NCBI GenBank assembly: GCA_963695895.1
Contig: CAVOIK010000033.1
Location: 28,426-92,425 of the forward strand
Source of the DNA: an uncultured delta proteobacterium
Lineage (GTDB): Bacteria; Desulfobacterota; BSN033; UBA1163
Length of the DNA: 64,000 nucleotides
Direction: 5' to 3'
Shown here: in pieces, positions 1 to 64,000 of the stretch
Layout of the letters: the number at the start of each line of letters is the position of its first letter
How positions within the stretch are numbered: the first letter of the stretch is position 1
Notes under the pieces: generated by a model
Seen by the model: the letters and a program-made list of their open reading frames with translations, nothing else
The model's database searches: none
What the model was told of the DNA's origin: nothing
Translations under genes and position numbers: made by a program

Positions 1-240
1 AAACGCGATCTTGCCAGCCCGGACAGCGGCCACGACCTTTTGAATGGGTGAGACTCCAGGTCCTCCCTGAACCTCCGTGACCTTCACCTTTCCGTAGAAT
101 CCTTTGTCTACAGCCACCCAACCTCCTGCAGACTCCATGTGAACGAACCATGCTTCATGGACGATGGCCTCCTGGGCGAGTGCAGAAAATGGGAGAGCAA
201 CGAGAATCAGAACCATCCATACGAATCCACTTCTTTTCAT
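1..240 (-). CDS. ABC transporter periplasmic substrate-binding protein, NMT1/THI5 (NitT/TauT) type; N-terminal part only, gene leaves the window
   Basis: Own minus-strand translation from ATG 240..238 gives MKRSGFVWMVLILVALPFSALAQEAIVHEAWFVHMESAGGWVAVDKGFYGKVKVTEVQGGPGVSPIQKVVAAVRAGKIAF. N-terminus looks like a signal peptide. AGGAGG lies upstream (249..254, minus strand). The gene is downstream of the matching permease. It is absent from the ORF track because it is truncated by the window edge. Confidence 0.6.
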   Translation of the reverse strand, partial: MKRSGFVWMVLILVALPFSALAQEAIVHEAWFVHMESAGGWVAVDKGFYGKVKVTEVQGGPGVSPIQKVVAAVRAGKIAF

Positions 241-436
241 TTTGCTTTCCTCCTTTCGAATGCAGTTCGGAGTAATGAGTTCGGAGTCAACGAAGGGTCA
301 CCGATATAAAGACAACGATTCACTCCGACTTTCTCCACCGTTACAATTCACCTAATGATTCTTGAATCAACAACGTACCTACTCCCAATCCTTCACTCCC
401 TCATTCCTCTCTTTGAACTTCCAACGCCGAACTCTT

Positions 437-557
437 TGCGGGCAAGTCGGCTTGATACCCCGCCTTCCTGCCGATAGGCAGGGGCGGGGAGGAAAGCCGA
501 CCCTTTAATCATATCTACATCTCCCGGAAGCCCCGACCTGTGGGCGGTGGGCTTCAC
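437..557 (+). repeat. two-hairpin intergenic repeat, subtype A (stem GTCGGCT/AGCCGAC), copy A1
   Basis: Sequence is tGCGGGCAAGTCGGCT...CCTGCCgataGGCAGG...AGCCGACCCtttAATCATATCTACATCTCCCGGAAGCC...GGGCTTCAC. It lies between the permease and the binding-protein gene. Confidence 0.9.
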
Positions 558-577
558 TCGAAACTCGCGCTTACGCG

Positions 578-1345
578 TCACCTCCTTTCCGCTGAGACAT
601 GCCATGCGATTAGTCTTTTTTCCATCAGCGTGATGATTCCAACAAAAGAAAGTCCAAGGAGGGAACAGGCGATGATGCTGGCAAAGACCCGAGGGGTGTC
701 CATAATGTAAATAGCGTCGACGATGAGAAATCCCAACCCTCTGTACGCCCCAAAGACTTCTCCGACCACGGCGCCAATGACGGCTAAGGTCCAGGCGACC
801 TTGAAGCTTGCCAAGATCTGCGGAAGGGCGGATGGAAATTGTAGATATTTGAACTTCTGCCAACCAGAAGAGTGATACGAATCCATCCATTTCATCTCTG
901 AGGCCCCCGCGGATGCGAGCGCTTTGAAGGTGGGACCGAGCACCGGGAAGAAGACACAGATCAAGGCGGTCATGACCTTTGACCCCATGCCGCTCCCAAA
1001 GATAATGACGATGGGGGCCGCGATGGCCACGATCGGAGTACTGTTGAGGATGACCGCATACGGATAAAACATTTCTTTTAAAGGGCGAGACCAGAGGAAG
1101 AAGACGGCAATCGCAATCGCCAAGAACGAGCCAATGATGAACCCAAGCCCCGCCTCGATCAAGGTCATAGCGGTGTGAAGAGCCAACAACTCTGCTTTTG
1201 CATAGACATAGGAAACGATGGTCGTGGGGGCAGGAAGAAGAAATTTAGGAATGTGAAGTCCCCTGACCAACAGTTCCCACAGGACCAAGATACCGATGAT
1301 TGAGGCGATGGAGTAACGATTCATGGTTTCATGCGAAAGCGACAA
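578..1345 (-). CDS. ABC transporter permease, NitT/TauT (SsuC/TauC-like) family
   Basis: 255-aa ORF that is hydrophobic and multi-spanning, with the typical binding-protein-dependent inner-membrane component layout. It is adjacent to an NMT1-type binding protein. Confidence 0.8.
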   Translation of the reverse strand: MSLSHETMNRYSIASIIGILVLWELLVRGLHIPKFLLPAPTTIVSYVYAKAELLALHTAMTLIEAGLGFIIGSFLAIAIAVFFLWSRPLKEMFYPYAVILNSTPIVAIAAPIVIIFGSGMGSKVMTALICVFFPVLGPTFKALASAGASEMKWMDSYHSSGWQKFKYLQFPSALPQILASFKVAWTLAVIGAVVGEVFGAYRGLGFLIVDAIYIMDTPRVFASIIACSLLGLSFVGIITLMEKRLIAWHVSAERR

Positions 1346-1386
1346 TCAACGATGTCAGCATCACCCGTGGTTCTTTTGAGTCGCGT

Positions 1387-1898
1387 TCATAGCCGATCCT
1401 GGTTCATGAAGCTTCCCCGATACGACGCTTCTCCTTCCGTTCGTTCCAGAATGATCTGGCAGATTCGGACGCCGGGCTTCAGAACGAGAGGGAAGGGGGC
1501 TAAGTTTCCGATTTCCAAAACCTGTCGATTATCGATCCCAGGTTGAACAAAGCTTGCCGTCATATGAATGACTAGCCCGATTCGGGCAAAGCGACTCCGT
1601 CCTTCAAGCCACCCGCAGATGTTCGGCGGCAGTTTGATTCTCTCGAGGGTGATGCCCAAGACCGTCTCGCCCGGCATGAGCGTAAAGGACTCTTCACCTG
1701 CGACCCGCTCGGTGAGGTCTTCGAGAGAGAGTTGTTCATCCACCGTGAGGGCATTCCGTAATTTCTTAAATACCCGAAACTCGTTGCCCAGGCGGAGGTC
1801 AATCGATCCCGGACCCACCTGATGTCTATCGAGGGGTCGATGCTGATGGTTCCCCGGCCGATCTCTTTCAAGATTTCTTCCTTCGTCAATATTCCCAT
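1387..1898 (-). CDS. dcd: dCTP deaminase, reading frame broken once in this assembly
   Basis: The N-terminus MGILTKEEILKEIGRGTISIDPSIDI is in the frame of ORF 1572..1913. The remainder, QVGPGSIDLRLGNEFRVF...GWLEGRSRFARIGLVIH...NRQVLEI, is in the frame of ORF 1387..1980. The frames switch near 1826..1832. Confidence 0.8.
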
Positions 1899-2030
1899 AC
1901 CTGAACCCTCCACCTCTCACCCATCTAATTTCCGGGAGACGCTCCAAAAGACCATCCTTCGTACGTCGTCCCATCTTCAAGAGCCAGGGTAGCCTTGCGT
2001 CGGTGTCCGATCACATTCCACTCCTTATTT

Positions 2031-2148
2031 CACGGGCAAGTCGGCTGAATATCCCACGGGGAGGGAAGCCGACCCTAGAATGATGTCACCATTTCCCGGA
2101 AGCCCAGCCCTGTGCCTGCCGGCGGTAGGCAGGGGCGAGGAGCTTCAC
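2031..2148 (+). repeat. two-hairpin intergenic repeat, subtype A, copy A2
   Basis: Sequence is CACGGGCAAGTCGGCT..short apex..AGCCGACCCtagAATGATGTCACCATTTCCCGGAAGCC...CCTGCCggcggtaGGCAGG...GAGCTTCAC. In this copy the CCTGCC/GGCAGG module sits in hairpin 2. Confidence 0.9.
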
Positions 2149-2228
2149 TGACTGTTTTCGTTCTTCGAAAAGCCATGTCTCTGTTTTATGATCTACGGTA
2201 AGTCATTATTGGAATACGATTTGGACAT

Positions 2229-2306
2229 AAAAAAAGACCCCCGACGAATCGAGGGTCTTGGAGGTCCACTTCACGGATTTTAAGACAAGGACTTTCATAC
2301 CGGTGT
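2229..2306 (-). ncRNA. candidate small RNA of about 78 nt (promoter plus intrinsic terminator, no ORF)
   Basis: On the minus strand: TTGACA (2341..2336), a 17-nt spacer, then TGgTAGAAA as an extended -10 (2318..2313). Terminator hairpin AAGACCCTCGattcgtCGGGGGTCTT is followed by a T7 run (2259..2229). This is prediction only. Confidence 0.3.
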
Positions 2307-2530
2307 TGAGCCTTTCTACCATGCTCAACGAGATTTGTCAAGGACCAATAAAAAAGAGTGGTGATGGCAGAGGCCTTCTCCATTCCTAAAAAGAGACTTT
2401 AGCCACGCCAGTAGAATCTTCAGGAATGACTGCTTGTCCCCGATCCGGAACGCCGCCATCCTCAGACAAAAATGGAGTCCCGATCACCCATCCCGCAGGC
2501 AGAGGGAATGAACGATCGGCTCAAGCGCCT

Positions 2531-2818
2531 TTACGCGTAAACGTAGATTCTTGCTTTTGTGGGACGAGACATCAGCTTCTCGATTCTGGTTTGAATCTTC
2601 TTTCTCTCGCGATTTTTCTCCCACGTCTTCCAGTCGTCGGCGCTCTGCCACGTGGTAATCACGACATAATTCTGGGGATCATCCAAGGACCGAAGTGTTT
2701 CGCCCGAGATGTAGCCCTTGGCAGGCATCGCCTTCGATCTCAACTCTCGAAGCAGCTTGGACAACTCTGCGGCCTTCCCCCTCTTAACCTTCCGATCGAT
2801 AATCACCCTTACGGCCAT
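2531..2818 (-). CDS. antibiotic-biosynthesis-monooxygenase (ABM) domain protein
   Basis: Translation is MAVRVIIDRKVKRGKAAELSKLLRELRSKAMPAKGYISGETLRSLDDPQNYVVITTWQSADDWKTWE, an ABM-like ferredoxin-fold pattern. GGAGG lies 8 nt upstream of the ATG at 2818. The track ORF 2531..2854 starts further upstream. Confidence 0.65.
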   Translation of the reverse strand: MAVRVIIDRKVKRGKAAELSKLLRELRSKAMPAKGYISGETLRSLDDPQNYVVITTWQSADDWKTWEKNRERKKIQTRIEKLMSRPTKARIYVYA

Positions 2819-3239
2819 CGTCCCCACCTCCTCTCTCTTGTTGCATCCTATCAAGTCTTTTCCAAGATTTCAAGGAAAAAAGTGGAGGACCGATTAGCCT
2901 GTCAGTTACTGGGTCGCCCAGTCGTCCACAGAGGTCGATCTGCTCCGCCCTCGCGGTGCACCGCTCGCGTTTCAAAGGCGGGGCTTTACAGGTGAACCTA
3001 ACTAGCCTCTGGACTTTGATGAACGATGGTTTGTCAAGGGGGCGTGACGAGGCCCTTCGCAATAGGATCCGCCACTGAACCGCTGCGGGTGAGCAGGTCC
3101 ACCTCCGTAGGATCGAAGTGTGCCGCGCGGTAAGGGGGTAACGTACAGGTATTCCTTTTGGAGAGGTTCCGCTCAAGACGTTGCTGGTCAATGTTTGGAA
3201 ATGTGAGATCTTAAACCTTCAAACACGGATGGACAACGG
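2819..3239. other. about 420-nt GC-rich non-coding spacer with extensive helix potential (unassigned)
   Basis: No credible ORF; only overlapping frames with no family resemblance. Contains hairpins CTGGGtcgCCCAG and GCGGTG/CACCGC, and long-range pairs CTGCTCcgCCC / GGGtGAGCAG. No conserved motif of RNase P, tmRNA, SRP or the common riboswitches was recognised. Confidence 0.3.
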
Positions 3240-3347
3240 TGACCGGAGCGTGCCCTGCAAGCCCCGCCCTGTGGGCGGGGTAAAGGGGCACAATATAAAT
3301 GATAAATCATTGCCGGGAAGCCCCGCGCTGTGCGCAGAGAGCTTCAC
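3240..3347 (+). repeat. two-hairpin intergenic repeat, subtype B (stem GTGCCCC/GGGGCAC), copy B3
   Basis: Sequence is TGACCGGAGCGTGCCCt...GGGGCACAATATAAATGATAAATCATTGCCGGGAAGCC...GAGCTTCAC. It abuts the HAD gene stop codon (3348..3350). Confidence 0.9.
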
Positions 3348-4064
3348 TCAGGGAGGAGCACCTTCTGAGCTTCTGTTTGTCTCTTTATCCAGAAACAAAG
3401 AAAAGGCTTCAAGATTCTCAAAAAGGAGTTCGGGGTGTTGACTCTTGAGATTCTCGGAAGACTCTTGCCCCGTGGATACGGCAACGGCAATGGCTCCAGC
3501 CCGTCTGGCTGCGATGACATCTGATTCTGTATCCCCCACCACCAGGGACTGTCCCAAAGGAATCTCTAATCTTCTGGCACATTCAATGATGGCGTCCGGT
3601 GAGGGCTTGCGTTCCTTAACTTCCCGGGAGGTGACGAGGGCATCCAGATACTTCTCCAGACCGTATCTTCGGAACCGGGCCCACTCGTTTTCAGGAGGGG
3701 ACGTCCTGCCGGTCGCGATACCGATTTTCAATTGATGGTTCTTCAGTTTCTCGAATAATCGGTCAACCCCGGGAAAAGGTTTGACCTCCTCCACCTCCAC
3801 TTTCAGGAAGAGATCGAGGATGTCACTCCGGAGGGTTTCGATGAAGGGTTCTTCAAAAGAGGATGAATATCTTTCGTGGAGTGTTTCCGCCAAATTCATA
3901 TTTCTTCTGAAGCAAGACGCCAAGAATTCTTCAGAGACAGGTGCCAGCTGGTACTTTTTTAGGATGATATTGAGCACGGAGACCAGCGTTGCAAAGGAAT
4001 CAACGAGAGTTCCGTCAATATCAAAGATCACTCCTGCAACCTGATGGCCATTGACTCTTAACAT
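3348..4064 (-). CDS. HAD-superfamily hydrolase (phosphoglycolate-phosphatase-like)
   Basis: HAD motifs are present: VIFDIDGTLVDS (motif I), GIATGRTS (motif II) and VVGDTESDVIAARRAG (motif IV). Confidence 0.8.
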   Translation of the reverse strand: MLRVNGHQVAGVIFDIDGTLVDSFATLVSVLNIILKKYQLAPVSEEFLASCFRRNMNLAETLHERYSSSFEEPFIETLRSDILDLFLKVEVEEVKPFPGVDRLFEKLKNHQLKIGIATGRTSPPENEWARFRRYGLEKYLDALVTSREVKERKPSPDAIIECARRLEIPLGQSLVVGDTESDVIAARRAGAIAVAVSTGQESSENLKSQHPELLFENLEAFSLFLDKETNRSSEGAPP

Positions 4065-4110
4065 CGATCGTTCCTATTTCTCAGGTCCCCTGAGCCAGCC
4101 ACGGCTGAAG

Positions 4111-5323
4111 CTAAGGAAGTTTCTTCCGCTCCCTCTCTAAAGAGATAAATGTTGTTTGGGGAACGAGCTTCCCTTCTTTCACCACAAAGACACGAGACTC
4201 CACACTTGGGCGGTGGTCTTGCGAAGTGATCGTGACGGGTGGAACGAGTCCTCCAAGAACAACATCATGAAACTTCTCCAAAGAACTCCGAATCCCGTCC
4301 CGAGACAGTCGTTCTTCGGGAAGGGATCTCCCCAAGGCCTCCGCGATGATTTGAGCCGTCACCCAACCTTCCACAAAGGAGACCGTATGGACGTCGTGGG
4401 GATGCCATCTCTGATGAGCTTCTTTGATGGCGATCATTCCAGGCACGTCTGCTCCAAAAGGCGAGAAAGGCTGAATGCCGAGGACACCTTCGAAAGGTCC
4501 GAGCATTTCATCGAAGCCTTTCCCATGGATCATCCATCTCGTTTTCCATCCGATGTCCTTTGCCTCTTGGAGGACTGAAAAAGCTTCTTTGGGAGTCAAA
4601 CTGAGGTAGACGAAGTCTGGATTGTATTGTACTACAGGGGCAAGGACCTTCGCCCCGGGTTTTTCCGTCTTGTCTGCGGAAGGGGTTTCTTTCGACGGAG
4701 AAAACTCGGAAAACAGAACGTCCGGTCCGACGTCAAGACCGAGACGATAGGCTTCCGATTTTGCCTCTTCCAGGAAGTGGCGATCAAGGTAGTCTGAGGA
4801 CCCGACGAAGAGGATTTTGGGTTTCTTTGCCTTAATGCCAGAATTTTCGGCGATGAACTTAAGCCCGATCTTCGATAGATCCAGGGGAGTGGGGGAGGCG
4901 GAAAAGAAATAAGGGTACTTAGAAGGGTAGGTCAACGGGGATGGCAAGAAACTCACGAACGTGGGCGATCCGATTGAAATGAATATGAGACTGAAGGTTG
5001 ATTGCGGTTTCGGCAGAGTAGGTATAGAGAACCAGGATGCGGTCGATCTCATTCAGTTTTCGGTAGGCCGCCACTGTTTCAGCGACTTGAGATGTGTCTT
5101 CAATGACGAGGATCTCGAGTCTTCGTCCAAAAATGCCCCCTTGTTGATTGATCCATCTTGCTCCATCCTGCAACCCTCGTGCACATTCCCGACCGAGGTC
5201 TCCCCAGCGGCCAGCAAAAGGAACCAGAGCACCTACTTTCATCGCGGTTTGGCAGGCGCCAGAACCTGGAATCCACAGAATGAGAAATGCAAGAATCAGA
5301 AGGAGGAATCCCCTTTTTTTCAT
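4111..5323 (-). CDS. branched-chain-amino-acid-type ABC substrate-binding protein (LivK/Peripla_BP_6-like), frame broken once
   Basis: The N-part MKKRGFLLLILAFLILWIPGSGACQTAMKVGALVPFAGRWG...YSAETAINLQS is in the frame of ORF 4919..5485. It continues as LIFISIGSPTFVSFLPSPLTYPSKYPYFFSASP... in the frame of ORF 4111..5052. The switch is near 4985..4995. ATG at 5323 has AGAGAGGA upstream. Confidence 0.75.
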
Positions 5324-5609
5324 AGTCCTCTCTATTAGGAATTGGCCGTATAGAGCACGGCCAGGATTCGGGCCACTTGTCTTCGTGACATTGGACCCGG
5401 TGAGGGATATTCGAATCGTAGTAAATCGAGTCTCCGGGATAGATGGCGCAGCCCGTGCAGGTGTTCCCACGTTCGCAACAGGCATAGAAGAATCCGAGTC
5501 GGTTCATCTCTCCTCCGATACGGATCAACGACTTCGGGCAGGAGACAGTGCAAAGGCCGCAACCCTTACACCGTTCGGGATCGATTTCAATCTTCGCCAC
5601 GGGAGACAT
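5100..5609 (-). CDS. 4Fe-4S ferredoxin-domain protein; 3' boundary doubtful
   Basis: N-terminus MSPVAKIEIDPERCKGCGLCTVSCPKSLI carries a canonical CxxCxxCxxxCP motif followed by CTGC. The expected second cluster motif is incomplete. The last 220 nt or so of the ORF overlap the livK-like gene, so the real end is probably upstream of 5323. Confidence 0.45.
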   Translation of the reverse strand: MSPVAKIEIDPERCKGCGLCTVSCPKSLIRIGGEMNRLGFFYACCERGNTCTGCAIYPGDSIYYDSNIPHRVQCHEDKWPESWPCSIRPIPNREDYEKKGIPPSDSCISHSVDSRFWRLPNRDESRCSGSFCWPLGRPRSGMCTRVAGWSKMDQSTRGHFWTKTRDPRH

Positions 5610-6016
5610 TCCACTTCACCAGGAATAAGGCTGAACCGCAATTAACAAAAATTTGTAACACAAGTCTCTAAACCTTAGCAAATGACAGGCGATGGGAACC
5701 CTGCATCTCTTCCCTCGAAGGGTTGACCCGTTCGGTCGCGTCTAGCGCCACCTTTGGAAACGGGGTGAAGGAGTGCGGCTCAGGGTCAACCTTGAGCAAG
5801 CCTCGGCCTTTAGGCCGAGGAGTCGAAAGGTTGACTTCCGTCAGTTTGATCAGTTACGAAAAAATCATCCGCCTATGGGACTCTGTTGTTGTTTTCTTTG
5901 ACGGCGACTGGTAATATAGAAAGAGGAGGCAATCCTTCCTCTTTTTTGCAGAAGGGGATGCGGGAACCTGGGAACGGGTGAAGGTGTCTGGATGAGGACG
6001 AAGGAGCTTCCCAAGG

Positions 6017-6403
6017 ATGAAATTGAGCCAAGAAGAATTCGAAGACGCAGTTCTCTCTGCATTGAAGAAATTGCCGAAGCTCCTCAAAAACAAGATGGAA
6101 AACATCGATGTGGTCGTTGAAGAGGAGGCCTCTCGCGAAATCCTCGAAGACATGGGACTCCGTTCTCCCCGTCACTTGTTAGGTCTCTATCAGGGAATCC
6201 CATTCGATCGGAGAGGGTTTTACTACGGGAACGTCCTGCCAGACAAGATTACCCTTTTCAAGAACCCCATCGAGTCCGTCTGCCGGAACAAAGACCAGGT
6301 GGAGAAAAAAGTTAGAGAGGTCGTGATTCACGAAGTGGGCCACTATTTTGGCCTCGACGATGAGAGATTAGAGGAGCTAGGAAATGGAGACGAAGGCGAA
6401 TAA
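6017..6403 (+). CDS. zincin-like metallopeptidase family protein (HExxH, DUF1025/Zincin_1-like)
   Basis: 128 aa with VVIHEVGHYFGLDDERLEELG, and the conserved LLGLYQGIP...G segment typical of this small family. Confidence 0.7.
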   Translation: MKLSQEEFEDAVLSALKKLPKLLKNKMENIDVVVEEEASREILEDMGLRSPRHLLGLYQGIPFDRRGFYYGNVLPDKITLFKNPIESVCRNKDQVEKKVREVVIHEVGHYFGLDDERLEELGNGDEGE

Positions 6404-7172
6404 CGCCTTCCTCAAGTTTATCGGGACAGCAGGGGCAAGGTTTGTGGTGATGAAGCAACTCCGGGCCTCAGGAGGCCTCTGGATGTCGGTTGAAAGGACG
6501 AACCTCTCGATTGATCCTGGCCCAGGTGCCCTGGTTCGGTGTCTCAGTAGCAAACCGAAACTTGATCCCTCGACACTGGATGCCATTCTTCTGACTCACA
6601 GACACCTCGACCATTCGGGCGACGTGAATGTGATGATTGAGGCCATGACCGAGGGAGGATTGAAAAAGAGAGGCATTCTGTTTGCGCCTGAAGATGCCTT
6701 GGAAAATGATCCGGTGGTGCTGCGATATCTGAGAGATTCCCTTGAGAAAATTGAGATCCTCACGGAAAACAGGACATACCGGGTTGGGGATATCTCGTTT
6801 TCCACAGCTGAGAAACATCACCACCGAGGGGAAACGTATGGCATCAATTTTCATCTGTCCCCTTGTACCGTTTCTTTAATCACGGATACGCGGTTCTTTG
6901 CTGAACTCCCGAAGATTTACAACGGCGAGGTGTTGGTGATCCACGTCGTTCGGCTCAATCCTACCGGAGATGCCCCGATCGACCACCTCTCCATCGAAGA
7001 TGTCAAGACCCTCATTAAGAAAGTGAAACCAAGATTAACCGTTCTGACTCATTTCGGGATGACGATGATTCGAGCCAAACCATGGAAGGTTGCTGCTGAA
7101 CTCGAGAAAGAGCTAGGAGTAAGGGTGATTGCAGCCAGCGATGGCTTAAAACTAGATTTAAAGGAGGTATGA
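6384..7172 (+). CDS. MBL-fold metallo-hydrolase
   Basis: HRHLDHSGD (HxHxDH) motif in a 262-aa protein. Confidence 0.75.
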   Translation: METKANNAFLKFIGTAGARFVVMKQLRASGGLWMSVERTNLSIDPGPGALVRCLSSKPKLDPSTLDAILLTHRHLDHSGDVNVMIEAMTEGGLKKRGILFAPEDALENDPVVLRYLRDSLEKIEILTENRTYRVGDISFSTAEKHHHRGETYGINFHLSPCTVSLITDTRFFAELPKIYNGEVLVIHVVRLNPTGDAPIDHLSIEDVKTLIKKVKPRLTVLTHFGMTMIRAKPWKVAAELEKELGVRVIAASDGLKLDLKEV

Positions 7173-8299
7173 TCATGGAAAAGTTGAGTGTAGGAGAATG
7201 GAAACCACAATCCGTCATTCTATTGGGGCCGGGTCCAAGCAATGTCCATTATCGAGTTTACCAAGCAATGTCAACCCCTGTCATCGGTTATCTCGACCCT
7301 CAACTTCTGACCTGTCTAGACGAGATCAGGTTGATGTTGAAAGATCTTTTCCAGACGAAGAATCGTCTCACCCTTGCCCTTCCTGCCACGGGAGGGGGTG
7401 GAATGGAAGCCTCTTTTTTCAATTTTGTCGAACCGGGAGATACAGTCGTCATCGGCGTCAAAGGGTTTTTTGGGGACAGGATGACGGAGGTGGCCAGTCG
7501 ATGTGGTGCGAAGGTCATTCGAGTCGATCAGGAATGGGGGAAGGTCATCGAGCCTGAACAAATGATCAAAACCCTCAAAGAACACCCGGAGGCAAAGATC
7601 TGTGCCATCATCCATGCCGAGACCTCGACAGGAATAAGGCAACCCCTTGAAGAAATCGGAGCTTACTGTAAGAAGACAGGCACCCTATTTTTAGTCGATG
7701 CGGTGACCTCTCTGGGGGGGTGCGAGGTGAAGGTGGATCACTGGGGAATTGACATCTGCTACAGCTGCACCCAGAAGGGGATCAGTGTCCCACCGGGACT
7801 TTCTCCGATCACGGTAAGCCCTAAGGCGACGGATGTACTCCACTCACGCAAGACGAAGGTCCAAAGCTGGTATTTTGACTTATCGCTTCTTGAAAAATAT
7901 TGGGGTGAAGAGAGAGCCTACCACCATACCACCCCTGCCTCCATGTTCTATGCCCTGAGAGAGGGATTGAGGATCGTTTTTGAGGAGGGACTCGAGGCAA
8001 GATTTAAACGTCACGAAACCCTGGGTGATCGCCTGAAGATGGAATTAGAGGACCTCGGCTTCAAACTCTTTGCCCAGGAAGGATATCGGTTGCCGATGTT
8101 GACTTCAGCCTACCTTCCCGCAGGAGTAGACGATGCCGCGACGCGGAAGAGGCTTCTGAATGATTATCATATGGAAGTGGGAGGAGGGTTGGGGCAGGTG
8201 AAAGGAAAGATCTGGCGCGTCGGCTTGATGGGTGAGGCGTGTCGGATTCAGAACATTGAGTATCTCATTGCCGCGCTCCGGGAGATTCTGAAAAAATAG
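7169..8299 (+). CDS. class V aminotransferase (alanine-glyoxylate / serine-pyruvate aminotransferase-like)
   Basis: Contains LLGPGPSNV, HAETSTG, DAVTSLGG and the SCTQKG PLP-lysine context. 376 aa. Confidence 0.8.
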   Translation: MIMEKLSVGEWKPQSVILLGPGPSNVHYRVYQAMSTPVIGYLDPQLLTCLDEIRLMLKDLFQTKNRLTLALPATGGGGMEASFFNFVEPGDTVVIGVKGFFGDRMTEVASRCGAKVIRVDQEWGKVIEPEQMIKTLKEHPEAKICAIIHAETSTGIRQPLEEIGAYCKKTGTLFLVDAVTSLGGCEVKVDHWGIDICYSCTQKGISVPPGLSPITVSPKATDVLHSRKTKVQSWYFDLSLLEKYWGEERAYHHTTPASMFYALREGLRIVFEEGLEARFKRHETLGDRLKMELEDLGFKLFAQEGYRLPMLTSAYLPAGVDDAATRKRLLNDYHMEVGGGLGQVKGKIWRVGLMGEACRIQNIEYLIAALREILKK

Positions 8300-8346
8300 A
8301 GAGGTGGCACCTCGAAGTCATCTTCGATGGAGCCAGATTTCTGAAG

Positions 8347-8976
8347 ATGGGTCGATGGGCTGAATCCCTCATGAATCGAAAAAGGGCAAAGAAAAGACCC
8401 CCATCGCGCGAAAAATGCCTGAGGCTCATGGACCAGCGTGGAATGCTGGGTAACATTGTCAGTCACAGTCTGGAGGTGACAAGGGTGGCACTCTTCCTCT
8501 GTGAAGAGCTGAATAAGAGAGGACAGCGGATCGATGCCGATCAGGTGGAGGCGGCTTCACTCCTGCATGATCTCGCCAAAACAGAATGCCTTTCAACGAA
8601 GGAAGATCACGCCCAACAGGGGTATGAGCTCTTGAAGAAGATGGGGTATGACAGAATTGGACAGGTGGTGGCCCAACACATTCAAATTTGGAAAGAAGGG
8701 AATCCTTCTTGTGTCTCAGAGGAAGAAGTTGTGAACTATGCCGACAAGAGGGTCTGCCACGATCGCATTGTTTCTCTCGAGACTAGATTTCAGGACCTCA
8801 AAGATCGCTACGGGAAGGGTCGGACGTCTCTTGGCCAGCTCAAAAAACTAGAAGAAGCAACTGTTGAGATCGAAAGAAAGATCTTCTCCATTCTTCAGAT
8901 GGATCCGAACGACCTTGAGCATCTTCAATGCAATCCGGTGAGTGGCCAACGACGAAATCGAAAGGGACAGAAGTGA
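8347..8976 (+). CDS. HD-domain (HDIG-like) phosphohydrolase
   Basis: H...HDLAK metal-binding signature. 209 aa. The stop overlaps the next gene as GTGA. Confidence 0.7.
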   Translation: MGRWAESLMNRKRAKKRPPSREKCLRLMDQRGMLGNIVSHSLEVTRVALFLCEELNKRGQRIDADQVEAASLLHDLAKTECLSTKEDHAQQGYELLKKMGYDRIGQVVAQHIQIWKEGNPSCVSEEEVVNYADKRVCHDRIVSLETRFQDLKDRYGKGRTSLGQLKKLEEATVEIERKIFSILQMDPNDLEHLQCNPVSGQRRNRKGQK

Positions 8977-10124
8977 CAGACCTCTTTTTTGAACAAGGTC
9001 CCATCCGACCTCCAAGCGAGGCACAGAGCCTTCTTCTGCGGCTGACGAGGAACTGTCCTTGGAACCGATGTGAATTCTGCCACACCTACAAGGACCAGAA
9101 GTTTAGCCTTAGAACAGTTGAGGAAGTGAAGAAGGACATCGATACGGTCTCTGAGATTGCCCAGGAACTGAAGGCGCTGTCTTGGAGGGTCGGGGAGGGA
9201 GGGGAGATCACGGCGAATCTGGTTCGGTTTGTCCTGCAGAACCCCAGGGACTATCCTGACGCCTTTCGGAGTATCGTTCTCTGGCTTTACGCCGGAGGGA
9301 AGAATGTTTTTCTCCAAGACGCAAACAGCCTCGTGTTAAAGACGGATCACGTGGTGGAGATGTTGACTTACCTTCGAAAAAAATTTCCTTTCGTGGAGAG
9401 AATCACTACCTACGCTCGTAGCAAAACCATCTCAAAGAAAAGTGTGGATGAGTTACGCTCTCTTCACCGTGGGGGGCTGTCTCGAATCCACATTGGCCTG
9501 GAAACAGGCTACGATCCTTTGCTGGAGTATATCCAAAAAGGGGTGACTGCGGAGGAACACGTCATTGCAGGGAGGAGAGTCAAGGATTCGGGAATCTCCC
9601 TCTCAGAATATGTGGTCCTCGGACTGGGCGGCAAGAAGATGTGGCGTGAACACGCTATCGAAACAGCAAGGGTACTCAGCCAAATCAATCCTGACTTTAT
9701 TCGTGTTCGAACGTTGAGAGTATTGAAGACCATGCCTCTTCATGAGAAGATCGCGAGAGAAGAATTCGTCCTGATGAGTGATGAGGAAGTTGTCCTGGAG
9801 GAGAAGCTTCTGATTGAGCACCTCAACGGAATCAGCAGTCGTTTTGTGAGCGATCATATTCTGAACCTCCTGGAAGAGGTTGAGGGAAAACTCCCTGAGG
9901 GGAAAGAGAAGATGTTGGCGGTCATCGCCCAATACCTTGCTCTCTCTGAAGAAGAGAAGCAAAACTTCCGTCTTGGAAGGAGAGCCGGGATCTATCGGTT
10001 CCTGAGTGATCTGCAGAATCCAGAACTTCACAACGAAGTGGAAAAGGCAATCAAACGGATTAAAGAAGAGACGCCTGGAGGTATTGAAGCGGTGATCTCC
10101 GAATTGATGAGCTCGTTCATCTAG
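8973..10124 (+). CDS. radical SAM domain protein with unusual CX4CX2C cluster motif
   Basis: Contains LLLRLTRNCPWNRCEFCHTY. The GTG at 8973 overlaps the HD gene stop (GTGA) and has AAGGGA upstream. The track ORF starts at ATG 8928 as an alternative. Confidence 0.75.
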   Translation: MTDLFFEQGPIRPPSEAQSLLLRLTRNCPWNRCEFCHTYKDQKFSLRTVEEVKKDIDTVSEIAQELKALSWRVGEGGEITANLVRFVLQNPRDYPDAFRSIVLWLYAGGKNVFLQDANSLVLKTDHVVEMLTYLRKKFPFVERITTYARSKTISKKSVDELRSLHRGGLSRIHIGLETGYDPLLEYIQKGVTAEEHVIAGRRVKDSGISLSEYVVLGLGGKKMWREHAIETARVLSQINPDFIRVRTLRVLKTMPLHEKIAREEFVLMSDEEVVLEEKLLIEHLNGISSRFVSDHILNLLEEVEGKLPEGKEKMLAVIAQYLALSEEEKQNFRLGRRAGIYRFLSDLQNPELHNEVEKAIKRIKEETPGGIEAVISELMSSFI

Positions 10125-10135
10125 GGAAGATCATT

Positions 10136-10248
10136 TGACCGGCAAGTGCCCCGCAAGCCCCGTCCTTGAGGGGGCGGCCAAGGGGCACGAATATAATTGG
10201 GAAAGTACCTTACCGGGAAGCCACGCTCTTTAGGGCGTGGAGCTTCCC
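10136..10248 (+). repeat. two-hairpin intergenic repeat, subtype B, copy B4
   Basis: Sequence is TGACCGGCAAGTGCCCCgcaagCCCCGtCCttgaGGgGGCGG..GGGGCACgAATATAATTGGGAAAGTACCTTACCGGGAAGCCACGCtcTTTAGGGCGTGGAGCTTCCC. Confidence 0.9.
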
Positions 10249-10304
10249 AATTTTTATCCCTTGCAAATTTTGTCACAAAAAGTAAAAACTTTGACACAAA
10301 ACAC

Positions 10305-10333
10305 TTGACATTTTAAAAGACAGTGGATAAGAT
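10305..10333 (+). promoter_or_regulatory. sigma-70-type promoter for the HU gene
   Basis: TTGACA (10305..10310), 17-nt spacer, TAAGAT (10328..10333), about 58 nt upstream of the ATG. Confidence 0.5.
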
Positions 10334-10390
10334 GAGCCTCGTTTTCGCTTGGAGTCAATACAATCTTGGAAGAAAGGGAGGTGATTTGTA

Positions 10391-10663
10391 ATGACGAAGG
10401 CGGAGTTGGTTGCGGCCATGGCGAAGGAAGCCAAAATTTCAAAGGTGTCAGCTGAAAGGGCCCTGAATGCGTTTGCAGGTGCAGTGACTAAAGCGTTGAA
10501 GAAGGGCGACAAGCTGACACTCACAGGGTTTGGCACCTTCTGTGTGGCGAAGAGGAGGGCCAGGACGGGGAGGAATCCTCAGACTGGGAAAGAGATCAAG
10601 ATTGCTGCGACAAGAGTAGCCAAATTCAAAGCGGGTAATTTGCTGAAGAGCGCCGTCAAGTAA
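10391..10663 (+). CDS. hup: DNA-binding protein HU
   Basis: MTKAELVAAMAKEAKISKVSAERALNAFAGAVTKALKKGDKLTLTGFGTFCVAKRRARTGRNPQTGKEIKIAATRVAKFKAG is a textbook HU/IHF fold sequence. 90 aa. Confidence 0.95.
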   Translation: MTKAELVAAMAKEAKISKVSAERALNAFAGAVTKALKKGDKLTLTGFGTFCVAKRRARTGRNPQTGKEIKIAATRVAKFKAGNLLKSAVK

Positions 10664-10706
10664 TCCTAAAACCAAATTTCTCAAAACCATTTTCAGGTTT
10701 GTTTGA

Positions 10707-10744
10707 GGGGGAAGAACAGGAATTCTTCCCCCTCCCTGTTTTTT
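10707..10744 (+). terminator. intrinsic terminator after the HU gene
   Basis: GGGGGAAGAAcaggaaTTCTTCCCCC followed by tccctgTTTTTT. Confidence 0.6.
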
Positions 10745-11174
10745 CAATGATCAGGGCCTGTCTATCTGACAACGTTCTTTAAACAGGTTATTAACAAGAA
10801 GGTGTCGTCACAGACTGATAGAACCACAATATCTTGTGCTGGGACAAAGAAGAATAACAAACCTGCAACTATTTGAAATTACATATATTTCTTGTATGGA
10901 TGTCTTCCTTTAGCAGTGATTTTCCAATCGATTTGGGGAAGTACAGGCCGTTACCACACTTTTTTCCACAGGATTTTCACATCTGAGTACACCTCCTCTC
11001 TAGCCCTTGATGCGAGGACATTTAGCGGATGCCGCCGCTGCTTTCCAGTGATGGTAGAAGGATTGCTGAGATCTCTGTGCTGAGGGCATTGCAGAATCAA
11101 CGTCAGCGCAATCCTGACTTCGCATCATCAGGTTTGGAGGCCATTGGAGCAATTCCTTCTTTTCTAGACGGTAC

Positions 11175-11488
11175 GCATTCAAGGTTGGCGGCCCGACCCG
11201 TGTGGCCTTCTCCGAACCCCTGTACGGCGGGTCTCCAGACGAATGGGTTGCCGGGGTTGTGGAGCTGCGAGATCGTTTCCGAGGCAATCCGTTCTCGCAG
11301 TTGGACAAGGAGAGGTGCCGCCCTGCCTACCGGTAGGCAGGCACAGGGTTTCTCCGAAGACCACACTGGTCCGTCCGCCTGTCACGGGCAAGTCGGCTGG
11401 ATGCCCCGCGGGGAAGAAGGCCGACCCTATAATCATATCTACATTTCGCGGAAGCCCCTGCCGTGTGGGCGGAAAGCTTCATTTTCCC
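11175..11488 (+). repeat. long variant of the subtype-A repeat: about 200-nt structured 5' domain plus A core (copy A5L)
   Basis: Aligns along its whole length with 55142..55476. The 5' domain is closed by GTGTGG...CCACAC and CCCTGT...ACAGGG. The A core starts at 11382 (TCACGGGCAAGTCGGCT) and ends ...GGAAAGCTTCATTTTCCCA. Confidence 0.85.
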
Positions 11489-11603
11489 ACCCTTGAATGG
11501 GCACTCTGGACGTAGGAATCTGGTTGAAAGACCAGGTGGTTTTTGTTATCGTTCATTCAATCCAAAGAATGTCTCAGCAACTCAGGAAAATCAGGATAAT
11601 AAG

Positions 11604-13538
11604 ATGAGTGGACGGAAACAAGTCATTCTCGGGACGGCAGGCCATATTGATCATGGGAAGACTTCTCTCGTGAAAGCGCTGACGGGAGTCGACACCGATC
11701 GGTTGAAGGAAGAAAAAGAGAGAGGAATTACGATTGAGTTGGGATTCACGTTCCTCGACCTGCCAAGTGGCATCCGTTTAGGGATCATCGATGTACCCGG
11801 TCATGAGAGGTTTGTGAAACACATGGTAGCAGGGGCTTGGGGCATTGATTTCGTTGCGCTGGTCGTGGCGGCTGACGAAGGCGTGATGCCTCAGACGAGG
11901 GAGCACCTCGATATTTGTACTCTTTTGAAGATAAAGAAAGGTCTTGTCATTCTCACCAAGATAGACCTTGTGGATCGCGAACTCTTGGAGTTGGTCACGG
12001 AGGAAGTGAGAGAGGTTGTTGAGCCAACGTTCTTGAAAGAGGCGCCCATCCTCCCTGTGTCTTCTGTAACGGGAGAAGGGATTCCCGAACTGATTTCCGC
12101 ACTGGATGACCTTGCTTCGCATGCAGAGGAGAGATCATCGGAGGGGCTCGTCCGGCTGCCCATCGATCGGGTGTTTGTCATGAAGGGATTTGGGGCAGTT
12201 GTGACAGGAACGATGATTTCAGGAGATCTTTCCGTGGGAGAAACCGTAGAAATCCTTCCTTCCAAGGCCCAGGGAAAAGTGCGAAACCTTCAGGTGTATA
12301 GCCAGCCTGTTGAACGAGCGGTGGCAGGACAACGAACAGCCGTCAATCTTCAGGGGGTGGAGACCTCTGCCATCGAAAGGGGAGAGGTTCTCGTGCGTCC
12401 CCACACCCTGAGCCCAACTCAGGTTATCGATGCCTATCTTGAGTATCTGCCGAGCGCACAGCGATCCCTAAAACACCGGACCCATCTAAGATTCCATACG
12501 GGTGCGGCACTGACCACGGCCTCGGTGTATCTCCTCGATCGTGACGAGTTAGCTCCAGGAGAAGGTGGATGGGTGCAATTCAGACTGGATCGACCCCTTG
12601 TCACACTGCCACAAGACCGTTTTGTGATCCGTACATCCTCAGCCATCCAGACGGTTGGAGGAGGAGTCATTCTGGATACACAACCGGCCAAGCACAAGCG
12701 ATATTCTCCTTCGGTGGGTAAGGATTTAACCGTCCTCCGGGATGGAACAGGAGAGCAAATCCTTGGTCTCCATGTCTACCGCTCGGGTCCAGGAGGGGTG
12801 GGGTTTCAAGAACTTGCAGGCCGGGTGTCCATGTCACCGAAGGACATTCAGACGATTCTCCAGAAGATGGTCGAAAGGCGGGGGGTCCTTGTCGTTGATT
12901 CTGAGAAGCTGAAAGTCGTTGCCAAGGAACACTGTCAACATCTCCAGGAAGCCATTCTAACCCAACTCACAGAATTTCATCAGCGATTCCCGATGAAGCT
13001 AGGGTTTGCGAAAGAGGAACTCAGGACCAAGCTCCCACCAGAGATGGACGTGAGACTGTTCCAAAGTCTTCTGAGTGAGTTGATCGAATCTGGGGAGGTG
13101 GTGCTGGACAAGGAGTGGCTTAGACTCTCGAGTCACCACGTCTCATCAGGCGATGAAAGGGGATTGATCAAACGTGTCGAGGAAGCCCTCGTGAAGGCTG
13201 GACTCCAACCTCCGTCTCCAAAGGAGTTGGCAGAAGCATGGTCTGAGCCGGAGGGAACACTTCAGACGGTGTTTGACTATCTCGCCCGTGAGGGGGTTCT
13301 CGTGAAGATCAAAAGCGGGATGTACTTTCACAAGATCCCTTTCGGAAAGTTGAAAGAGGAATTGATTGTTTATCTAAGAACCCATCAAGAAATCACGACG
13401 CCTCAGTTCAAAGACATCACGGCGGTTTCCAGGAAGTTTGCCATTCCGCTCATCGAGTACTTTGACCAAATCAAATTAACTCTCCGTTTAGGAGACAAGA
13501 GAGTCCTCCGCTCCACGTCTCAAAGTTCTTCCACGTGA
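11604..13538 (+). CDS. selB: selenocysteine-specific translation elongation factor SelB
   Basis: [48 protein letters not shown], plus the long winged-helix C-terminal extension. The ATG at 11604 was chosen because the track ORF (11463) begins inside the repeat. Confidence 0.9.
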
Positions 13539-13549
13539 GCCGCATGTGA

Positions 13550-13578
13550 TTGACAAGGAAAGAGGTTAGGGCTATAAA
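13550..13578 (+). promoter_or_regulatory. sigma-70-type promoter
   Basis: TTGACA (13550..13555), 17-nt spacer, TATAAA (13573..13578), 36 nt upstream of the next ATG. Confidence 0.5.
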
Positions 13579-13613
13579 TACCCCTATCAACGACTGAGGA
13601 GAAGGGATCAAGG

Positions 13614-14315
13614 ATGGTAAAGGGAAAAAAGATCACGAGGAGACAAATAAAGCAACCCGACGAGTTTATCAGCACCACGGAACATGTGTTGCTGTTCGTC
13701 AGGGATCACCTGAAAAAAATTGCGGTGGGAGTGGGAATCATTGTTGTCATCGTGGCTGCCTTTGTTCTTTTTCGAGTCTGGGAGGCAAAAAAGGAGAACG
13801 AAGCTTCACAGAGGTTGAATCTAGCTATGGAAACGGTTCAGCTGGCCAATTCCCCCTATCGAGAAGGATCGCCGCTCGAGTACAAGAACGCCCTTACAAA
13901 GATGGAGGAGATTATTAATGCTTTTCCCAGGACCTCTTCAGGAACATTGGCTCTTCTTTATAAAGGGAATATTCATCTCAAGCTAGGTGAATTTGACGAA
14001 GCCATCAAAGCCTATGATGCGTTCCTCTCCAAGAGCGGAAGTGAAAGGCTTTATAACCTCCTCGCCCTCGAAGGACTCGGTTATGCGTACGAAGGAAAGA
14101 AGGATTACGGCAAAGCGATCGAGGCGTATCAAAGAATCGTCGCCATGGATCAAGGGTTCCAGGCACGAGAGGCCCGGCTGCAGATGGGGTATTGTTACGA
14201 AAAGCTGGGCAAGAACAAAGAGGCTGTGGAGAACTACAGAGCCTACCTTGAAGGAACACAGAAGTCTTCAATGACCCATCTTGTTCTCAGAAAGATCTCG
14301 CTGCTTGAAAAGTAG
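13614..14315 (+). CDS. membrane-anchored TPR protein (YfgM-like)
   Basis: Basic N-terminus, a single TM segment (IAVGVGIIVVIVAAFVLF), then TPR-like repeats. Confidence 0.6.
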   Translation: MVKGKKITRRQIKQPDEFISTTEHVLLFVRDHLKKIAVGVGIIVVIVAAFVLFRVWEAKKENEASQRLNLAMETVQLANSPYREGSPLEYKNALTKMEEIINAFPRTSSGTLALLYKGNIHLKLGEFDEAIKAYDAFLSKSGSERLYNLLALEGLGYAYEGKKDYGKAIEAYQRIVAMDQGFQAREARLQMGYCYEKLGKNKEAVENYRAYLEGTQKSSMTHLVLRKISLLEK

Positions 14316-14549
14316 AGGGAGAGGGAAGAAGGCGGGATGAATTGTGTCGCTATTCAATGCGGTAAGACACTCACAGGCACACTTCCATATCAGGGTTCAC
14401 TGCACTCTTGGATCGCAAAACAATTCTCTTGGCAAGCAGTTTTTCTTTGCTATTATTTGTGACAAAAGGCACAAACTTCTTCTCTAACCCAGTGGAATCT
14501 TCAACCCGAGCACGGGTTCGGGTCCATGCAATTCTCAAAGAGGTGAGCC

Positions 14550-16376
14550 ATGAAAAAGGTGATGACGGGAAACGAGGCCTTTGCAAGAGGAGCTTACGAG
14601 GCTGGGGTGAAAGTCGCTGTCGCGTATCCGGGCACTCCGAGTACAGAAATCCTTGAAAATATTGCGAGAGAGTACAAAGACGTCTATGCGGAGTGGGCTC
14701 CGAATGAGAAGGTTGCACTGGAAGTTGCCATCGGAGCCAGTCTGGTGGGTGCGAGAGCCATGGCCACCATGAAGCATGTGGGCGTGAATGTGGCTGCAGA
14801 TCCCTTGATGACCTTAGGGTACGTCGGTGTGAACGGTGGTTTGGTCTTGGTGAGCTGTGACGACCCGGAACTCTACAGCTCCCAGAACGAGCAGGACAAT
14901 CGGCATTATGCCCGGTTCGCAAAAATCCCCATGTTTGAGCCGAGTGACAGCGAAGAAGCCAAGGAGTTCTTGAAGCTCGGTTTCGAGGTGAGCGAGAAGT
15001 TCGACACTCCGGTCATGGTCCGGAGTGTCACCCGTATCTCTCATTCGAAAGGCATTGTCCAGCTTGAGGAACCCGTCACACCCCCGGTGAAGGTTGAGAT
15101 CCGTAAACAGACTGAGAAGTTTACGATGCTTCCGTCCAACGCACGAGTCAGGCACCGGTTTGTCGAGGAACGTCTCCTCAAGCTGAAAGAATTCGCAGAG
15201 TCCTTTTCGGGCAATCGAATGGAGATCAATGATCCTTCCGTTGGAATCATCACGTCGGGGATTTCCTATCAGTATGCCAAAGAGACATTTCCGGAGTATT
15301 CCTTCCTGAAACTGGGAATGGTTTGGCCTCTTCCGGAGAACCTGATCGCGGAGTTCTTCAAGAAGGTGAAGAAGGTGATCGTCGTTGAAGAGTTAGATCC
15401 TTTCATCGAACACACCCTCAAGGCCATGGGATTCAAACCCAAGGGAGGTAAGAATCTATTTTCCATTTGCGGCGAATTGAACCCTCTGATCGTGGAAAAA
15501 GGGATGTTAGGGAAGAAATTCAAGGCGCCTCGGCCCATCTTCAAAGAACCTCTTCCTCCCAGGCCGCCGAACCTCTGTCCAGGGTGTCCCCACCGAGGTC
15601 TCTTCTACGTCTTGAGGAAACTGAAGCTCTTCGCCACGGGTGACATCGGGTGCTACACCCTGGCCGCCTATCCCCCCCTCAACTCTTTGGATACCTGTAT
15701 CTGCATGGGAGCCAGCATCAGCCAGGCCCATGGAATGGCGAAGGCTTTGGGAGATGGGGGAAGAGGAAAGTTCGTGGCTGTCATTGGAGATTCTACATTC
15801 CTTCACGGTGGCATTGCGCCTCTCATGAACACTGCCTATAACAAGAGTTACGCGACCACCATCCTCTTGGACAATCGAACGACGGGAATGACGGGTTCTC
15901 AGGAGCATCCGGGAACAGGGTTCACGGTGCGCGGTGAGAAGACCCATAAGATTGATTTTGTTGAGCTCGGGAAAGCCCTCGGGGTGGAGAGTGTGAGAAA
16001 GGTCAATCCGTGGAACATTGAGGAAACGGAAAAGGTGATTAAGGAGGAGATTGAAAAGGATGCCCCGTCCCTCATCATCACCACGGGCCCGTGTATTCTC
16101 ATGAGGAGGGAGTTTAAACAGTACAACAAGCCTCTCGAAATCGATTCCTCCAAATGCATGGGCTGCAAGGCGTGCGTGAACCTGGGGTGCCCGGCCATCT
16201 CCTTCCAGAAGGTGGAGGGAGACATGGCGTTTACGAAGGATGGAAAGAAACGGAAAGGAATTTCACACATCGAGCCCTCGCTCTGCCCTGGGTGTCATCT
16301 CTGTTATCAGGTCTGCAAGTTCCAGGCGATCGTGAGTCAGGAGGAGAGTCCGTCCTTCGGGTTTCAGACCCTGTAG
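14550..16376 (+). CDS. iorA: indolepyruvate:ferredoxin oxidoreductase, alpha subunit
   Basis: MKKVMTGNEAFARGAYEAGVKVAVAYPGTPSTEILE, a TPP-binding region, and C-terminal CMGCKACVNLGCP and CPGCHLCYQVC ferredoxin motifs. 608 aa. Confidence 0.9.
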   Translation: MKKVMTGNEAFARGAYEAGVKVAVAYPGTPSTEILENIAREYKDVYAEWAPNEKVALEVAIGASLVGARAMATMKHVGVNVAADPLMTLGYVGVNGGLVLVSCDDPELYSSQNEQDNRHYARFAKIPMFEPSDSEEAKEFLKLGFEVSEKFDTPVMVRSVTRISHSKGIVQLEEPVTPPVKVEIRKQTEKFTMLPSNARVRHRFVEERLLKLKEFAESFSGNRMEINDPSVGIITSGISYQYAKETFPEYSFLKLGMVWPLPENLIAEFFKKVKKVIVVEELDPFIEHTLKAMGFKPKGGKNLFSICGELNPLIVEKGMLGKKFKAPRPIFKEPLPPRPPNLCPGCPHRGLFYVLRKLKLFATGDIGCYTLAAYPPLNSLDTCICMGASISQAHGMAKALGDGGRGKFVAVIGDSTFLHGGIAPLMNTAYNKSYATTILLDNRTTGMTGSQEHPGTGFTVRGEKTHKIDFVELGKALGVESVRKVNPWNIEETEKVIKEEIEKDAPSLIITTGPCILMRREFKQYNKPLEIDSSKCMGCKACVNLGCPAISFQKVEGDMAFTKDGKKRKGISHIEPSLCPGCHLCYQVCKFQAIVSQEESPSFGFQTL

Positions 16377-16505
16377 ACCGGCAGGTGCCCCGTTAGCCCC
16401 ACCCTTTAGGGTGGGGTCCCTGCCTGCCGGCAGGCAGGAAGGGGCACCCTATCAAAGAGAAGTACCTTTCCGGGAAGCCCCGCCCTTCAGGGCGGGGAGC
16501 TTCCC
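16376..16505 (+). repeat. two-hairpin intergenic repeat, subtype B, copy B6 (inside the iorA-iorB operon spacer)
   Basis: Starts at the G of the iorA TAG stop: GACCGGCAGGTGCCCC...CCTGCCTGCCGGCAGGCAGG..GGGGCACCCTATCAAAGAGAAGTACCTTTCCGGGAAGCCCCGCCCttcaGGGCGGGGAGCTTCCC. Confidence 0.9.
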
Positions 16506-16532
16506 TATTCTTGACGAAGAGGAGAGCAATCT

Positions 16533-17126
16533 ATGGATCATCAAACCACGAATGTGCTGGTTGCAGGGGTTGGGGGACAAGGGGTCATTCTCGCCAGTGA
16601 CATCATGTGTGAGGTCTTCATGGAAGCGGGTTACGATGTCAAGAAGAGCGAGATCCATGGCATGGCCATGCGGGGAGGCATTGTGACGTCCCACTTTCGA
16701 TTTGGGAAAAAGGTATACTCCCCTCTGATCAAAGAGGGAGAGGTAGATATCCTTTTTGCCTTTGAACAACTGGAAGGGCTCCGTTGGATTAATCATGTGC
16801 GGCCGAACGGGAAGATCTTGATGAATGACAATAAGGTGAATCCTCCCGCGGTCAACATGGGTGAGATGGACTATCCTGAAAACATCCCCGAGACCATTCA
16901 ATCGAAATTCAAGAATTTCTACCTCGTGAAGGGAACGGAGATTGCACTCCAGGCCGGAGACGTCCGGGCAGCCAACGTGGTTCTCCTCGGAGCCATGTCG
17001 AAGTTGTTCACAATTCAGGACAGCCTCTGGTTGGACACCATTCTTGGACACCTTCCTCCCAAGGTTCATGACCTGAACAGGAAGGCCTTTGCCGCGGGGA
17101 AAGAACAGATCAAAGCGGGGTTATGA
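16533..17126 (+). CDS. iorB: indolepyruvate:ferredoxin oxidoreductase, beta subunit
   Basis: NVLVAGVGGQGVILASDIMCEVFMEAGYDVKKSEIHGMAMRGG. 197 aa. GAGGAG RBS. Confidence 0.9.
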   Translation: MDHQTTNVLVAGVGGQGVILASDIMCEVFMEAGYDVKKSEIHGMAMRGGIVTSHFRFGKKVYSPLIKEGEVDILFAFEQLEGLRWINHVRPNGKILMNDNKVNPPAVNMGEMDYPENIPETIQSKFKNFYLVKGTEIALQAGDVRAANVVLLGAMSKLFTIQDSLWLDTILGHLPPKVHDLNRKAFAAGKEQIKAGL

Positions 17127-17152
17127 GGACGTTAGAGATCCGGAAAGACATG

Positions 17153-17187
17153 AGGGCGGGGGTTTCTTCCTTCGCCCTTTGTTTTTT
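17153..17187 (+). terminator. intrinsic terminator after iorB
   Basis: AGGGCG...CGCCCT stem followed by TTTgTTTTTT. Confidence 0.5.
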
Positions 17188-17213
17188 GGGTCGCGTCGCT
17201 TATATTTTTAGGG

Positions 17214-17357
17214 GGGAAGCTCTCCGCCCATCCCGTTAAGACGGGACAGGCACGGCTGGGGCTTCCGGGTAAGGAAAATATTATCACAGGGTCGGCTTTC
17301 CTCCCCGCCTCCTGCCTACCGGCAGGAAGGCGGGGCATCGAGCCGACTTGCCCGTGA
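17214..17357 (-). repeat. two-hairpin intergenic repeat, subtype A, inverted copy A7
   Basis: Plus strand reads GgGAAGCTCtCCGCCCatCCCGTTAAGACGGGacaggcacGGCTGGGGCTTCCGGG...AGGGTCGGCT...CCTGCCTACCGGCAGG...AGCCGACTTGCCCGTGA. Confidence 0.9.
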
Positions 17358-17441
17358 CGTCTTTTTCCCGACGCCAGCAAAAAGTTCTGAACAGGAGGCA
17401 AACGAAGATGGGGTGGCATGCTAAGGTCTTGAGCGGCAGTT

Positions 17442-20003
17442 TTGCTTCTTACTGTGCTTCTTTCAACGGGCAGTGTTTCTTCCGCGAGCGATTCCATCTA
17501 CAGGTTCTCCTTAGACAACGGGTTGAAGGTGGTCTTAGAGGAGAACCGTACAGCGCCTGTTGTTGCACTCCAGGTGTGGGTCAAGGTTGGAAGCGCAGAC
17601 GAGCGGGATGAAGAAGCTGGAATGTGCCACTTTATCGAGCATATGATCTTTAAGGGAACCGAGAAGCGAAAGGTCCGCGAGATGGCAAGAGAGATCGAAT
17701 CTCTGGGAGGGTCCATAAATGCTCACACGTCTTATGATCAGACGGTGTATCATGTGACCCTGGCCAGTCGCTATGGGGAGATTGGACTTGACATCCTCGC
17801 CGATGCCATCCAGCATTCAACGTTTGATGCTGCCGAATTGGAGAAAGAACGGGAAGTGATCTTGGAAGAGATTCGGATGGGGGAAGATGAGCCTGGCAGG
17901 CGCATCTTCAAACAAACGATGGGCACTGTTTTCAAAAAACACCCTTATCGGAGGCCCATCATAGGATACGAGAGCACGATCGGTAGAATCACACGAGACC
18001 AAATGGTCAGGTTCTTCAGGCAGTGTTATGTCCCGAATCGCATGGTGTTTGTTGCCGTGGGCGACTTCGACCGATTCGACATGGAGAGAAAGGTGAAGGA
18101 GGTGTTTCAAGAGTTTAAACCCTCGGACAAGCTTCTCCCGCCGAGAGAGGAAGAGCCTGAACCGCAAGAAACCCAATCCGTCGTCTCTTACGGAAACTTC
18201 AAAGAAACCTATCTCCAATTGGCTGTTCCGATCACGTCCGCCATGGATGACGAGACCCCCGCCCTTGACGCCTTGGCTCACATTCTGGGAGGGGGGGAGG
18301 CTTCTCGGCTGGTCCAGAGGGTGAAACTGGAGAAGAGACTGGTCCATTCCATTTCTTCTTCCTCTTTTACGCCCAGGGATCGAGGAGCCTTCATCATTGA
18401 AGCCACTCTCCCCCCTGAGAATGTGGAAAAGGCCATAGAGGAGACCCTCGTGACCTTGGACCACCTTTCCCAAGAGGGAGTGACGGCAGAGGAGCTCTAC
18501 CGGGTGAAGGTCAACGTCGAGAGTGATCTGGTTTACGACCGGCAAACGGTTCAAGGTCAGGCCAGAAAAAGGGGGTTCTACGAGGCGATCACTGGAGATA
18601 TAGACTTCGAAAAGGAATATCTGAGGAGAATGGCCATTCTCCAGCGAGAAGACATTCAACGGGTCATACAAAAGTATTTCAAAACTCCCCGCTGGGTCGT
18701 CAGCGTTCTAGCCCCGATAGAACAAAAGGATCTGTTAAGTTCCAGCTCTTTAACAGGGGTGATCCAGAGGATCACGTCACCGGAGAAGACCTTGGACAAA
18801 AGAGAGGGGCCACCGATTTTCAGAACCGTGTTGGGAAATGGAATACGCCTGTTGGTGAAGGAGAACAGGTCGACACCCGTCGTTTCAATTCAAGCGGCAT
18901 TCTTGGGAGGGGTGCGATTCGAGACTGAAGCAAACAACGGAATCAACCAATTCATCGCCGTCATGTTGACGAAGGGAACACAGAACCTGACCAGCCTTCA
19001 GATCGCGAAAAAAATGGAGAGGATGGCAGGGTCCCTCAGCGGATTCTCCGGATACAATAGCTTAGGCCTCACGGCGACCTTCCTGAGCCAGCATTTCGAA
19101 GAGGCTTTCGGTCTTTTCGCAGAGGTCCTGAAAGCACCCTCCTTTGACAAAGAAGAGATGGAAAAACGGCGGCAGTCGATTCTTGCGGCCATCCGGCAAC
19201 AGGAAGATGATCTTGACCGTTCGGTATTTCGGCTGTTTCGGAAAACCCTTTATGAACAGCATCCCTATCACATGGACCCTCTGGGAACCCTTGAGACGGT
19301 TCAAACGCTGACTCGAAAGGATTTGAAAGAGTATTATGACCGGATGGCTGTTCCTGATAATCTGGTTCTCACAGTGGTTGGAGACGTCGATACGGAGCAA
19401 GTCCTTCAGGCCGCCCAGAACACATTGGGTGAGCTCAAAGGAACGTTCTCACGACCCCCTGTCGCCCAGGAATCGCCTCCTCAAGGGATAAGAAAGGCAG
19501 AAATCTACAGGCAAAAGGAACAGGCCCACTTTGTACTGGGTTTTCTAGGGCCCACGCTTCATCACCCAGACCGGTATGCATTAGAAGTGTTGGATGCCGC
19601 TCTCTCGGGTCAAGGGGGAAGGCTGTTCTATGAACTGAGGGACCAGGAGAGTCTTGCCTACGCCTTGACCTTTATGGCCAATCCAAATGTCGATCCTGGA
19701 TTTATTGCGGTCTACATGGGAACCCATCCAGACAAACTCGAAAGGGCGATCCACGGCGTGTTGAGAATCTTGAAGAACGTCAGAGACGACGGTCTGGCAG
19801 AGGAAGAGGTGGAACGGGCCAAGCGATATCTGATCGGCAATTTTGAGATCGGACTCCAGACGAATGGAGCCCAGGCGAGTCAGATGTCTCTGGACGAGCT
19901 TTACGGGTTGGGGTTTGATTACTACGGAAAATATGTGAAGGCGATCGAAAGCGGTTTCGAGAGAAGACGTGCAGCGTGTTGCAAGGGAATACCTCCGTCT
20001 TGA
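17442..20003 (+). CDS. M16-family (insulinase/pitrilysin-like) zinc peptidase, two-unit type; both ends affected by frame breaks
   Basis: HFIEHMIFKGTEKR (HxxEH) motif and two M16 halves. A likely native signal peptide starts at ATG 17408 in another frame (T-run at 17441..17443). The C-terminus continues in another frame as VSREDVQRVAREYLRLDAYRLAVLRPPAKK (break near 19951..19954; A7 run at 20037..20043). Confidence 0.8.
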   Translation: MLLTVLLSTGSVSSASDSIYRFSLDNGLKVVLEENRTAPVVALQVWVKVGSADERDEEAGMCHFIEHMIFKGTEKRKVREMAREIESLGGSINAHTSYDQTVYHVTLASRYGEIGLDILADAIQHSTFDAAELEKEREVILEEIRMGEDEPGRRIFKQTMGTVFKKHPYRRPIIGYESTIGRITRDQMVRFFRQCYVPNRMVFVAVGDFDRFDMERKVKEVFQEFKPSDKLLPPREEEPEPQETQSVVSYGNFKETYLQLAVPITSAMDDETPALDALAHILGGGEASRLVQRVKLEKRLVHSISSSSFTPRDRGAFIIEATLPPENVEKAIEETLVTLDHLSQEGVTAEELYRVKVNVESDLVYDRQTVQGQARKRGFYEAITGDIDFEKEYLRRMAILQREDIQRVIQKYFKTPRWVVSVLAPIEQKDLLSSSSLTGVIQRITSPEKTLDKREGPPIFRTVLGNGIRLLVKENRSTPVVSIQAAFLGGVRFETEANNGINQFIAVMLTKGTQNLTSLQIAKKMERMAGSLSGFSGYNSLGLTATFLSQHFEEAFGLFAEVLKAPSFDKEEMEKRRQSILAAIRQQEDDLDRSVFRLFRKTLYEQHPYHMDPLGTLETVQTLTRKDLKEYYDRMAVPDNLVLTVVGDVDTEQVLQAAQNTLGELKGTFSRPPVAQESPPQGIRKAEIYRQKEQAHFVLGFLGPTLHHPDRYALEVLDAALSGQGGRLFYELRDQESLAYALTFMANPNVDPGFIAVYMGTHPDKLERAIHGVLRILKNVRDDGLAEEEVERAKRYLIGNFEIGLQTNGAQASQMSLDELYGLGFDYYGKYVKAIESGFERRRAACCKGIPPS

Positions 20004-20045
20004 CGCGTATCGTCTCGCGGTCCTCCGGCCGCCGGCAAAAAAACC

Positions 20046-20867
20046 ATGAGTCCTCGTCTTGAGGTCCATCCTTTCTCACTCCAACACACGGTGGAGTGCG
20101 GGCAGTTCTTCCGATTTACCAAGGATTCGGGGACCTACCTCGTCCAGTCTTCTGGACGCATTTTTTCTCTTTGGCAGAAAGGGAAGATCCTCTTCTATGA
20201 GGGCGTGGACGAGTCCTTTCTGATCCGCTTCTTCCGATTGGAGGAAGAGCTTCATCCGATCCTCCGGGCGATCGATCGGGATCCTGTGATTCACCAGGCG
20301 ATTCAAACCTACCGTGGCCTTCGGCTCATCCGGCAGGACCCCTGGGAATGCCTGATCTCCTATCTCTGCTCCATGGCAAAGGCGATTCCTCATATCCGGT
20401 CGATCATTGAAGGGCTGTGCAAGTCATCTGGCAAGAGGATTCGGTTCGGGAACTACATCGGTTATGAATTTCCCGAAGCCCTTTGCAGAGGCACCTCCTC
20501 TCTCTTGGAATCGATTGGAGCAGGATTCAGGACAGCCTATCTCGTGAATGCAAGCCAGTGCATCAATCGGGAGCAGTTGATCCAGTTGAAGAGTCTCCCC
20601 TACCAGGAGGCAAGGAAGTCGCTGATGAGGCTCTCTGGAGTGGGAAAGAAGGTTGCGGACTGTGTCCTTCTCTATTCTCTCGATTTTCTCGAAGCCTTTC
20701 CCATGGACACGTGGATCAAGAAGGGGCTACAGAGAGCCTATTTTGGGAGAAGGAAAGTGGGAGAAAAAGGGATGGAAGAGTTTGTGACCCACCAATTTGG
20801 TCCCTTGGCAGGATATGCCCAACTCTATCTCTATCACTACTGGCGGCATCACCCGATCATGCCTTAA
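20046..20867 (+). CDS. ogg: 8-oxoguanine DNA glycosylase / DNA lyase (OGG1-type, HhH-GPD)
   Basis: ECGQFFRF N-domain, HhH segment LSGVGKKVADCVLLYSL, and FPMDTWIKK (catalytic Asp context). Confidence 0.8.
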   Translation: MSPRLEVHPFSLQHTVECGQFFRFTKDSGTYLVQSSGRIFSLWQKGKILFYEGVDESFLIRFFRLEEELHPILRAIDRDPVIHQAIQTYRGLRLIRQDPWECLISYLCSMAKAIPHIRSIIEGLCKSSGKRIRFGNYIGYEFPEALCRGTSSLLESIGAGFRTAYLVNASQCINREQLIQLKSLPYQEARKSLMRLSGVGKKVADCVLLYSLDFLEAFPMDTWIKKGLQRAYFGRRKVGEKGMEEFVTHQFGPLAGYAQLYLYHYWRHHPIMP

Positions 20868-22185
20868 CGATTTTCCTTTTCCAGCGAGTCATGCCTTTGG
20901 TGACGTTTCGTGTGTCGATGACCAGGGGGACTTTTTCCACAACCCACGGATAATCAATCTGGGAATGGTCCGTTACGATCACTGCCGCATCGACATGTCG
21001 GAGGAGCTTCTCCGTGAGGGGAGACGATTTCAGCTTAAAATGGTATTTTCGGAAACGAGGAAGGGCCGGAATGAAGGGGTCATGGTAACGGACGATGGCC
21101 CCTTTCTTTCGAAGGAGCTCGATGATGGCAAGAGCGGGTGACTCTCTCGCATCATCCACATCCTTCTTGTAGGCGACCCCTAAAACCAGGATCGTTGCTC
21201 CTTTCAAGCTTTTGCCTTGTTGATTGAGGGCATCCTGAATCTTGGCCACCACATAGTAGTGAACGTGGACGTTGATTTCTCCGGCCAAGTGAATGAATCG
21301 TGTTGTGAAATCGTATTCCCTGGCCTTCCAGGAGAGATAGAAGGGATCGATGGGAATACAGTGGCCTCCCATGCCTGGCCCTGGATAAAATGGAGAGAAT
21401 CCAAACGGCTTTGTGCTTGCAGCCTCAATGACCTCCCAGATGTCGATCCCCATTCGGTCGGCCAGCATCTTCAGCTCATTCACCAAGGCAATGTTGACAC
21501 TCCGATAGATATTCTCGAGAAGCTTCGTCAACTCAGCGGCCTTGGGTGACGACACGGAGACCACTTGATCAATGACTTGAGAGTAGAGGGCCTTGATCGC
21601 CTCCTGGCAAGCGGGGGTGACCCCTGCGACGACTTTTGGGATCTGATGAGTCGTAAACTTCTTGTTCCCAGGATCCTCTCTCTCCGGAGAGAACCCAAGA
21701 AAGAAATCCTTACCCACCTTCAAACCGGTGGACTCCAGTTGAGGAAGGATCAACTCCTCTGTCGTTCCCGGGTAAGTTGTACTCTCGAGGACGATGAGCT
21801 GTCCTTTCCTCAAGTTCTTACGGATGGCCTCCGAGGTCTTCTCGATATACTGCAGATCAGGCTCCATCTTCTCGGTGAGAGGTGTTGGAACACAGATTAA
21901 GATGCACTCTGGCTCGCGGAGGCGAGAGAAACGGTCTGTCGCCTTAAATTGGCCGTTCTTCACAAATGTTGACAGACGGGATGAAGGAATAGTCTTGATG
22001 TAACTTTTCCCCTTCCCCAAAGCCACCACTTTCTTAAGGTCAACGTCGAACCCCAGAACCTTAAAACCCTGTTCGCAGAAGCGGAGAACCAGGGGGAGAC
22101 CCACGTACCCCATTCCGATGATGCCCACCAGGATTTTTCGATCGACAATCTGCTGGATCAGTCGATTCATCTCATTTCCATTCAT
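20857..22185 (-). CDS. UDP-N-acetyl-D-hexosamine (ManNAc/GlcNAc) dehydrogenase family protein
   Basis: ILVGIIGMGYVGLPLVLRFCEQGFKVLGFDVD Rossmann N-terminus and GMGGHCIPIDP catalytic Cys motif. 442 aa. Confidence 0.85.
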   Translation of the reverse strand: MNGNEMNRLIQQIVDRKILVGIIGMGYVGLPLVLRFCEQGFKVLGFDVDLKKVVALGKGKSYIKTIPSSRLSTFVKNGQFKATDRFSRLREPECILICVPTPLTEKMEPDLQYIEKTSEAIRKNLRKGQLIVLESTTYPGTTEELILPQLESTGLKVGKDFFLGFSPEREDPGNKKFTTHQIPKVVAGVTPACQEAIKALYSQVIDQVVSVSSPKAAELTKLLENIYRSVNIALVNELKMLADRMGIDIWEVIEAASTKPFGFSPFYPGPGMGGHCIPIDPFYLSWKAREYDFTTRFIHLAGEINVHVHYYVVAKIQDALNQQGKSLKGATILVLGVAYKKDVDDARESPALAIIELLRKKGAIVRYHDPFIPALPRFRKYHFKLKSSPLTEKLLRHVDAAVIVTDHSQIDYPWVVEKVPLVIDTRNVTKGMTRWKRKIVKA

Positions 22186-23375
22186 GGGATGCCTCGCGGG
22201 CTCTCTGGATAACCTGAGAGGGTCTCCCTTTCGGGGTCCACCTTCTCGTAAAAGCTTCGAATCCGGCTGACGACATAGGCCTGTTGAGCATCCGTCATCT
22301 CAGGATAGATAGGCAGAGCAAGGGTCTCGTCGGCTGCCCTTTCGGAGACGGGGAAATCACCCCGCTGATGTTTCAGAACCGCATAGCATTCCTGTACATG
22401 AAGGGGGAGTGGGTAGTAGATTTCAGTACCGACCCCCTCCTGCTGCAAATACTTCCGCAGTCCATCTCTCTTTGGAACGCGAATGACAAACTGGTTAAAA
22501 ATGTGACGGTTGGAATATTGAATCGTGGGGAGTTCAAAATGGGGAAGAACGCTCATGAGATCTTCGAACTGCTCACGGTATCTGTGAGCTTTCCTCTGTC
22601 TCTCGGTCGTCCATTCCTCCAGGTGTCGGAACTTGACGAGAAGGATGGCCCCCTGAATCGCATCGAGACGGCTGTTGATCCCGACCCATTTGTGAAAATA
22701 CTTGGGCTGGCTTCCGTGGACCCTTAGGACTCTGATCCTTTCTGCCAACTGAGGATCGTCCGTGACGACCATTCCCGCGTCCCCGAAGGCACCCAGGTTC
22801 TTGGTCGGGAAAAAAGAGAAACAACCGAGGTGGCCCATCTGTCCAGCCCTTCGACTGGGGCCCTGGTCATCGGGTCGATATTCCGCTCCTAGGGCTTGTG
22901 CCGCATCCTCGATGACGAAGAGGCCCTTGGTTCTTGCCAAGCTCAGAATTGGGTCCATGTCAGCACACTGTCCATAGAGATGAACGGGAATAATCGCCTT
23001 CGTCTTGGATGTAATCTTGGCGCCGATCTGGTTAGGATCGATGTTGTAGGTCTTTGGATCAATGTCGACAAAGACAGGGGTTGCTCCCAGTCTCGAGACC
23101 GACCCGGCCGTTGCAAAAAAGGTGAACGGGGGAACGATGACTTCATCTCCAGGCCCGATTCCCAGGGCGAGCAGAGAGAGAAGAAGGGCATCCGATCCCG
23201 AAGCCACGCCAATGGCGTATCGGGTTTGGCTATAGTGAGCGATGGCCTGTTCCAAGCGCTCCACCTGGGGACCAAGAATAAACTGCTGGGTGTGATAGAC
23301 CTCTTCCAGAGCGTCTCTAATCTCCTTTTCGATGGACGCAAACTGCGGTTTAAGATCGAAGAAGGGAACTGTCAT
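22182..23375 (-). CDS. DegT/DnrJ/EryC1/StrS-family sugar aminotransferase
   Basis: MTVPFFDLKPQFASIEKEIRDALEEVYHTQQFILGPQVERLE...FFPTKNLGAFGDAGMVVTDD. The ATG at 23375 was chosen because the track ORF (to 23555) runs into the repeat. Confidence 0.85.
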   Translation of the reverse strand: MTVPFFDLKPQFASIEKEIRDALEEVYHTQQFILGPQVERLEQAIAHYSQTRYAIGVASGSDALLLSLLALGIGPGDEVIVPPFTFFATAGSVSRLGATPVFVDIDPKTYNIDPNQIGAKITSKTKAIIPVHLYGQCADMDPILSLARTKGLFVIEDAAQALGAEYRPDDQGPSRRAGQMGHLGCFSFFPTKNLGAFGDAGMVVTDDPQLAERIRVLRVHGSQPKYFHKWVGINSRLDAIQGAILLVKFRHLEEWTTERQRKAHRYREQFEDLMSVLPHFELPTIQYSNRHIFNQFVIRVPKRDGLRKYLQQEGVGTEIYYPLPLHVQECYAVLKHQRGDFPVSERAADETLALPIYPEMTDAQQAYVVSRIRSFYEKVDPERETLSGYPESPRGIP

Positions 23376-23453
23376 GCTCACGACGATGGCCTTTCTTCCT
23401 GTTTGTCCAAATGATTGACCTCCAAAGTAAGACAAAAAAAATGGAGTGTCAAG

Positions 23454-23592
23454 GTTCGACAGGCAAGTGTTCGACAGGCAAGTCGGCTGGGTGCCCCGCT
23501 CCGCCTTAGTTAAGACAGGCGGGGCGGAAAGCCGACCGTGTAATGATATCTTCATTACCCGGAAGCTCCGCCCTGTAGGCGGGGAGCTTCAT
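23454..23592 (+). repeat. two-hairpin intergenic repeat, subtype A, copy A8, with tandemly duplicated left terminus
   Basis: GTTCGACAGGCAAGT occurs twice in tandem (23454..23468 and 23469..23483). This is followed by CGGCTGG...AGCCGACCGTGTAATGATATCTTCATTACCCGGAAGCTCCGCCCtgtaGGCGGGGAGCTTCAT. Confidence 0.85.
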
Positions 23593-23603
23593 TTCAGGGT
23601 ATA

Positions 23604-24350
23604 ATGACGGACATGAAAGGGAAGGTGAACCTCGATGCCATTTCTGTCGTTCTGGTAAGGCCCAAGTTTCCGGAGAACATCGGTTCCGTGGCCAGGGCAA
23701 TGAAAAACATGGGACTGAGCCGACTCATCATCGTCGAGGGTGTTTCTCCCCTCGAGATACACGCCTACAAATTGGCCTCAGGAGCAGAGGAGATCCTGGA
23801 AAGGGCAGATGAATTCTCCTCTCTCCGTGAAGCGATTGCTGGCATGGGATGTGTGGTCGGCATGACCTCTCGGCAGGGCAGGGGGAGAAATCCTCTGCTG
23901 ACGCCAGAAGCCTTAGTCAGGACCCTCCTCCCACTGTCTCTGAAGAACTCGATTGGTCTTGTCTTTGGTTCGGAAAAAGATGGGTTAACCAATGACGAGT
24001 TGTCCCTCTGCCATCTCTATGCGAGAATTCCCACAGTAGAATCTTTCCCTTCCCTCAATCTCGCCCACGCCGTGATGGTGATCGGTTACGAGTTGTTCAA
24101 GGCGACAGGACCCCTCCCGACCCATCCCCTCCAGGTGGCTACCGCTGAAGGTCTTGAAAACATGTTCGAACACATGGAGAAGACGCTCCGCGGAATCGGA
24201 TTCTTCGACACGAATCACCCCAAGAGAGTCATGGGAGCACTGAGGCGGACCTTCGGAAGAAGTGAGATGGATGAGCGTGAGGTTCGAATCCTCCAGGGCA
24301 TCTGGAGCCGTGTGGACTGGTTTATTCGAGAAAAAGAGAAGAGCAAATAA
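23604..24350 (+). CDS. trmJ: tRNA (cytidine/uridine-2'-O)-methyltransferase TrmJ (SpoU/TrmH class)
   Basis: ISVVLVRPKFPENIGSVARAMKNMGL...GLVFGSEKDGLTNDEL...SLNLAHAVMVIGYEL, plus a TrmJ-type C-terminal extension. Confidence 0.8.
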   Translation: MTDMKGKVNLDAISVVLVRPKFPENIGSVARAMKNMGLSRLIIVEGVSPLEIHAYKLASGAEEILERADEFSSLREAIAGMGCVVGMTSRQGRGRNPLLTPEALVRTLLPLSLKNSIGLVFGSEKDGLTNDELSLCHLYARIPTVESFPSLNLAHAVMVIGYELFKATGPLPTHPLQVATAEGLENMFEHMEKTLRGIGFFDTNHPKRVMGALRRTFGRSEMDEREVRILQGIWSRVDWFIREKEKSK

Positions 24351-24411
24351 GAACCCCTCTCACGACATTATCGTGAAGAGGGGTTCCGTGAGATCGAAGA
24401 CAGTTCGAAAA

Positions 24412-25170
24412 TTACTTCTTCTTGAGAAAGGGCTGGAGAAGATCAATCGGCACAGGGAAGATCGTGGTCGAATTCTTCTCCGTGGCCACCTCGGTCAGGG
24501 TCTGCAGGAACCTGAGCTGAATTGCCGCGGGATTGGTGCTGATCACATGGGCTGCCTGAGCCAATTTCTCAGCAGCCTGGAACTCTCCTTCCGCGTGGAT
24601 GATCTTGGCCCTTCTCTCTCTCTCCGCCTCTGCCTGACGGGCAATGGCTCTCCGCATTTCTTCGGGAAGGTCAACCTGCTTCGTTTCGACCAAAGAGACC
24701 TTGATTCCCCAGGGTTCTGTGTGCTTGTCCAAGATGTCCTGAAGTTGCATGTTGATCTTCTCTCTCTGGGCAAGCAGTTCATCCAACTCCATCTGCCCCA
24801 CGACACTTCGAAGGGTGGTCTGGGCGAGTTGAGACGTCGCATAAAGATAGTTCTCCACTTCGACCACCGCCTTGTTCGGATCGACGACGCGAAAGTACAC
24901 TACTGCGTTCACCTTGATAGAGACATTGTCACGCGTGATCACGTCCTGAGGCGGAATATCGAGAGTGACTAACCTCAAGCTGATCCTTATCATCTTATCG
25001 ACGCCGGGGATGATGAAGAAGATTCCAGGCCCTTTGGCGCCAATCAGCCTCCCCAGTCGGAAGATAACGCCCCTCTCATATTCTCTCAAAATCTTGACGG
25101 CCGAGGCGGCCAAGATAAAAATAAAAATAATGAGAAAAACAAAACCGGATGGTAAGCCCGTTAGTCCCAT
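24412..25170 (-). CDS. SPFH/band-7 (stomatin-like) membrane protein
   Basis: N-terminal TM segment, then [17 protein letters not shown]...[13 protein letters not shown]...[11 protein letters not shown]. Confidence 0.9.
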
Positions 25171-25181
25171 GTGATTCCTCC

Positions 25182-26507
25182 TTATGATTTTTTCTTCACG
25201 TTTAACACAAGATCTTTCACCCCGACGACTTGAACTTTATCCCCTTTCTCAACGGGTTCATCACTGATGGCATTCCAAAACTCGCCGTGAACCAGAACCT
25301 TTCCCTCGGGTGAAAGGGGCGTGGAAGCCATCCCCAATTCACCGACCAGTCCCTCGGTTCCCGTTGTGGGTTTGGTCAGCCGGGCCTTGATGGCTTTGGT
25401 GACTGCGAAGGCAAAGAAGCCTGCGCTCACCAACACGGCAGGAATGATCACGGTGAGGGAGATTTGCATGTATTCCGCTGGGGTCTCAATGAGCATCATG
25501 GAACCGAGAAAAAGTGAGATGACCCCTCCCACGGTCAACAATCCATGACTGACCACTTTCACCTCCGCAATGAAGAGAATGATGGCGAATAGGATCAATG
25601 CCAAACCGGCAAAACTGATCGGCAGCATCTGCAGGGCATAGAAGGCCAGGATGAGGAAAATCCCACCGACGACTCCCGGAAGGATCGCTCCTGGGCTCGA
25701 CAGTTCGAAGAAGATGCCGTAAATTCCCAGCATGAGGAGGATATAAGCGATCGATGGATTGGAGATCGTGTCCAAGAGCTTGTACCGCCAGCTCATCTGG
25801 ATCGGACGGGGTTGAACCCCCTTGGTCAGAAGGGTCCGAGTCATTCCGTCGAATTTGATGACTCTTCCATCCAGCTTACTCAAAAGATCGTTAAGGTCTG
25901 TGCAGATGAGGTCGATCACATTCAGTTTCAGAGCCTCGTCTTCCGTGATCGAGACACTTTTTCTGACCGCCTTTTCGGCCCAATCTACATTTTTTCCACG
26001 GTTCTTGGCGATCGTCTTGATTTGGGAAACCGTGTCGTTCACGATCTTTTCCGTCATCGTTTTACTTTCTTTACTCTCTGCCCCCAGGGTGACTGGATGC
26101 GCCGCACCAATATTCGTCCCAGGAGCCATCACCGCCACATGGGATGCCAAGGTGATGAAGACGCCTGCTGAGGCTGCCCTGGCCCCTTGCGGAGCCACAT
26201 AGACGATGATCGGAATTTTGGACGCGAGAATCTTCTTCACAATGTTCCTCATGGAATCCATCAGTCCACCCGGAGTGTCCAATTCGATGATGAGGCACTG
26301 GCCTCCTTCTTCAGAGGCCTGGTCGATCGAATCCGTGATGAATTTCGCCGTGGCCGGATTGATGATCCCATCTACCTCGATATAGAAGACAGGCCCTTTG
26401 TCCTGGCACTGCCCTGTGGTTCCAGAGATTAAAAGGACAGTCAAGGTAAGTGACAAAACGATGACTTGCTTAAGGTTCTTGGTACGCAAAGTGTTTCTCC
26501 TTTGCAT
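25182..26507 (-). CDS. NfeD-family membrane-bound ClpP-class serine protease
   Basis: ClpP-like domain with [31 protein letters not shown], a multi-TM middle section, and a C-terminal NfeD OB domain. Forms the classic pair with the stomatin gene. Confidence 0.85.
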
Positions 26508-26582
26508 TATAAATATCCGAAAAAAGGAAGGTTGTCAATCCACGGATTGACATCATCTTTCTTTTATTGTTAATAATAATTA

Positions 26583-26822
26583 ATGCAGGGTAAGGATGAT
26601 AACCTGACGGTCATTAATGGATCTTACGGGCAAGGAGGAGGACGGATCTTAAGGACGTTTCTCGCCCTTTCAGCCATCCATCAGAAACCTGTCACCATCC
26701 AGCAGATCCGAGCGAACCGAAACAATCCTGGCCTTTGGCCCCAGCCTCTCAAGGGGTTAAAGGCACTTGCCCACAGTATTGGAGCAAAGATCAAGGGCGT
26801 CAGCATGGACTCCCCAAGGGTC
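26583..26822 (+). pseudogene. rtcA: RNA 3'-terminal phosphate cyclase (RtcA), N-terminal fragment of about 80 aa truncated at a repeat boundary
   Basis: TVINGSYGQGGGRILRTFLALSAIHQKPVTIQQIRANRNNPGLWPQPLKGLKALAHSIGAKIKG aligns with the RtcA N-terminus (DGAQGEGGGQILRSALSLS...IRAGRAKPGL.QHL). The homology stops where repeat A9 begins. The remaining 260 or so codons are absent. Confidence 0.75.
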
Positions 26823-26991
26823 CACGGGCAAGTCGGCTGGATGCCCCGCCTTCCTGCCGGTAGGCAGGGGCGGGGAGGGCGGTAACGGACTCCCGCAGTG
26901 GAGTCAAAGCCGACCCTGTAATTATATCTACATTTCCCGGAAGCCCCAGCCGTGTCTGTCCCGTCTTAACGGGATGGGCGGGGAGCTTCAC
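26823..26991 (+). repeat. two-hairpin intergenic repeat, subtype A, copy A9 (extended hairpin 1 with extra arm)
   Basis: CACGGGCAAGTCGGCTGG...CCTGCCggtaGGCAGG...GGACTCCcgcagtGGAGTCaaAGCCGACCCTGTAATTATATCTACATTTCCCGGAAGCC...CCCGTCTTAACGGG...GAGCTTCAC. Confidence 0.9.
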
Positions 26992-27050
26992 CACGCTTTC
27001 TAGAAAAGAGGAGAACGCCAATCAGAAGGATCTATGGGAACATCATTGGT

Positions 27051-28748
27051 TTGAAAACGGGCCAGTTGCGAAGACTGGAACACGTTTACCGAAGGAGAAT
27101 TCCGCCTGAGAAGGTCATTACCTCTGAACTGGCCCGTCTTCTCAGTGACCTCTCGAGAGAAATCCGGCGTCAAATCGGTATTCTGGTTGAACGACGAGGA
27201 ACCATCGCTCTCGTGATCGTAGGTGACCAAAAGGGACTCACCATTCCTGAGCTCTCCAGAGATCGAACCGGCATCTTGAGACTCAGAGGACTACGTCTCA
27301 TCCACACTCATCTTCAGGGAGAGCCTTTGAATGAAGAGGATCTCACAGATCTTGCCCTTCTGCGGTTGGATGTGATGGTCGCCCTTTCAGTTGGGGAAAA
27401 CGACGTTCCTGGAAACGTGTACTCTGCTCATCTCCTTCCGGACAACCGTGAGAAGAAGGTGTGGGAGATTGACCCCACCTCGACCTTAACCCAGTTATTG
27501 GAGCTCGATTTTTACAGCTGGATTGAGGCTCTCGAAGATGAATTTCAAAGAGGACAGAGGGCCATTGCTTTAAAAGGGGCAGAGGAAAGGGCGATCCTTC
27601 TCAGTGTGAGTCGAGAAAGTCGGACGGTCCTTGAAGATTCGATAGAAGAGCTAAAAGAATTGGCAGAGACCAGCGGGGTTCAGGTGGTGGATGCGATGAT
27701 CCAACGACCTCGATCTCTTTCTCCTGCCACCCTGCTGGGCGAGGGCAAGTTGAAAGAGTTGCTCGTCACGTGCCTGCAATTGGGAGTCGATCTCATCATC
27801 TTTGATCAAAATCTGACGCCCGGACAGATTGCCTCGATTTCGGATCGGACTGAACTGAGAGTGATCGATCGGACCCAACTCATTCTGGACATCTTCGCGC
27901 GGCGTGCCCACACCCGGGAGGGCAAGATCCAGGTGGAACTGGCTCAGCTGAAGTACTTGCTCCCCCGATTGGCGAAGAAGACGCTCGCTTTCTCTCGGCT
28001 GACGGGAGGCATTGGAGGCCGGGGGCCCGGCGAAACCAAGCTTGAAATCGACCGGCGACGTGCGAGAGAGCGGATTCACCTCTTGGAAAAAGAATTGGAC
28101 AAGTTGAGCCGAACGAGGGAACAGAGGAGGGCTCGACGATCGAAATCAGAACTTCCGGTTCTGTCCATCGTAGGATATACCAACGCCGGAAAGACGACGC
28201 TGTTCAATCTTCTCACTCAGAGCCAGTCCCATGTGGAGGACAAACTGTTTGCGACCTTAGATCCGGCGACGCGAAGATGGCGCTTCCCTGGAAATCATGA
28301 AGTGGTCATTACCGACACCGTGGGACTCATTAAGAACCTGCCCAAGGATCTGATCGTTGCGTTCCGTCCCACCTTCGATGAGTTGCAGGAATCCAACTTG
28401 CTGATCCACCTGGTGGATATCAGCAACCCGTTCTTCGAAGCGCATATTCAGGATGCAGAAAAGATCCTCTCTGAACTGGGGTTAGACCACATTCCAAGGC
28501 TCTTAGTCTTCAACAAGGAAGATCGACTAGATCCTGAGGCCGTGGAGGCCATCTGCAGGAGATACGATACCTTTTCGATTTCAGGTCACCGTCCCGAGAG
28601 TCTGAAGGGACTCCTCGTGGCCATTGAACAGAGGCTATGGAAAGGGACCCCGTCAACGACATGTCCCGTTGCATCGGGGGAACTCCTGGAAGAACGTTAT
28701 CACGATTCTCTGCGGAGAGTGGGAGGAGAACATGGTAGACCATTCTAA
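27051..28748 (+). CDS. hflX: GTPase HflX with N-terminal extension of about 170 aa
   Basis: HflX N-domain ([29 protein letters not shown]), G-domain ([22 protein letters not shown]). The start codon is uncertain (TTG at 27051). Confidence 0.85.
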
Positions 28749-30207
28749 AGACATTGTGGAATATTTGACCTTTGACGACGTCATGCTGGTGCCTGCTTAT
28801 TCGGCCGTGTTACCCAAGGACGTCGATACGAGTGCCCAGCTTACCCGAGCGATTCGGTTAAACATTCCTTTGGTCAGCGCGGCAATGGATACGGTGACCG
28901 AGTCGAGGACAGCCATCTGCATGGCTCAAGAGGGAGGGATTGGGGTGGTCCATCGCAATCTGTCCGTTGAGCGTCAAACCCTCGAGATCGATAAGGTGAA
29001 GAAATCGGAGAGTGGAATGATTCTCGATCCCATCACCATGCATCCTGACCAAAAGATCTACGAGGCCATGGAGGTGATGAAAAAATATCGAATCTCTGGG
29101 GTCCCGATTACAAAGGAAGGCAAGTTGGTGGGAATCCTGACGAACCGAGATCTCAGGTTTGAGAGGAGATTGGATGAAAAGATCTCGGTGGTGATGACCA
29201 AGGATCGTCTCATCACCGTTCCTGTCGGAACCACCCTGGAGGCGGCTAAGGAGATCCTCCACAAGAATCGAATCGAAAAATTGCTCGTGGTCGATGAGCA
29301 CAACAACCTGAAGGGGCTGATTACCATCAAAGATATTGAGAAAATGAGAAAATATCCCAACTCCTGCAAAGATTCCTTTGGTCGCCTGCGAGTGGGAGCA
29401 GCGATTGGTCCTGGAAAGGATCGGGAAGCGAGAACGGAAGCTTTGGTCCAGGCGGGGGCGGACGTTCTTGTCGTGGACACAGCCCATGGCCACTCGCAAG
29501 ACGTCCTGGAAGCGATCCGAGACACAAAGAAGAATTTTCCAAACATTCAAGTCATTGGAGGAAATGTAGCGACCCAGGAGGGAGCCTTGAGTCTTGTAGA
29601 GGCGGGAGTGGACGGGATCAAAGTGGGTGTTGGGCCTGGTTCCATCTGTACGACACGGGTCATCGCTGGAGTGGGCATCCCCCAGCTTTCTGCGATCATG
29701 CAGGCTTCCGAGGTCTCCAAGCGCTATGACGTGCCGATCATTGCCGACGGTGGGATCAAGTTTTCTGGAGACATCACAAAGGCTATTGGTGCAGGGGCTC
29801 ATTCAGTGATGATTGGTAATTTATTTGCCGGAACGGATGAGAGTCCTGGTGAAATTGTGCTCTATCAGGGACGAAGCTACAAAGTCTACAGAGGTATGGG
29901 ATCGTTGGAAGCCATGAAAGAAAATGAGGGGAGCCGGAGCCGTTATTTTCAGGAAGATGTGGAGAGTGAATCGAAACTTGTTCCCGAGGGGATTGAAGGA
30001 AGGGTTCCGTACAGAGGAGTACTTTCCTATTGTATTCAGCAACTTATAGGTGGTTTGAAGGCTGGAATGGGCTATGTTGGGGCAGGGGATATCGCGGAGC
30101 TGAGGCAGAAGACGAGGTTTATTCGCATCACAAGTTCGGGGCTACGGGAGAGCCATGTCCATGATGTAATCATCACCAAGGAAGCTCCAAACTACCGTCT
30201 GGAATGA
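28732..30207 (+). CDS. guaB: IMP dehydrogenase
   Basis: [13 protein letters not shown], a CBS pair, [15 protein letters not shown] (catalytic Cys), [11 protein letters not shown] at 28732 has GGGAGGAG upstream. Confidence 0.95.
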
Positions 30208-30218
30208 AAGCAACGCTG

Positions 30219-30234
30219 TGGCACAAAAATTGCA
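30219..30234 (+). promoter_or_regulatory. sigma-54 (-24/-12) promoter, exact consensus
   Basis: TGGCAC-aaaaa-TTGCA, 50 nt upstream of the ATG at 30285. Confidence 0.65.
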
Positions 30235-30284
30235 GAAATAACAAGGAGATAGGTGCTTAAATCCCTATCCCTGGATCAACCAAG

Positions 30285-32237
30285 ATGAAGAAGCCGATTA
30301 TCATCCTTCTCCTTCTCCTTTTCTCAATGGTCTATTTTATGGGTCTTCTCACTCAAAAGCCCCCGTTACCCTTCTCAAAGGACTTCTTCTCCGTAGAGAC
30401 TCCACCTTCTGATGACCGGCCCCTTGATCTGAAGACCGTTTGGCCAGTGCGTGGAAAGAATGGTGAGGGGAATGAATTTCTACTCAGCACTCAGGAACTT
30501 GATAAGATTTATGAACTACAGTTGGACCGAGGAATCAGGAATTACCCACTCCTTTCCTCCGTGCTCGTCCGTGAAGCAGAGCGAGCGAGGGAAAAAGGAA
30601 AGATTGACCGGGCTGTCGAGTTTGCGAGTTACGCTGTAAAGTTTGCTCCCGAGCTTTCTCAACCCTATTTCGAGCTTGCAAAAGTCCGGTGGAGTCAGAA
30701 CCCTCTCAAGCCTTACGAAGCGATCTCCAGTTTCTTGAAGGGGATCTCTGCCTATTTTCGCTACTATCCGAGCGCTCTCCATTTCTTTTACGGTCTCTTC
30801 TACCTTGTTTCCAACGCCATGCTTATGACTTTCATCGTCTTTGGAATTGTAGTTCTCATCAAATATCTCCCGCTTTATTTTTACGACATTCAGAAAAGCT
30901 TGACTCAGGAGATTGGGAAACTGCTCATCAACAGTTTCAAAATCCTATTTCTTTTCATCCCATTCTTCCTCCGTCTGGACATGTTATGGGCCTTGCTGTT
31001 TTGGTCTATTTTGCTCTGGGGGTACATTTCAAGCAAGGAAAGGCAGTGGGTTATCTTTTTTCTCGTGGTGTTGATTTATCTACCGTTTTTTCTCCGTTCC
31101 TCGGCGACCTTCTTGAACGGGTCTTCTTCGGATATCATCCTTGAAATGCACCGAGCAAACCACGAGGATTGGGATCGGGACCTGGAGCAGAGGCTCCAGG
31201 CATGGCTGGTCACTCAGCCCGAAGATCCGGATACCCTTTTTACCCTGGGTCTCATTGAGAAGAGAAGGGGCAACTCTGCCCAAGCGGAAAAATGGTATCA
31301 GCGTGCCATTGCCCAGAGTCCTCAATTTAGCGAAGCTTACTCTAATCTTGGGAATGTCTACCTCGCGGGGAAAGAAACGAAAGCAGCGCTCACCTCCTAT
31401 CAGAAGGCTGTCGATTTGGATCCGATGAAAGCGGCCTACCACTACAATCTTTCCCGAGCCTATACGGAAGAAGCCTTCTTATCGGGGAAAAAGGACCAGG
31501 CTTTTCAGAGGGCAAGGCAGTTAGATCCGCAACTCATCGATTATTACGTGGCCATCGACACCTTCCACGGAACTCCCCACATCAACCGTTTCGTCATCGA
31601 TGAGGCCCTGAGTTCTGAGAGACTCTGGGAAAGATTTCTGACCCATTTCGTCGGAAAGGAAGGGTGGATGTTTCGGTTGTTTCATGCATGGTTCGAAAAG
31701 ATTCCTTCCAGGCTCTCATTTCTTGCCCCCGTCCTTTTCCTTCTGTTTCTCATCGGAATGTCTCGCTACAGCCGGGCCAAACGGTTCTTAACGCGATGTC
31801 CCATGTGTGGAAGCCCGACACACCGGTTCTATCTGGGGGCGTCAGATCATGAATTCATTTGTTTCAACTGTTACCGGATCTTCGTGCAGAAAGAGAAGCT
31901 CCACCCCAAAATTGTAGAGAAGAAGTCGCTCCAGGTGCGTGAATTTCAAAAGCAGAACCATCGCATCAGTCGTTTCGTCTCTTTCTTCTTTGTGGGTTTT
32001 GCTTACCTCTGGAGAGAATCCTTCTTTCGAGGTCTGTTGTTTCTCTTTGTGTTTTTTGTTTTTGTCTTGAGATTCATCTACTGGAACGGTATCCTCCCTC
32101 TGCGGAGCACACCCACCTCTCAAGGCATCTGGAGTCTTCTCCTCTGGGGAGGGGGCTTTATCATTTTCTATTTGCTGGTGCTCCGGCAGACGTTTCGAAT
32201 GAAGTTGCAACTGGGAAGAGAGTCTGCAGGGGAGTGA
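30285..32237 (+). CDS. polytopic membrane protein with TPR repeats and a zinc-ribbon-like CxxC...CxxC segment
   Basis: 650 aa with several TM stretches, TPR block (AEKWYQRAIAQSPQFSEAYSNLGNVYLAGKE...) and CPMCGSPTHRF...CFNCYRIF. Confidence 0.6.
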   Translation: MKKPIIILLLLLFSMVYFMGLLTQKPPLPFSKDFFSVETPPSDDRPLDLKTVWPVRGKNGEGNEFLLSTQELDKIYELQLDRGIRNYPLLSSVLVREAERAREKGKIDRAVEFASYAVKFAPELSQPYFELAKVRWSQNPLKPYEAISSFLKGISAYFRYYPSALHFFYGLFYLVSNAMLMTFIVFGIVVLIKYLPLYFYDIQKSLTQEIGKLLINSFKILFLFIPFFLRLDMLWALLFWSILLWGYISSKERQWVIFFLVVLIYLPFFLRSSATFLNGSSSDIILEMHRANHEDWDRDLEQRLQAWLVTQPEDPDTLFTLGLIEKRRGNSAQAEKWYQRAIAQSPQFSEAYSNLGNVYLAGKETKAALTSYQKAVDLDPMKAAYHYNLSRAYTEEAFLSGKKDQAFQRARQLDPQLIDYYVAIDTFHGTPHINRFVIDEALSSERLWERFLTHFVGKEGWMFRLFHAWFEKIPSRLSFLAPVLFLLFLIGMSRYSRAKRFLTRCPMCGSPTHRFYLGASDHEFICFNCYRIFVQKEKLHPKIVEKKSLQVREFQKQNHRISRFVSFFFVGFAYLWRESFFRGLLFLFVFFVFVLRFIYWNGILPLRSTPTSQGIWSLLLWGGGFIIFYLLVLRQTFRMKLQLGRESAGE

Positions 32238-32303
32238 AGCTCCCCGCCCATCCCGTTAAGACGGGACAGGCACGGCTGGGGCATCCAGCCGACTTGCCCG
32301 TGA
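32234..32303 (-). repeat. internally deleted subtype-A repeat, inverted copy A10
   Basis: GTGAAGCTCCCCGCCCatCCCGTTAAGACGGGacaggcacGGCTGGGGC is joined directly to ATCCAGCCGACTTGCCCGTGA. The linker and inner half of hairpin 1 are missing. The TGA stop of the upstream gene (32235..32237) lies in the repeat terminus. Confidence 0.85.
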
Positions 32304-32322
32304 GGGGAAGAAGGGACCATCG

Positions 32323-33435
32323 ATGGCCTTACAGGGAACCTTAAAGGATTTCAGCATCACTGAGATCATTCAGCTCATCGGACAACAGCTCAAGACGGGT
32401 GTTCTGAGGATTCGACGAGGCAAGAAGATCGTTGAGATCTACTTCGTGGACGGCATGATCGTCCATGTTTATTCTAACTATCGGGGCAAGCAAGACCTGA
32501 TTGGTGAAATTCTCGTGAAGGCAAAGCTCATTAGCGATGAGCAATTGGACCGCGTCCTAAGGATTCAGAAAGGCACCCTCAAATATGTGGGGGAGATTCT
32601 GGTGGAACTCCAACTCTTGAGCAAAGAGGATGTGTTGAAGGTGATCACCACACAGGTCTATGAAACGATCTACGACCTGTTTTGGTGGGAAGATGGGATC
32701 TTTAATTTTGATCTCAAGCTGGTGGAGAGCTACAAAAAAATTCCATTTGCCCTGAGCACGGAGCAGGTTCTTCTCAACATCCTGCGGATGGTCGATGAGG
32801 GATCGGAGATTGAGAAGAAGATCCATTCTCCGCACCTGGTATTCCAGAAAGCTCTCGACCCAGACAGAAAGTCCGCCGGATCCCTCACTTCTCCCAGTTA
32901 CCTTAAGGAGAAGCTCGGCTCGGAACAAGACCTCGTCTACCAGCTAGTCGATGGGACGCGGACCGTCGAAGAGATCATCGATCGAAGCCTTCTCGGGCGG
33001 TTCAACACGAGCGAAATCTTGAACGGACTATTGGAGATGGGGCTCATTGAGGTCCTAGGAGTCCACACCCCAGGTCTAGTGAAGAAGGCGAGCAAGATCA
33101 ACCCTCGAGAGATGCTGGGTTACGTCTCCTACGGCGGACTCGTTCTTTTTCTGATCTTGGTGTTCATTTATTTCAAACCAGGATTTCTTCATCAAGTTCG
33201 AGATTCGAGAATCGCATCGGTCAACATCGAGATTCCGACAAACTTAGCTCACCGGACACAGCTCCAGCGCTTGAAAAATGCCCTCGAAATCTATTATCTT
33301 GAAAGAGGACAGTACCCGGGCCACCTTGAAGAGCTCGTTTCGGCGAACTTGCTGAGGGAAGAGGATCTCTTCTACCGCAAAGGAATTTCCTTCCAATACG
33401 AGCGTAAAGATGGTAAATATATCCTCAAACGCTGA
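32323..33435 (+). CDS. DUF4388 (PatA-N-like) domain protein with C-terminal TM segment and pseudopilin-G-like tail
   Basis: [43 protein letters not shown] is the DUF4388 signature. C-terminal [20 protein letters not shown] resembles the T2SS-G C-terminal motif. Confidence 0.65.
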
Positions 33436-33520
33436 TCTCTAAAGAGAGTTTTCCATTACTTCACTCTCAACCCCAGAACTCAATCGAAAGCGAGACCTTT
33501 ATGGAGAGGCAGATGTCTTT

Positions 33521-33668
33521 TGACCGGAGCGTGCCCCGCAAGCCCCGCACTGTGGGCGGGGGTCCCTGCCTGCCGGCAGGCAGGAAGGGGCACAATATCA
33601 AAGAACAAGTCATTGCCGGGAAGCTCCGCGCTGTGCCTGCCTGCGGTAGGCAGGCGCGGGAGGTTCAC
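33521..33668 (+). repeat. two-hairpin intergenic repeat, subtype B, copy B11 (CCTGCC/GGCAGG module in both hairpins)
   Basis: TGACCGGAGCGTGCCCC...CCTGCCTGCCGGCAGGCAGG..GGGGCACAATATCAAAGAACAAGTCATTGCCGGGAAGCTCCGCGctgtgCCTGCCTGCGGTAGGCAGGCGCGGGAGGTTCAC. Confidence 0.9.
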
Positions 33669-35204
33669 AAGATTCTCATCCTCGATTTCGGCTCCCAATA
33701 TACCCAGTTGATTGCGAGACGGGTCAGGGAGTGTGAAATCTACAGCGAGATTCATCCCTACTCGATGACCGTGGAGGAGGTGAAGGCTTTTAACCCCAAG
33801 GGAATCCTTTTGTCCGGAGGCCCCGCCAGCGTTTACCAGAGGAAAGCTCCCCATTGTGATTCCGCGATCCTGAACTTGGGAATTCCGATTTTAGGGATTT
33901 GTTACGGGATGCAGCTGATGGGTCACCTCCTCGGAGGAGAGGTGATTCGAGGGAAGAGACGGGAGTACGGGATGGCGACCCTGACTCTGACTCGAAGTGG
34001 AAAACTATTCAAAGGGGTCGGGCAAAAGGGAAGCCGAGTGAAGGTGTGGATGAGTCATGGAGACCACGTGCGCAAGTTGCCACCAGGGTTTTGTGGCCTT
34101 GCCGAATCTCCGAACACCCCTTACACAGCGATCGAAGACGAACGCAGAAAAATCTATGGACTCCAGTTTCATCCTGAAGTCGTCCACACTCCTCAGGGGC
34201 TCACGATCCTCAGAAATTTTCTTTTCAACATTTGCGGGTGCAAGCGGACATGGACGGTGCGATCGTTTCTCGACCAGACCGCGTCCGATCTGAAGAAACA
34301 GATCGGATCGGGTAAAGTCCTATGTGCTCTCAGTGGGGGTGTCGACTCCTCTGTGGTGGCCCTGCTTCTCCATCGCGTCATTGGCAACCGTCTGAAGTGC
34401 ATCTTTGTGAACAACGGAGTACTGCGAAGGAACGAGGCGACCCAGGTGGTGAATTTGTTCCGCCATTATTTTAAAATATCGCTGACGGTTGTCGATGCAG
34501 AAGAACACTTTCTGAAGAAGTTGAAAGGAATTACAGACCCCGAAGCCAAACGAAAGATCATTGGTCGAGAATTTATTAACATCTTTGAAAGAGAGGCCAA
34601 GAAAATCGGCGGAGTGGAATATCTGGCTCAGGGGACCCTGTACCCTGACGTGATTGAGAGCGTTTCTGCCAAGGGACCTTCGGCGACCATCAAGAGCCAT
34701 CACAACGTTGGGGGATTGCCTGAGAAGATGAGATTGAAGTTAGTGGAACCCCTTCGGGAACTATTCAAAGATGAAGTGAGAAAATTGGGAAAGGTTCTGA
34801 GATTGCCTGATGAAATGGTTAAACGACAACCCTTTCCCGGACCCGGCCTCGCCATTCGTGTCCTTGGAGAAGTGAACAAAGAGCGGCTGGAGATTTTAAG
34901 ATCAGCCGATGAGATCGTCTTGGAGGAGATGGCCCAGAGTGGATTTCTTGACGAGGTGTGGCAGTCCTTTGCTATCTTGCTGCCTGTGAAGACCGTGGGA
35001 GTCATGGGAGATGAGAGGAGCTATGAGAATGTGATCGCGCTGCGCGTCGTAGAGAGCCAGGACGGGATGACCGCAGACTGGGTCAAGCTCCCTTATGAGA
35101 TTCTTGGAACGATCTCGAGCCGAATCATGAACGAAGTCAAGGGGGTCAATCGGGTTGTTTATGATGTGAGCTCGAAACCTCCAAGTACCATCGAATGGGA
35201 ATAG
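33633..35204 (+). CDS. guaA: GMP synthase (glutamine-hydrolysing)
   Basis: [38 protein letters not shown], and C-terminal PPSTIEWE. There is no ATG, GTG or TTG between the repeat end (33668) and the conserved ILILDFG. The nearest in-frame start is the GTG at 33633, inside repeat B11. The track ORF starts at 33501. Confidence 0.85.
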
Positions 35205-35338
35205 AGAGAAGAAAGGATGGAGGTTCAAGGTGAGGTGAGGAAGCCAGTGGGGTTTGAGGACATGGGGTCACGGTCAAGATCTATTCAACCCGACGACCTG
35301 AACCCCGTAGCTCAACAGACATCCTTCTCCTAACCTGA

Positions 35339-38300
35339 ATGACCGATTCCAGGTTGACCATGATGCAGCATGCTGATTTTATCCATCTTCATGTCCATAG
35401 CCAATACAGCCTCCTGGATGGAGCCATCCGGTTTGACGAGATGTTGGAATTGGCCAGGCAATACCAGATGGGGGCCGTGGCTCTGACCGATCACGGGAAC
35501 ATGTTTGGCGTGGTCGAATTCTATCAGAAAGCCATTCAGCACGGCGTCAAGCCCATCGTGGGCTGTGAGGTCTATGTCGCTCCCGGAAGCCGGCTCGACA
35601 AGAAGAGCGGAATAGGAGAGGGCGCCTATCATTTGACTCTCCTCGCGATGAACCGGACGGGTTATTTCAATCTTCTCAGACTCGTGAGCCTCGCCTTTCT
35701 CGAAGGGTTTTATTACAAACCCAGGGTCGATAAGGACCTCCTGTCCCACTATCATGAGGGACTGATCGCTTTGAGCGGCTGCTTGAAGGGAGAAGTGGCA
35801 GTCCATGCGAGCAAAGGGGAGATGAAAAGAGCCCTTCAATCCGCAGAAGAATATGAAAGGATTTTCGATCATCAGCGTTACTTCGTTGAGATTCAAAACA
35901 ATGGCGTGGAAAACCAGGCGCTGCTAAATGAACGGTTGCTGGAGATTGCCCATGAACGTTCTCTCCCGCTGGTGGCGACCAACGACTGTCACTACCTTCA
36001 TCGGGAAGATTCTCCCGCTCATGAAGTTCTCCTCTGTATTCAGACGGGAAAAACACTCCAGGAAGCGGATCGGATGAAATTCTCCTCGGAAGAGTTTTAT
36101 TTCAAGTCCCCCCAGGAGATGCGAGAGCTGTTCCAGGACCATTCAGACGCCCTGGCCCACACGCTGGAGATTGCGGATCGCTGTAACCTGGATTTGAGAT
36201 TCGATGAAAAACATATCCCCCGCATTTCGGTCCCTCAGGGAGAGTCCCTCAATAGTACCCTGGACAAGCTTGCACGAGAGGGATTGGGACAACGGCTGCT
36301 CTCCCTGAGAGAGAAGAAGGATTTCGGCGGGAGAGAGCCGAAATACCGGGCCCGTCTGGAAGAGGAACTGACGGTCATCAAATCTATGGGATTTGCCGGG
36401 TATTTCCTTATTGTGGCTGATTTCATCCATTTTGCGAAGAGTCGGGGGATTCCGGTCGGACCCGGACGGGGATCCGCGGCGGGGAGCTTGGTAGCCTATA
36501 GTTTGAACATCACCGACCTCGATCCGATCGAATATGACCTGATCTTTGAACGATTTCTTAATCCTGGCCGAAAGAGCAGCATGCCGGATGTGGATGTCGA
36601 TTTCTGCATGGAGGGCAGGGACGACGTCATCCACTACGTCATGGATAAGTACGGAAAGGAGAACGTTGCCCAGATCATCACCTTCGGAAAGATGCAGGCT
36701 CGGGCCGTCATCCGCGATGTGGGGCGGGTCATGGGGATTCCCTATGCAGAGGTCGATCGGGTGGCTAAGTTGATTCCCGCCACCCTCAACATCACGCTGG
36801 AGCAAGCCTTGGAACAGGAACCGAGGTTAAGGGAGCTCATGGGCAAAGACCCCCGGATAGCCTCCCTCTTCAAGATCGCAAAATCTCTCGAGGGCTTGGC
36901 GCGCCATGCCTCCACTCATGCCGCTGGCGTCGTCATTGCGAACAAACCCCTCATGGAATACCTCCCCCTCTGCCGTGGACAAGATGGAGAGGTGATGACC
37001 CAGTACCCCATGAAGGATGTAGAGAAGATTGGCCTGGTCAAATTCGATTTTCTGGGGCTCAAGACGTTGACCGTGGTGAATAACGCCCTTCAGCTCATCG
37101 AAAAGCACCGCGGAGTAAAGATCGATCTTTCCCAGCTTCCATTGGACGATTCTGAGACGTTTGCTCTCTTGGGCGGCGCTGAAACCCTTGGCATCTTTCA
37201 GTTAGAGAGTTCCGGGATGAGGGATTTGCTCAGCAAGTTAAGGCCGGAGAGTTTTAGGGAAATCATTGCGTTGGTTGCCCTCTATCGGCCTGGCCCTCTG
37301 GGCAGCGGGATGGTCGAGGAGTTCATCAAACGAAAGCACGGGAAGGAATCGATTCGGTATGAGGTGAAAGAGCTCGAGGATATCCTCAGTGATACCTATG
37401 GAGTCATCGTCTACCAAGAACAGGTCATGCGTATTGCGAGTACCCTTTCAAATTTCAGTCTCGAGGATGCAGATATTCTTCGACGGGCCATGTCGAAAAA
37501 AGATCCAAGAGAGATGGAGATGCAGAAAGAAAAGTTTCTCGAGGGCGCCCGGAAGAATCGAATTCCTCGAAGCAAGGCAGAGAAAATCTTTGACCTCATG
37601 GCCAAATTCGCGGAATATGGATTTAACAAATCGCATAGCGCGGCTTATGCACTTCTCGCTTATGAGACCGCCTACCTCAAGGCCCATTATCCGATCGAGT
37701 TCATGGCAGCCTCTCTGACCAGTGAAGTCCAGAATCCAGACAAGATCGTCAAATACATTGCCGAGTGCCGAGACATGGGCATTGAGATCCTTCCTCCCGA
37801 CCTGAATGAGAGTCAGAAGAGCTTTGCCGTTGTGGGGAACCAGATTCGATTTGGACTGGCCGCAGTCAAGAATGTGGGGGATGCTGCGATCGACGCCATC
37901 TTGGCAGAAAGGGAAGGGCAGGGGAAATTTGGATCCCTCTCCGACTTCTGTCGTCGCGTGGACCTCCGGAAGGTGAATCGGAGGGTGATCGAAAGCCTAG
38001 TCAAGTGCGGCGCCTTCGACTTCTCAAAGGCCTATCGTTCCCAGATACTCTCTCGGTTGGATGAACTGCTCGAACGGTCTCAGTCGGATCAGAAGAAGAA
38101 GGGAGAACCTCAGCTGAGCATGTGGTCTACAGCCGATGCGCGTCAAGAGGATTCTTATCCCGACATCGAGGAATTTCCGGAGAAACAACTGATCGCCCTG
38201 GAAAAAGAGACGATGGGGTTTTATATTTCGAGGCACCCCTTGGCGAGACTTCAAGAAGACATCAAGAGAATCACGCATGAAGATACCTCTACGTTGGCTC

Positions 38301-38812
38301 GCCGAAAGAACGGAGGGGAGGTCAAGATCTGTGGTCTTGTGAGCGAGCTCAAGGAGATCGTCACCAAGAAAGGGGATCGGATGGCTTTTCTCACCCTCGA
38401 GGACATGAAAGGGTTTGTCGAAGTCATCCTCTTTCCGGAAGTCTTCCGGGCAGCGCTGCCCGTCCTGAGTGGGGGAGACCCGATCCTTGTGCGAGGGACG
38501 CTTGATCCATCGGAAGATCACGTCAAGATCAAGGCCACCGAGGTCCAAACCCTCCCGGAAATGTCCCTGCCTTCCGAAAAAAACCTTCGCTTGAAGATCT
38601 CTCTCACCTCCTTGATGCCGTCTCAGCTTGAAGGGTTAAAAGAGATCCTGACCGACCATCGGGGGCACACCAGAGTATTGCTGCATCTCATCAACGGGAA
38701 ACAACAGGAAACGATCATTGCCCTGTCGGACCAATATGCTGTGGATCCATCTCCGCTGTTTCAAGACCGGGTGAAGAACCTTTTCCAACCCTCCGTCATT
38801 TCGATCGAATGA
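35339..38812 (+). CDS. dnaE: DNA polymerase III alpha subunit
   Basis: PHP domain FIHLHVHSQYSLLDG, polymerase core, and OB fold. 1157 aa in one uninterrupted frame. Confidence 0.97.
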   Translation: MTDSRLTMMQHADFIHLHVHSQYSLLDGAIRFDEMLELARQYQMGAVALTDHGNMFGVVEFYQKAIQHGVKPIVGCEVYVAPGSRLDKKSGIGEGAYHLTLLAMNRTGYFNLLRLVSLAFLEGFYYKPRVDKDLLSHYHEGLIALSGCLKGEVAVHASKGEMKRALQSAEEYERIFDHQRYFVEIQNNGVENQALLNERLLEIAHERSLPLVATNDCHYLHREDSPAHEVLLCIQTGKTLQEADRMKFSSEEFYFKSPQEMRELFQDHSDALAHTLEIADRCNLDLRFDEKHIPRISVPQGESLNSTLDKLAREGLGQRLLSLREKKDFGGREPKYRARLEEELTVIKSMGFAGYFLIVADFIHFAKSRGIPVGPGRGSAAGSLVAYSLNITDLDPIEYDLIFERFLNPGRKSSMPDVDVDFCMEGRDDVIHYVMDKYGKENVAQIITFGKMQARAVIRDVGRVMGIPYAEVDRVAKLIPATLNITLEQALEQEPRLRELMGKDPRIASLFKIAKSLEGLARHASTHAAGVVIANKPLMEYLPLCRGQDGEVMTQYPMKDVEKIGLVKFDFLGLKTLTVVNNALQLIEKHRGVKIDLSQLPLDDSETFALLGGAETLGIFQLESSGMRDLLSKLRPESFREIIALVALYRPGPLGSGMVEEFIKRKHGKESIRYEVKELEDILSDTYGVIVYQEQVMRIASTLSNFSLEDADILRRAMSKKDPREMEMQKEKFLEGARKNRIPRSKAEKIFDLMAKFAEYGFNKSHSAAYALLAYETAYLKAHYPIEFMAASLTSEVQNPDKIVKYIAECRDMGIEILPPDLNESQKSFAVVGNQIRFGLAAVKNVGDAAIDAILAEREGQGKFGSLSDFCRRVDLRKVNRRVIESLVKCGAFDFSKAYRSQILSRLDELLERSQSDQKKKGEPQLSMWSTADARQEDSYPDIEEFPEKQLIALEKETMGFYISRHPLARLQEDIKRITHEDTSTLARRKNGGEVKICGLVSELKEIVTKKGDRMAFLTLEDMKGFVEVILFPEVFRAALPVLSGGDPILVRGTLDPSEDHVKIKATEVQTLPEMSLPSEKNLRLKISLTSLMPSQLEGLKEILTDHRGHTRVLLHLINGKQQETIIALSDQYAVDPSPLFQDRVKNLFQPSVISIE

Positions 38813-38951
38813 AGCTCCCTGCCCATCCCGTTAAGACGGGACAGGCACGGCAGGGGCTTCCGGGAGATGTAAACACGATTACAGGGTCGGCTTTCCTCCC
38901 CGCCCCTGCCTACTGGCAGGAAGGCGGGGCATCCAGCCGACTTACCCGTGA
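38810..38951 (-). repeat. two-hairpin intergenic repeat, subtype A, inverted copy A12
   Basis: The dnaE stop TGA (38810..38812) is the first three bases of TGAAGCTCCCTGCCCatCCCGTTAAGACGGG...GCTTCCGGGAGATGTAAACACGATTACAGGGTCGGCT...CCTGCCTACTGGCAGG...AGCCGACTTACCCGTGA. accA starts 10 nt later. Confidence 0.9.
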
Positions 38952-38960
38952 GCCAAGAGT

Positions 38961-39929
38961 ATGGTAAGACACTATCTCGAATTCGAGAAACCCATTGTTG
39001 AGCTGGAAGACGAAATCGGGCATCTCAAACGATTCTCGAGGGATAAACAGATTCACTTCAGCGAGAAGCTGAAAGGTCTGGAAGAAAAACTCCAGCGTCT
39101 TCAGAAAGAGATTTATTCCACCCTATCCGCTTGGCAGATCACGCAACTGGCGCGACACATTGATCGGCCAAAGGCTTCCCACTATCTCCGGCGAATGTTT
39201 GACAGCTTTGTCGAGCTTCACGGCGACCGAAGTTTTGGTGATGACCCGGCCATCGTCGGCGGACTCTGCAAATTCAATGGACGATCCGTGGTCGTGATTG
39301 CGCATCAGAAGGGGTCCGATGCGAGGGAAATGGTCCAGCGGAATTTTGGGATGCCCCACCCTGAAGGATATCGAAAAGCCTTAAGGCTGATGCAATTAGC
39401 CGAATTGTTTGGAAAGCCCATTCTCACGATGATCGATACCCCAGGCGCCTATCCCGGCGTAGGAGCAGAAGAGAGGGGTCAGGCAGAGGCGATCGCGAGA
39501 AACCTCAAGAGTATGATCACCCTTCGCACTCCGATTGTCACCACGGTCATTGGAGAGGGCGGGAGTGGGGGAGCATTGGCCATCGGCGTTGGAGACCGAA
39601 TTCTCATGCTCGAGTACTCGATCTACTCCGTCATCTCTCCAGAAGGGTGTGCGGCGATTCTTTGGAAGGATGGGGCGAAAGGAAGGATTGCTGCAGAATC
39701 GTTGAAACTGACAGCCCGGGACCTGTATAGGCTCGGAGTGATCGATGAGGTCGTCAAGGAACCCTTGGGAGGAGGACACCGCGATCCGCAACAAATCGCT
39801 GGAACCCTAAAGGAGGCGGTGGAACGCCACCTCAAAGAGCTGGAGACTCTTCCCACGGAGGAGCTTCTAAGGCGACGATACGAGAAGTTCAGAAAGATGG
39901 GGTCCTTCGTCGAGGTGGGCTCTGGATGA
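38961..39929 (+). CDS. accA: acetyl-CoA carboxylase carboxyltransferase alpha subunit
   Basis: LEFEKPIVELE...RHIDRP...TMIDTPGAYPGVGAEERGQAEAIARNL...GEGGSGGALAIG. Confidence 0.95.
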   Translation: MVRHYLEFEKPIVELEDEIGHLKRFSRDKQIHFSEKLKGLEEKLQRLQKEIYSTLSAWQITQLARHIDRPKASHYLRRMFDSFVELHGDRSFGDDPAIVGGLCKFNGRSVVVIAHQKGSDAREMVQRNFGMPHPEGYRKALRLMQLAELFGKPILTMIDTPGAYPGVGAEERGQAEAIARNLKSMITLRTPIVTTVIGEGGSGGALAIGVGDRILMLEYSIYSVISPEGCAAILWKDGAKGRIAAESLKLTARDLYRLGVIDEVVKEPLGGGHRDPQQIAGTLKEAVERHLKELETLPTEELLRRRYEKFRKMGSFVEVGSG

Positions 39930-40089
39930 GAACGGTTGACGTGAGAATTCAGCCGCCCCGTTCGCTGGATCGCAGCGTCGAGGCCGAGGGCGGCACGCAA
40001 GCTCCTCCCTTTGAGCAAAGGGGTCGGAAGACCTGCTTTTCAGGACCTGGGAACCCAGAATCCAAAGCTCCAGTCGGCTCCTCCTTACC

Positions 40090-40200
40090 TTACCGGCAAG
40101 TGCCCCGTAAGCCTTGCCCTTGAGGGCGGGGCCAAGGGGCACACTATAAAAGGAAAGTGCCTTCCCGGGAAGCGACGCCCTTTAGGGCGTGGAGCTTCAA
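40090..40200 (+). repeat. two-hairpin intergenic repeat, subtype B, copy B13
   Basis: TTACCGGCAAGTGCCCCgtaagCCttGCCCttgaGGGCGGGGccaaGGGGCACACTATAAAAGGAAAGTGCCTTCCCGGGAAGCGACGCCCtttaGGGCGTGGAGCTTCAA. Confidence 0.9.
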
Positions 40201-40219
40201 ATAAGAATGGATTCCCACC

Positions 40220-41971
40220 ATGGCGAAGAGAATCCAAGTCCTGCCTGAACGAATTGCCCAAAAGATTGCAGCGGGAGAGGTTGTTGAAAGGCCTGCATCC
40301 GTGGTCAAGGAGCTGATGGAGAATGCCATCGATGCAAGAAGTTCAGAGATCGTTGTTGAACTGAAAGCCGGCGGGCTCCAGCTCATTCGCGTCATCGACA
40401 ATGGAGAAGGGATCGATCAAGAGGATATTCCGCTCGCCCTTCAAAGATTCGCGACAAGTAAGATCAGACGAGTTGAAGATCTGTACGATATTCATACCTT
40501 GGGCTTTAGAGGAGAGGCCCTTCCGAGCATTGCTTCTGTCTCCCACATGATCATCAAGAGTCGAGTGGCCCAGGCGCTGAGTGGGACACGGATCATCTGC
40601 GAAGGGGGTGCAATCAAAGAGACATCCGAGATCGGGTGCCCTGTGGGCACAGAGGTGGAGGTCAGAGATCTCTTCTACAATTTTCCTGTCAAGAGAAAGT
40701 TCCTGAAATCGATCCGTTCTGAGCTTCGCCAGGCCCTGAGTCAGTTTCTTCGGCTCGGCCTTGGCCACCCCTCCATTTCCTTTAAATTGATTCATGATGA
40801 CCGGGTGATCCAAGAATTGGTGAGTTCCGAGTCCACTGCGGTTCGGATCGAGGCCGTCTTGGGTGGGGCCATATACGAGCAACTGCGGCCCATTGCGTCC
40901 GAGGAAGAAGAGGTTCAGATTTCTGGATTTGCGAGTCTTCCTTCCTTCTCCAGAGGGACGACTGAAGGGATTTACCTCTTTGTCAATGATCGGTTTGTTC
41001 GGGATCGGATGGTCTTGAAGGCTATTACCGATGCCTACCGTCATGTGATCCCTTCAGGGAAGTTCCCTACCGTCCTGCTCTGGATCACTCTTCCCCCTTC
41101 CGCCGTGGATGTGAATGTCCATCCGACAAAGGCCGAAGTCAAGTTCAGAGACCCTGAGCGGGTTTTTCACGCCGTCCACACCGTCCTCCGTGCCTTCCAC
41201 GAACCGTTCCCTCAGGCGCTGGGATCTTCATCCAGGGAGGAGGTCATCACCGGGTTCAAAGAGAGAGAAGTTCCCTTTCCTTCCCTCCCCATCTCCCTTC
41301 ATACAAGAGGAGCGCTTTCAAGATCACGCATGGGAGAGGATATTCCCAGCGTGCGCGAGGGGGCTCCTTCTGAATGGACCGCGGAACCGAGGCATTCTTT
41401 GCACCTCCTGGGACAGGCCTTTGACACCTTCTTGATCTGCGAGGTCGATGAAGGCCTCCTCTTCATCGACCAGCATGCGGCCCATGAACGTCTCCTCTTT
41501 GAGAAATTCAAAAGACAAATCGAAACCCAATCCGTACCCGTGGTCAAGTTGCTCATTCCCCGTTTAGTCGAACTGTCGGCTGAGGAATCTCTCGCCTTAG
41601 AGTCGTCTCTTGGCGAGTTGCATTCGTTGGGGTTTGAGATTGATCAAGCAGGTCAAAAGGTCTATGCGATTCGGTCTGTTCCAGCAGTCTTCGATCAGAT
41701 CGATCCCCAGGAGGTTCTTAGAGAGATATTGCAGGAGACTGCAGTTCTCAGCCAGGGAGGCAAAGGAACGGACATTCTCCATACTCTCCTAATTACTCTG
41801 GCTTGCCATTCAGCCGTTCGAGGTCGGGCCTCACTGCAGCAGGAGGAATTGGAGCAATTGGTTGGGGATTTGAGCTTCCTTCGCTTGTCCACCACCTGTC
41901 CTCACGGCCGACCGATATTCTTCTTGCTTGCGCGGGAAGAATTGAACAGGCAATTCAAGCGAAGCCGTTAG
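40220..41971 (+). CDS. mutL: DNA mismatch repair protein MutL
   Basis: IQVLPERIAQKIAAGEVVERPASVVKELMENAIDA, GFRGEAL, and a C-terminal dimerisation/endonuclease domain (FLIDQHAAHERLLFE, ACHSAVR). Confidence 0.95.
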   Translation: MAKRIQVLPERIAQKIAAGEVVERPASVVKELMENAIDARSSEIVVELKAGGLQLIRVIDNGEGIDQEDIPLALQRFATSKIRRVEDLYDIHTLGFRGEALPSIASVSHMIIKSRVAQALSGTRIICEGGAIKETSEIGCPVGTEVEVRDLFYNFPVKRKFLKSIRSELRQALSQFLRLGLGHPSISFKLIHDDRVIQELVSSESTAVRIEAVLGGAIYEQLRPIASEEEEVQISGFASLPSFSRGTTEGIYLFVNDRFVRDRMVLKAITDAYRHVIPSGKFPTVLLWITLPPSAVDVNVHPTKAEVKFRDPERVFHAVHTVLRAFHEPFPQALGSSSREEVITGFKEREVPFPSLPISLHTRGALSRSRMGEDIPSVREGAPSEWTAEPRHSLHLLGQAFDTFLICEVDEGLLFIDQHAAHERLLFEKFKRQIETQSVPVVKLLIPRLVELSAEESLALESSLGELHSLGFEIDQAGQKVYAIRSVPAVFDQIDPQEVLREILQETAVLSQGGKGTDILHTLLITLACHSAVRGRASLQQEELEQLVGDLSFLRLSTTCPHGRPIFFLLAREELNRQFKRSR

Positions 41972-42268
41972 ACCACGGCATTCTGTCTCGTCTCGACTCA
42001 TAGGGTAACAGAGGCGGCCTCGTCCTGATAGACCTGGCCCCGTCGCTTCACAGCCTCCGCAGTGACCCTTCTCAGGTTCTCAGGCGGGGAATCTCTCACC
42101 CCTTCCAGCCTCTAAAGGGCTGGCTTTCCCCTTCCTGCTCACCTGAGTGGGTGACCCCACTGCTCCCGGCCAGTTTCTCTCCAGGACAATGGTTCACAAT
42201 GTAAGAAGACTTTTTGAGTTTGTAGGAGTGGTGGGGCGAGCGATCAAGAAGATGCTCAGCGGGAAGCT

Positions 42269-43660
42269 TCATTCTATCCCGTCGTGGTCCAGGCCATATT
42301 TCTCAAGGCGGTACCGCATGGAACGAAAGTTGATGCGAAGCAATTCGGCCGCTTTCTTTTTGATTCCCTTCGTTCGATCCAAGGCTTTCAAGAGCAGGGC
42401 TCTTTCAATCTCTTCAATCACCTTCTCAAGGTCAATTCCATCCGGAGGAATGTCGAGATCGATGGCACTTCGTTTGCCCTGAATCTGTTCGTCCAGGTAG
42501 GAACTGAGATGCTGGGGGGTCAACTCATTTCCGTTTCCCAAGGCTACCGCCCGTTCAATGATGTTCTGAAGCTCCCGAACATTGCCAGGATACTCGTAGT
42601 TGAGCAACATAGTGAGGGCTTCGGGCGAGACCTTCAAGATGTTCTTGTTCAGTTCTTCTGAATACTTTTTCAGAAAATGGGCAGCCAGAATGGGAATGTC
42701 TTCCTTTCTGTCACGGAGAGGGGGCATTTTAACCTGAATCACGTTGAGGCGGTAGAACAAATCCTCCCGGAATTGTTTTTCCTTCACCGTCTCCTCTAAA
42801 TCCTTGTTCGTCGCAGAGATAATCCTCACGTCCACTCGAATATCTTCTGTTCCTCCCACCCGCTTGAATTCTTTGTCCTGGAGGACCCGGAGCAACTTGA
42901 CCTGCATCAGCAGTGGAAGTTCGCTGATTTCATCCAGGAAAATCGTTCCTTCATCAGCCATTTCGAACAATCCCTTCTTGGTGGTAATGGCGTCCGTGAA
43001 GGCTCCTTTCATGTGACCGAAGAGCTCACTCTCGATGAGCGATTCAGGAATGGCACCGCAGTTCAAGGTAACAAAAGGCTTATCTTTTCTTGAACTGTTG
43101 TAATGGACCGCCTTGGCTGCGAGTTCTTTTCCCGTCCCGCTTTCCCCAGTAATGAGGATATTCGTCTTGGTGGGAGCTATTTTTTCCAGAAGATCATAAA
43201 GGGCCAACATCTTGGAACTCTGGCCGATGATACTTCCAAAGCGATAGCGATCGCGGACCACCTGCTTCAGCAAGAGGTTTTCTTTTTGAAGATTTTTCTT
43301 TTCCAAGGCGTTTTTGATGATCAGCTTGATCTCATCGACCTTGAACGGCTTGGTAATGTAATCGTAAGCCCCCTCTTTCATGGCTTTAATCGCCGTGTCC
43401 GCGGACGCGTAGGCCGTGATCATGATGACAATGGTCTCAGGAGATGCAGTTTTGATCTTTTTCAAGACGCCAATGCCGTCCAGTCTGGGCATCCGAATAT
43501 CCAGAAGGATCAGGTCAAAGAGGTCCTTGTCAATAAGCTTCAAGACCTCCTCTCCGTTGGAGGCCAGGGAGACCTTGTACCCCTCCTTTTTGAGCATGAT
43601 ATCCAAAAATTCTCGCATGCTCTGCTCATCATCGGCAACTAAGATTCTATCTTCTAACAT
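42269..43660 (-). CDS. pilR: sigma-54-dependent response regulator (REC-AAA+-HTH), PilR-like by context
   Basis: ILVADDEQSMREFL...LLDIRMPRLDG, GESGTGKELAAKAVH, GAFTDA (GAFTGA variant), and a Fis-type HTH. Adjacent to the pilS-like kinase and pilCTB. Confidence 0.8.
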   Translation of the reverse strand: MLEDRILVADDEQSMREFLDIMLKKEGYKVSLASNGEEVLKLIDKDLFDLILLDIRMPRLDGIGVLKKIKTASPETIVIMITAYASADTAIKAMKEGAYDYITKPFKVDEIKLIIKNALEKKNLQKENLLLKQVVRDRYRFGSIIGQSSKMLALYDLLEKIAPTKTNILITGESGTGKELAAKAVHYNSSRKDKPFVTLNCGAIPESLIESELFGHMKGAFTDAITTKKGLFEMADEGTIFLDEISELPLLMQVKLLRVLQDKEFKRVGGTEDIRVDVRIISATNKDLEETVKEKQFREDLFYRLNVIQVKMPPLRDRKEDIPILAAHFLKKYSEELNKNILKVSPEALTMLLNYEYPGNVRELQNIIERAVALGNGNELTPQHLSSYLDEQIQGKRSAIDLDIPPDGIDLEKVIEEIERALLLKALDRTKGIKKKAAELLRINFRSMRYRLEKYGLDHDGIE

Positions 43661-45397
43661 GCTTTCGTCTCCTCATCTCTATCGGTAGGCAGAAAGATGG
43701 CAAAGGTTGACCCTCGATCCACCTCACTCTCCACCGTGATCACGCCCTTATGGTTTTCAATGATCTTGTGGACAATCGACAATCCGAGCCCTGTTCCTCC
43801 ATCCTTGGTGGTATAGAAAGGATCGAAGATCTTCTCTTTCTCTTGGGGGGGAATTCCGACGCCAGAATCCGAAATTGAGATCTTCACCCAGGACTCTTCC
43901 CTCTGGGAGGAAGGCCAAGGGGGATTGGATGATTGGAGGCCGTTTTCTCTTTTTTCAAGGAGGATTCGTAGATCTCCGCCGCTGGACATGGCCTGAGCGG
44001 CATTAATCAAGAGGTTCCAGAACACTTGTTTCATCTGATCTGGGTCGATCATGACCTCGAGCGATGGGTGGCCTTGAGGACGGTGAATTCGAATCTTTGA
44101 ATGGTACTTTGGAGAGTTCTGTAAGAGATCGATCGTTTCTTCAAGAAGGGGTTCGATTTTTGAGAGGGTTTTGTTCGTTTTAGGAGGTTGAGCAAAAAGG
44201 AGGAAGTCTGTAATGAGAGAATTCAATCTTTCCGATTCTCTCAGAATAATGTCCATCAGTCTTGTATTACTGGGATCCAGAACGAGTTCGGATCTCAGCA
44301 CTTGAATGGCCCCAGACAGACGAGGTCAGTGGATTTCGGATCTCATGAGCCATCCCCGCAGCCAACTGTCCGATGGCAGCCATCTTGTCAAATCGGATCA
44401 TCTGTTCTTCCATCTCTTTGAATTTCGTGATGTCCTGAAAAATCAGGGTATGTCCCATGAGTGATCCGTGGGGGCCGGGGAGGGGAGAGATGGAGAACCC
44501 GAGATAAACCCGTTTCCCCTCTGGATGGATAAAGAGGGTCTCGTAGCGTTGATAGTCCAAGGAGGTTTCTGTTCCCTTCCGTTTGATGCGATCGATCACC
44601 TCCTGGATCTTTGGGAAGAGGTCGTAGGCGGAGACATTTCTCAATCCCTCTCCATTCACATTGAGTATTTTTTCAGCGGTTCGATTCAGAAAATTGATCT
44701 TCCCTTCCGGATCGATGGTCAAGAGTCCGCTATCGAGGCTTTGGATAATATTCCGATTGAAGGTTTCAAGCTGGTCATAGTCGTCCTGCTTCTGGATCAG
44801 CTCGCTCCTTTTCCGTTTCAGTTCCTCGGAGATTACACTGCTGAGGAAGGCCACAATATAAAAAGCAGCCATGTAAAGAACGAGAGAATAGAAGAATTGG
44901 CCAGGTTCAAAAACGTCGGAGGTCTGTCCGATCGGATGGATCACCCGATAGTACTGAAGGAGGAGGAGAAGTCCATAGAGCAAGGTCGCAAGCGAGGCAG
45001 AGAAAAAAGCTCCGCGTTTGAAGAAGATGACGCTACTCCCAATGATGGAGAAGATATACGTCATCGGGAAGAAGCTGTCTTTCCCGCCGGTGAAGAAAAC
45101 GAGTCCAATAATGAAGAAATGATCGAGCACCATTTGAACAAAAGTGAATCGACGGAGATCCTGGACGGACCGGAGCAGGACATCGTATAGGATGGTGACC
45201 AGGTAGAAAAACCCGATGAAGTAGTAGAAACTGTTCGTTAACGGGATGAAGAACGACCGCTTCTCTGAGATCTGAAAGACAAAGGAGATCGTCAAGAGCA
45301 GGGTGAGGATGACGACACGACACAGCATCACCCCTTTGACGCTTTTCATAGCCCTTTGTTGCAAGTCTACGGGAAGGGCGGCTGCCGGTTCGATCAA
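43654..45397 (-). CDS. pilS: PilS-like sensor histidine kinase (multi-TM N-domain, PAS, HisKA, HATPase), frame broken once
   Basis: ORF 44267..45397 ends ...AAGMAHEIRNPLTS. ORF 43654..44301 continues (SGAIQV)LRSELVLDPSNTRLMDIILRESERL...GTGLGLSIVHKIIENHKG. The frame switch is near 44315..44325. Confidence 0.75.
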
Positions 45398-45417
45398 TGC
45401 GTCTCCTTCTCAGGTTC

Positions 45418-45606
45418 ATAGGCAAGTCGGCTGAAGGTTCCACCCTGCCTAGGCGCGTCTGTCTGTCCATAGACAGCGGAGGCAGGGAAGGCGAAAATGG
45501 ACTCCAGCACCGGAGTCAAAGCCGACCGTGTGTCACATTCCATCAGCATTATCTGGAAGTCTCGCCCCTGTGACTGCCTAGCGCTGCACAGGGTGAGAAG
45601 CTTCAC
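45418..45606 (+). repeat. divergent subtype-A repeat, copy A14
   Basis: cATAGGCAAGTCGGCT...CCTGCCTAGG..GGCAGG...GGACTCCagcaccGGAGTCaaAGCCGACCGTGTGTCACATTCCATCAGCATTATCTGGAAGT...GAAGCTTCAC. The helices are retained through compensatory and wobble changes. Confidence 0.75.
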
Positions 45607-45624
45607 TTGGGTCATTCAGTTCAC

Positions 45625-46832
45625 TTAACCAACCGCAGAGGCCATACTGAAGATGGGCAGATACATGGCAATGACGACCCCTCCGATGACCACTCCCAGG
45701 AAGATCATCAGGAGAGGCTCTAGCATGGATGTCAAGTTGGACACGGCCACATCTACCTCATCTTCAAAAAACTCGGCAATTTTGGTCAGCATCGAGTCTA
45801 GGGCTCCCGTCGACTCCCCGACGGAAATCATCTGAATGACCATGGGCGGGAAGATGTTGCTTCGGCCAAGCGGTTCTGCGATCGTTTCACCCTCACGAAT
45901 GCTGGCCCGGGCATTGAGGATGGCCGTTTCAATCACCTTATTCCCTGCCGTCTTGGAAACAATGTTCAGTCCATCCAAAATGGGAACACCGCTACTCACT
46001 AAGGTTCCTAGGGTGCGGGAAAAACGGGCGACTGCGATCTTCCTGAAGAGGTCTCCAAAGACCGGGGCCTTCAAAAGCAGTCGGTCCATGACGGTTTTTC
46101 CGTTTTCAGTGTGATGATATTTCCGAAGCAGGAAAATGGCCAAAATGATGGCAGGGACGACAATAAAGATATATTTCCTCACGAATTTGCTGATCTCCAC
46201 CACGATCAGGGTCGGAAGGGGAAGGTTTTGCCCCGCCGATGAAAACATCGTCTCGAAGACTGGGATCACAAAAATCATCAGGATCGATGACCACGCCGAT
46301 CGCCACGGTCACGATGACCGAAGGATAGACAAGCGCAGACTTGACCTTCTTCTTGAGGGCTTCCGCCTTTTCAATGTATGCCGCCAAGCGGTTGAGGATA
46401 TTGTCCAGAATGCCTCCCTCTTCGCCGGCCACGACCAGGTTGGTGTAGAGGTCGTTGAAGACGTTGGGGTGTTTCTTAAGGGCTCCCGCAAAGGTCGAAC
46501 CTCCCTCCACGTCTTCACGGATCTCCCGCAGGATCCCCTTGAAAATCTTGTTATCCTGTTGGGAGGCCAGGATTTCAAGAGATTGAACCAGAGGGCAGCC
46601 CCGCATCGATCATGGTGGCGAGTTGTCGTGTAAAGATAGCGATGGCGCGCTGCGGAACTCGCTTGCCAAAGGGGAAAGAAATGGTGATTTCCTTTCCCTT
46701 GGCCGAGATCTTCGTGGGGATGATGTTCTGTTGTCTGAGATGGATGCGGATGGCTCCTTCGGTGGCTGCCTCCATCTCTCCTTTCTTGACGACTCCCTTC
46801 AGTGTTTTTCCTTCCCATTTATAGATCGGCAT
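45625..46832 (-). CDS. pilC: type IV pilus platform protein PilC (GspF family), frame broken twice
   Basis: Three consecutive ORFs (46575..46832, 46106..46606, 45625..46278) join to a complete PilC: ...FTRQLATMIDAGLP|LVQSLEILASQQDN...VTVAIGVVI|LMIFVIPVFETMF...GESTGALDSML. Breaks are near 46592 and 46283..46287. Confidence 0.8.
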
Positions 46833-46856
46833 AGTGGTTCCCTTTCACTCTTGCGT

Positions 46857-47962
46857 TTAGGCGGCTTTGCCTGGTTTCTTCCCTCTTTCAACGATTCCAA
46901 CGTTCGCAAGCATTTGTCGCAACTCATCGAGATTATGGCTGTGTTCCAAGGCATCATCGAGAGTGATGAGATGACGTTCGCAAAGCGACAGGAGGGCCTG
47001 GTTCATGGTTTGCATTCCTGATCTGGCCTGACCCGACTGCATGTTGGAGTAGATCTGCTGAATTTTGTCTTCTCGAATGAGGTTTCGGATGGCCGGATTC
47101 GGAATCATGGCTTCCATGGCGAGGACCCGGCCAGGCCCAGTGGCGCGGGCAAGAAGCTGTTGCGCGAGAACCGCTTCAAGAACGAACGAGAGCTGAGTCC
47201 GGATCTGTTGCTGCTGGTGGGGAGGAAAGACATCGATGATTCGGTTGATGGTTTCTACGCAGGAATTGGTGTGCAACGTGGCGAAGGTTAAATGGCCCGT
47301 TTCCGCAGTGATCAGGGCCGCCTCAATCGTCTCCAGATCTCTCATCTCACCGATGAGAATGACATCGGGGTCCTGGCGGAGGATATGTCTCAACGCCGCC
47401 CCAAAAGTCTTGGTATCGGAGTTCACTTCTCGTTGATTGATGATGCACTTTTTGTGCTTGTGGAGATACTCGATGGGATCCTCAATGGTGAGGATGTGGG
47501 CATTTCGTTCCTGGTTGATCTTGTCGATCATCGCAGCCAGGGTGGTGGACTTTCCAGTTCCTGTGGGTCCTGTGACGAGGACAAGGCCTTTGGGCTTCTT
47601 GATGAGCTCATTCACCACGGGAAGAATTCCCAATTCAGAGAAGCCCATGATGTCAAAAGGGATCGACTCGAAACGCCCCCGCCACCGCTCCCCGCTGCAT
47701 ATAAATGTTCCCACGGAATCGGCTGAGCCCCTTGATCCCGAAGGAGAAGTCGAGTTCATTCTCCTCTTCGAACTTGTGCCGCTGGGCATCGGTCAGTAAG
47801 CTGTAGCAGAGCCGTTTTGTGTCAGTGGCATTCAGCGATCGTGCTGTCAAAACCGACCAGTTTCCCGTCGACTCGAAATTGGGGAGGAGCCCCTGTCGTA
47901 ATGTGCAAGTCAGAGGCCTTCTTCTCAATCACGGTTTCCAGAAGTTTTTGCAGTTCAACCAT
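46857..47962 (-). CDS. pilT: twitching-motility ATPase PilT, frame broken at least twice
   Basis: Own translation from ATG 47962 gives MVELQKLLETVIEKKASDLHITTGAPPQFRVDGKLV. It continues in ORF 47653..47928 (VLTARSLNATDTKRLCYSLLTDAQRHKFEEENELDFSF...GAFR), then ORF 46857..47789 (IPFDIMGFSELG...VTGPTGTGKSTTLAAMID). Breaks are near 47853..47856 and 47665..47670. Confidence 0.8.
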
Positions 47963-47988
47963 CTCTTTCCCCCTTCTTTTTCTGAGGA

Positions 47989-49786
47989 TTATCGATCTTC
48001 CATAGTGGCTCTAAGGACTTCATCAATCGTCGTTGCTCCAGCTCTGATCTTATGGATCCCACTCTGCCTCAAGGTTTTCATCCCCAGACGGATGGCTTCC
48101 TTCTTGATTTCAGAGGTGGAGGCTCGAGACAGGATCAGTTCTTTGATCTCTTCCTTCATGGACATGACTTCGTAGAGGCCTAACCGGCCTTTATACCCTG
48201 TGTTGCTGCAGATCGGACATCCTTTCCCCTTGAACACCGGGAAGGTCTTCACCTCATCGGGAGGAATTCCAAGGTCGATGAGCAGTTGGGGATGGACCTG
48301 GATTTGTTCCTTACATTCAGTGCAGATCTTGCGGATGAGGCGTTGCGCCAAAATCAAAATGACCGCCGAGGCGATGAGAAAAGGTTCAACTCCCATGTCG
48401 ATGAGTCGGCCGATAGTTCCTGGCGCGTCGTTCGTGTGGACGGTGCTCAAGACGAGGTGACCCGTGAGGGCCGCCTGAATGGCGATCTGTGCTGTTTCAA
48501 AGTCACGAATTTCTCCGACCATGATAATGTCGGGGTCCTGACGGAGAAAGGAGCGTAGGGACGATGCAAAGGTGAGTCCAATCTCTTCGTGCATCTGGAC
48601 CTGATTGATCCCCATGAAGTTATACTCAACGGGATCCTCGGCCGTCATGATGTTTTCTGATTCTTTGTTGAGCTCCGAAAGGGCCGAATAGAGGGTGGTC
48701 GTTTTCCCACTTCCAGTAGGCCCCGTTACCAGAATCATCCCCACGGGTCTGTGGACAGCTGCTTTGAGATCTGTGAGGGAGGACTCCTCAAACCCCAACT
48801 TGGTCATATCCAATTGCAGCGCCCCCTTGTCGAGGAGACGGAGAACCACCTTCTCTCCGAAGAGGGTAGGGAGGACCGAGACACGGAAGTCCATCTCTCG
48901 CCCCTTTCCTAATCGGAGTTTGATTCTTCCGTCCTGAGGGAGTCGTTTCTCAGCAATATCCAGTCTGGACATGATCTTCAGACGAGAAACCAGGGCATTC
49001 TTGATCTTCAAGGGGAGAGTCATGGCGCGCAGCATGACACCGTCAATTCGATACCTGACTCGGAACAGAGTCTCATAGGGCTCGAAATGGATGTCGCTGG
49101 CTCCCAACTTGATGGCTTTGATCAGAATGCCGTTGACGATCTTGATGATCGGACCTTGAAGATCCTCAGAGTCATCGGTTGCCGATTGCTCAACGACCTC
49201 TACATTATCAATCGCACCGCGGACGAGTTGGTCAAAGTCATCGACATTGACGACAGAATCCTCTTCGAAGGTCACTCCCTCATTGGGCTGGGATACGTCG
49301 TCGTCAAAGGTGTAATCCGAAGCATTGAACGTTTGGGTGCCCAACCCGGCGAGATTCTCCCCCTCCACCATAATACTTCTTGATGGCATCGATGATCTCG
49401 CTTTCTGAAGCTACGACAGGCTCTACCCGAAATCCCGTGATAAATTTGATCTCATCAATCACTAGGATATTGCTCGGGTCGACCATGGCCAGGGTCAATT
49501 TCGCCCCCATCCGGTTCGTTGGGACGATAAAATGTTTCTTTGCGATGCTTGCCGGGATGAGCTTGATGACAACTGGGTTGACCTCTACCTTTGAGAGCTT
49601 AATCGAAGGAACCCGGTATTGCGCACTGAGAAAGGAGAGAAGTTCATCCTCCTTTATGTAGCCCAACTTGACCAGCGTTGACTCAAGGCGGCTTCCATTC
49701 GACTTTTGTTCTTCGAAAGCTTTTTTGAGTTGTTCAGGAGTAATGATGTTTCTTCTAACGAGCAATTCACCGAGGCGCTCTGACAA
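47989..49786 (-). CDS. pilB: type IV pilus assembly ATPase PilB (GspE family), frame broken once
   Basis: The T2SSE-N domain is in ORF 49304..49786 (MSERLGELLVRRNIITPEQL...). The ATPase is in ORF 47989..49389 (VTGPTGSGKTTTLYS, zinc-binding CPIC). The junction is at a G5/C5 run, 49359..49363. Confidence 0.85.
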
Positions 49787-49858
49787 TTTTTGCTACCCCC
49801 TTGTCCATCTGTAAGTCAAATTATTAAAAATAAATATAAATTAGTCAAGTGGAGTACT

Positions 49859-49874
49859 AGCAAAATAAGTGCCA
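49859..49874 (-). promoter_or_regulatory. sigma-54 (-24/-12) promoter, exact consensus, upstream of pilB
   Basis: Minus strand reads TGGCAC-ttatt-TTGCT. The -12 element ends about 70 nt upstream of the pilB start (49786). Confidence 0.65.
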
Positions 49875-50044
49875 ATTTTTGTCTATTTTTTGTATTTTTT
49901 GTCTTCCTTAATTGCTTGAATTCAAATAGATTTTCGGCAAGATGTGTTCGACGTTAATTTCGGCAAAAAACAGAGGGCATTTTGGTTGGTCAGAAATTGT
50001 CCAAACCCTGCAAAAAGCGACTTTTGAAGGAAGAACGAGACAAT

Positions 50045-51499
50045 CTAACAATTGTGGGAATGAATGGGAAGTCTAACGATGAAGCGGCTGCCTTTACCTA
50101 ACTCGCTTTCCACCGAGATTTCGCCCTGATGGGCTTCTACAATCCACTTACAGATGCTCAGGCCAAGGCCGCTTCCTCCTTGTTCCCCGGAACGAGCTTT
50201 GTCCACTCGGAAAAACCTGCCAAAAATTCTCTCCTGGTCCTCTTTGGTAATGCCAATCCCCGTATCTGAAACCACAATTTTGACTCCGTCATAAGATCCT
50301 TCTTCCTTGCCGGGTAAAGATAGGGGAGCATTCTTCTCGAGAGAAACAGAGATTGAACCTCCTGGCTCAGTGTATTTGATGCTGTTTTCGATCAAATTGA
50401 GAAGCATCTCCCGAATTCGCAAAGCATCTCCATACAGAGGAATATCCTCGTAGTGATTTGTAGCAACGATTTGGAGATCCTTGGCGTGAGCCAACTTGGT
50501 CAATTGAGTCACCACTTCACTCATAATTTGACTCAAATTGACTTCTTCTTTGAACAACCGAATCTCTCCGGTCTCTGTCCTTGCAAGAAGCAAGAGATTG
50601 TCCACAATTTTAGACATTCGGTTGATTTCTTCCAGGTTACTCCTCAGGATCTGTTCGTAATCCTGAGGCGTCCTCTCTTTTCTTAGGGCGACTTCGACCT
50701 CGCCCTTCAAGATCGTCAAAGGGGTCTTTAATTCATGGGATGCGTCTGAGCTGAACTGTTTGATCTGGTGGAAGGATTGATCGAGCCGAGAAATCATTTC
50801 ATTGAATGTTTCGATCAGCCTGGAAATCTCATCTTTCACCTTCAAAGACTTGATCCTCTGGTTTAGGTTCTGCGAAGTAATCATCCGTGCGGTCTGGGTA
50901 ATGTTATCCACAGGCTTGAGGGCCTGATTCGCAAGAAATTGTCCTCCCAAACTTGCAACCAGCAGGGCAGAGGGAACCGCGATGACCAAAATGATGAAAA
51001 GGGTCCTGAGAGCGTCTTCGACATCTTCCAAAGAAGAGGCCACTTGGATGATTCTCGCCATGTGGCCGTTTTCGATCACGGGAAGGGTCATCATTCGAAG
51101 TGGAGTGTTTCCAAAGGTACTCACAGTTTCAAAGGTGATGAACCCTTTCGAAGCGTTTTTCAGTGCCTGAAGGCTAATAGGAAGCTGAACGTTCTTCAGA
51201 TTTTCGGACTTCTCGCCGATGTTCCCTGACTCGTCCAGGACTTGAATAAACTTGCCCACGGGCCTCAGGTTGAGGGTCGCCCGCACGGCCTGGTCGAGTT
51301 TCCCGAAACCAAAGGTGGAAGAAGGGCTACCGGATTCGGTGGCAATGAGGTGGGCGAGAGACCGTAGTCGATTATCGACATCCCGATAGAGGCTTTTGGA
51401 GAGGGTGATGTAAAGAAAGCTGCTGAAGGAGATCAGGAGAATCCCCAGAATGAGAACGTACCAGAGGGTGAGTTTAAAACGTAAGCTTCTGAAAACCAT
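50045..51499 (-). CDS. sensor histidine kinase (2 TM, HAMP, HisKA, HATPase; CusS/heavy-metal-sensor-like)
   Basis: FKLTLWYVLILGILLI..., SHELKTPLT, GSGLGLSICKWIVEAHQG. 484 aa. Confidence 0.8.
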   Translation of the reverse strand: MVFRSLRFKLTLWYVLILGILLISFSSFLYITLSKSLYRDVDNRLRSLAHLIATESGSPSSTFGFGKLDQAVRATLNLRPVGKFIQVLDESGNIGEKSENLKNVQLPISLQALKNASKGFITFETVSTFGNTPLRMMTLPVIENGHMARIIQVASSLEDVEDALRTLFIILVIAVPSALLVASLGGQFLANQALKPVDNITQTARMITSQNLNQRIKSLKVKDEISRLIETFNEMISRLDQSFHQIKQFSSDASHELKTPLTILKGEVEVALRKERTPQDYEQILRSNLEEINRMSKIVDNLLLLARTETGEIRLFKEEVNLSQIMSEVVTQLTKLAHAKDLQIVATNHYEDIPLYGDALRIREMLLNLIENSIKYTEPGGSISVSLEKNAPLSLPGKEEGSYDGVKIVVSDTGIGITKEDQERIFGRFFRVDKARSGEQGGSGLGLSICKWIVEAHQGEISVESELGKGSRFIVRLPIHSHNC

Positions 51500-52171
51500 C
51501 TATTCCTTCTTCATCATATAACCGATCCCCCTGATCGTATGGATCAGCTTGGGGTCAAAATCCTTGTCAATTTTCTTCCGGAGATAATTGACGTAAACAT
51601 CAATCACGTTCGTATTAGAGTCAAAATGGTAGTCCCAGACATGCTCAGAAATCATCGTCCGCGTGAGGACTTTTTCAGGGTTTCTCATGAAATATTCCAA
51701 GAGGGCATACTCTTTGCTTGTCAATTCGATTTCTTTCCCTTGCCGCATCACTTTGTGAGTGACGATGGAGAGAGACAAATCCGCAATCCGCAACACAGAT
51801 TCTTTTTCTTTCTTGTCACGGCGGAGCAGGGCGCGAATTCTTGCGAGTAATTCAGCAAAGGCAAAGGGTTTCGTTAGGTAATCGTCACATCCTGCATCCA
51901 AACCCCTCACCGTATCATCGATGGAATCCTTGGCCGTGAGAACGAGGATGGGGACATTGTTCTTCCGTTCGCGAATTTTCTTCAGGACTCCAAATCCGTC
52001 GATCTTGGGGATCATCAAATCCAGAACGATGAGGTCATATTCGTTAATCTCAGACAAATAGAGTCCCTCCTCACCATCAAAGGCTGTATCGACGGCGTAG
52101 TGCTCCTCCACAAGCCCCTTCTTAATGAAGGTGGCAACCTTCTTTTCATCTTCAATCACTAAGATTCTCAT
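51500..52171 (-). CDS. OmpR-family response regulator (CusR/CopR-like)
   Basis: MRILVIEDEKKVATFIKKGL...DLMIPKIDG...LTAKD, and a winged-helix C-terminus (IHTIRGIGYMM). The ATG at 52171 was chosen over the longer track ORF. Confidence 0.85.
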   Translation of the reverse strand: MRILVIEDEKKVATFIKKGLVEEHYAVDTAFDGEEGLYLSEINEYDLIVLDLMIPKIDGFGVLKKIRERKNNVPILVLTAKDSIDDTVRGLDAGCDDYLTKPFAFAELLARIRALLRRDKKEKESVLRIADLSLSIVTHKVMRQGKEIELTSKEYALLEYFMRNPEKVLTRTMISEHVWDYHFDSNTNVIDVYVNYLRKKIDKDFDPKLIHTIRGIGYMMKKE

Positions 52172-52351
52172 GGGTCTTGCCGTCCCCAACGGGGCTTTGC
52201 TCCAGGCCAAGAGAGAATAAAAGGCCAAACCTCCAACATAAAAAAGAAGGAAATCCGATAACATTATAAATTTAATGAGGAAAAATGCAATAGGAAAAAT
52301 AGTTCTTGGCACTTACAGCCGTAAATACTGTCGTATACAAGCGTCACTGAC

Positions 52352-52599
52352 TACTAACAGAGTGTTGGGAAAGTGATCTTTTGCAGGTTGCTCAAAAAGG
52401 GCCAGAGGCAAGGCTTCCGAAGTCCTGAGGTGTGAGGCGTACTTTGCGGTACGCCGCAACAACGCCTGCGCGCCGAAGCGCTTCAGCGCGCAGGCGACGA
52501 AGGACCTGCCCACAGGCAGGGACAACGCTGCAGATAGCCATTTTTCAGCAACCTGTTTCCTCAACCGAAGGGTTGACACCTCACCCTATCTCTGTTAGC
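52352..52599. repeat. about 250-nt nested-palindrome element sharing modules with the two-hairpin repeats
   Basis: Outer pairs are CTAACAGAG (about 52353) / CTCTGTTAG (about 52590). A long stem is formed by CAGGTTGCTcAAAAAGG (52384..52400) and CCATTTTTcAGCAACCTG (52538..52555). Inside are GGCGTACtttgcgGTACGCC, the 32-nt perfect palindrome GCCTGCGCGCcGAAGCGCTTCaGCGCGCAGGC, and CCTGCCcacaGGCAGG. Confidence 0.6.
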
Positions 52600-52641
52600 A
52601 TTCAAAATATTTTTTAGATTCAACAAAAAAGGAGTGGTTTC

Positions 52642-53469
52642 TTGATCAAGGTCGCTGGGGTTCAGATGTTCTGCTCCGAGGACAAGGAGAGGAATGTTGA
52701 CAAAGCGGTGAGACTTGCTCAGATCGCGGCAGAAAAAGGAGCCCAGATCATCTGTTTTCAAGAATTATTTTCCACGCACTGGTTTCCAAAGGAGATGGAT
52801 CGCAAGCATTTCACTCTGGCAGAGAACCTGAAGGGTCCTTCCTTAGGGAGAATGCGTGAAGTTGCAAGAACTCATGAGATTGCTTTGGTATGCCCGTTCT
52901 TTGAAGAAGGAGAAGAGGGGGGTTTTTACAACACCGCGGTGGTTTTCGATGCCGGAGGAGAGATTCTGGGGCGCTATCGAAAGATCCACGTCCCTCAGAT
53001 TCCCCTCTGGGAGGAAAAATACTACTTTGCACCTGGAAACCTGGGGTTTCCTGTCTTTCACACGAGGTTTGCCGCCATCGGAATCCAGGTCTGCTGGGAT
53101 AATTTTTTTCCGGAAGGATCCAGGATTCTGGCGTTGAAGGGAGCACAAATCATTTTTTCTCCCACAGCAGCGGCTTTCGCGTCTCAGAAGAGATGGGAAA
53201 CAGTCATTTCAGGAAATGCCATTTCGAATGGGGTGTTCGTGTTTCGTGTCAATCGGGTTGGGAGCGAAGAAAAACAGGATTTCTACGGAAAATCATTCTG
53301 TGTCTCACCCGAAGGAGAAATGGTCGATCGTCCCACGGGGATGAAAGAAGGGATTGCTTTGGTAGAGATGGACCTCGGAGATGTCGAAAGGGTGAGGAGG
53401 GAGTGGTCTTTTTTCAAGGATAGAAGACCAGAGACCTACGGCGAGATCCTGGGAGAAAGGGAACTTTAG
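52642..53469 (+). CDS. carbon-nitrogen hydrolase (nitrilase superfamily) protein
   Basis: VAGVQMF...ICFQELF (catalytic Glu), RKIH (Lys), GIQVCWD (Cys). TTG start with AAGGAG upstream. Confidence 0.8.
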   Translation: MIKVAGVQMFCSEDKERNVDKAVRLAQIAAEKGAQIICFQELFSTHWFPKEMDRKHFTLAENLKGPSLGRMREVARTHEIALVCPFFEEGEEGGFYNTAVVFDAGGEILGRYRKIHVPQIPLWEEKYYFAPGNLGFPVFHTRFAAIGIQVCWDNFFPEGSRILALKGAQIIFSPTAAAFASQKRWETVISGNAISNGVFVFRVNRVGSEEKQDFYGKSFCVSPEGEMVDRPTGMKEGIALVEMDLGDVERVRREWSFFKDRRPETYGEILGEREL

Positions 53470-53527
53470 CCCCTCCAGACATCCATTGCCCCCTGGATCC
53501 GAGGAATCGTGCCTCCTGTGGAGCTCC

Positions 53528-54160
53528 ATGCAAGAGAAGAGAATGGGAAAGAAACGCTTCATCAAAGAATATGTTGAGCCAATCGTCATCGCGATCTTGA
53601 TCGCGCTGTTTATCAGGACATTTGTCGTACAGGCATTCAAGATTCCCTCGAGCTCGATGGAACCCACGCTGCAAGTGGGAGACTACATCCTGGTTACCAA
53701 GTTTCTCTATGGTGTGAGAATCCCTTACACCGACGCGAAGTTTTTTCAATTTGCGAAGCCCAAGCGAGGCGACGTGGTCGTCTTCATTTTTCCCAAAGAT
53801 CACACGAAAGATTTCATCAAGAGGGTCATTGCTATGGAGGGAGAAAAGATCGAGATCCTCCAGAACAAGATTTATGTGAACGATCGGGTGATTGAAGATC
53901 CCTGGGGACACTTCGGGAAAAGTGGTTGGACGCAATACCTGCAATCCATGGAGCGATTCGGTCCAGTCGTTGTTCCCAAAGATTCCCTGTTCGTTCTGGG
54001 TGACAATCGGGACAATAGCCAGGACAGCCGGTTCTGGGGGTTCGTCCACGTCAATGCCGTGAAAGGAAAGGCTCTCGTCATCTATTTCTCATGGAACGGG
54101 GAAGCGAATGGGCTGTTGGACAAGATCCGGTGGGTCAGGCTAGCGAAACTGATCCATTAG
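53528..54160 (+). CDS. lepB: signal peptidase I
   Basis: FKIPSSSMEPTL (catalytic Ser), KRVIAMEGE (Lys), GDNRDNSQDSRFWG. Confidence 0.9.
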   Translation: MQEKRMGKKRFIKEYVEPIVIAILIALFIRTFVVQAFKIPSSSMEPTLQVGDYILVTKFLYGVRIPYTDAKFFQFAKPKRGDVVVFIFPKDHTKDFIKRVIAMEGEKIEILQNKIYVNDRVIEDPWGHFGKSGWTQYLQSMERFGPVVVPKDSLFVLGDNRDNSQDSRFWGFVHVNAVKGKALVIYFSWNGEANGLLDKIRWVRLAKLIH

Positions 54161-54161
54161 C

Positions 54162-55145
54162 TCAGGAAGGGGTTTTGTTCTTAAAGACGTTTTCTTGGGC
54201 CCACTCGATGTCCTTTTGGATCCGGGTGATGAGCTGTGCAATAGAATCGAATCGGGCTTCGTCTCGGATCCTTCTAACAAAGTCAATCTGAATTTCCTCT
54301 CCGTAGATGTCCTCATCGAAATCAAGGATATAGACTTCTGACGAGATCTTTCCTTCTCCTTCCGTTTGAAATGTAGGATTCCAGCCGACGTTGGCGACAC
54401 CCTTGAAGGATTGCCTCTTCCACAGGACCTCAACGGCGTAGACTCCGGGCAGAGGAGTTAACTCCTCGGAGATTTCAAGATTGGCTGTTGGAAATCCGAG
54501 GAGGTGTCCCCTTTTTGCTCCCTCGATGACCTTTCCAAGAATAGAATAATGTCGTCCCAGGAGTTTGGAGGCTTTCTCAACTTGGCCGTTCTTGATCAGT
54601 TCTCGAATCTTGGAACTGCTGACCGTCGTTCCTTCGATGATCAGGGAGTCTATGATTTCAACCTGAAGGTTGAACAGGCTTCCAATCTGTTTCAAAATTT
54701 GAGGATTCCCTTTATTATTTTTTCCAAAATGGTAGTTGAATCCCACAATCACCTTTTGAGCCCCCACTTTTTCAATGAGGATGTTCTTAACAAAATCGGA
54801 AGGAGACATCTCTGAGAAAGTCTTTGTGAATTCGATGCAGAGGAGGACATCCATTCCTGATTGCTCGATGAGCAAGATCTTCCTTCTGAAAGGAGTCAAA
54901 AAAGGAGGACAGGATTTGGGTGATAGGACCTTCAACGGGTGAGGCTCAAAAGTAATGACCACGGATTCCCCGCCCATCCTTGAGGCTTCTGTCTTTACCC
55001 TCTCGAAGATTTTCTGATGCCCGAGATGGAGACCATCGAAGTTACCCAGGGTAACGACTGGGTTCACCAGTCGCCTCGACAAGCGATCAATGCCGAAAAT
55101 CGTTTCCACGTCAACAGTCCTCGAAGGTGCACCGCTTGTAAGCAT
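54162..55145 (-). CDS. ribF: bifunctional riboflavin kinase / FMN adenylyltransferase
   Basis: VVTLGNFDGLHLGHQKIF, and the C-terminal kinase domain GFPTANL...GVYAV...NVGWNPTF. Confidence 0.9.
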   Translation of the reverse strand: MLTSGAPSRTVDVETIFGIDRLSRRLVNPVVTLGNFDGLHLGHQKIFERVKTEASRMGGESVVITFEPHPLKVLSPKSCPPFLTPFRRKILLIEQSGMDVLLCIEFTKTFSEMSPSDFVKNILIEKVGAQKVIVGFNYHFGKNNKGNPQILKQIGSLFNLQVEIIDSLIIEGTTVSSSKIRELIKNGQVEKASKLLGRHYSILGKVIEGAKRGHLLGFPTANLEISEELTPLPGVYAVEVLWKRQSFKGVANVGWNPTFQTEGEGKISSEVYILDFDEDIYGEEIQIDFVRRIRDEARFDSIAQLITRIQKDIEWAQENVFKNKTPS

Positions 55146-55476
55146 TCACGGGTGGCGACTCGGCCAGTGTGGCCTTCTCCGCACCCCTGCACGGTGGGTC
55201 TTTAGACGAATGGGTAATCGGGCTTGCGGGGGTACAAGATCGCTTCCAAGGGGTTTCGTTTCTGCAGTGAGACAGGTAAAGGTGTCGCCCTGCCTACCGG
55301 CAGGCAGGCACAGGGTTTCTCCGAAGACCGCACTGGCCCGTTCACCTGTGACGGGCAAGTCGGCTGGATGCCCCGGCTTCCTGCCCGTAGCAGGGGCGGG
55401 GAGGAATGCCGACCTTGTAATCATATCTACATTTCCCGGAAGCCACGGCCTGCGGGTGGAAAGCTTCATTTTCCCA
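55142..55476 (+). repeat. long variant of the subtype-A repeat (copy A15L)
   Basis: Collinear with 11175..11488: shared GCATTCA, GGtGGCG..C.CG.CC.GTGTGGCCTTCTCCG.ACCCCTG.ACGG.GGGTCT..AGACGAATGGGT ... CGCCCTGCCTACCGG.AGGCAGGCACAGGGTTTCTCCGAAGACC.CACTGG, then the A core from 55348. The ribF start codon (55145..55143) lies in the shared left edge. Confidence 0.85.
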
Positions 55477-55515
55477 TCCTTGTCTGAATGCTTACTATTA
55501 CTTCTCACGAAGTGC

Positions 55516-55543
55516 TTGACTTTACAACAAAAAAATATAAAAT
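55516..55543 (+). promoter_or_regulatory. possible sigma-70 promoter for tRNA-Leu
   Basis: TTGACT (55516..55521), 16-nt spacer, TAAAAT (55538..55543), about 37 nt upstream of the tRNA. Confidence 0.35.
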
Positions 55544-55579
55544 AAAGTATTCTCGTTTTCAATTGATCTGTTCCAAGAT

Positions 55580-55668
55580 GCCGAAGTGGCGGAATTGGCA
55601 GACGCGCTAGATTCAGGGTCTAGTGGGATGTAAGTCCTGTGGGGGTTCAAGTCCCCCCTTCGGCACCA
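55580..55668 (+). tRNA. tRNA-Leu (anticodon CAG), encoded CCA
   Basis: Hand-folded cloverleaf. Acceptor GCCGAAG/CTTCGGC. Anticodon stem CTAGA/TCTAG with loop TTCAGGG. Long variable arm. T-arm GGGGG-TTCAAGT-CCCCC. Discriminator A plus CCA. Confidence 0.9.
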
Positions 55669-55749
55669 TTGTTTTTCTGTAAAAAGGTTAATCTCCCTGC
55701 ATGGAATTCGGTTTTTAGAAAACAACTGCTTCTCCTGCTCTCACGTCTG

Positions 55750-55858
55750 TCACGGGCAAGTCGGCTGGAGGCCCTGCTTGTAGGCGGGGAGAAAAGCCGA
55801 CCCTGTAATGACAGATACATTTCCCGGAAGCCCTGCTCTGTGGGGGGGGAGAGCTTCC
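55750..55858 (+). repeat. two-hairpin intergenic repeat, subtype A, copy A16
   Basis: TCACGGGCAAGTCGGCTGGaggCCCTGCttgtaGGCGGGGagaaAAGCCGACCCTGTAATGACAGATACATTTCCCGGAAGCCCTGCtctgtGGGGGGGGAGAGCTTCCC. Confidence 0.9.
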
Positions 55859-55869
55859 CTTGTTTCGGT

Positions 55870-56991
55870 ATGGAAGGTATGGAACACGGGGTACGAAAAA
55901 TACTGATCGTTGACGACAATCCGGAGTTCGCCCGGATGACGGGACGATTCCTGGAACATCAGGGCTTTCGTATTGCGATTGCGGACAGTGGGTATAAAGC
56001 AGTTGAAAAGATTCAGTCCGAGCCTCAGGATTTGGTCCTCCTCGACTTGAAATTGCCTGACGTTATGGGCATGGAGGTCCTGAAACGCATTAAGGAGATC
56101 AATGACGATATCGCTTTCATCATCATCACAGGTTACGGCGGGGAACAGGTGGCGATCGATTTCATGAAGGCGGGGGCCCTCGATTTTCTGTCGAAACCCA
56201 TTGACAATGACATCCTTTTGAAAACCATCAAGAATGCCCTCAAGATCCGTGATGCCCAAGTTGAAGACAAACAGTTGAAGGGATATTCGACCTTAGAGAG
56301 GTTCTTTCCTTTTCTCGCCCACGAAATCAGAAATCCTCTCCATGCGATTGGTGGAGCATTGGCCATCATCCAGAGGCGAACCGATCTAAAGGATGAGCTC
56401 TTGGCCCAGTCCATGAAGATCATTCAGGAGGAAATTCAACACCTGAACGAGTTTGTCCAGGAGTGTTTGGATTTTGTCCGGCCCCCGGTCAGGAGTCACT
56501 ATGTGGAAGTGGACCTCAATGAATTGGTTTCTATCGTGATCAGCATCGTGTCTTATATGTTTCAGGAGTCGTCGCAGAAGGTCAAGGTGACAACTCACCT
56601 GGCCCCCAAGCTTCCAAAGGTTCAAGCCAACTATGAGGAAGTTAAGCAAGCCCTGCTGAATATTGTCAAGAATGGATTTGAAGCCATGGAGGAAGGGGGA
56701 GAATTTACTGTCACGACAACTTTCAAACCCAATCCCAATCCCGATCCCAACCCCGGATGGGTGGAGATTACCTTCGTGGACAGTGGCCCCGGGATTAGAG
56801 AAGAGAACAAGAAGTACCTCTTTAGCCCCTTCTTCACAACGAAACTGAGGGGAACCGGCCTTGGTCTCCCGATCTGTCATAGAATTATTGTGGAGCGGCA
56901 TAAAGGAAGAATGCATTTTGAAAGCGAAGAGACCAAGGGAACCACGATGAAGGTTGAACTACCTATCGGCCATCCCATGGAGATGCCCTGA
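55870..56991 (+). CDS. hybrid receiver-histidine kinase (REC-HisKA-HATPase)
   Basis: KILIVDDNPEFARM...LLDLKLPDVMG...SKPI, then FLAHEIRNPLHAIGG, and GTGLGLPICHRIIVERHKG. The ATG at 55870 was chosen because the track ORF (55639) starts inside the tRNA/repeat region. Confidence 0.8.
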   Translation: MEGMEHGVRKILIVDDNPEFARMTGRFLEHQGFRIAIADSGYKAVEKIQSEPQDLVLLDLKLPDVMGMEVLKRIKEINDDIAFIIITGYGGEQVAIDFMKAGALDFLSKPIDNDILLKTIKNALKIRDAQVEDKQLKGYSTLERFFPFLAHEIRNPLHAIGGALAIIQRRTDLKDELLAQSMKIIQEEIQHLNEFVQECLDFVRPPVRSHYVEVDLNELVSIVISIVSYMFQESSQKVKVTTHLAPKLPKVQANYEEVKQALLNIVKNGFEAMEEGGEFTVTTTFKPNPNPDPNPGWVEITFVDSGPGIREENKKYLFSPFFTTKLRGTGLGLPICHRIIVERHKGRMHFESEETKGTTMKVELPIGHPMEMP

Positions 56992-57119
56992 CCGGCAAGT
57001 GCCCCGTAAGCCCCGCCCTTGAGGGCAGGGTCCCTGCCTGCCGGCAGGCAGGAAGGGGCACAATATAAAAGGAAAGTACCCTACCGGGAAGCGACGCCCT
57101 TTAGGGCGTGGAGCTTCAC
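56989..57119 (+). repeat. two-hairpin intergenic repeat, subtype B, copy B17
   Basis: The kinase stop TGA (56989..56991) is the first three bases of TGACCGGCAAGTGCCCCgtaagCCCCGCCCttgaGGGCaGGGtCCCTGCCTGCCGGCAGGCAGGaaGGGGCACAATATAAAAGGAAAGTACCCTACCGGGAAGCGACGCCCtttaGGGCGTGGAGCTTCAC. The next gene starts 10 nt later. Confidence 0.95.
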
Positions 57120-57129
57120 ATAAAGAACT

Positions 57130-58521
57130 ATGGTGACGCCGTCTATCTTAGTCGTTGATGATGAACCCAATTCCCTTTTTGGGCTCTGTCAGATCTTGAC
57201 CGATGAAGGGTACAAGACCCTTCCAGCCAAGAACGGAATGGAGGCGCTAGAAAAGCTGAAGACAGAGACGGCCGACGTCATCATTACCGATGAAAAGATG
57301 CCGGATCTCAGCGGCATGGAGCTTTTGGCGGAAGTCAAAAAGCTTGAACGACCCATTCCCGTGATTCTCATCACGGCGTACGGGTCTGTATCGATGGCTG
57401 TCGAAGCGCTGAAGCAAGGGGCCTATTATTTCTTTGAAAAGCCTGTCTTCGACAAGATCGAGCGATTCCTGGCAATCATCCACCAGATTCTCAGGGCCCA
57501 GGAGATGGAGAGAGAACTTCACCATCTCAGGAAGGAAGTCAGTGATAAATACTCTTTCCCCAACATCATCGGAAATCACCCAACGATGGCCGAAGTTTTT
57601 GGGATCGTTGGAAGGGTGGCTCAGACAGACAAAACAGTGCTGATCCAAGGCGAGAGCGGAACAGGCAAGGATCTCATCGCAAAAACCATCCATTACAATA
57701 GCTTGAGGAAGGACAAGCCTCTGGTTACAGTCAATTGCGGGGCTCTCACGGAGTCCCTGCTGACCACGGAGCTCTTCGGCCATACCAAAGGGGCTTTCAC
57801 TGGGGCAGTGAAGGACAGTGTCGGCCGGTTCCAGATGGCCGATGGAGGAACGTTGGTTCTGGACGAAATCGCAGAGGTTCCTCTTCATCTTCAGAAAACC
57901 CTTTTGCGGATCATCGAAGAAAAGGAATTCGAACGAGTCGGTGACAGCCGGTCCATCAAGTTGGATGTGAGAATTATCTCCTCGACAAATCGCAATCTCC
58001 AGCAAGAGGTTCAACAGGGGAACTTTAGGGAAGATCTTTATTACAGGATCAGCATCGTTCCCATTGTGCTTCCCTCTCTCAGAGAGCGAGTGTCAGATAT
58101 CCCACTGCTCGTAAATTACTTTCTCAGAAAATTTCAGGAGGGAGACAAACCGATCAAGATTGACCCTGAGGCGGTCGAGCATCTCAAGAGCCATTCGTGG
58201 CCTGGAAACGTCAGAGAGCTGTCGAATATTATCCAACAGATGATGGTGTTTAGAAAAGGGGGAGAGTCCATCACGGTTCATGATCTTCCTCCACATTTTT
58301 TTTCGATGGAAACGAATCTCGGACAGGAAAAGCAAGGGAGAATTCAGTTGGCAGGATTGGTTGCGGATCTTGAGAGGAAGTGGATTACTCAGAAATTGAA
58401 GGAATGTGGTTGGAACAGAGAAAGAGCGGCTTCACTCTTGGGGATAACGCGAAAGATGCTCACGGATCGGATGAGGAAATACCGGATTCAACTCCCGGGA
58501 AAGAAGACGTTTCATTCTTGA
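57130..58521 (+). CDS. sigma-54-dependent response regulator (NtrC/AtoC family)
   Basis: ILVVDDEPNSLF...ITDEKMPDLSG, GESGTGKDLIAKTIH, GAFTGA, Fis-type HTH. 463 aa. Confidence 0.9.
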   Translation: MVTPSILVVDDEPNSLFGLCQILTDEGYKTLPAKNGMEALEKLKTETADVIITDEKMPDLSGMELLAEVKKLERPIPVILITAYGSVSMAVEALKQGAYYFFEKPVFDKIERFLAIIHQILRAQEMERELHHLRKEVSDKYSFPNIIGNHPTMAEVFGIVGRVAQTDKTVLIQGESGTGKDLIAKTIHYNSLRKDKPLVTVNCGALTESLLTTELFGHTKGAFTGAVKDSVGRFQMADGGTLVLDEIAEVPLHLQKTLLRIIEEKEFERVGDSRSIKLDVRIISSTNRNLQQEVQQGNFREDLYYRISIVPIVLPSLRERVSDIPLLVNYFLRKFQEGDKPIKIDPEAVEHLKSHSWPGNVRELSNIIQQMMVFRKGGESITVHDLPPHFFSMETNLGQEKQGRIQLAGLVADLERKWITQKLKECGWNRERAASLLGITRKMLTDRMRKYRIQLPGKKTFHS

Positions 58522-58551
58522 ACCGGGCCTACGAGCCACGGAAGGAAACCC

Positions 58552-59424
58552 ATGTCTGAAAACTGGATTCTTCTCATCGACCCCTTTAGGAATCTTGTGA
58601 ATGTCTACCGCTTGATTCTGGAAGGCCAGGGATATTTCGTTGAGACAGCGAAGAACCTGAATGAGGCCATCCAGAAGCTGTCTGCACATTCTTACTCCGT
58701 CATCCTGACCGAATACTTCCCTCCTTTTGAGGAAACCTATCTGATGATTCAGAAGGTGAAGCAAACTCATCCTGAGACATCCGTGATGATGATCACGAAT
58801 GCGATTATCGACGAGGCATCCTACGAAAAGCTCTTCGACGCGGGATTGGACGACATCGTGTTTAAGCCTTACTCTCCAGAGAAGATTATCGTTCACCTTA
58901 AGAAAGGTCTGCGCTTAAGAGACCTGATTCTGAGGAAACAGGAGCTGGAAACCCAGGCAACAAAGTCGCCACACGTGACAGTGACTGAACTTCATCTAAG
59001 TCCTTTGGATTTTACGAAATGTCTCCGTCAGGAATTAAAAAGGGCAAAGCGTCATCAACATCCCTTGTCTCTCGTCCTGATTGAGATCCCAGACCCGAGG
59101 AACCTTGCGGATCAGCTCGAAAATCTCTTTCTTGAATTGGCGAAGATTCTTCGGAAACGAATAAGGGAAGAGGACATCATGGGGAGAGATAACGGTCATT
59201 TTGGAATTCTTCTTCCCGAGACAGATGAGCCCGGATCCAAGGCGGTCGTGCAGAGGCTTTCTGATCTCCTTCAAACTCATCCTTCATTTCAATCGGATAA
59301 GATGTTGAGGCCGCTGGTCAAAAAGCTTTCATTCCGATCCTTCTCCTACCCTGAGAAGTTCGTAATTCCCGAATCTCTAAAGGGAATTGTTGAAGAGGTC
59401 AATAGGGAATACTCCCGCCGCTGA
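58552..59424 (+). CDS. atypical receiver (phospho-acceptor Asp replaced by Glu) fused to a degenerate GGDEF domain
   Basis: REC-like: LLIDPFRN...VILTEYFPP...MMITNA...FKPYS. GGDEF-like: RAKRHQHPLSLVLIEI...MGRDNGHFGILLPETD, with DNGHF in place of GGDEF. Confidence 0.6.
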   Translation: MSENWILLIDPFRNLVNVYRLILEGQGYFVETAKNLNEAIQKLSAHSYSVILTEYFPPFEETYLMIQKVKQTHPETSVMMITNAIIDEASYEKLFDAGLDDIVFKPYSPEKIIVHLKKGLRLRDLILRKQELETQATKSPHVTVTELHLSPLDFTKCLRQELKRAKRHQHPLSLVLIEIPDPRNLADQLENLFLELAKILRKRIREEDIMGRDNGHFGILLPETDEPGSKAVVQRLSDLLQTHPSFQSDKMLRPLVKKLSFRSFSYPEKFVIPESLKGIVEEVNREYSRR

Positions 59425-59617
59425 ACTGCCCTTTTTGGTCAATTCTTAAAACCTGATGAAATCTATAAGGTTTTCGTTATAGATGAACCATTTGGTTCAA
59501 TTGATGTGCCAAAAAGTGTTCTTTCCATGGGAAGACGTTTTTAAGTGGTTACTGTGGAAATAGATAAAAGCTATACAATTCAAATAGTTGAATTAGTATA
59601 AAAAGATCTCCGGCCTT

Positions 59618-59633
59618 TGGTATGTGGATTGCA
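59618..59633 (+). promoter_or_regulatory. sigma-54-like promoter (GG-N10-GC, weaker -24 box)
   Basis: TGGTAT-gtgga-TTGCA, 65 nt upstream of the ATG at 59698. Confidence 0.4.
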
Positions 59634-59697
59634 AGCAAGAATTTATGTGAAAAAAAATTCCCTTAAGTGATAAATTATTTTCCTTGGACAATCATCC

Positions 59698-60234
59698 ATG
59701 CCTAAAGAGACAGTTCTTATCCTAGACAGAGAAAGCCACACAAGGTGGGTTCTCAAGGCCTTGCTTGAAAATGAGGAGTACTTGGTGATCGCCCTTGAGA
59801 CGATGGAACGGGCCCTGCAGAACTTTTCTGAATTTGAGGTTTCGGGATTGATCACCGAATATCGAATCGATCAGTCTTCGACGCTTAACATGATTCGAGA
59901 ACTAAAAACGAGGTTCCCGGAAGCCTACGTCATGATGCTTACCGCTGACGAGGTGACTGAGAAAGAGTATGAGGAGATCATCAGTGCTGGAGTAGATGAC
60001 TATTTCGTCAAGCCCTTGCCAAGCTGGAAAATCTTGCCTCATCTTCGAAAAGGGTTGAAACAGCGCAGCTCGGTTCTCCATAAAAAACGACTTGAGCACG
60101 AATTTAGTCGAATGAAGGGAACGGGTGGGGAAAGCGGTCCCCCTCATATCAATGTCGAGGAGAAAGTTGAAGAGGGGGTTGCAGGAAATACGAAAGCAGA
60201 AAGACGTCTGGCAAACAGCAAAGGCATGCCTTAG
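59698..60234 (+). CDS. stand-alone atypical receiver domain protein (Glu at the phospho-acceptor position)
   Basis: VLILDRESH...GLITEYRIDQSS...MMLTAD...VKPLP. Paralogous to the N-domain of the preceding gene. Confidence 0.6.
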   Translation: MPKETVLILDRESHTRWVLKALLENEEYLVIALETMERALQNFSEFEVSGLITEYRIDQSSTLNMIRELKTRFPEAYVMMLTADEVTEKEYEEIISAGVDDYFVKPLPSWKILPHLRKGLKQRSSVLHKKRLEHEFSRMKGTGGESGPPHINVEEKVEEGVAGNTKAERRLANSKGMP

Positions 60235-60328
60235 TTAATTGTAACTCGCTGCTGTTTTGACGAAGACACCTCAGAGGAAGAAAAGATGGAAGCAAAAAAA
60301 TTGAAACCAGAGTCAATCGAAGACGCAG

Positions 60329-61972
60329 ATGGATGCCGCCTCAGCGGTTCCTTCTTCGGCGCAGAAGCAAAGCAAAGGATTCATCCTGTTCTGCCGGGTT
60401 CAGGGAGCCATGCGCCACATTCCTGACTTTCCAGAAACCTGTCGAGCAATTCTTGACGCTGTCATGGAAGAGATGGATGCCGAAAACTGTTCGCTCATGT
60501 TGAAGGATCCTGTCTCTGGAGATTTGTCCATTCGCGGTGCTCGGGGGAAGAACGAAGCAGAAAGCGTTTACTATACTGAAGACTTGTCGAACGGGAAACG
60601 CTTCAAACCAGGTGAAGGAGTGGCGGGGTGGGTCCTTAAAGAAGGTCGGGCGGTCATGGTCAACGATGTCACGGAAGAGCCCCGATTTGTAAATGCTGCA
60701 GGGCTCAGAAACGACGTAAGATCCCTGATCTGTTTCCCCATCCGAGAGAAGGATCAAGTTGTTGGGGTGTTTAACCTGAGTCACTCTAAGGCGGGAGCCT
60801 TTAGGGACAGCGATAAATTAGCTCTCTCGTATATCTCAAATCAGGTAGGAGCGGCCCTCACCTCGGCCCGGTTCTTCATTGAGACCCAGGAGGTGAACCG
60901 CCTGATGAGGGATTCGTTTGAAACCGGTCCCGCCATAAACGTGACAGAAACCCCGGTCACAGAGGGTTCAACATTCATTGAGGTAGGAGAGGTTTCTCCA
61001 GAGAACGGCATCTTTATCTATGCCAGCGACAAGATGCACCGGATTAAGGAGATCATTGACCACGTGGCCAATACGGATGTGACTGTCCTCATCCAGGGAG
61101 AAAGCGGAGTGGGCAAAGAAGTGGTAGCACGCTCCATCCATCGAAATTCATTCCGCAAGGATAGACCGTTCATTAAAGTGAATTGTGCTGCTCTACCGCA
61201 TGAACTGCTTGAGAGTGAGCTCTTTGGATATGAGAAGGGGGCTTTCACTGGGGCTTATCGTCAGAAACCTGGCAAATTCGAGTTGGCGAACGGGGGCACG
61301 ATCTTCTTGGATGAGATTGCAGAGATTAGCCCTTCGCTTCAGGCCAAGCTCCTTCAGGTTTTGCAGGACAGGGAATTCCCACGATTGGGAGGAAAAAAGG
61401 ATATTCGTGTAGATGTTCGGGTCTTGGTGGCAACGAATAAGAACATTGACGAAGCGGTCAGAACCGGTCATTTTCGTGAAGACCTTTATTATCGGCTGAA
61501 CGTGGTGAGTATCACGGTGCCTCCTTTGAGGGAACGTAGACAAGAGATTCCTTTTCTTATAGAATATTTTCTGGACAAGTTCTCAAAGAAGTACAGTAAG
61601 AAAGCCTCCCCCTTGTCGGAACGAATGATGAAACTCCTTCTCCAGCATCGTTGGACTGGTAATGTCCGTGAATTGGAAAACGTATTACAGCGGTACGTTG
61701 TTCTGCGGGACGAAAACGCCATCGTCGAAGAACTTGCCCCTTCCGTCAATAACCATGCTGAGGTCGGTCAAGAGACACCGATCGGAGAGAAGAAAGAATG
61801 GGTTTCTTTGAAAGATGTGCATCGCGAGGCGGTTCTCAGGGCAGAGGCAGAGGTGATTCGGAAGGCTCTGGATAAGACAAACTGGAATCGAAAGAAGGCT
61901 GCTGTTCTGCTGAACATCAGTTACAAGGCTCTCCTCTATAAGATGAAGGCTTGTGGATTGAGTAAGGTCTGA
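60329..61972 (+). CDS. sigma-54-dependent transcriptional activator with N-terminal GAF domain (GAF-AAA+-HTH)
   Basis: GAF-like region (ENCSLMLKD...VAGWVLKEGRAVMVNDV...LICFPI), GESGVGKEVVARSIH, GAFTGA, C-terminal WNRKKAAVLLNISYKALLYKM. The exact start is uncertain (alternative ATG at 60286 in another frame next to an A-run). Confidence 0.85.
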   Translation: MDAASAVPSSAQKQSKGFILFCRVQGAMRHIPDFPETCRAILDAVMEEMDAENCSLMLKDPVSGDLSIRGARGKNEAESVYYTEDLSNGKRFKPGEGVAGWVLKEGRAVMVNDVTEEPRFVNAAGLRNDVRSLICFPIREKDQVVGVFNLSHSKAGAFRDSDKLALSYISNQVGAALTSARFFIETQEVNRLMRDSFETGPAINVTETPVTEGSTFIEVGEVSPENGIFIYASDKMHRIKEIIDHVANTDVTVLIQGESGVGKEVVARSIHRNSFRKDRPFIKVNCAALPHELLESELFGYEKGAFTGAYRQKPGKFELANGGTIFLDEIAEISPSLQAKLLQVLQDREFPRLGGKKDIRVDVRVLVATNKNIDEAVRTGHFREDLYYRLNVVSITVPPLRERRQEIPFLIEYFLDKFSKKYSKKASPLSERMMKLLLQHRWTGNVRELENVLQRYVVLRDENAIVEELAPSVNNHAEVGQETPIGEKKEWVSLKDVHREAVLRAEAEVIRKALDKTNWNRKKAAVLLNISYKALLYKMKACGLSKV

Positions 61973-62271
61973 ATTAGATTCTCTCGCCCGCTTCTCTTTC
62001 TACTCCGCGGAGTACAGGGTTTCGATCTTTTCTTCGTCCGGCCACCTCATCTCCATCTGTTAAGTCTGCATATATATAGGTCCTCATGAATTATTAGGTG
62101 AGACTGACCGCTTGTAGGAACAGCAGTGGAAGAAATTTGCAACTTTTTCCCCAATTTTTTCCTCTTTTTCCCTGACTTGACAGGAAAGGGCATAACCGCT
62201 TATTCAAAGAAAGCTCAGGAATCCATTGTAATTTCAACGGGTTAGTCATATCCTTCAATCTGATATCCCCT

Positions 62272-62287
62272 TGGCACATGAATTGCT
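62272..62287 (+). promoter_or_regulatory. sigma-54 (-24/-12) promoter, exact consensus, 17 nt upstream of an activator ATG
   Basis: TGGCAC-atgaa-TTGCT. The ATG of the PspF-like activator is at 62304. Confidence 0.55.
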
Positions 62288-62303
62288 CCTTTATCAGATT
62301 GTC

Positions 62304-63306
62304 ATGAAGAGAATTTACCAGATTTTCTTCTCCCACAACTCTAAGCTGAGCAGAATCCAGACGGTCGTTGAAGACATTGCGAGGACGGATATTTCTGTTC
62401 TGATCAAGGGTGAAAGCGGCACAGGAAAGGAGCTGGTCGCGCAAGCCATCCATCAGCATTCACTGCGCAAGTCCCAACCGTTCATAAAAGTGAACTGCGC
62501 GGCTATCCCCAAGGGGCTGCTTGAAAGTGAACTCTTCGGGTTTGAAAAGGGAGCTTTTACAGGCGCCCACATGAAAAAGCCAGGAAAGTTCGAATTGGCC
62601 AACGAGGGGACGATATTACTTAACGGAATTGCAGAGATGGACATTTCGGTGCAAGGAAAGCTGCTGCAGGTCCTTCAGGATGGTCAATTTTGCCGTTTAG
62701 GTGGGGGTGGGGCTGTTTCTGTAGACACCCGAATCATTGCGACCACGCAAGACCATCTTGAGCAGGCAGTCAGGGAAGGGCTTTTTCGTGAAGACCTTTT
62801 TTACCGCATCAACACCGTGACGGTTACGATCCCTCCTCTTCGAGACCGGAAAGAACAGATCGTCCCGTTTTCTCAATACTTTTTGAATCTCTATAGGACG
62901 AAGTACGGAAGGGCTGTTCCTTCGCTTTCATTGAGAACCCTCGGTGCCTTCAAGAAGTATCATTGGCCTGGAAACATCCGTGAATTGGAAAACACCATAA
63001 AGCGGATTGTTTTATTGGGGGATGAGGAAGCGGTCGTAGCGGGCCCTGGTTTTGAAAGAAGCGGGAGACGAGAGAGCTGTCGAGATTTCGCAGGAGAGTC
63101 ACCCGGGCATGAATTCTGTAGATCCTGCAGATATCAGACAGGTTGGGAGGAAAGCTGCAGAGACAGCAGAGAAGAGGATCATTCAGAACACGCTGCACGA
63201 AACACGCTGGAATCGGAAGGACGCTGCCAGGCGGTTAGGAGTGAGCTATAAGACGCTGCTGAACAAGATCCAGAAGTACCAGTTAGACAGAGTTCAAGAA
63301 CTGTGA
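62304..63306 (+). CDS. PspF-like sigma-54 activator lacking a sensory domain (AAA+-HTH only), frame broken once
   Basis: MKRIYQIFFSHNSKLSRIQTVVEDIARTDISVLIKGESGTGKE, with Walker A about 40 aa from the start, as in PspF. Also GAFTGA. The C-terminus continues in ORF 63052..63306 (WNRKDAARRLGVSYKTLLNKIQKY). Break near 63041..63047. Confidence 0.75.
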
Positions 63307-63417
63307 CCGGCAGTGTGTCCTGCCCCGCCAGGAAGGGGCACAACAAGAAAAGATAATTCATTTCCGGGAAGCCCCGCCCTGTGCCTGCCTGCGGTAGGCA
63401 GGGGCGAGGAGCTTCAC
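63304..63417 (+). repeat. two-hairpin intergenic repeat, subtype B (degenerate hairpin 1), copy B18
   Basis: The stop TGA (63304..63306) is the first three bases of TGACCGGCAGTGTGTCC...GGGGCACAACAAGAAAAGATAATTCATTTCCGGGAAGCCCCGCCCtgtgCCTGCCTGCGGTAGGCAGGGGCGAGGAGCTTCAC. Confidence 0.85.
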
Positions 63418-63431
63418 AGGGGAGGGTTCAC

Positions 63432-63902
63432 ATGGATAGCCAGGGTGCTCAATTCGGAGAGACGCAAGAGGCAAATCTTAGGCAAATCGTGAGCAAGGAT
63501 CTTTTTCTTTTCCTTCTTGATCATGAAGTGAAACGGGCCCGCCGTTACCAGAATTTCATCAGCATCCTGCTCATGAAGCTTGTCCCTTTTTCTCATGAGA
63601 ACAACGGGAAACATTTTGAGGCCTGTCAGCAGATGCTTTCCACAGTGCTCATGGAAGAGATGCGCGAGACCGATATTCTTGGGTCTTTGGGGGAGAACAA
63701 GTGGGTTGCCCTCCTCCCGTACGCGGATGTGTCAGCAGGAGACCAGGCGAGAATCCGTTTTGAGAATACATTGAAGTACTACGATTTCAAGAATAGGGGG
63801 TTTCAGGTCAGGGTTCAACAATTTTGTTTCCCTCGGAACGGGACCAATACCCCTGATCTCATCAAGAAAGCCTTGGAGACAGCAGCAATCATGGAATCGT
63901 AA
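63432..63902 (+). CDS. stand-alone degenerate GGDEF-like domain protein
   Basis: HEVKRARRYQNFISILLMKL...DILGSLGENKWVALLPYAD follows the GGDEF-domain layout, with GENKW in place of GGDEF. GGGGAGGG RBS upstream of the ATG at 63432. Confidence 0.55.
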   Translation: MDSQGAQFGETQEANLRQIVSKDLFLFLLDHEVKRARRYQNFISILLMKLVPFSHENNGKHFEACQQMLSTVLMEEMRETDILGSLGENKWVALLPYADVSAGDQARIRFENTLKYYDFKNRGFQVRVQQFCFPRNGTNTPDLIKKALETAAIMES

Positions 63903-63969
63903 CAGGGCTGCCATTAACTTTTTAGACCGAGGCAGTAAGATGTTTTAATTAAGAGATGAGGAGAAGCAA

Positions 63970-64000
63970 ATGAATAGGATGAAATGGCTGACCGGTATTG
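63970..64000 (+). CDS. start of an unidentified ORF running off the window
   Basis: ATG at 63970 preceded by GAGGAG. Only MNRMKWLTGI is visible. Confidence 0.3.
   Translation, partial: MNRMKWLTGI

Follow-up and report, generated by a model that had tools for sequence, protein, structure and literature searches.

A dispersed family of short intergenic elements with a three-helix fold and a base-exact insertion site in an uncultured sulfate-reducer-type bacterium

The 64-kb window (the whole stretch of DNA analysed here) was initially annotated as carrying 18 copies of a two-hairpin repeat, which raises the question of whether these copies form a real family, how they came to lie between the genes and what kind of element they represent. 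With nhmmer profiles built from the window copies we recovered the annotated positions, 11 of subtype A and 7 of subtype B, and a covariance model for both subtypes (R1) returned the identical set and nothing else credible in the window, the one spurious match being a palindrome on the minus strand (16471-16520). All copies but one score E <= 5e-8 with R1 (17/18); the exception is the internally deleted copy 32233-32303 (E = 0.15). Together the copies cover 3.6% of the window, or 22% when only its intergenic DNA is counted, and the motif TSACSGGCAAG (at most one mismatch) occurs 17 times compared to 3.9 times expected by chance, a number reached in 0 of 100 shuffles. Most spacers longer than 100 nt are occupied, as had been annotated (17 of 27 intergenic spacers, plus one of 85 nt), and no copy lies inside any intact gene of the window. 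The copies are found on both strands with start-to-start distances of ~400 to ~10000 nt, and this irregular spacing indicates, in agreement with the initial annotation, that they are not a CRISPR array.

The family is not confined to the window. A pattern scan of metagenomes from freshwater sediment and wetland detected it on at least 120 contigs, which hold at least ~190 copies beyond the 18 described above; nhmmer found at least 199 copies in the window and the metagenome contigs among the matches listed, and R1 gave 152 matches in 98 sources. A dispersed family had been proposed from the window alone, and these contigs clearly disfavour local duplication as its origin. That it is real and dispersed is thus as good as certain. 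Relatives with 83-86% AccA identity are represented by five syntenic loci totalling 63 kb, in which R1 detected no copy, and neither a plasmid collection nor viral contigs and phages showed a match; a pattern of 19 specified GC-rich bases yielded 115 single chance matches on genome contigs, in high-GC genomes. The host is an uncultured Thermodesulfobacteriota-like, sulfate-reducer-type bacterium.

The neighbours of the copies in the window include dnaE, accA, mutL, guaA, guaB, selB and iorAB, i.e. core housekeeping genes. Coordinates of copies follow model R1 and extend 2 nt into the 5' flank and 3 nt into the 3' flank; bit scores are those of R1 unless stated otherwise. On the plus strand, subtype A copies are located at 436..558 (82.8 bits; 124 bits with nhmmer A), ending 20 nt from the stop of a minus-strand ABC-permease-like gene (578-1345); at 2030..2149 (77.5 bits; a CTGCC...GGCAG module in the hairpin 2 apex), upstream of and antisense to a dcd-like gene (1387-1980, minus strand); at 11382..11483 (88 bits; short apexes), upstream of selB and 4 nt past a repeat of another family, termed E (11168-11379); and at 23472..23593 (82.3 bits), in the divergent spacer of a DegT aminotransferase and a SpoU methylase gene, where a 15-nt tandem duplicate of the copy's own 5' end precedes it (23455-23469). 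The copy at 55349..55470 (74.3 bits; alignment A3) likewise starts 4 nt past a family-E repeat (55135-55346), upstream of a tRNA-Leu gene (55580-55668), which together with a response-regulator/histidine-kinase gene flanks the next one at 55750..55860 (100.6 bits). A divergent, long A-like copy at 45416..45607 (plus strand; 44.2 bits) has the closing helix TAGG/TCTG. The copy at 26822..26992 (plus strand; 75.8 bits), which carries an extra GGACTCC...GGAGTC module, marks the truncation point of an N-terminal rtcA fragment: the Pfam RTC match of the respective open reading frame (26583-26885; positions 1-66 of 221) stops where the copy starts, just as the initial annotation had it. Three subtype A copies are on the minus strand, namely 17213..17357 (66.5 bits; both apex modules present), antisense in the spacer between iorB and an M16 peptidase gene, 38808..38951 (73.9 bits), antisense and filling the dnaE-accA spacer, and the minimal copy 32233..32303 (15.8 bits; positions 4-59 of nhmmer A), whose 5' arm is fused to the 3' arm via the inner hairpin common to both.

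All subtype B copies are on the plus strand. The one at 3240..3348 (89 bits) overlaps with its 3' flank ACT the TCA (reverse complement TGA) of the stop of a HAD-phosphatase-like gene (3348-4064, minus strand); 10136..10249 (99.5 bits) is located in sense orientation 12 nt past the stop of a radical-SAM gene (8928-10124); 16375..16506 (92.5 bits) separates iorA from iorB, the iorA TAG stop (16374-16376) immediately adjoining the first base of the element; and 40090..40201 (107.5 bits) lies in sense orientation between accA and mutL. The copy at 33521..33669 (50.5 bits; modules in both apexes) adjoins the likely guaA start, the GATase domain beginning at residue 59 of the open reading frame 33501-35204. 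Finally, 56989..57120 (95.2 bits) follows a kinase gene, and 63304..63418 (53.2 bits; hairpin 1 partly deleted) lies between a sigma-54 activator gene and an open reading frame whose weak match to GGDEF stays below threshold (20.2 bits vs. a Pfam cutoff of 23.8). Many copies are found directly after a stop codon and just ahead of the next ribosome-binding site.

The exact ends of the element can be deduced from five comparisons of filled and empty sites: the related contigs L126/L125 and L202/L151, window copy 3240..3348 and its empty orthologous site in L132 (AACAATG|ACTCGGGG), family-E copies with and without an A insert (the empty copy in L226 reads CCTGTC|ATTTTT), and the dnaE-accA spacer of the window versus L236/L237. 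This spacer is empty in L236-L240 (9-13 nt); in the comparison with L236/L237, a distant relative, the 5' flank is the same and the 3' flank is one base off (AT vs. AC). A single boundary model accommodates the filled/empty pairs without any substitution at the junction. It gives an inserted unit of 5'-AC(G/C)GGCAAG...GAGCTTC-3', about 100-190 nt long, and places the insertion point exactly between T(C/G) and A(C/T)T. The element has no terminal inverted repeats (5' end ACGGGCA; reverse complement of the 3' end GAAGCTC), and conservation falls to background outside TCAC...CACT. A target-site duplication is not demonstrable, with at most an ambiguous 2 nt; tetranucleotide variants at the 5' end show no correlation with those at the 3' end, and subtype B combines a 5' TGAC with a 3' TCAC, which argues against a 4-nt TCAC duplication and led us to discard this model. 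Two other placements of the boundaries were rejected as well. Insertion 3' of TCAC requires an identical A-to-G change in L126 and L202 and meets empty family-E sites without AC, and an element reading TCAC...GAGCT fails on window copy 3240..3348 versus L132. Copies with a TCGC flank share no internal diagnostic bases and were not retained as a sublineage.

The skeleton described in the initial annotation therefore needs revision. While its copies and hairpins stand, its first two bases T(C/G) and its last AC(T) are flank or target outside the element, its 'variable apex' is made up of nested optional hairpin modules, and a third helix had been missed. Taken together, the family very probably is mobile DNA with a T(C/G)/A(C/T)T insertion site. 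The mobility suggested earlier is corroborated by the five comparisons with their exact boundaries, and its non-autonomous nature by the fact that no transposase was found in the window or the related contigs (612 kb).

The fold of one strand comprises three helices. Hairpin 1 (P1) pairs GTCGGCT with AGCCGAC in subtype A and GTGCCCC with GGGGCAC in subtype B, hairpin 2 (P2) is GAAGC...GCTTC, and P0 is formed by 4 bp between the 5' C(G/C)GG and the CC(C/G)G just ahead of hairpin 2. The internal strand CC(C/G)GGAAGC runs continuously through P0 and P2, which stack on it and thereby bring the termini side by side. The two arms share an inner GC hairpin, CCCCGCC(C)-loop-(G)GGCGGGG-AG, present as a direct repeat, and the apexes carry optional small hairpin modules. 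Recombination between the two inner hairpins gives rise to minimal single-hairpin copies such as 32233..32303; equivalent forms are present in metagenome loci, and at one site a minimal copy is found where a related contig has a full one. An asymmetric bulge, GGGG-AG-CTTC, is conserved.

RNAalifold predicts P0, P1 and P2 unprompted, and a fold of one copy with DNA parameters agrees. In alignment A2, 94.6% of the cells pair compared to 38-55% with partners slid, and six pairs are compensated between A and B. Among 148 distinct copies 94.9% of cells pair (40-55% slid) and 17 of 23 pairs change on both sides, values reached in 0 of 500 shuffles, with the caveat that alignment A5 was fitted to the model structure and its counts thus lean towards it. 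All helices are supported by compensatory changes between the subtypes, and at one position of P0 the pair types G:C, C:G and A:T all occur. Within subtypes the stems hardly vary, so that most of the covariation stems from the A/B split plus scattered changes. Mismatches in the stems are G:T in 31 and A:C in 34 cases, which gives no sign that the RNA fold of either strand is preferentially kept; by minimum free energy the top strand is lower by 1.5 kcal/mol, and the bottom strand has more G:U pairs.

The first base of the element is A and its reverse complement begins with GA. Insertion of subtype B in sense orientation into TG^A, or of subtype A in antisense orientation into T^GA, consequently rebuilds a TGA stop. 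The window contains three such cases: the TGA of a TPR gene (32235-32237) consists of flank T and element GA of copy 32233..32303, that of dnaE (38810-38812) is assembled in the same way with copy 38808..38951, and that of the kinase gene (56989-56991) consists of flank TG and the first A of copy 56989..57120. Among the 60 A copies whose 3' neighbour is an antisense gene, the terminal TCA serves as the stop of that gene in 19. Insertions whose ends rebuild the stop codon survive selection. With respect to genes, A copies are antisense in 47 and sense in 19 cases, B copies sense in 21 and antisense in 5; this opposite bias follows from regeneration of the split TGA from opposite ends. Single-strand transposition would be expected to leave a bias relative to the replication strand; with GC skew as the marker of that strand, no association is seen outside the window (97/174), but skew on short contigs follows the gene strand (54 of 63 contigs). 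The excess of plus-strand copies in the window (15:3) can be explained by the gene-relative bias.

What moves these elements? We favour, as the probable explanation, a lineage-specific, non-autonomous element of the REP/PATE kind that is moved in trans; many lineage-specific families of this general kind exist. More tentatively, and with rather less than even confidence, we suggest a single-stranded-DNA mechanism, in which an HUH/Y1-type enzyme, for example an IS200/IS605 TnpA or a RAYT-like protein, would bind the two like hairpins and cut at the helix junction. IS200/IS605 elements end in subterminal hairpins on a single strand, with guide tetranucleotides 5' of these hairpins selecting the cleavage sites by base pairing; PATEs are protein-less derivatives of these elements (PMC8266576; bioRxiv 10.1101/2023.03.14.532601). 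Pfam scans of the 36 open reading frames of the window, consistent with the initial annotation, revealed housekeeping and signalling domains only and no transposase, and phmmer detected no Y1 or RAYT match among 2924 open reading frames (window plus 612 kb of loci), a weak negative because the IS608-TnpA-like and E. coli-RAYT-like queries were approximate sequences. No gene is enclosed by any of the longer stretches that open with the 5' terminus, which represent decayed copies or a third subtype, and a search for circle-like or tandem junctions found none.

The family resembles PATEs in being short and non-coding, in lacking terminal inverted repeats, in carrying like hairpins close to both ends of one strand, in its exact insertion beside a short specific motif with no demonstrable duplication, in the pairing of internal sequence 5' of a hairpin with a terminus, and in its presumed mobilisation in trans. 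In contrast to PATEs, neither the 64-kb window nor the 612 kb of loci yielded a cognate tnpA or tnpB element sharing these ends, and the hairpins are part of a three-helix fold in which the closing helix ties the left terminus to the foot of the right hairpin. In addition, conservation of the target extends to either side of the cut, T(C/G)^ACT, which is atypical of PATEs and counts against a classical IS200/IS605 reading; classical elements read only the 5' side of their target. The candidate guide, i.e. the tetranucleotide 5' of the inner left hairpin, would pair as GATG with TC in subtype A and as CAAG with TG in subtype B, a speculative scheme that fits between the subtypes. Within subtype A, the candidate guide does not track variants of the flank dinucleotide, and copies with a CC flank mostly keep GATG.

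With REP/BIME sequences and their RAYTs the family shares very abundant, non-coding, GC-rich intergenic palindromes, often between genes of an operon, a conserved bulge and a mosaic of hairpin modules. It differs by the absence of GTAG (instead, CAAG, GATG or AAGC precedes the hairpin feet on the 5' side), by its composite unit (about 110-130 nt, within a range of 100-190 nt) with two different hairpins in direct rather than inverted orientation and an AT-rich linker, by an insertion site defined to the base, and by the lack of a RAYT in the sequence searched. Correia, ERIC, RUP, Nezha and Chunjie MITEs are likewise small, non-autonomous, intergenic, present in high copy number and tolerated in operons (Chunjie of Geobacter is reportedly inserted in an operon without disturbing it), but possess terminal inverted repeats and target-site duplications, neither of which is seen here; as family E, a true inverted-repeat MITE, lies beside two of the copies, this contrast is a direct one. 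Integron attC sites are also strand-specific folded recombination sites with unpaired bases, densely spaced between genes, but the family described here has no R''/L''-L'/R' boxes (RYYYAAC...GTTRRRY), cassettes or integrase and is located among core housekeeping genes in mixed orientation. The initial annotation's failure to recognise an Rfam family is borne out: only tRNA-Leu exceeded the gathering threshold in a scan of the window with Rfam 15, and permissive scans of five copies gave only sub-threshold GC-hairpin noise. The literature found on MITEs, REPs and PATEs, namely reviews, holds no account of this family. Set against Rfam, plasmids, viral contigs and this literature, the element is apparently undescribed.

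Conservation of the target on both sides of the insertion point and exact insertion with no duplication beyond the ambiguous 2 nt would also be expected if the element moved as double-stranded DNA by conservative site-specific recombination, the joint ...GCTTC|AC... of an excised circle recombining with T(C/G)AC sites through an enzyme acting in trans, e.g. an IS110-type DEDD recombinase that uses a guide RNA, or else one of the serine or tyrosine type. The predicted joint TTC|AC indeed resembles the target TC|AC. However, the site used by subtype B is TG|AC, whereas a TC|AC joint is predicted for it, neither a recombinase (window and loci) nor a joint sequence was found, and the asymmetric bulge and compensated helices favour a folded single strand over duplex sites. 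We thus regard this explanation as unlikely, though the strongest of the alternatives. Somewhat less probable still is that the elements form a new class of mobile DNA in which the three-helix fold itself serves for recognition, with the internal splint CC(C/G)GGAAGC aligning the termini and perhaps the target so that they can be cut and joined by an enzyme not yet linked to miniature elements; the choice of TC or TG targets by bases of each subtype would then constitute a small, reprogrammable, self-guided insertion system aimed at stop codons.

Alternatively, the copies might mainly be functional RNA or cis-regulatory modules under selection, with mobility being secondary, and act as mRNA 3'-end stabilisers, operon insulators or hairpins tuning translation close to stop codons. 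REP elements stabilise mRNA and, close to a stop codon, lower translation; a similar role here would suit the many copies between a stop codon and the next ribosome-binding site, and the GC-rich hairpins would form in either orientation. Yet the copies face genes in both directions, with A and B biased in opposite ways, the stem mismatches show no G:T excess (31 vs. 34), none of the seven copies in 1-20000 is terminator- or promoter-like, relatives have the same operons without copies, and no Rfam family matches. The structured-RNA module considered in the initial annotation is thus not borne out, and a primarily regulatory function appears doubtful. An RNA-level element, whose transcript would be cut or ligated into a circle and copied back to DNA after P0 and P2 have aligned its 5' and 3' termini on the internal splint, is very improbable given that ~70% of A copies are antisense to the surrounding genes, that no promoter was found in the copies examined and no reverse transcriptase in the window, that no known ribozyme family matches and that there is no G:U strand asymmetry.

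If an element of the REP/PATE kind moved in trans is the correct reading, these uncultured freshwater anaerobes would harbour in the order of a thousand copies per genome, a figure obtained by applying the density of the window (18 copies in 64 kb) to a few megabases of genome. In practical terms, such repeats break metagenome assemblies; they also put hairpins inside operons (e.g. dnaE-accA and iorA-iorB) and mark sites of gene loss, as for rtcA. The family would be a candidate for a base-exact, single-strand insertion system whose target is partly encoded by the element itself, and would show cleanly, in a natural setting, how the choice of target shapes the orientation bias of repeats. By splitting TGA stop codons and rebuilding them from its own ends, it would have solved the problem of landing in a compact genome.

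We recovered all 18 copies of the repeat family reported in the window (11 of subtype A and 7 of subtype B) at the same positions, both with profiles from the window copies and with R1, a covariance model built from the A plus B alignment, and R1 returned no other credible match. Seventeen of the 18 scored at E <= 5e-8, and the internally deleted copy at 32233-32303 scored at E = 0.15. The motif TSACSGGCAAG (at most one mismatch) occurs 17 times in the window against 3.9 expected, a count equalled in 0 of 100 shuffles, and in a direct-repeat scan the copies fall into overlapping families. Based on curated gene calls, 27 intergenic spacers exceed 100 nt and 17 of these contain copies, consistent with the initial annotation that the family fills most such spacers. 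Copies account for 22% of the intergenic DNA and 3.6% of the whole window, which is one copy in every 3.6 kb. Long spacers of 329-964 nt without an A or B copy are found at 52313-52641, where there is a CTGCCCACAGGCAG hairpin at 52506, at 49390-50044 and at 5053-6016.

By gene content the window is core chromosome (selB, iorAB, M16 peptidase, guaB, guaA, dnaE, accA, mutL, hflX, ribF, lepB, pilus and secretion ATPases, and many two-component and sigma-54 regulators). None of the 36 ORFs scanned against Pfam contained a transposase domain, in agreement with the earlier claim, and a tRNA-Leu was the sole Rfam match at gathering score. The closest named AccA homologs belong to MAGs labelled Deltaproteobacteria or Thermodesulfobacteriota (83% and 78% identity), and one window protein has records in metagenome assemblies only. 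In three regions (43654-45397, 45625-47789, 4111-5485) genes are broken into ORFs that overlap or adjoin each other: a pilS-like kinase whose HisKA domain is divided between two ORFs, a pilC-like T2SSF gene with one of its two domains, an incomplete T2SSE ATPase and a gene for a periplasmic binding protein. Either these are pseudogenes or the long-read assembly has indel errors here; in the related locus L237 the kinase is intact (556 aa).

The family is dispersed and lineage-restricted. In a metagenome scan, a 26-base pattern matched at least 120 JGI freshwater-sediment and wetland contigs, which bears out the proposal of a dispersed family; a looser first pattern yielded only chance matches in high-GC genomes. 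In the window and the matched contigs listed (612 kb), nhmmer detected 199 copies (156 A, 43 B; 192 unique), with A and B often on one contig, and R1 gave 152 matches in 98 sources. No copy was found in viral contigs or in a plasmid collection, and R1 found none in five loci of relatives (63 kb, AccA identity 83-86%), which are syntenic over guaB-TPR-DUF4388-guaA-dnaE-accA-mutL. A third subtype on two related contigs (L118 at about 5005-5130, L148 at about 7132-7260) has the 5' end TCACGGGCAAG in common with the family and a different interior (CCCCTGCC...CGCCCCTGTGGGGCG...), so that the conserved 5' terminus marks out a superfamily wider than A and B.

Comparison of filled and empty sites (insert in brackets, empty junction marked by a caret) delimits the element: CTCTATC[GCGGGCAAG...GAGCTTC]ACTATTTG in L126 and CTCTATC^ACTATCTG in L125; GGTTC[GCGGGC...GGGCTTC]ACTTTAG in L202 and TCTTC^ACTGTAG in L151; ACGGTG[ACCGGAGCG...GAGCTTC]ACTCAGGG at window position 3240 and ACAATG^ACTCGGGG in L132; and CCTGTC[ACGGGC...GCTTC]ATTTTCC at both window copies of a separate repeat, family E, and CCTGTC^ATTTTTC at the family-E copy of L226. 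A single boundary model accounts for these four pairs with zero junction substitutions. The dnaE-accA spacer, which holds an antisense A copy in the window, is 9-13 nt long in relatives (GGAGTGAGC...ATG); this pair fits the model with an identical 5' flank and a 3' flank that is one base off (AT vs AC), the relative being distant. The insert is thus 5'-AC(G/C)GGCAAG...GAGCTTC-3', and its target is the junction of T(C/G) with A(C/T)T. Each of three other boundary models (a TCAC duplication of 4 nt, an insertion point 3' of TCAC, an element with the limits TCAC...GAGCT) required extra mutations or failed outright. Among 127 copies, conservation drops to background beyond T-C-A-C on the 5' side and C-A-C-T on the 3' side, and end variants on the two sides are uncorrelated; B copies have 5' TGAC with 3' TCAC. 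The two termini do not form inverted repeats. The copy at 23472-23593 is preceded by a 15-nt tandem duplicate of its 5' terminus (TTCGACAGGCAAGTG then TTCGACAGGCAAGTC; 23455-23486). At another locus an rtcA N-terminal fragment (26583-26822; Pfam RTC positions 1-66 of 221) stops exactly where the A copy at 26822-26992 begins and the remainder of the gene is absent, which suggests an element-associated deletion.

Between neighbouring genes of like orientation, A copies are mostly antisense (47 vs 19 sense; two-sided p ~6e-4, normal approximation) and B copies mostly sense (21 vs 5 antisense; two-sided p ~2e-3, normal approximation). An antisense gene is the 3' neighbour of 60 A copies, and in 19 of these its stop codon coincides with the TCA in the terminal GCTTCAC; the gene flanking the element's 5' end often has its start 5-40 nt away. 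In the window, the stops of dnaE (38810-38812) and of the TPR gene (32235-32237) consist of a flanking T and GA from the element, that of a kinase gene (56989-56991) consists of a flanking TG and the element's A, and the TAG stop of iorA adjoins a B copy. Insertion at T(C/G)^AC splits a TGA codon, as TG^A where the element is in sense orientation (B) and as T^GA where the codon is read from the opposite strand (A). The codon is rebuilt by the element's first base A or by the GA that opens its reverse complement, so that insertions at gene ends survive. This difference between the subtypes suffices by itself to explain their opposite orientation biases.

RNAalifold, applied without prompting to 38 A copies, predicted three helices: hairpin 1 (P1), hairpin 2 (P2) and a closing helix (P0) between CGGG at the 5' end and CCCG just before hairpin 2. 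The two hairpins described initially are thus retained, and the skeleton is no longer one of two hairpins only, given the predicted P0. Folding a single copy with DNA parameters gave the same helices, at an energy modestly better than that of shuffled sequences (z = -1.69). A and B can be aligned column by column; 94.6% of cells pair, compared to 38-55% with slid partners, and six pairs are compensated between the subtypes (one in P0, four in P1, one in P2). Among 148 distinct copies, in an alignment that was fitted to the model and whose counts therefore lean towards structure, 94.9% of cells pair vs 40-55%, and 17 of 23 pairs show both-sided change; 0 of 500 shuffles equalled these values. 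Three pair types occur at one P0 position: subtype A has G:C, subtype B has C:G and the divergent copy at 45416 has A:T. P0 and P2 are predicted to stack on the continuous strand CC(C/G)GGAAGC, and the 3' end (...GCTTC) would therefore adjoin the 5' end (A-CGGG...). Both arms have in common the inner hairpin CCCCGCC(C)-loop-(G)GGCGGGG-AG with a conserved AG bulge or overhang, and in minimal, internally deleted copies the 5' arm is joined to the 3' arm via this hairpin; for one of them a related contig carries a full copy at the same site.

The apexes hold the optional modules CTGCC-N4-GGCAG and CCCGTCTTAACGGG. The former palindrome was matched 12 times against 0.04 expected (window sites 468, 16420, 17312, 26854, 33566, 38906, 52506, 55290 and 57034). 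It is found in apexes of A, B and E copies and also in other hairpin repeats of a relative without A and B (L237, about 4810-4850 and 5100-5140); it may be an independent module colonising hairpin loops. Family E is a second dispersed repeat of ~212 nt, found at 11168-11379 and 55135-55346, each time extending ~25 nt past the adjacent A copy, and in L144 (612-839), L179 (8-251, 8412-8623), L226 (2553-2771) and L166 (4262-4462). Its ends pair as inverted repeats in a ~25-bp terminal stem, in which comparison of 6 copies shows 8 compensated pairs, and it has no Rfam match; in both window copies an A element is inserted 4 nt past the stem's 3' arm. Another hairpin-rich family, with CCACGG...CCGTGG, CTGCGTAGG and GGCAGGC modules, occurs in related contigs (L151 1530-1730; L136 400-640; L150 1400-1620; L208 about 100-240), and in L150 and L208 an A or B copy has its 5' half replaced by this family.

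The filled and empty sites, together with the lack of a transposase domain in the window, uphold the suggestion that this is a non-autonomous mobile element; its insertion point is exact and site-specific and its architecture folded. We infer that it would move as single-stranded DNA through an HUH/Y1 enzyme acting in trans, because inverted repeats and a target duplication are absent, each arm has a hairpin similar to that of the other arm and on the same strand, an asymmetric bulge is conserved, and a terminus pairs with bases located 5' of a hairpin. Such traits are hallmarks of IS200/IS605 ends, of their protein-less derivatives (PATEs) and of REP recognition by RAYTs, the REP-associated Y1-type enzymes (PMC8266576; bioRxiv 10.1101/2023.03.14.532601). 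Against HUH-mediated movement, target conservation extends to both sides of the cut, neither a recognisable Y1 or RAYT gene nor a long element bearing these ends was found in the window and related loci, a replication-strand bias was not demonstrated, and a search for a circle or tandem joint found none. The main rival invokes a double-stranded circle as the substrate of a recombinase, with a joint, TTC^AC, that would mimic the target.

In its working the A/B family most resembles PATEs and REP/BIME sequences. However, for a PATE a cognate IS is expected and none was found, and REP/BIME sequences are characterised by a RAYT, GTAG and inverted pairing, whereas A and B have neither GTAG nor inverted pairing and no RAYT was found. 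A TIR MITE, an attC site, a CRISPR array and a known Rfam family are each clearly different from it. Lineage-specific hairpin repeats are common; unusual here are the predicted self-splinting of the termini, the stop-codon-rebuilding insertion site, the two co-resident subtypes with compensated helices and the very high density.

The helices could alternatively serve a structured RNA, as was initially considered. Yet five observations speak against a function of a single RNA strand per locus: orientation relative to genes is mixed, the stems show no excess of G:T over A:C (31 vs 34), no terminator-like or promoter-like calls were obtained at the seven copies in 1-20000, Rfam scans gave no match to the A/B element, as anticipated, and the same operons in relatives are entirely without copies. 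Most likely, therefore, the compensated helices reflect the needs of the mobilising machinery in active copies rather than an RNA function at each locus, and after insertion copies would decay neutrally.

Follow-up and report, generated by a model that had tools for sequence, protein, structure and literature searches.

A MITE family upstream of promoters and the probably composite nature of two long repeat variants in an uncultured delta proteobacterium

TnGBS, ISLre2 and ISKra4-group Mutator-like elements are documented to insert a constant distance upstream of sigma-A/sigma-70 -35 boxes (Guerillot et al. 2014, PMC3942029); their offset is 15–17 bp, their direct repeats measure 8–9 bp, and those whose ends are symmetric go in either way round. 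Elements of the IS66 family are characterized by inverted repeats of 20–30 bp that begin with GTAAGCG and by 8-bp direct repeats (PMC11946415), and ISDge4, an active element of the ISBst12 group, has the ends GTAACTGCTCAGCA and an 8-bp direct repeat (PMC12898284). Bacterial MITEs, as reviewed (PMC10969869, PMC3184786), are small and non-coding, possess terminal inverted repeats that allow a long-hairpin fold, duplicate their target over a fixed length, and occupy many intergenic positions, with filled and empty sites among orthologous loci.

The repeat family described here shares all of these MITE features at a size of ~225 bp. It departs from other bacterial MITEs in the unusual invariance of its subterminal blocks, in its recurrent role as host of other small repeats at fixed internal positions, and in that its cognate insertion sequence was not found in the DNA we searched. 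Like TnGBS, ISLre2 and ISKra4 elements, it lies at a fixed distance upstream of -35 boxes, has a direct repeat in the 8–9-bp range and inserts in both orientations; the differences lie in the tips (GTAA, compared with GGG or GAG), in the offset (19 bp, compared with 15–17 bp) and in autonomy, since those elements are autonomous insertion sequences or integrative conjugative elements whereas ours is a 225-bp non-autonomous one. With the IS66/ISBst12 group, represented by ISDge4, it has in common a GTAAGC start (GTAACTGCTCAGCA in ISDge4, GTAACCATTCAGTCA in the MITE), inverted repeats of ~20–30 bp and 8-bp direct repeats.

We analyzed a 64,000-nt stretch of DNA from an uncultured delta proteobacterium (hereafter, the window), which belongs to the ENA metagenome contig ERZ25039502:contig_139130 and in which a first-pass annotation had singled out two long variants of a small repeat, subtype A, one upstream of selB (copy 1) and the other between ribF and tRNA-Leu (copy 2), each with an additional 5' domain of about 200 nt. 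We propose with high confidence that two unrelated mobile repeats make up each long variant: an outer MITE and an inner subtype-A core that was inserted later (Table 1).

Table 1. Coordinates of the two composites, their parts and the adjacent promoter-like sites in the window
Feature	Coordinates	Strand	Sequence or basis
Target-site duplication, left, copy 1	11163..11170	+	TCTAGACG; 7/8 match to 11505-11512
Copy 1, composite of 334 nt: MITE (237 nt) plus nested subtype-A core	11171..11504	+	alignment with copy 2
Left terminal inverted repeat, copy 1	11171..11188	+	GTACGCATTCAAGGTTGG; short 18-nt variant, 4 nt fewer than the 22-nt consensus; 15/18 complementary to 11487-11504
Left subterminal conserved block, copy 1	11200..11223	+	GTGTGGCCTTCTCCGAACCCCTG, with TTC-TCC-GAA; near-zero column entropy in 76 copies
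Optional 20-nt hairpin insert, copy 1	11322..11341	+	CCTGCCTACCGGTAGGCAGG
Right subterminal arm, copy 1	11342..11384	+	CACAGGGTTTCTCCGAAGACCACACTGG...CCTGTCA; repeats the left arm in inverted form, apart from the TCC centre; ends at the TCA where the core is inserted
Nested subtype-A core, copy 1	11385..11481	+	97 nt; CGGGCAAGTCGG...GGAAAGCTTCA
MITE 3' tail and right terminal inverted repeat, copy 1	11482..11504	+	TTTTC CCACCCTTGAATGGGCAC; homologous to the tail directly after ...CCTGTCA in stand-alone copies
Target-site duplication, right, copy 1	11505..11512	+	TCTGGACG
Promoter-like site upstream of selB, sigma-70 type	11524..11552	+	TTGAAA-17-TATCGT; promoter scan; -35 starts 19 nt after the end of copy 1
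Target-site duplication, left, copy 2 (decayed)	55130..55137	+	CACCGCTT; 4/8 match to 55496-55503, all mismatches transitions
Copy 2, composite of 358 nt: MITE (241 nt) plus nested subtype-A core	55138..55495	+	alignment with copy 1; profile search
Optional 20-nt hairpin insert, copy 2	55289..55308	+	CCTGCCTACCGGCAGGCAGG; 64-nt version at this place in orthologous L054
Nested subtype-A core, copy 2	55352..55468	+	117 nt; missing from the orthologous MITE in L054
Right terminal inverted repeat, copy 2	55474..55495	+	CCATCCTTGTCTGAATGCTTAC; one mismatch to the minus-strand pattern GTAA[GC]CATTCAGTCA
Target-site duplication, right, copy 2	55496..55503	+	TATTACTT
Promoter-like site of tRNA-Leu	55516..55543	+	TTGACT-16-TAAAAT; promoter scan; -35 starts 20 nt after the end of copy 2

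The end-to-end alignment reported by the first-pass annotation was reproduced. Over the regions compared (11140-11520 and 55110-55510), the two composites, 11171-11504 and 55138-55495, align at ~85% column identity with a single 21-nt indel that lies within the core; a repeat search of the window joined them over 238 ungapped nt at 82% identity, and the 20–23-mers specific to the 5' domain, of which 0 are expected by chance, were each found at exactly two places in the window. All of the motifs named in the annotation were found where it had placed them: in copy 1, GTGTGG at 11200 and CCACAC at 11363, CCCTGT at 11218 and ACAGGG at 11343, and TTCTCCGAA at both 11208 and 11350 (the left one reads TTCTCCGCA in copy 2), together with CCTGCCTACCGGTAGGCAGG and the tail common to both copies, AAAGCTTCATTTTCCCA.CCTTG. 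The extents it had given, 11175..11488 and 55142..55476, mark real regions but fall short of the true units, which end in inverted repeats that had gone unnoticed. The flanks of the two composites are unrelated to each other, so that this is not the segmental duplication of ordinary flanking sequence that the annotation had named as refuting its reading. Copy 1 was matched by the family profile at 11172-11384 (nhmmer, 178 bits) and has an ortholog of 92% identity in metagenome locus L065 (metagenome loci are numbered with the prefix L).

The outer unit is a non-coding, non-autonomous DNA transposon (MITE) of ~225 bp. It starts with GTAAGCATTCAGTCACGGGTGG and ends with the complement of GTAACCATTCAGTCAAGGGTGG, so that it is bounded by terminal inverted repeats of 18–22 bp, the 22-bp consensus GTAAGCATTCAGTCACGGGTGG facing the reverse complement of the right end, GTAACCATTCAGTCAAGGGTGG; the terminal six bases (tip GGTTAC) were 84–92% conserved over 88 non-redundant flanks. 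Inside these ends the two arms are inverted copies of each other in the register i+j=214, save for some conserved mismatches and a centre at which TCC stands opposite TCC. The internal loop of the first-pass annotation, both strands of which do read TTCTCCGAA, is in fact a 3x3 mismatch within these inverted arms, and the strands read alike because the arms are inverted around the TCC-opposite-TCC centre. The left subterminal block, GTGTGGCCTTCTCCGAACCCCTG, lies outside the search pattern used to collect the copies. The internal blocks of the MITE are more conserved than neutral decay would lead one to expect, which counts against our preferred explanation.

A third, optional insert within the MITE is the 20-nt CCTGCC...GGCAGG hairpin. 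The annotation had listed its AGGCAGG module as a part of the domain; the module is present in both window copies but in only 27 of 76 copies overall, being missing from the other 49. It occupies one fixed column, measures exactly 20, 34 or 64 nt where present (hairpins nested within hairpins), and differs in form or size between orthologous loci; L054:1246-1534 is one of the metagenome examples. The same CCTGCC...GGCAGG module also occurs inside A cores. Other inserts were seen as well, and MITE copies tolerate inserts of 20–130 nt. The right inverted repeat of the MITE in L070 (~10148-10282) and L133 (from 965-1223 on) harbours, after CCACCCTTG, a subtype-B repeat (GGCCGGCAAGTGCCCCGTAAGCCC...). 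A further insert of ~130–290 nt (…GAGAAG…AAAAAATCAAAATCC…) lies inside the right inverted repeat just after TTGACT in L045 (7716-8226), L058, L080, L083, L091, L135, L071 and L130; in L045, a perfect duplication, CGTTCGCT, surrounds the 511-nt composite.

We also considered a coding reading of the element and rejected it: substitutions between the window copies numbered 12, 14 and 16 by codon position, showing no periodicity, though frame +0 is open in both copies. Two ORFs, 11029-11496 (155 aa) and 55090-55545 (151 aa), cross the composites in different frames of the element; an annotation would probably mistake them for genes.

Homologues of the 5' domain were sought in metagenome contigs by scanning with one exact 18-mer (CAGGGTTTCTCCGAAGAC), which matched at least 120 loci, ~100 of them holding real homologues of the domain at 67–92% identity. 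Since every metagenome copy was ascertained through this 18-mer, nothing can be read from the conservation of its own block, and divergent relatives are under-represented. A profile search likewise gave ~100 MITE copies, several per contig in places, and 88–101 non-redundant flanks were available depending on the analysis. Further copies of the domain, whose absence, together with that of a transcript, the first-pass annotation had named as refuting its reading, are thus numerous in metagenome contigs. The same 18-mer gave 27 matches in genome contigs, all of them chance matches of 18–31 nt; three patterns gave no real match in viral contigs, and a BLAST search of plasmids with the consensus gave none.

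In nearly all of the homologues listed, the alignable part comprised only query positions 1-214, that is, the 5' domain without the core. The subtype-A core was missing from ~90% of the ~100 listed copies and was found in only four independent loci among them. A multiple alignment that included the 3' flanks showed core-less copies running from CCGCCTGTCA straight into TTTTTCCACCCTTGACTGAATGGTTAC, so that CCTGTCA is followed directly by the tail, and most stand-alone copies end in ...CCTGTCATTTTTCCACCCTTGACTGAATGGTTAC. Because core-less copies run straight into it, the tail that follows the A core in the window is the natural continuation of the 5' domain. What the annotation had described as an extension past the usual right end of subtype A is explained in the same way, since the 3' tail and the right inverted repeat of the MITE continue there after the core.

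The core (CGGGCAAG...GCTTCA) is accordingly an insert at the TCA of the right arm, ...CCTGTCA^TTTTTCC, where stand-alone copies pass directly from TCA to TTTTTCC. Short copies at 430, 2024, 23466, 26816, 45413 and 55744, as well as those on the minus strand, belong with the core of copy 1 in one family. At the same ribF/tRNA-Leu locus as copy 2, L054 carries the MITE at the same site and without the core, with the junction CCGCCTG-TCA-TTTTTTC, and because of this orthologous pair we can state that the A core is a secondary insertion, later than the MITE. Copy 2 is ~92–96% identical to L054 and 82% identical to copy 1. Both window MITEs resemble core-less copies more than they resemble each other, and this indicates that the two A cores were most likely acquired independently at the same TCA. 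The same composite of MITE and core occurs at other sites in L073 and L115.

These observations also refute the suggestion that subtype A has its full-length or master form in the long variants, from which the short A cores would have arisen by deletion. The core does sit at exactly the same internal position in both window copies, and both share sequence beyond its usual right end, as a master copy would require. However, the great majority of listed 5'-domain copies are contiguous across the junction and have no core, the orthologous L054 lacks it, and no MITE sequence is found at the ends of the window's short A cores. The nesting can, moreover, be reversed: in L032 a MITE lies inside an A core, flanked by a perfect AGCCGACC duplication. 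The annotation's other proposal, that the domain is a separate entity joined to the core, thus holds in part, the entity being a DNA transposon and not a demonstrated RNA.

The A core itself resembles REP/BIME-type or palindrome-associated repeats in being hairpin-rich and high in copy number, in having no terminal inverted repeats and in inserting beside a short fixed motif (TCA here), a likeness examined on one filled/empty pair. Both junctions of the core carry TCA, and orthologous loci of ~90% identity differ in which of its internal hairpin modules they possess. These features suggest that the core inserts site-specifically, by a mechanism that does without terminal inverted repeats. Small structured repeats of the A and B types number ~17 in the 64 kb of the window, mostly intergenic and on both strands.

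The mobility of the outer unit is recorded in its flanks. The 8-mers on either side of the MITE were identical in 14 of 59 unique copies, matched at seven of eight positions in another 6 and at six of eight in 9; the mean match was 5.15 of 8 positions, compared with 2.09 in control (mismatched) pairings, and no base preference was apparent within the duplication over 88 flanks. The family has a target duplication of constant length, no coding capacity, and many unrelated insertion sites with filled and empty orthologs.

Those orthologs were reached through homologues of the window's ribF, whose closest named relative is in a Thermodesulfobacteriota MAG (64% identity), a distance that places the organism only loosely. 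The ribF/tRNA-Leu site is filled by the MITE with a core in L089, L029 and L120, as in the window; it is filled without a core in L054 and L208 (the ribF of the latter is 86% identical); and it is empty in L210-L213. At the empty loci (ribF 87% identical in L210/L211 and 68% in L212/L213), the ribF start and the tRNA-Leu promoter region are contiguous, and spacer lengths fit exactly one 8-bp duplication: AAGAAACA in L210, where the window (minus strand) has AAGTAATA ... AAGCGGTG. Conversely, between the CN-hydrolase and response-regulator genes a MITE is present at L208:3363-3544, L210:5138-5335 and L211:3369-3436, and none is present in the window (~52312-52642). We also observed in L210 (537-2478) that a partial duplicate of the 5' end of tRNA-Leu, with its promoter, adjoins ribF, and that an ORF with collagen repeats (1196-2221) lies between this duplicate and the complete tRNA-Leu gene; this region looks like an element integrated at a tRNA gene.

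MITE copies, in the window and in loci L029-L148, favour sites at which the element end falls 19 bp upstream of a TTGACA -35 box, and do so in both orientations. Going outward from either end, a hexamer with no more than one mismatch to TTGACA was found 17–21 bp away, with a mode of 19, in 34 of 101 non-redundant flanks, compared with 2 of 68 at a control offset, and an unbiased position profile peaked only at +19 to +23. A -10 box (at least four of six positions matching) followed 16–18 nt further on in 19 of the 34 hexamer flanks and in 15 of the 67 other flanks. Among the 34 copies for which both flanks were available, the hexamer lay on the right only in 11, on the left only in 9, on both sides in 4 and on neither in 10. 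The 19 bp correspond to the 8-bp duplication plus ~11 bp between the element end and the -35 box. This preference accounts for the position of the window copies just upstream of the selB (11604-13538, Pfam) and tRNA-Leu (55580-55668) promoters. The tRNA-Leu promoter is also present in the empty site of L212, indicating that the promoter predates the insertion. That a flanking TTGACA is read as a copy of the element's own end (pseudo-end targeting) stays a speculation, as the orientation of the hexamer relative to the cut does not fit.

Another reading makes the 200-nt domain a structured non-coding RNA of regulatory or ribozyme-like type, with helices under selection and the A core fused to it in one transcript. 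A long hairpin can indeed be drawn, and over 65 pairs in 76 copies 83.5% of the cells pair, compared with 81.8% in shuffles. Both-side changes were found in 143 cells, compared with 96 +/- 7.5 in shuffles, and the covariation score was 0.153, compared with 0.131, values that none of 500 shuffles reached. Near-invariance also marks the left-arm block, through which no copies were ascertained, and insertions are confined to few positions, as might be expected of a constrained RNA. The pairing excess, however, is just 1.7 percentage points, lies mostly in the terminal repeats and is measured against shuffles that ignore the relatedness of the copies; two ends that co-evolve with one protein would vary alike.

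Other evidence is harder to reconcile with selection on RNA helices. Conserved mismatches persist (C.U, C.C, and TCC opposite TCC). The compensatory inner helix pointed out in the first-pass annotation holds between the two window copies and breaks down across the family, where the 76 copies have U-A in 47, C.A in 21 and C-G in 5. In Rfam searches only the tRNA-Leu gene (tRNA) passed the gathering threshold, with nothing credible at E-values up to 10; single-sequence folds of the window copies were unremarkable (z-scores of about -1.6), and RNAalifold kept 8–17 pairs on two alignments. The tolerance of 20–130-nt inserts argues in the same direction, as does the presence of copies upstream of promoters both ways (right only and left only in nearly equal numbers), which leaves no consistent transcribed strand. 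We therefore regard a structured RNA as very improbable; an RNA function of the 5' domain is unproven and, given the promoter placement, unlikely. The long structure that had been seen is the inverted-repeat symmetry of a MITE, to which an RNA- or DNA-hairpin constraint may be added.

A related suggestion was that a recombinase or nuclease encoded nearby uses the domain as its guide or scaffold, in the manner of bridge RNA or omega RNA. Its size of ~200 nt and the two identical TTCTCCGAA loops superficially recall a two-loop scaffold. Yet these "loops" are invariant, unlike the variable segments of guides, and inverted repeats with 8-bp duplications indicate DDE transposition. The copies in the window neighbour genes for HU, selB, ribF, tRNA-Leu and a histidine kinase, and no recombinase, nuclease or transposase gene adjoins either long variant. 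No gene family recurs beside the metagenome copies: the largest neighbour clusters comprised 4–6 loci, mostly orthologous ones (82–100% identity), and those sampled with a Pfam match were a ferredoxin, an ABC transporter, a transglycosylase and an RNase_H_2/TPR protein, three others having no match. Taken with the Rfam result, this leaves a guide scaffold scarcely credible.

How the composites might have formed can be outlined on the reading of a MITE with a later-inserted core. A DDE transposase encoded elsewhere would bind the terminal inverted repeats and probably also the two highly conserved subterminal TTC-TCC-GAA blocks, and would make cuts at the target with an 8-bp stagger; the subtype-A core followed, inserting at the TCA of the right arm. 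Judged from the element ends alone, the GTAAGC... start together with the 8-bp duplication points to a parent transposase of the IS66 family, ISBst12-like. The MITE ends begin GTAAGCA and extend over 22 bp, agreeing with the canonical GTAAGCG at six of seven positions, and the direct repeats are of the 8 bp typical of the family. No autonomous element with the MITE's inverted repeats was found among pairs 1–3 kb apart in the 120 metagenome loci, or in the window, the viral contigs or the plasmids, and a screen of 1.4 Mb of DNA gave no IS66-like transposase motifs. The metagenome locus L128, examined as a candidate autonomous partner, has only the right arm; it represents a copy that is truncated or has diverged, and its hairpin is larger.

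Alternatively, the MITE could be real and its parent a Mutator-like transposase of the ISKra4/ISLre2 type, not an IS66 one. Such elements are the only ones known to target promoters, inserting at a fixed distance upstream of the -35 box as the MITE does, and the placement of the window copies matches their pattern. Their 8–9-bp direct repeats and the insertion of symmetric-inverted-repeat members in both directions fit as well, and ISKra4-group elements have been found in Nitrospirae, Proteobacteria and an uncultured Desulfobacterium (PMC3942029). Our searches of the literature found no report of promoter-upstream targeting for IS66 and none of such placement for elements with GTAA ends. Against a Mutator-like parent, the tips listed in that study start with GGG or GAG (e.g., ...GCACCC and ...ACGCCC) and its listed ISKra4 members have 9-bp direct repeats, where the MITE has GTAA tips and an 8-bp repeat; neither GTAA tips nor the MITE's repeat was found among the entries searched in its supplement tables. 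The offset also differs, and the GTAAGC start with an 8-bp repeat fits IS66. On balance we consider a Mutator-like parent rather unlikely.

We tentatively entertain, as a possibility that goes beyond the MITE assignment, a promoter-homing transposition system with IS66-type ends, whose transposase would place the element 19 bp upstream of the sigma-70 -35 box in either direction, with the subterminal TTC-TCC-GAA palindromes as its protein-binding sites. It could represent a second, independent origin of promoter targeting beside the Mutator-like TnGBS, ISLre2 and ISKra4 elements, or an unrecognised branch of them.

With these findings the 5' domain no longer stands as a candidate for a new structured RNA or guide scaffold, and the repeat landscape of the window proves to be one of nested mobile elements. 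For annotation this matters, since inverted repeats look like RNA structure and the open frames that cross both copies could be taken for genes. What we describe is a new family of MITEs with a small repeat nested inside, ordinary in kind save for its homing to positions upstream of promoters, a placement previously documented only for the Mutator-like TnGBS, ISLre2 and ISKra4 elements and hence the feature of wider interest. Should an IS66-type transposase prove to mobilise the element, DDE transposases would choose their targets by promoter more widely than has been documented, and the ~100 natural insertion sites would form a ready data set on how a transposase reads a promoter. If the promoter-homing reading is true, the element displaces the UP-element region of many promoters and could rewire transcription genome-wide in this lineage.

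Follow-up and report, generated by a model that had tools for sequence, protein, structure and literature searches.

We think it probable that the element designated B6, which occupies positions 56992–57118 of the 64-kb stretch of DNA analysed here (the window), is a copy of a small (~100–190 nt), non-autonomous mobile repeat that moves by way of a folded single strand, probably of DNA cut by an HUH enzyme. That the family as a whole is a mobile, structure-dependent selfish repeat we regard as very likely; the single-stranded DNA/HUH step, taken by itself, is a more tentative proposal, attractive but one on which we would not insist. The host is an uncultured Thermodesulfobacteriota-like sediment bacterium, and the family, divided into at least two subfamilies (A and B), has apparently not been described before.

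Eighteen copies, 66–187 nt in length, were found within the window, 11 of subfamily A and seven of subfamily B, or about one for every 3.6 kb of core chromosome. When the window copies were used to build a covariance model, the model recovered 17 full copies (E from 1e-13 to 1e-25) together with a single deletion derivative (E 5.5e-4), with no further match in the window at E<0.05. On the written strand lie A1 (439–556, 109.5 bits), A2 (2033–2147), A3 (11385–11481, within a copy of a second repeat, D4), A5 (23475–23591, with a tandem duplication of its 5′ 15 nt just upstream), A6 (26825–26990, with an additional hairpin module), the divergent A9 (45419–45605), A10 (55352–55468, within the second D4 copy) and A11 (55753–55858, just 3′ of the tRNA-Leu), together with B1 (3243–3346), B2 (10139–10247), B3 (16378–16504, between two oxidoreductase subunit genes), B4 (33524–33667), B5 (40093–40199, between accA and mutL), B6 (109 bits, E 4.6e-24 for a hit spanning 56989–57120) and B7 (63307–63416). 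The complementary strand carries A4 (17215–17354), the internal-deletion derivative A7 (32235–32300, 24 bits), whose terminal TCA forms the TGA stop of the TPR gene at 30285–32237, and A8 (38810–38948, between dnaE and accA), whose terminal TCA supplies the dnaE stop codon. Some 140 further copies were present in 110 of 120 metagenome loci from sediment and wetland, and the two subfamilies can be aligned end to end, position by position.

Searches of other sequence collections returned nothing related. At the gathering score, the only Rfam match in the whole window was the tRNA-Leu, and at E values up to 10 there was no significant match over 55000–57300. The 15-mer ACGGGCAAGTCGGCT occurred at 117 loci in genome contigs, all of them chance matches, with the remainder of the repeat at none of the 117; a gapped pattern gave five chance matches in viral contigs, none confirmed by the covariance model, and plasmids searched with distant blastn yielded no match. 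Full-text searching of the literature for the conserved strings turned up nothing but unrelated primer sequences.

All members share one architecture. The first four bases of the repeat pair with the four bases just 5′ of the terminal hairpin 2, forming a 4-bp helix (P0). Stem 1, of 7 bp, begins 7 nt in from the 5′ end and bears G+C-rich hairpin modules that can be exchanged; next come an A+T-rich linker and, at the 3′ terminus, hairpin 2. In B6, 127 nt running from CCGGCAAG to GAGCTTCA on the written strand, the two halves of P0 (CCGG and CCGG) lie at 56992–56995 and 57084–57087, the latter directly adjoining hairpin 2, and stem 1 pairs GTGCCCC (56999–57005) with GGGGCAC (57055–57061). Enclosed by stem 1 are an inner hairpin, CCCCGCCC-TTGA-GGGCAGGG (57011–57030), with a C·A mismatch at 57014/57027 on the written strand, and an optional 20-nt perfect palindrome, CCTGCCTGCCGGCAGGCAGG (57033–57052), which is present in B3, B4 and B6 and missing from B1, B2 and B5. 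The linker (57062–57083) is predicted to be mostly unpaired, and its sequence differs between A and B. Hairpin 2, GAAGC-GACGCCC-TTTA-GGGCGTG-GA-GCTTC (57088–57117), is followed by a terminal A at 57118. The 5′ flank of B6 is a TGA (56989–56991) that is the target-site triplet and at the same time, from the list of ORFs and Pfam, the stop at which the histidine kinase/receiver ORF upstream (55639–56991) ends. The predicted minimum free energy (MFE) fold of B6 comprises P0, stem 1, two inner hairpins and hairpin 2, with an energy of −66.9 kcal/mol on the written strand (z −4.6 as RNA, −3.25 as DNA). Scanning of A10, A11 and B6 called neither a sigma-70-like promoter nor a T-tract terminator inside them, and a promoter role for the A+T-rich linker and a terminator role for hairpin 2 were therefore rejected, as was, by inspection, a sigma-54 promoter at GGGGCAC-N5, which has no TTGC at −12.

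The initial annotation held that the subfamilies differ by compensatory changes in three helices, and the alignments bear this out, with some loosening of its counts. Four of the seven stem 1 pairs are exchanged between A and B with complementarity retained; one of the four P0 pairs also changes (CGGG/CCCG in A, CCGG/CCGG in B), as do pairs of the hairpin 2 inner stem, where C:G is replaced by A:T in B2, B5 and B6. The stems align by position and are not unrelated sequences. Stem 1 is less uniform than had been claimed for all copies: GTCGGCT/AGCCGAC is exact in eight of the 10 full A copies, the others having a T:G wobble (A3) or a T:T mismatch at the last pair (A10), and GTGCCCC/GGGGCAC is exact in five of the seven B copies, but B1 has a T:G wobble and the 5′ half is rearranged in B7. 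For P0, said to keep all four pairs in 14 of 17 copies, we count standard pairing in 15–16 of the 17, the exceptions being A3 (G·G) and A5 (A·C); the divergent TAGG/TCTG of A9 was read correctly. The GAAGC/GCTTC base of hairpin 2 is invariant in the window copies save for GGTTC in B4.

The same pattern extends to the larger set. Over 131 distinct sequences, 98.6% of the cells at 16 core pairs are paired, compared with 29–52% when the 3′ partners are slid, and none of 500 shuffles reached the observed values. Within the B lineage alone, for which the alignment was not fitted to the structure, 91.5% are paired, 11 pairs have changed on both sides and again no shuffle of 500 scored as high. Metagenome copies add further independent compensatory events in stem 1 (GTCCCCC/GGGGGAC and GTTCCCT/GGGGAAC) and in P0 (TCGG/CCGA and TAGG/TCTG), and many changes in the inner stems; the independent events are nevertheless few, because one split, that between A and B, accounts for most of the covariation. 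Single-sequence MFE structures contain stem 1 in 111, hairpin 2 in 112 and P0 in 96 of 118 copies, and P0 rises to 113 of the 118 when the sequences are folded as circles. These results support the maintenance of base pairing by compensatory changes. To that extent the fold is under selection, as had been proposed; since, however, copies are gained and lost between close relatives and show no preferred gene orientation (see below), the selection most likely acts on the propagation of the repeat rather than on a host RNA.

The claim that one specific strand folds fares less well. It was argued from wobble positions that were all said to be G:T on the written strand, which is not borne out, as A5 has an A·C pair in P0 and B6 the C·A mismatch in its inner hairpin. 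An excess of G:T over A:C on the written strand does exist (25 : 7 in the core pairs, 36 : 21 within the B lineage), and the mean energy advantage of that strand is 1 kcal/mol, but the complement of B6 folds more stably than the written strand (−72.2 versus −66.9 kcal/mol). RNAalifold, which had been suggested as a check, gave the same helices on both strands, with −16.7 kcal/mol for the written strand and −20.7 kcal/mol for its complement. The wobble asymmetry is modest, and a C-to-T mutation bias could explain part of it; the proposal of a single folding strand is weakly supported.

Seven pairs of filled and empty sites define the target as T(C/G)A|CT. One concerns B1 (empty in locus L135) and one A8 in the dnaE–accA spacer (empty in L238 and L240); another sets the A copies within D4 against L140 and L148, and the others are the metagenome pairs L129/L128, L222/L160, L234/L212 and L192/L185. 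The repeat inserts precisely at T(C/G)A|C, the empty site being a single T(C/G)A-CT, and there is no target duplication beyond one to four ambiguous bases, the junction ambiguity of 1–4 nt occurring in A copies. In B copies the left side reads TGA and the right side TCA, and their empty site carries one TGA. In the left flank, A copies (n = 122) have T in 104, C in 110 and A in 97, and B copies (n = 19) have T in 17, G in 17 and A in 14; at the 3′ end (n = 143), GCTTC is followed by A in 122, C in 122 and T in 110. Terminal inverted repeats are absent, as the 5′ end, CGGGCAAGTCGG, does not match the reverse complement of the 3′ end, TGAAGCTCCCCG. In 28 of 134 copies the terminal TCA, read on the opposite strand, is the stop codon that closes an ORF of at least 80 codons; where insertion falls at the complement of a TGA stop, the …TTCA end of the repeat restores that stop.

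Relatives syntenic with the window at 83% AccA identity have no clear copy at any of the window insertion sites compared: L238 and L240 show only sub-significant matches to the model elsewhere (16–18 bits, E 0.01–0.04); in L239, the two clear copies occupy other sites and the accA–mutL spacer contains a decayed B 5′ fragment. Relative to the flanking ORFs, 35 copies are sense, 33 antisense, 25 between divergent and 23 between convergent genes, on crude longest-ORF gene calls. Adjacent copies share orientation more often than not (36 same, 18 opposite). Within the window, 14 of the 18 copies lie on the G-rich strand, a bias that is weak outside it (89 : 59 with respect to GC skew over all loci, p 0.06; 53 : 37 counted per locus, p 0.2). 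For an IS200/IS605 derivative the orientation would be expected to follow the replication fork, the top strand lying on the lagging-strand template.

We looked for an enzyme that could act on these ends. The 64-kb window contains no transposase gene, and a phmmer search of the 664 kb of DNA analysed, part of the genome only (3,740 ORF fragments), with the ISHp608 TnpA found no IS200-type TnpA there, nothing scoring below E = 2; the same query detects PDB 2a6m at E 2.6e-103 as well as archaeal and Deinococcus TnpA proteins. E. coli RayT likewise matched nothing in the 664 kb, although this query is probably too distant to find a divergent RAYT. An autonomous partner, with the 5′ and 3′ halves of the repeat split by an ORF, was sought among the loci examined and none with these ends was seen; the only interrupted copy, in L140, contains D4, another small repeat.

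The position of P0 suggests how the repeat might move. As P0 directly adjoins hairpin 2, the two helices would stack, and the folded strand would bring its two termini together within a single nicked helix from which one A bulges out. Such a helix could be the substrate that is cut and rejoined by a structure-specific and strand-specific nuclease or transferase, most likely an HUH/Y1 enzyme acting on single-stranded DNA in the manner of the ‘peel and paste’ of IS200/IS605 or of REP/RAYT systems. Under this single-stranded DNA model the helices would be conserved because copies unable to fold cannot move. A more speculative extension, which we put forward as an outside chance, is that the repeat is a self-juxtaposing single-strand transposon substrate in which P0, rather than a protein dimer, joins the ends, in which the target is reprogrammable through a single pair, and whose partner enzyme may belong to an undescribed HUH or other nuclease family of the Thermodesulfobacteriota. 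Position 2 of the repeat is G in A and C in B, complementary in each case to the middle base of the left flank (C of TCA, G of TGA), and its partner in P0 changes along with it; the repeat may thus itself encode its target triplet, in which case the choice of target would be switchable by one base pair.

Among the closest known systems are IS200/IS605 elements and their non-autonomous derivatives, the palindrome-associated transposable elements, which likewise have no terminal inverted repeats and make no target duplication, insert directly 3′ of a short conserved sequence with a similar one (here TCA) at the right end, and have subterminal imperfect hairpins at both ends, strand-specific features and adjacent copies that tend to share one orientation. 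IS608 itself has subterminal hairpins, is cleaved 3′ of a short conserved sequence, 19 nt 5′ and 10 nt 3′ of the hairpins, and moves by its top strand only, without duplication (PMC3201880). The present repeat differs in that the right cut lies at the foot of hairpin 2 (0–1 nt) and not ~10 nt beyond, and in that its extreme 5′ end pairs just 5′ of the 3′ hairpin through P0, whereas the ends of IS608 do not pair together. Further departures from IS200/IS605 are the left-flank triplet, which is TCA for A and TGA for B, and the failure of the 664 kb to yield a Y1 transposase. We also attempted IS608-style pairing of guide and cleavage sequences: AAG precedes both hairpins and TTC or TCA stands at both cut sites, which is suggestive but no proof.

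Other families share particular traits. A REP is a single imperfect palindrome of 20–40 nt bearing a conserved GTAG-type head, two REPs in inverted order make up a BIME, and a RAYT gene usually has REPs on its flanks. Like REPs, BIMEs and the REPINs (RAYT being TnpA-REP), the repeat consists of abundant, extragenic, G+C-rich hairpins in both orientations on which HUH chemistry would presumably act in folded single-stranded DNA, with the same ambiguity as to whether it is selfish or domesticated, but its unit is three to five times longer and asymmetric, without a GTAG-type head or inverted REP pairs. With the BOX elements of streptococci and with the ERIC and Correia elements it shares a modular construction, with optional internal units between pairing 5′ and 3′ modules, an intergenic location that is often inside operons, and strong predicted RNA/DNA structure; it has no sequence relation to them. 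Correia and ERIC elements are bounded by terminal inverted repeats, and Correia also duplicates TA, whereas the present repeat inserts site-specifically at T(C/G)A|C and makes no duplication. The ‘multicopy nucleotide sequences’ of Geobacter, many short intergenic repeat families of which some are palindromic and some have been read as RNA (PMC2700814), come from a related bacterial group, but their sequences (e.g. GRCGTAGCGCTGCTACGCC and GGACCGG heptads) are unrelated, and the analysis of insertion sites given here is absent from that report. A group II intron domain V or other ribozyme was rejected for lack of an Rfam hit and for its different helix geometry, and an integron attC site was rejected as well, since attC cassettes are bounded by R″/R′ core sites (RYYYAAC … GTTRRRY), while the ends here, CGGGCAAG … GAGCTTCA, are without GTTRRRY and the neighbours are housekeeping genes (dnaE, accA, mutL and guaA) rather than promoterless cassettes.

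The alternative that deserves most weight, though we think it unlikely, is a domesticated repeat of REP/BIME type, spread by a single-copy RAYT and kept for the host in mRNA stabilisation, protein binding or nucleoid structure. The very high density of extragenic hairpins in both orientations and the HUH-type features of the insertion sites would suit it, as would the REP/RAYT literature (PMC3333891, PMC8266576). Yet the repeat is a composite of 100–190 nt with two different hairpins in direct order, a long-range helix and no GTAG head, and the RayT search of the 664 kb found no homologue, a distant RAYT being one that it would probably miss. Rather less probable is a structured RNA selected by the host, whether a cis-regulatory leader, an intercistronic stabiliser or terminator, or a small RNA family, with a fold that serves the cell. 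Strong and compensated secondary structure is what such an RNA would show, G:U slightly exceeds A:C on the written strand, B3, B5, B6, A5 and B7 lie in sense a few bases 5′ of start codons, and some of the Geobacter intergenic sequences are read as short RNA elements (PMC2700814). Against this, antisense copies are nearly as numerous as sense ones (33 to 35) and the neighbours of many copies are divergent or convergent; the orthologous sites are empty in close relatives (L135, L238 and L240), Rfam gives no match even when E is allowed to reach 10, the three copies scanned have neither promoter nor terminator, the linker sequence differs between A and B, and the same helices are predicted on both strands.

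Two further routes of movement appear much less credible. An RNA intermediate, circularised or reverse-transcribed, for which the nicked helix would be the site of RNA ligation or cleavage, could account for the juxtaposition of the ends by P0 and hairpin 2, for the frequency of P0 on circular folding and for the modest strand asymmetry, but seems very improbable: there is no match to ribozyme or retroelement RNA families in Rfam, no reverse transcriptase in the window and, in A10, A11 and B6, no promoter from which the whole repeat would be transcribed in every context, and such exact insertion at one site, T(C/G)A|C, is characteristic of enzymes that act on DNA. Least credible of all is a classical MITE mobilised as double-stranded DNA by a DDE transposase, with hairpins that are incidental palindromes. 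A MITE would be expected to reach a high copy number, to lie between genes, to be polymorphic for presence and absence and to nest with other repeats, as is seen here, but the ends are not inverted repeats and the target is not duplicated, whereas the co-resident D4 has 15-nt inverted ends and an 8-bp duplication.

If the repeat is indeed a mobile element that moves as a folded single strand, it would be a natural example of covariation that reports selection on the transposition intermediate of a mobile repeat and not on a host RNA, and a caution for genome scans in which compensated helices are read as functional RNAs. The dense copies, which also occur between dnaE and accA and within operons, may explain the fragmented assemblies of this lineage. 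The different target triplets of the two subfamilies, together with the helix that joins the ends, would offer a testable handle on how a single-strand transposon chooses its site.

The repeat copy under study, B6, was matched strongly at 56989-57120 by a covariance model of the window's own repeat copies (109 bits, E 4.6e-24). The element proper occupies 56992-57118 of the forward strand, its start adjoining the TGA stop (56989-56991) of an upstream histidine kinase/receiver gene and 11 nt separating its end from the start codon (ATG, 57130) of an NtrC-type regulator gene. All of the helices named in the initial annotation were found in the predicted minimum-energy fold of this strand (z -4.6 as RNA, -3.25 as DNA): a 4-bp closing helix, P0 (56992-56995 with 57084-57087), a 7-bp stem 1 (56999-57005 with 57055-57061) around two G+C-rich hairpins, an A+T-rich linker, and hairpin 2 (57088-57117).

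The window holds 17 full copies and one deletion derivative, or one copy per 3.6 kb, and no other match to the model. Ten full copies and the derivative, A7, are of type A (5' end CGGGCAAGTCGGCT), and seven copies are of type B (5' end CCGGCAAGTGCCCC). In a MAFFT alignment of the window copies the types can be aligned end to end, and they have in common the 5' motif C-S-GG-CAAGT, AA(A/G)G ahead of the 3' half of stem 1, C(C/G)GGAAGC and the 3' end GAGCTTCA; A and B are therefore positionally homologous, as the initial annotation presupposed. Its observation of compensatory changes in three helices was essentially right. Four of the seven pairs of stem 1 are exchanged between A and B (C:G to G:C, G:C to C:G twice, and T:A to C:G), though the statement that all copies conform is slightly too strong: A3 and B1 have a T:G wobble, A10 a T:T mismatch, and stem 1 of B7 is rearranged. 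In P0, one pair of the four is exchanged (G:C to C:G), with exceptions in A3 (G.G) and A5 (A.C), and the inner stem of hairpin 2 indeed carries A:T in B2, B5 and B6 where most copies carry C:G. At the 5' end of A5, a 15-nt string, GTTCGACAGGCAAGT, is tandemly duplicated (23455-23489).

A 15-mer scan of the genome collection gave chance matches only; in JGI metagenomes, a gapped-pattern scan picked out 120 loci totalling 600 kb. True copies are present in about 110 of these loci, nearly all of them from samples of freshwater sediment and wetland. Pairing in the 16 core pairs stands at 98.6% over 131 distinct sequences, compared with 29-52% in a control with the 3' partners shifted by one to three columns, and none of 500 column shuffles equalled the observed values. 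The bulk of the covariation is a single A/B split, and we therefore searched for independent events, finding GTCCCCC/GGGGGAC (metagenome locus L119) and GTTCCCT/GGGGAAC (L149) in stem 1, and TCGG/CCGA (L131) and TAGG/TCTG (A9) in P0; such events are few in number. The 27 copies of the B lineage are 91.5% paired over 31 pairs in a MAFFT alignment that is not structure-fitted, and 11 of these pairs, mostly in the inner hairpins, show two-sided changes. The maintenance of pairing itself is a sound conclusion. In this narrow sense the fold is under selection, as had been proposed, although the selection most likely acts on the mobility of the element.

It had also been argued that one specific strand, the written one, folds. 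RNAalifold recovered the same helices on both strands, with the lower energy on the complement (-20.7 versus -16.7 kcal/mol). G:T pairs outnumber A:C by 25 to 7 over the 16 core pairs of all copies, and by 36 to 21 (p 0.06) over the 31 pairs of the B lineage; the written strand is the better-folding one in 93 copies and the complement in 63, the mean advantage of the written strand being 1.0 kcal/mol. The complement of B6 folds better (minimum free energy -72.2 versus -66.9 kcal/mol) because of a C.A mismatch at 57014/57027. Folding of one specific strand is thus only weakly supported: the family shows a modest preference for the written strand, not a clean rule, and a C-to-T mutation bias could contribute to this preference.

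The element is mobile DNA rather than a conserved motif of the host. In the syntenic relatives L238 and L240 (83% AccA identity), there is no clear copy in the 14 kb where the window has four, and the only matches to the model lie elsewhere and fall short of significance (16-18 bits, E 0.01-0.04). L239, from a third relative, contains two clear copies, located at other sites, and the decayed 5' fragment of a B copy in the spacer between accA and mutL. Many core genes of this ENA contig (guaA, dnaE, mutL) are called as two pieces, which suggests indel errors in the assembly and makes gene-integrity comparisons with it unreliable. By its AccA homologues, the organism falls among uncultured Deltaproteobacteria/Thermodesulfobacteriota MAGs. 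The gene content of the window is of the core type (selB, oxidoreductase subunits, dnaE, accA, mutL, guaA, guaB, hflX, pilus genes and two-component regulators) and includes no transposase. By crude gene calls, copies lie sense (35), antisense (33), divergent (25) or convergent (23) to flanking long ORFs.

Seven filled/empty comparisons define the insertion, among them empty L128 CTCTATCACTATCTG versus filled L129 CTCTATCG[CGGG...GCTTCA]CTATTTG; empty L135 ACAATGACTCGGGG versus ACGGTGA[CCGG...GCTTCA]CTCAGGG in the window; and, in the dnaE-accA spacer, empty L238 GGAGTGAGCGAGC versus CGAA[TGAAGC...ACCCG]TGAGCC in the window. Flank logos are consistent with these pairs: the left flank is T-C-A in A copies (104, 110 and 97 of 122) and T-G-A in B copies (17, 17 and 14 of 19), and the 3' end GCTTC, present in all copies, is followed by A-C-T (122, 122 and 110 of 143). 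Terminal inverted repeats are absent, and the difference between the left TGA and the right TCA of B copies means that the target is not truly duplicated. The junction can be placed only to within 1-4 nt; by a slight margin, the most parsimonious reading of the pairs puts the cut between T(C/G) and A, which makes the element R-C(G/C)GG...GCTTC. Because the element ends in ...TTCA, insertion beside the complement of a TGA stop codon restores the stop, as in dnaE (38810-38812) and a TPR gene (32235-32237); the terminal TCA regenerates a stop in 28 of 134 copies overall.

In IS200/IS605 'peel and paste' transposition, a Y1 HUH transposase acts on one strand, recognising hairpins close to the ends and cleaving at short sequences that are set by base pairing within the DNA (PMC3201880). 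The element is similar in its end-joining geometry, its site-specific insertion without duplication, its lack of inverted ends, the AAG immediately 5' of both hairpins, the TCA found at each junction, the bias of adjacent copies towards a common orientation (36:18) and the location of 14 of the 18 window copies on the G-rich strand; its right-end geometry is unlike that of IS608, and a GC-skew test of copy orientation over all loci was not significant. On the strength of these likenesses we propose that the fold may be the transposition substrate, conserved because unfoldable copies would not propagate. As the 3' half of P0 lies directly 5' of hairpin 2, P0 would stack on hairpin 2 in the folded strand, where the first base of the element would sit beside its last paired base, a single A bulging out between the two, and the termini would abut in a nicked helix. 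P0 forms in 96 of 118 single-sequence minimum-energy folds, and in 113 when these are folded as circles. Searches of 664 kb recovered no IS200-type TnpA (with a query validated against PDB), no RayT homologue and no full-length element. A and B differ in the left triplet (TCA versus TGA), in position 2 (G versus C) and in its P0 partner, and in both subfamilies the central base of the flank is the complement of position 2; this correlation, for which only two states are available, would fit a role for an internal guide base in target recognition and is a lead, not a result.

'Mini' derivatives (window 32235-32300(-); L137:3284, L178:3493, L178:9150 and L195(-)) arose independently, apparently by deletion between similar GCCCCGCC / GGCGGGGAG arms; all that they retain is the 5' end, a single hairpin and the end GAGCTTCACT, the 3' halves of both stem 1 and P0 having been lost. 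A second family, D4 (~250-290 nt), lies at 11171-11384 plus 11482-~11510 and at 55138-55351 plus 55469-~55500 of the window, each copy interrupted by an A copy at the same TCA. In L140 (about 4810-5100, reverse strand) D4 is itself inside an A copy, and its inverted ends of 15 nt (GTAAGCATTCAGTCA / TGACTGAAGGGTTAC) and target duplication of 8 bp (AGCCGACC) make it a classical MITE; further copies occur in L148, L194, L208, L179 and L119. A 14-20 nt palindrome, CCTGCC(T)GCCGGYAGGCAGG (16420-16439, 33566-33585 and 57033-57052; variants at 468-481, 2116-2132, 11323-11340, 17312-17325, 26854-26867, 33637-33653, 38906-38919, 55290-55307 and 63385-63401), behaves as an exchangeable module, present or absent within stem 1 of A and B, the hairpin 2 loop and D4. 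It also occurs in the accA-mutL spacer of L240, and may represent a REP-like unit that spreads on its own.

Another inserted or repeated sequence, of ~290 nt (2885-3180), is missing from the 88-91% identical orthologous contig L135 and has an 81% match in L177; an ORF (2426-2995) with no Pfam match extends into it. A9 sits between genes for a PilS-like sensor kinase and a PilC-like T2SSF protein (43654-45397(-) and 45625-46818(-)). The former consists of two overlapping ORFs (376 and 215 aa; a single 556-aa gene in L240) and the latter appears split (217 and 169 aa; 401 aa in L240), frameshifts that reflect either pseudogenes or assembly errors. A tRNA-Leu(CAG) gene (55580-55668) has A10, inside D4, upstream and A11 downstream, with a sigma-70-like promoter match (55516-55543) between A10 and the tRNA.

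No match to the element was found among Rfam families, plasmids, viral contigs and published sequences, and the 'multicopy nucleotide sequences' in which Geobacter genomes are rich (PMC2700814) are unrelated. We place it among the structured non-autonomous bacterial repeats; its modular build is similar to that of streptococcal BOX elements, and in mechanism it stands closest to non-autonomous elements derived from IS200/IS605 and to REP/RAYT systems. Its unusual features are the end-joining helix and the subfamily-specific target triplet which, if confirmed, would raise the interest of the element.
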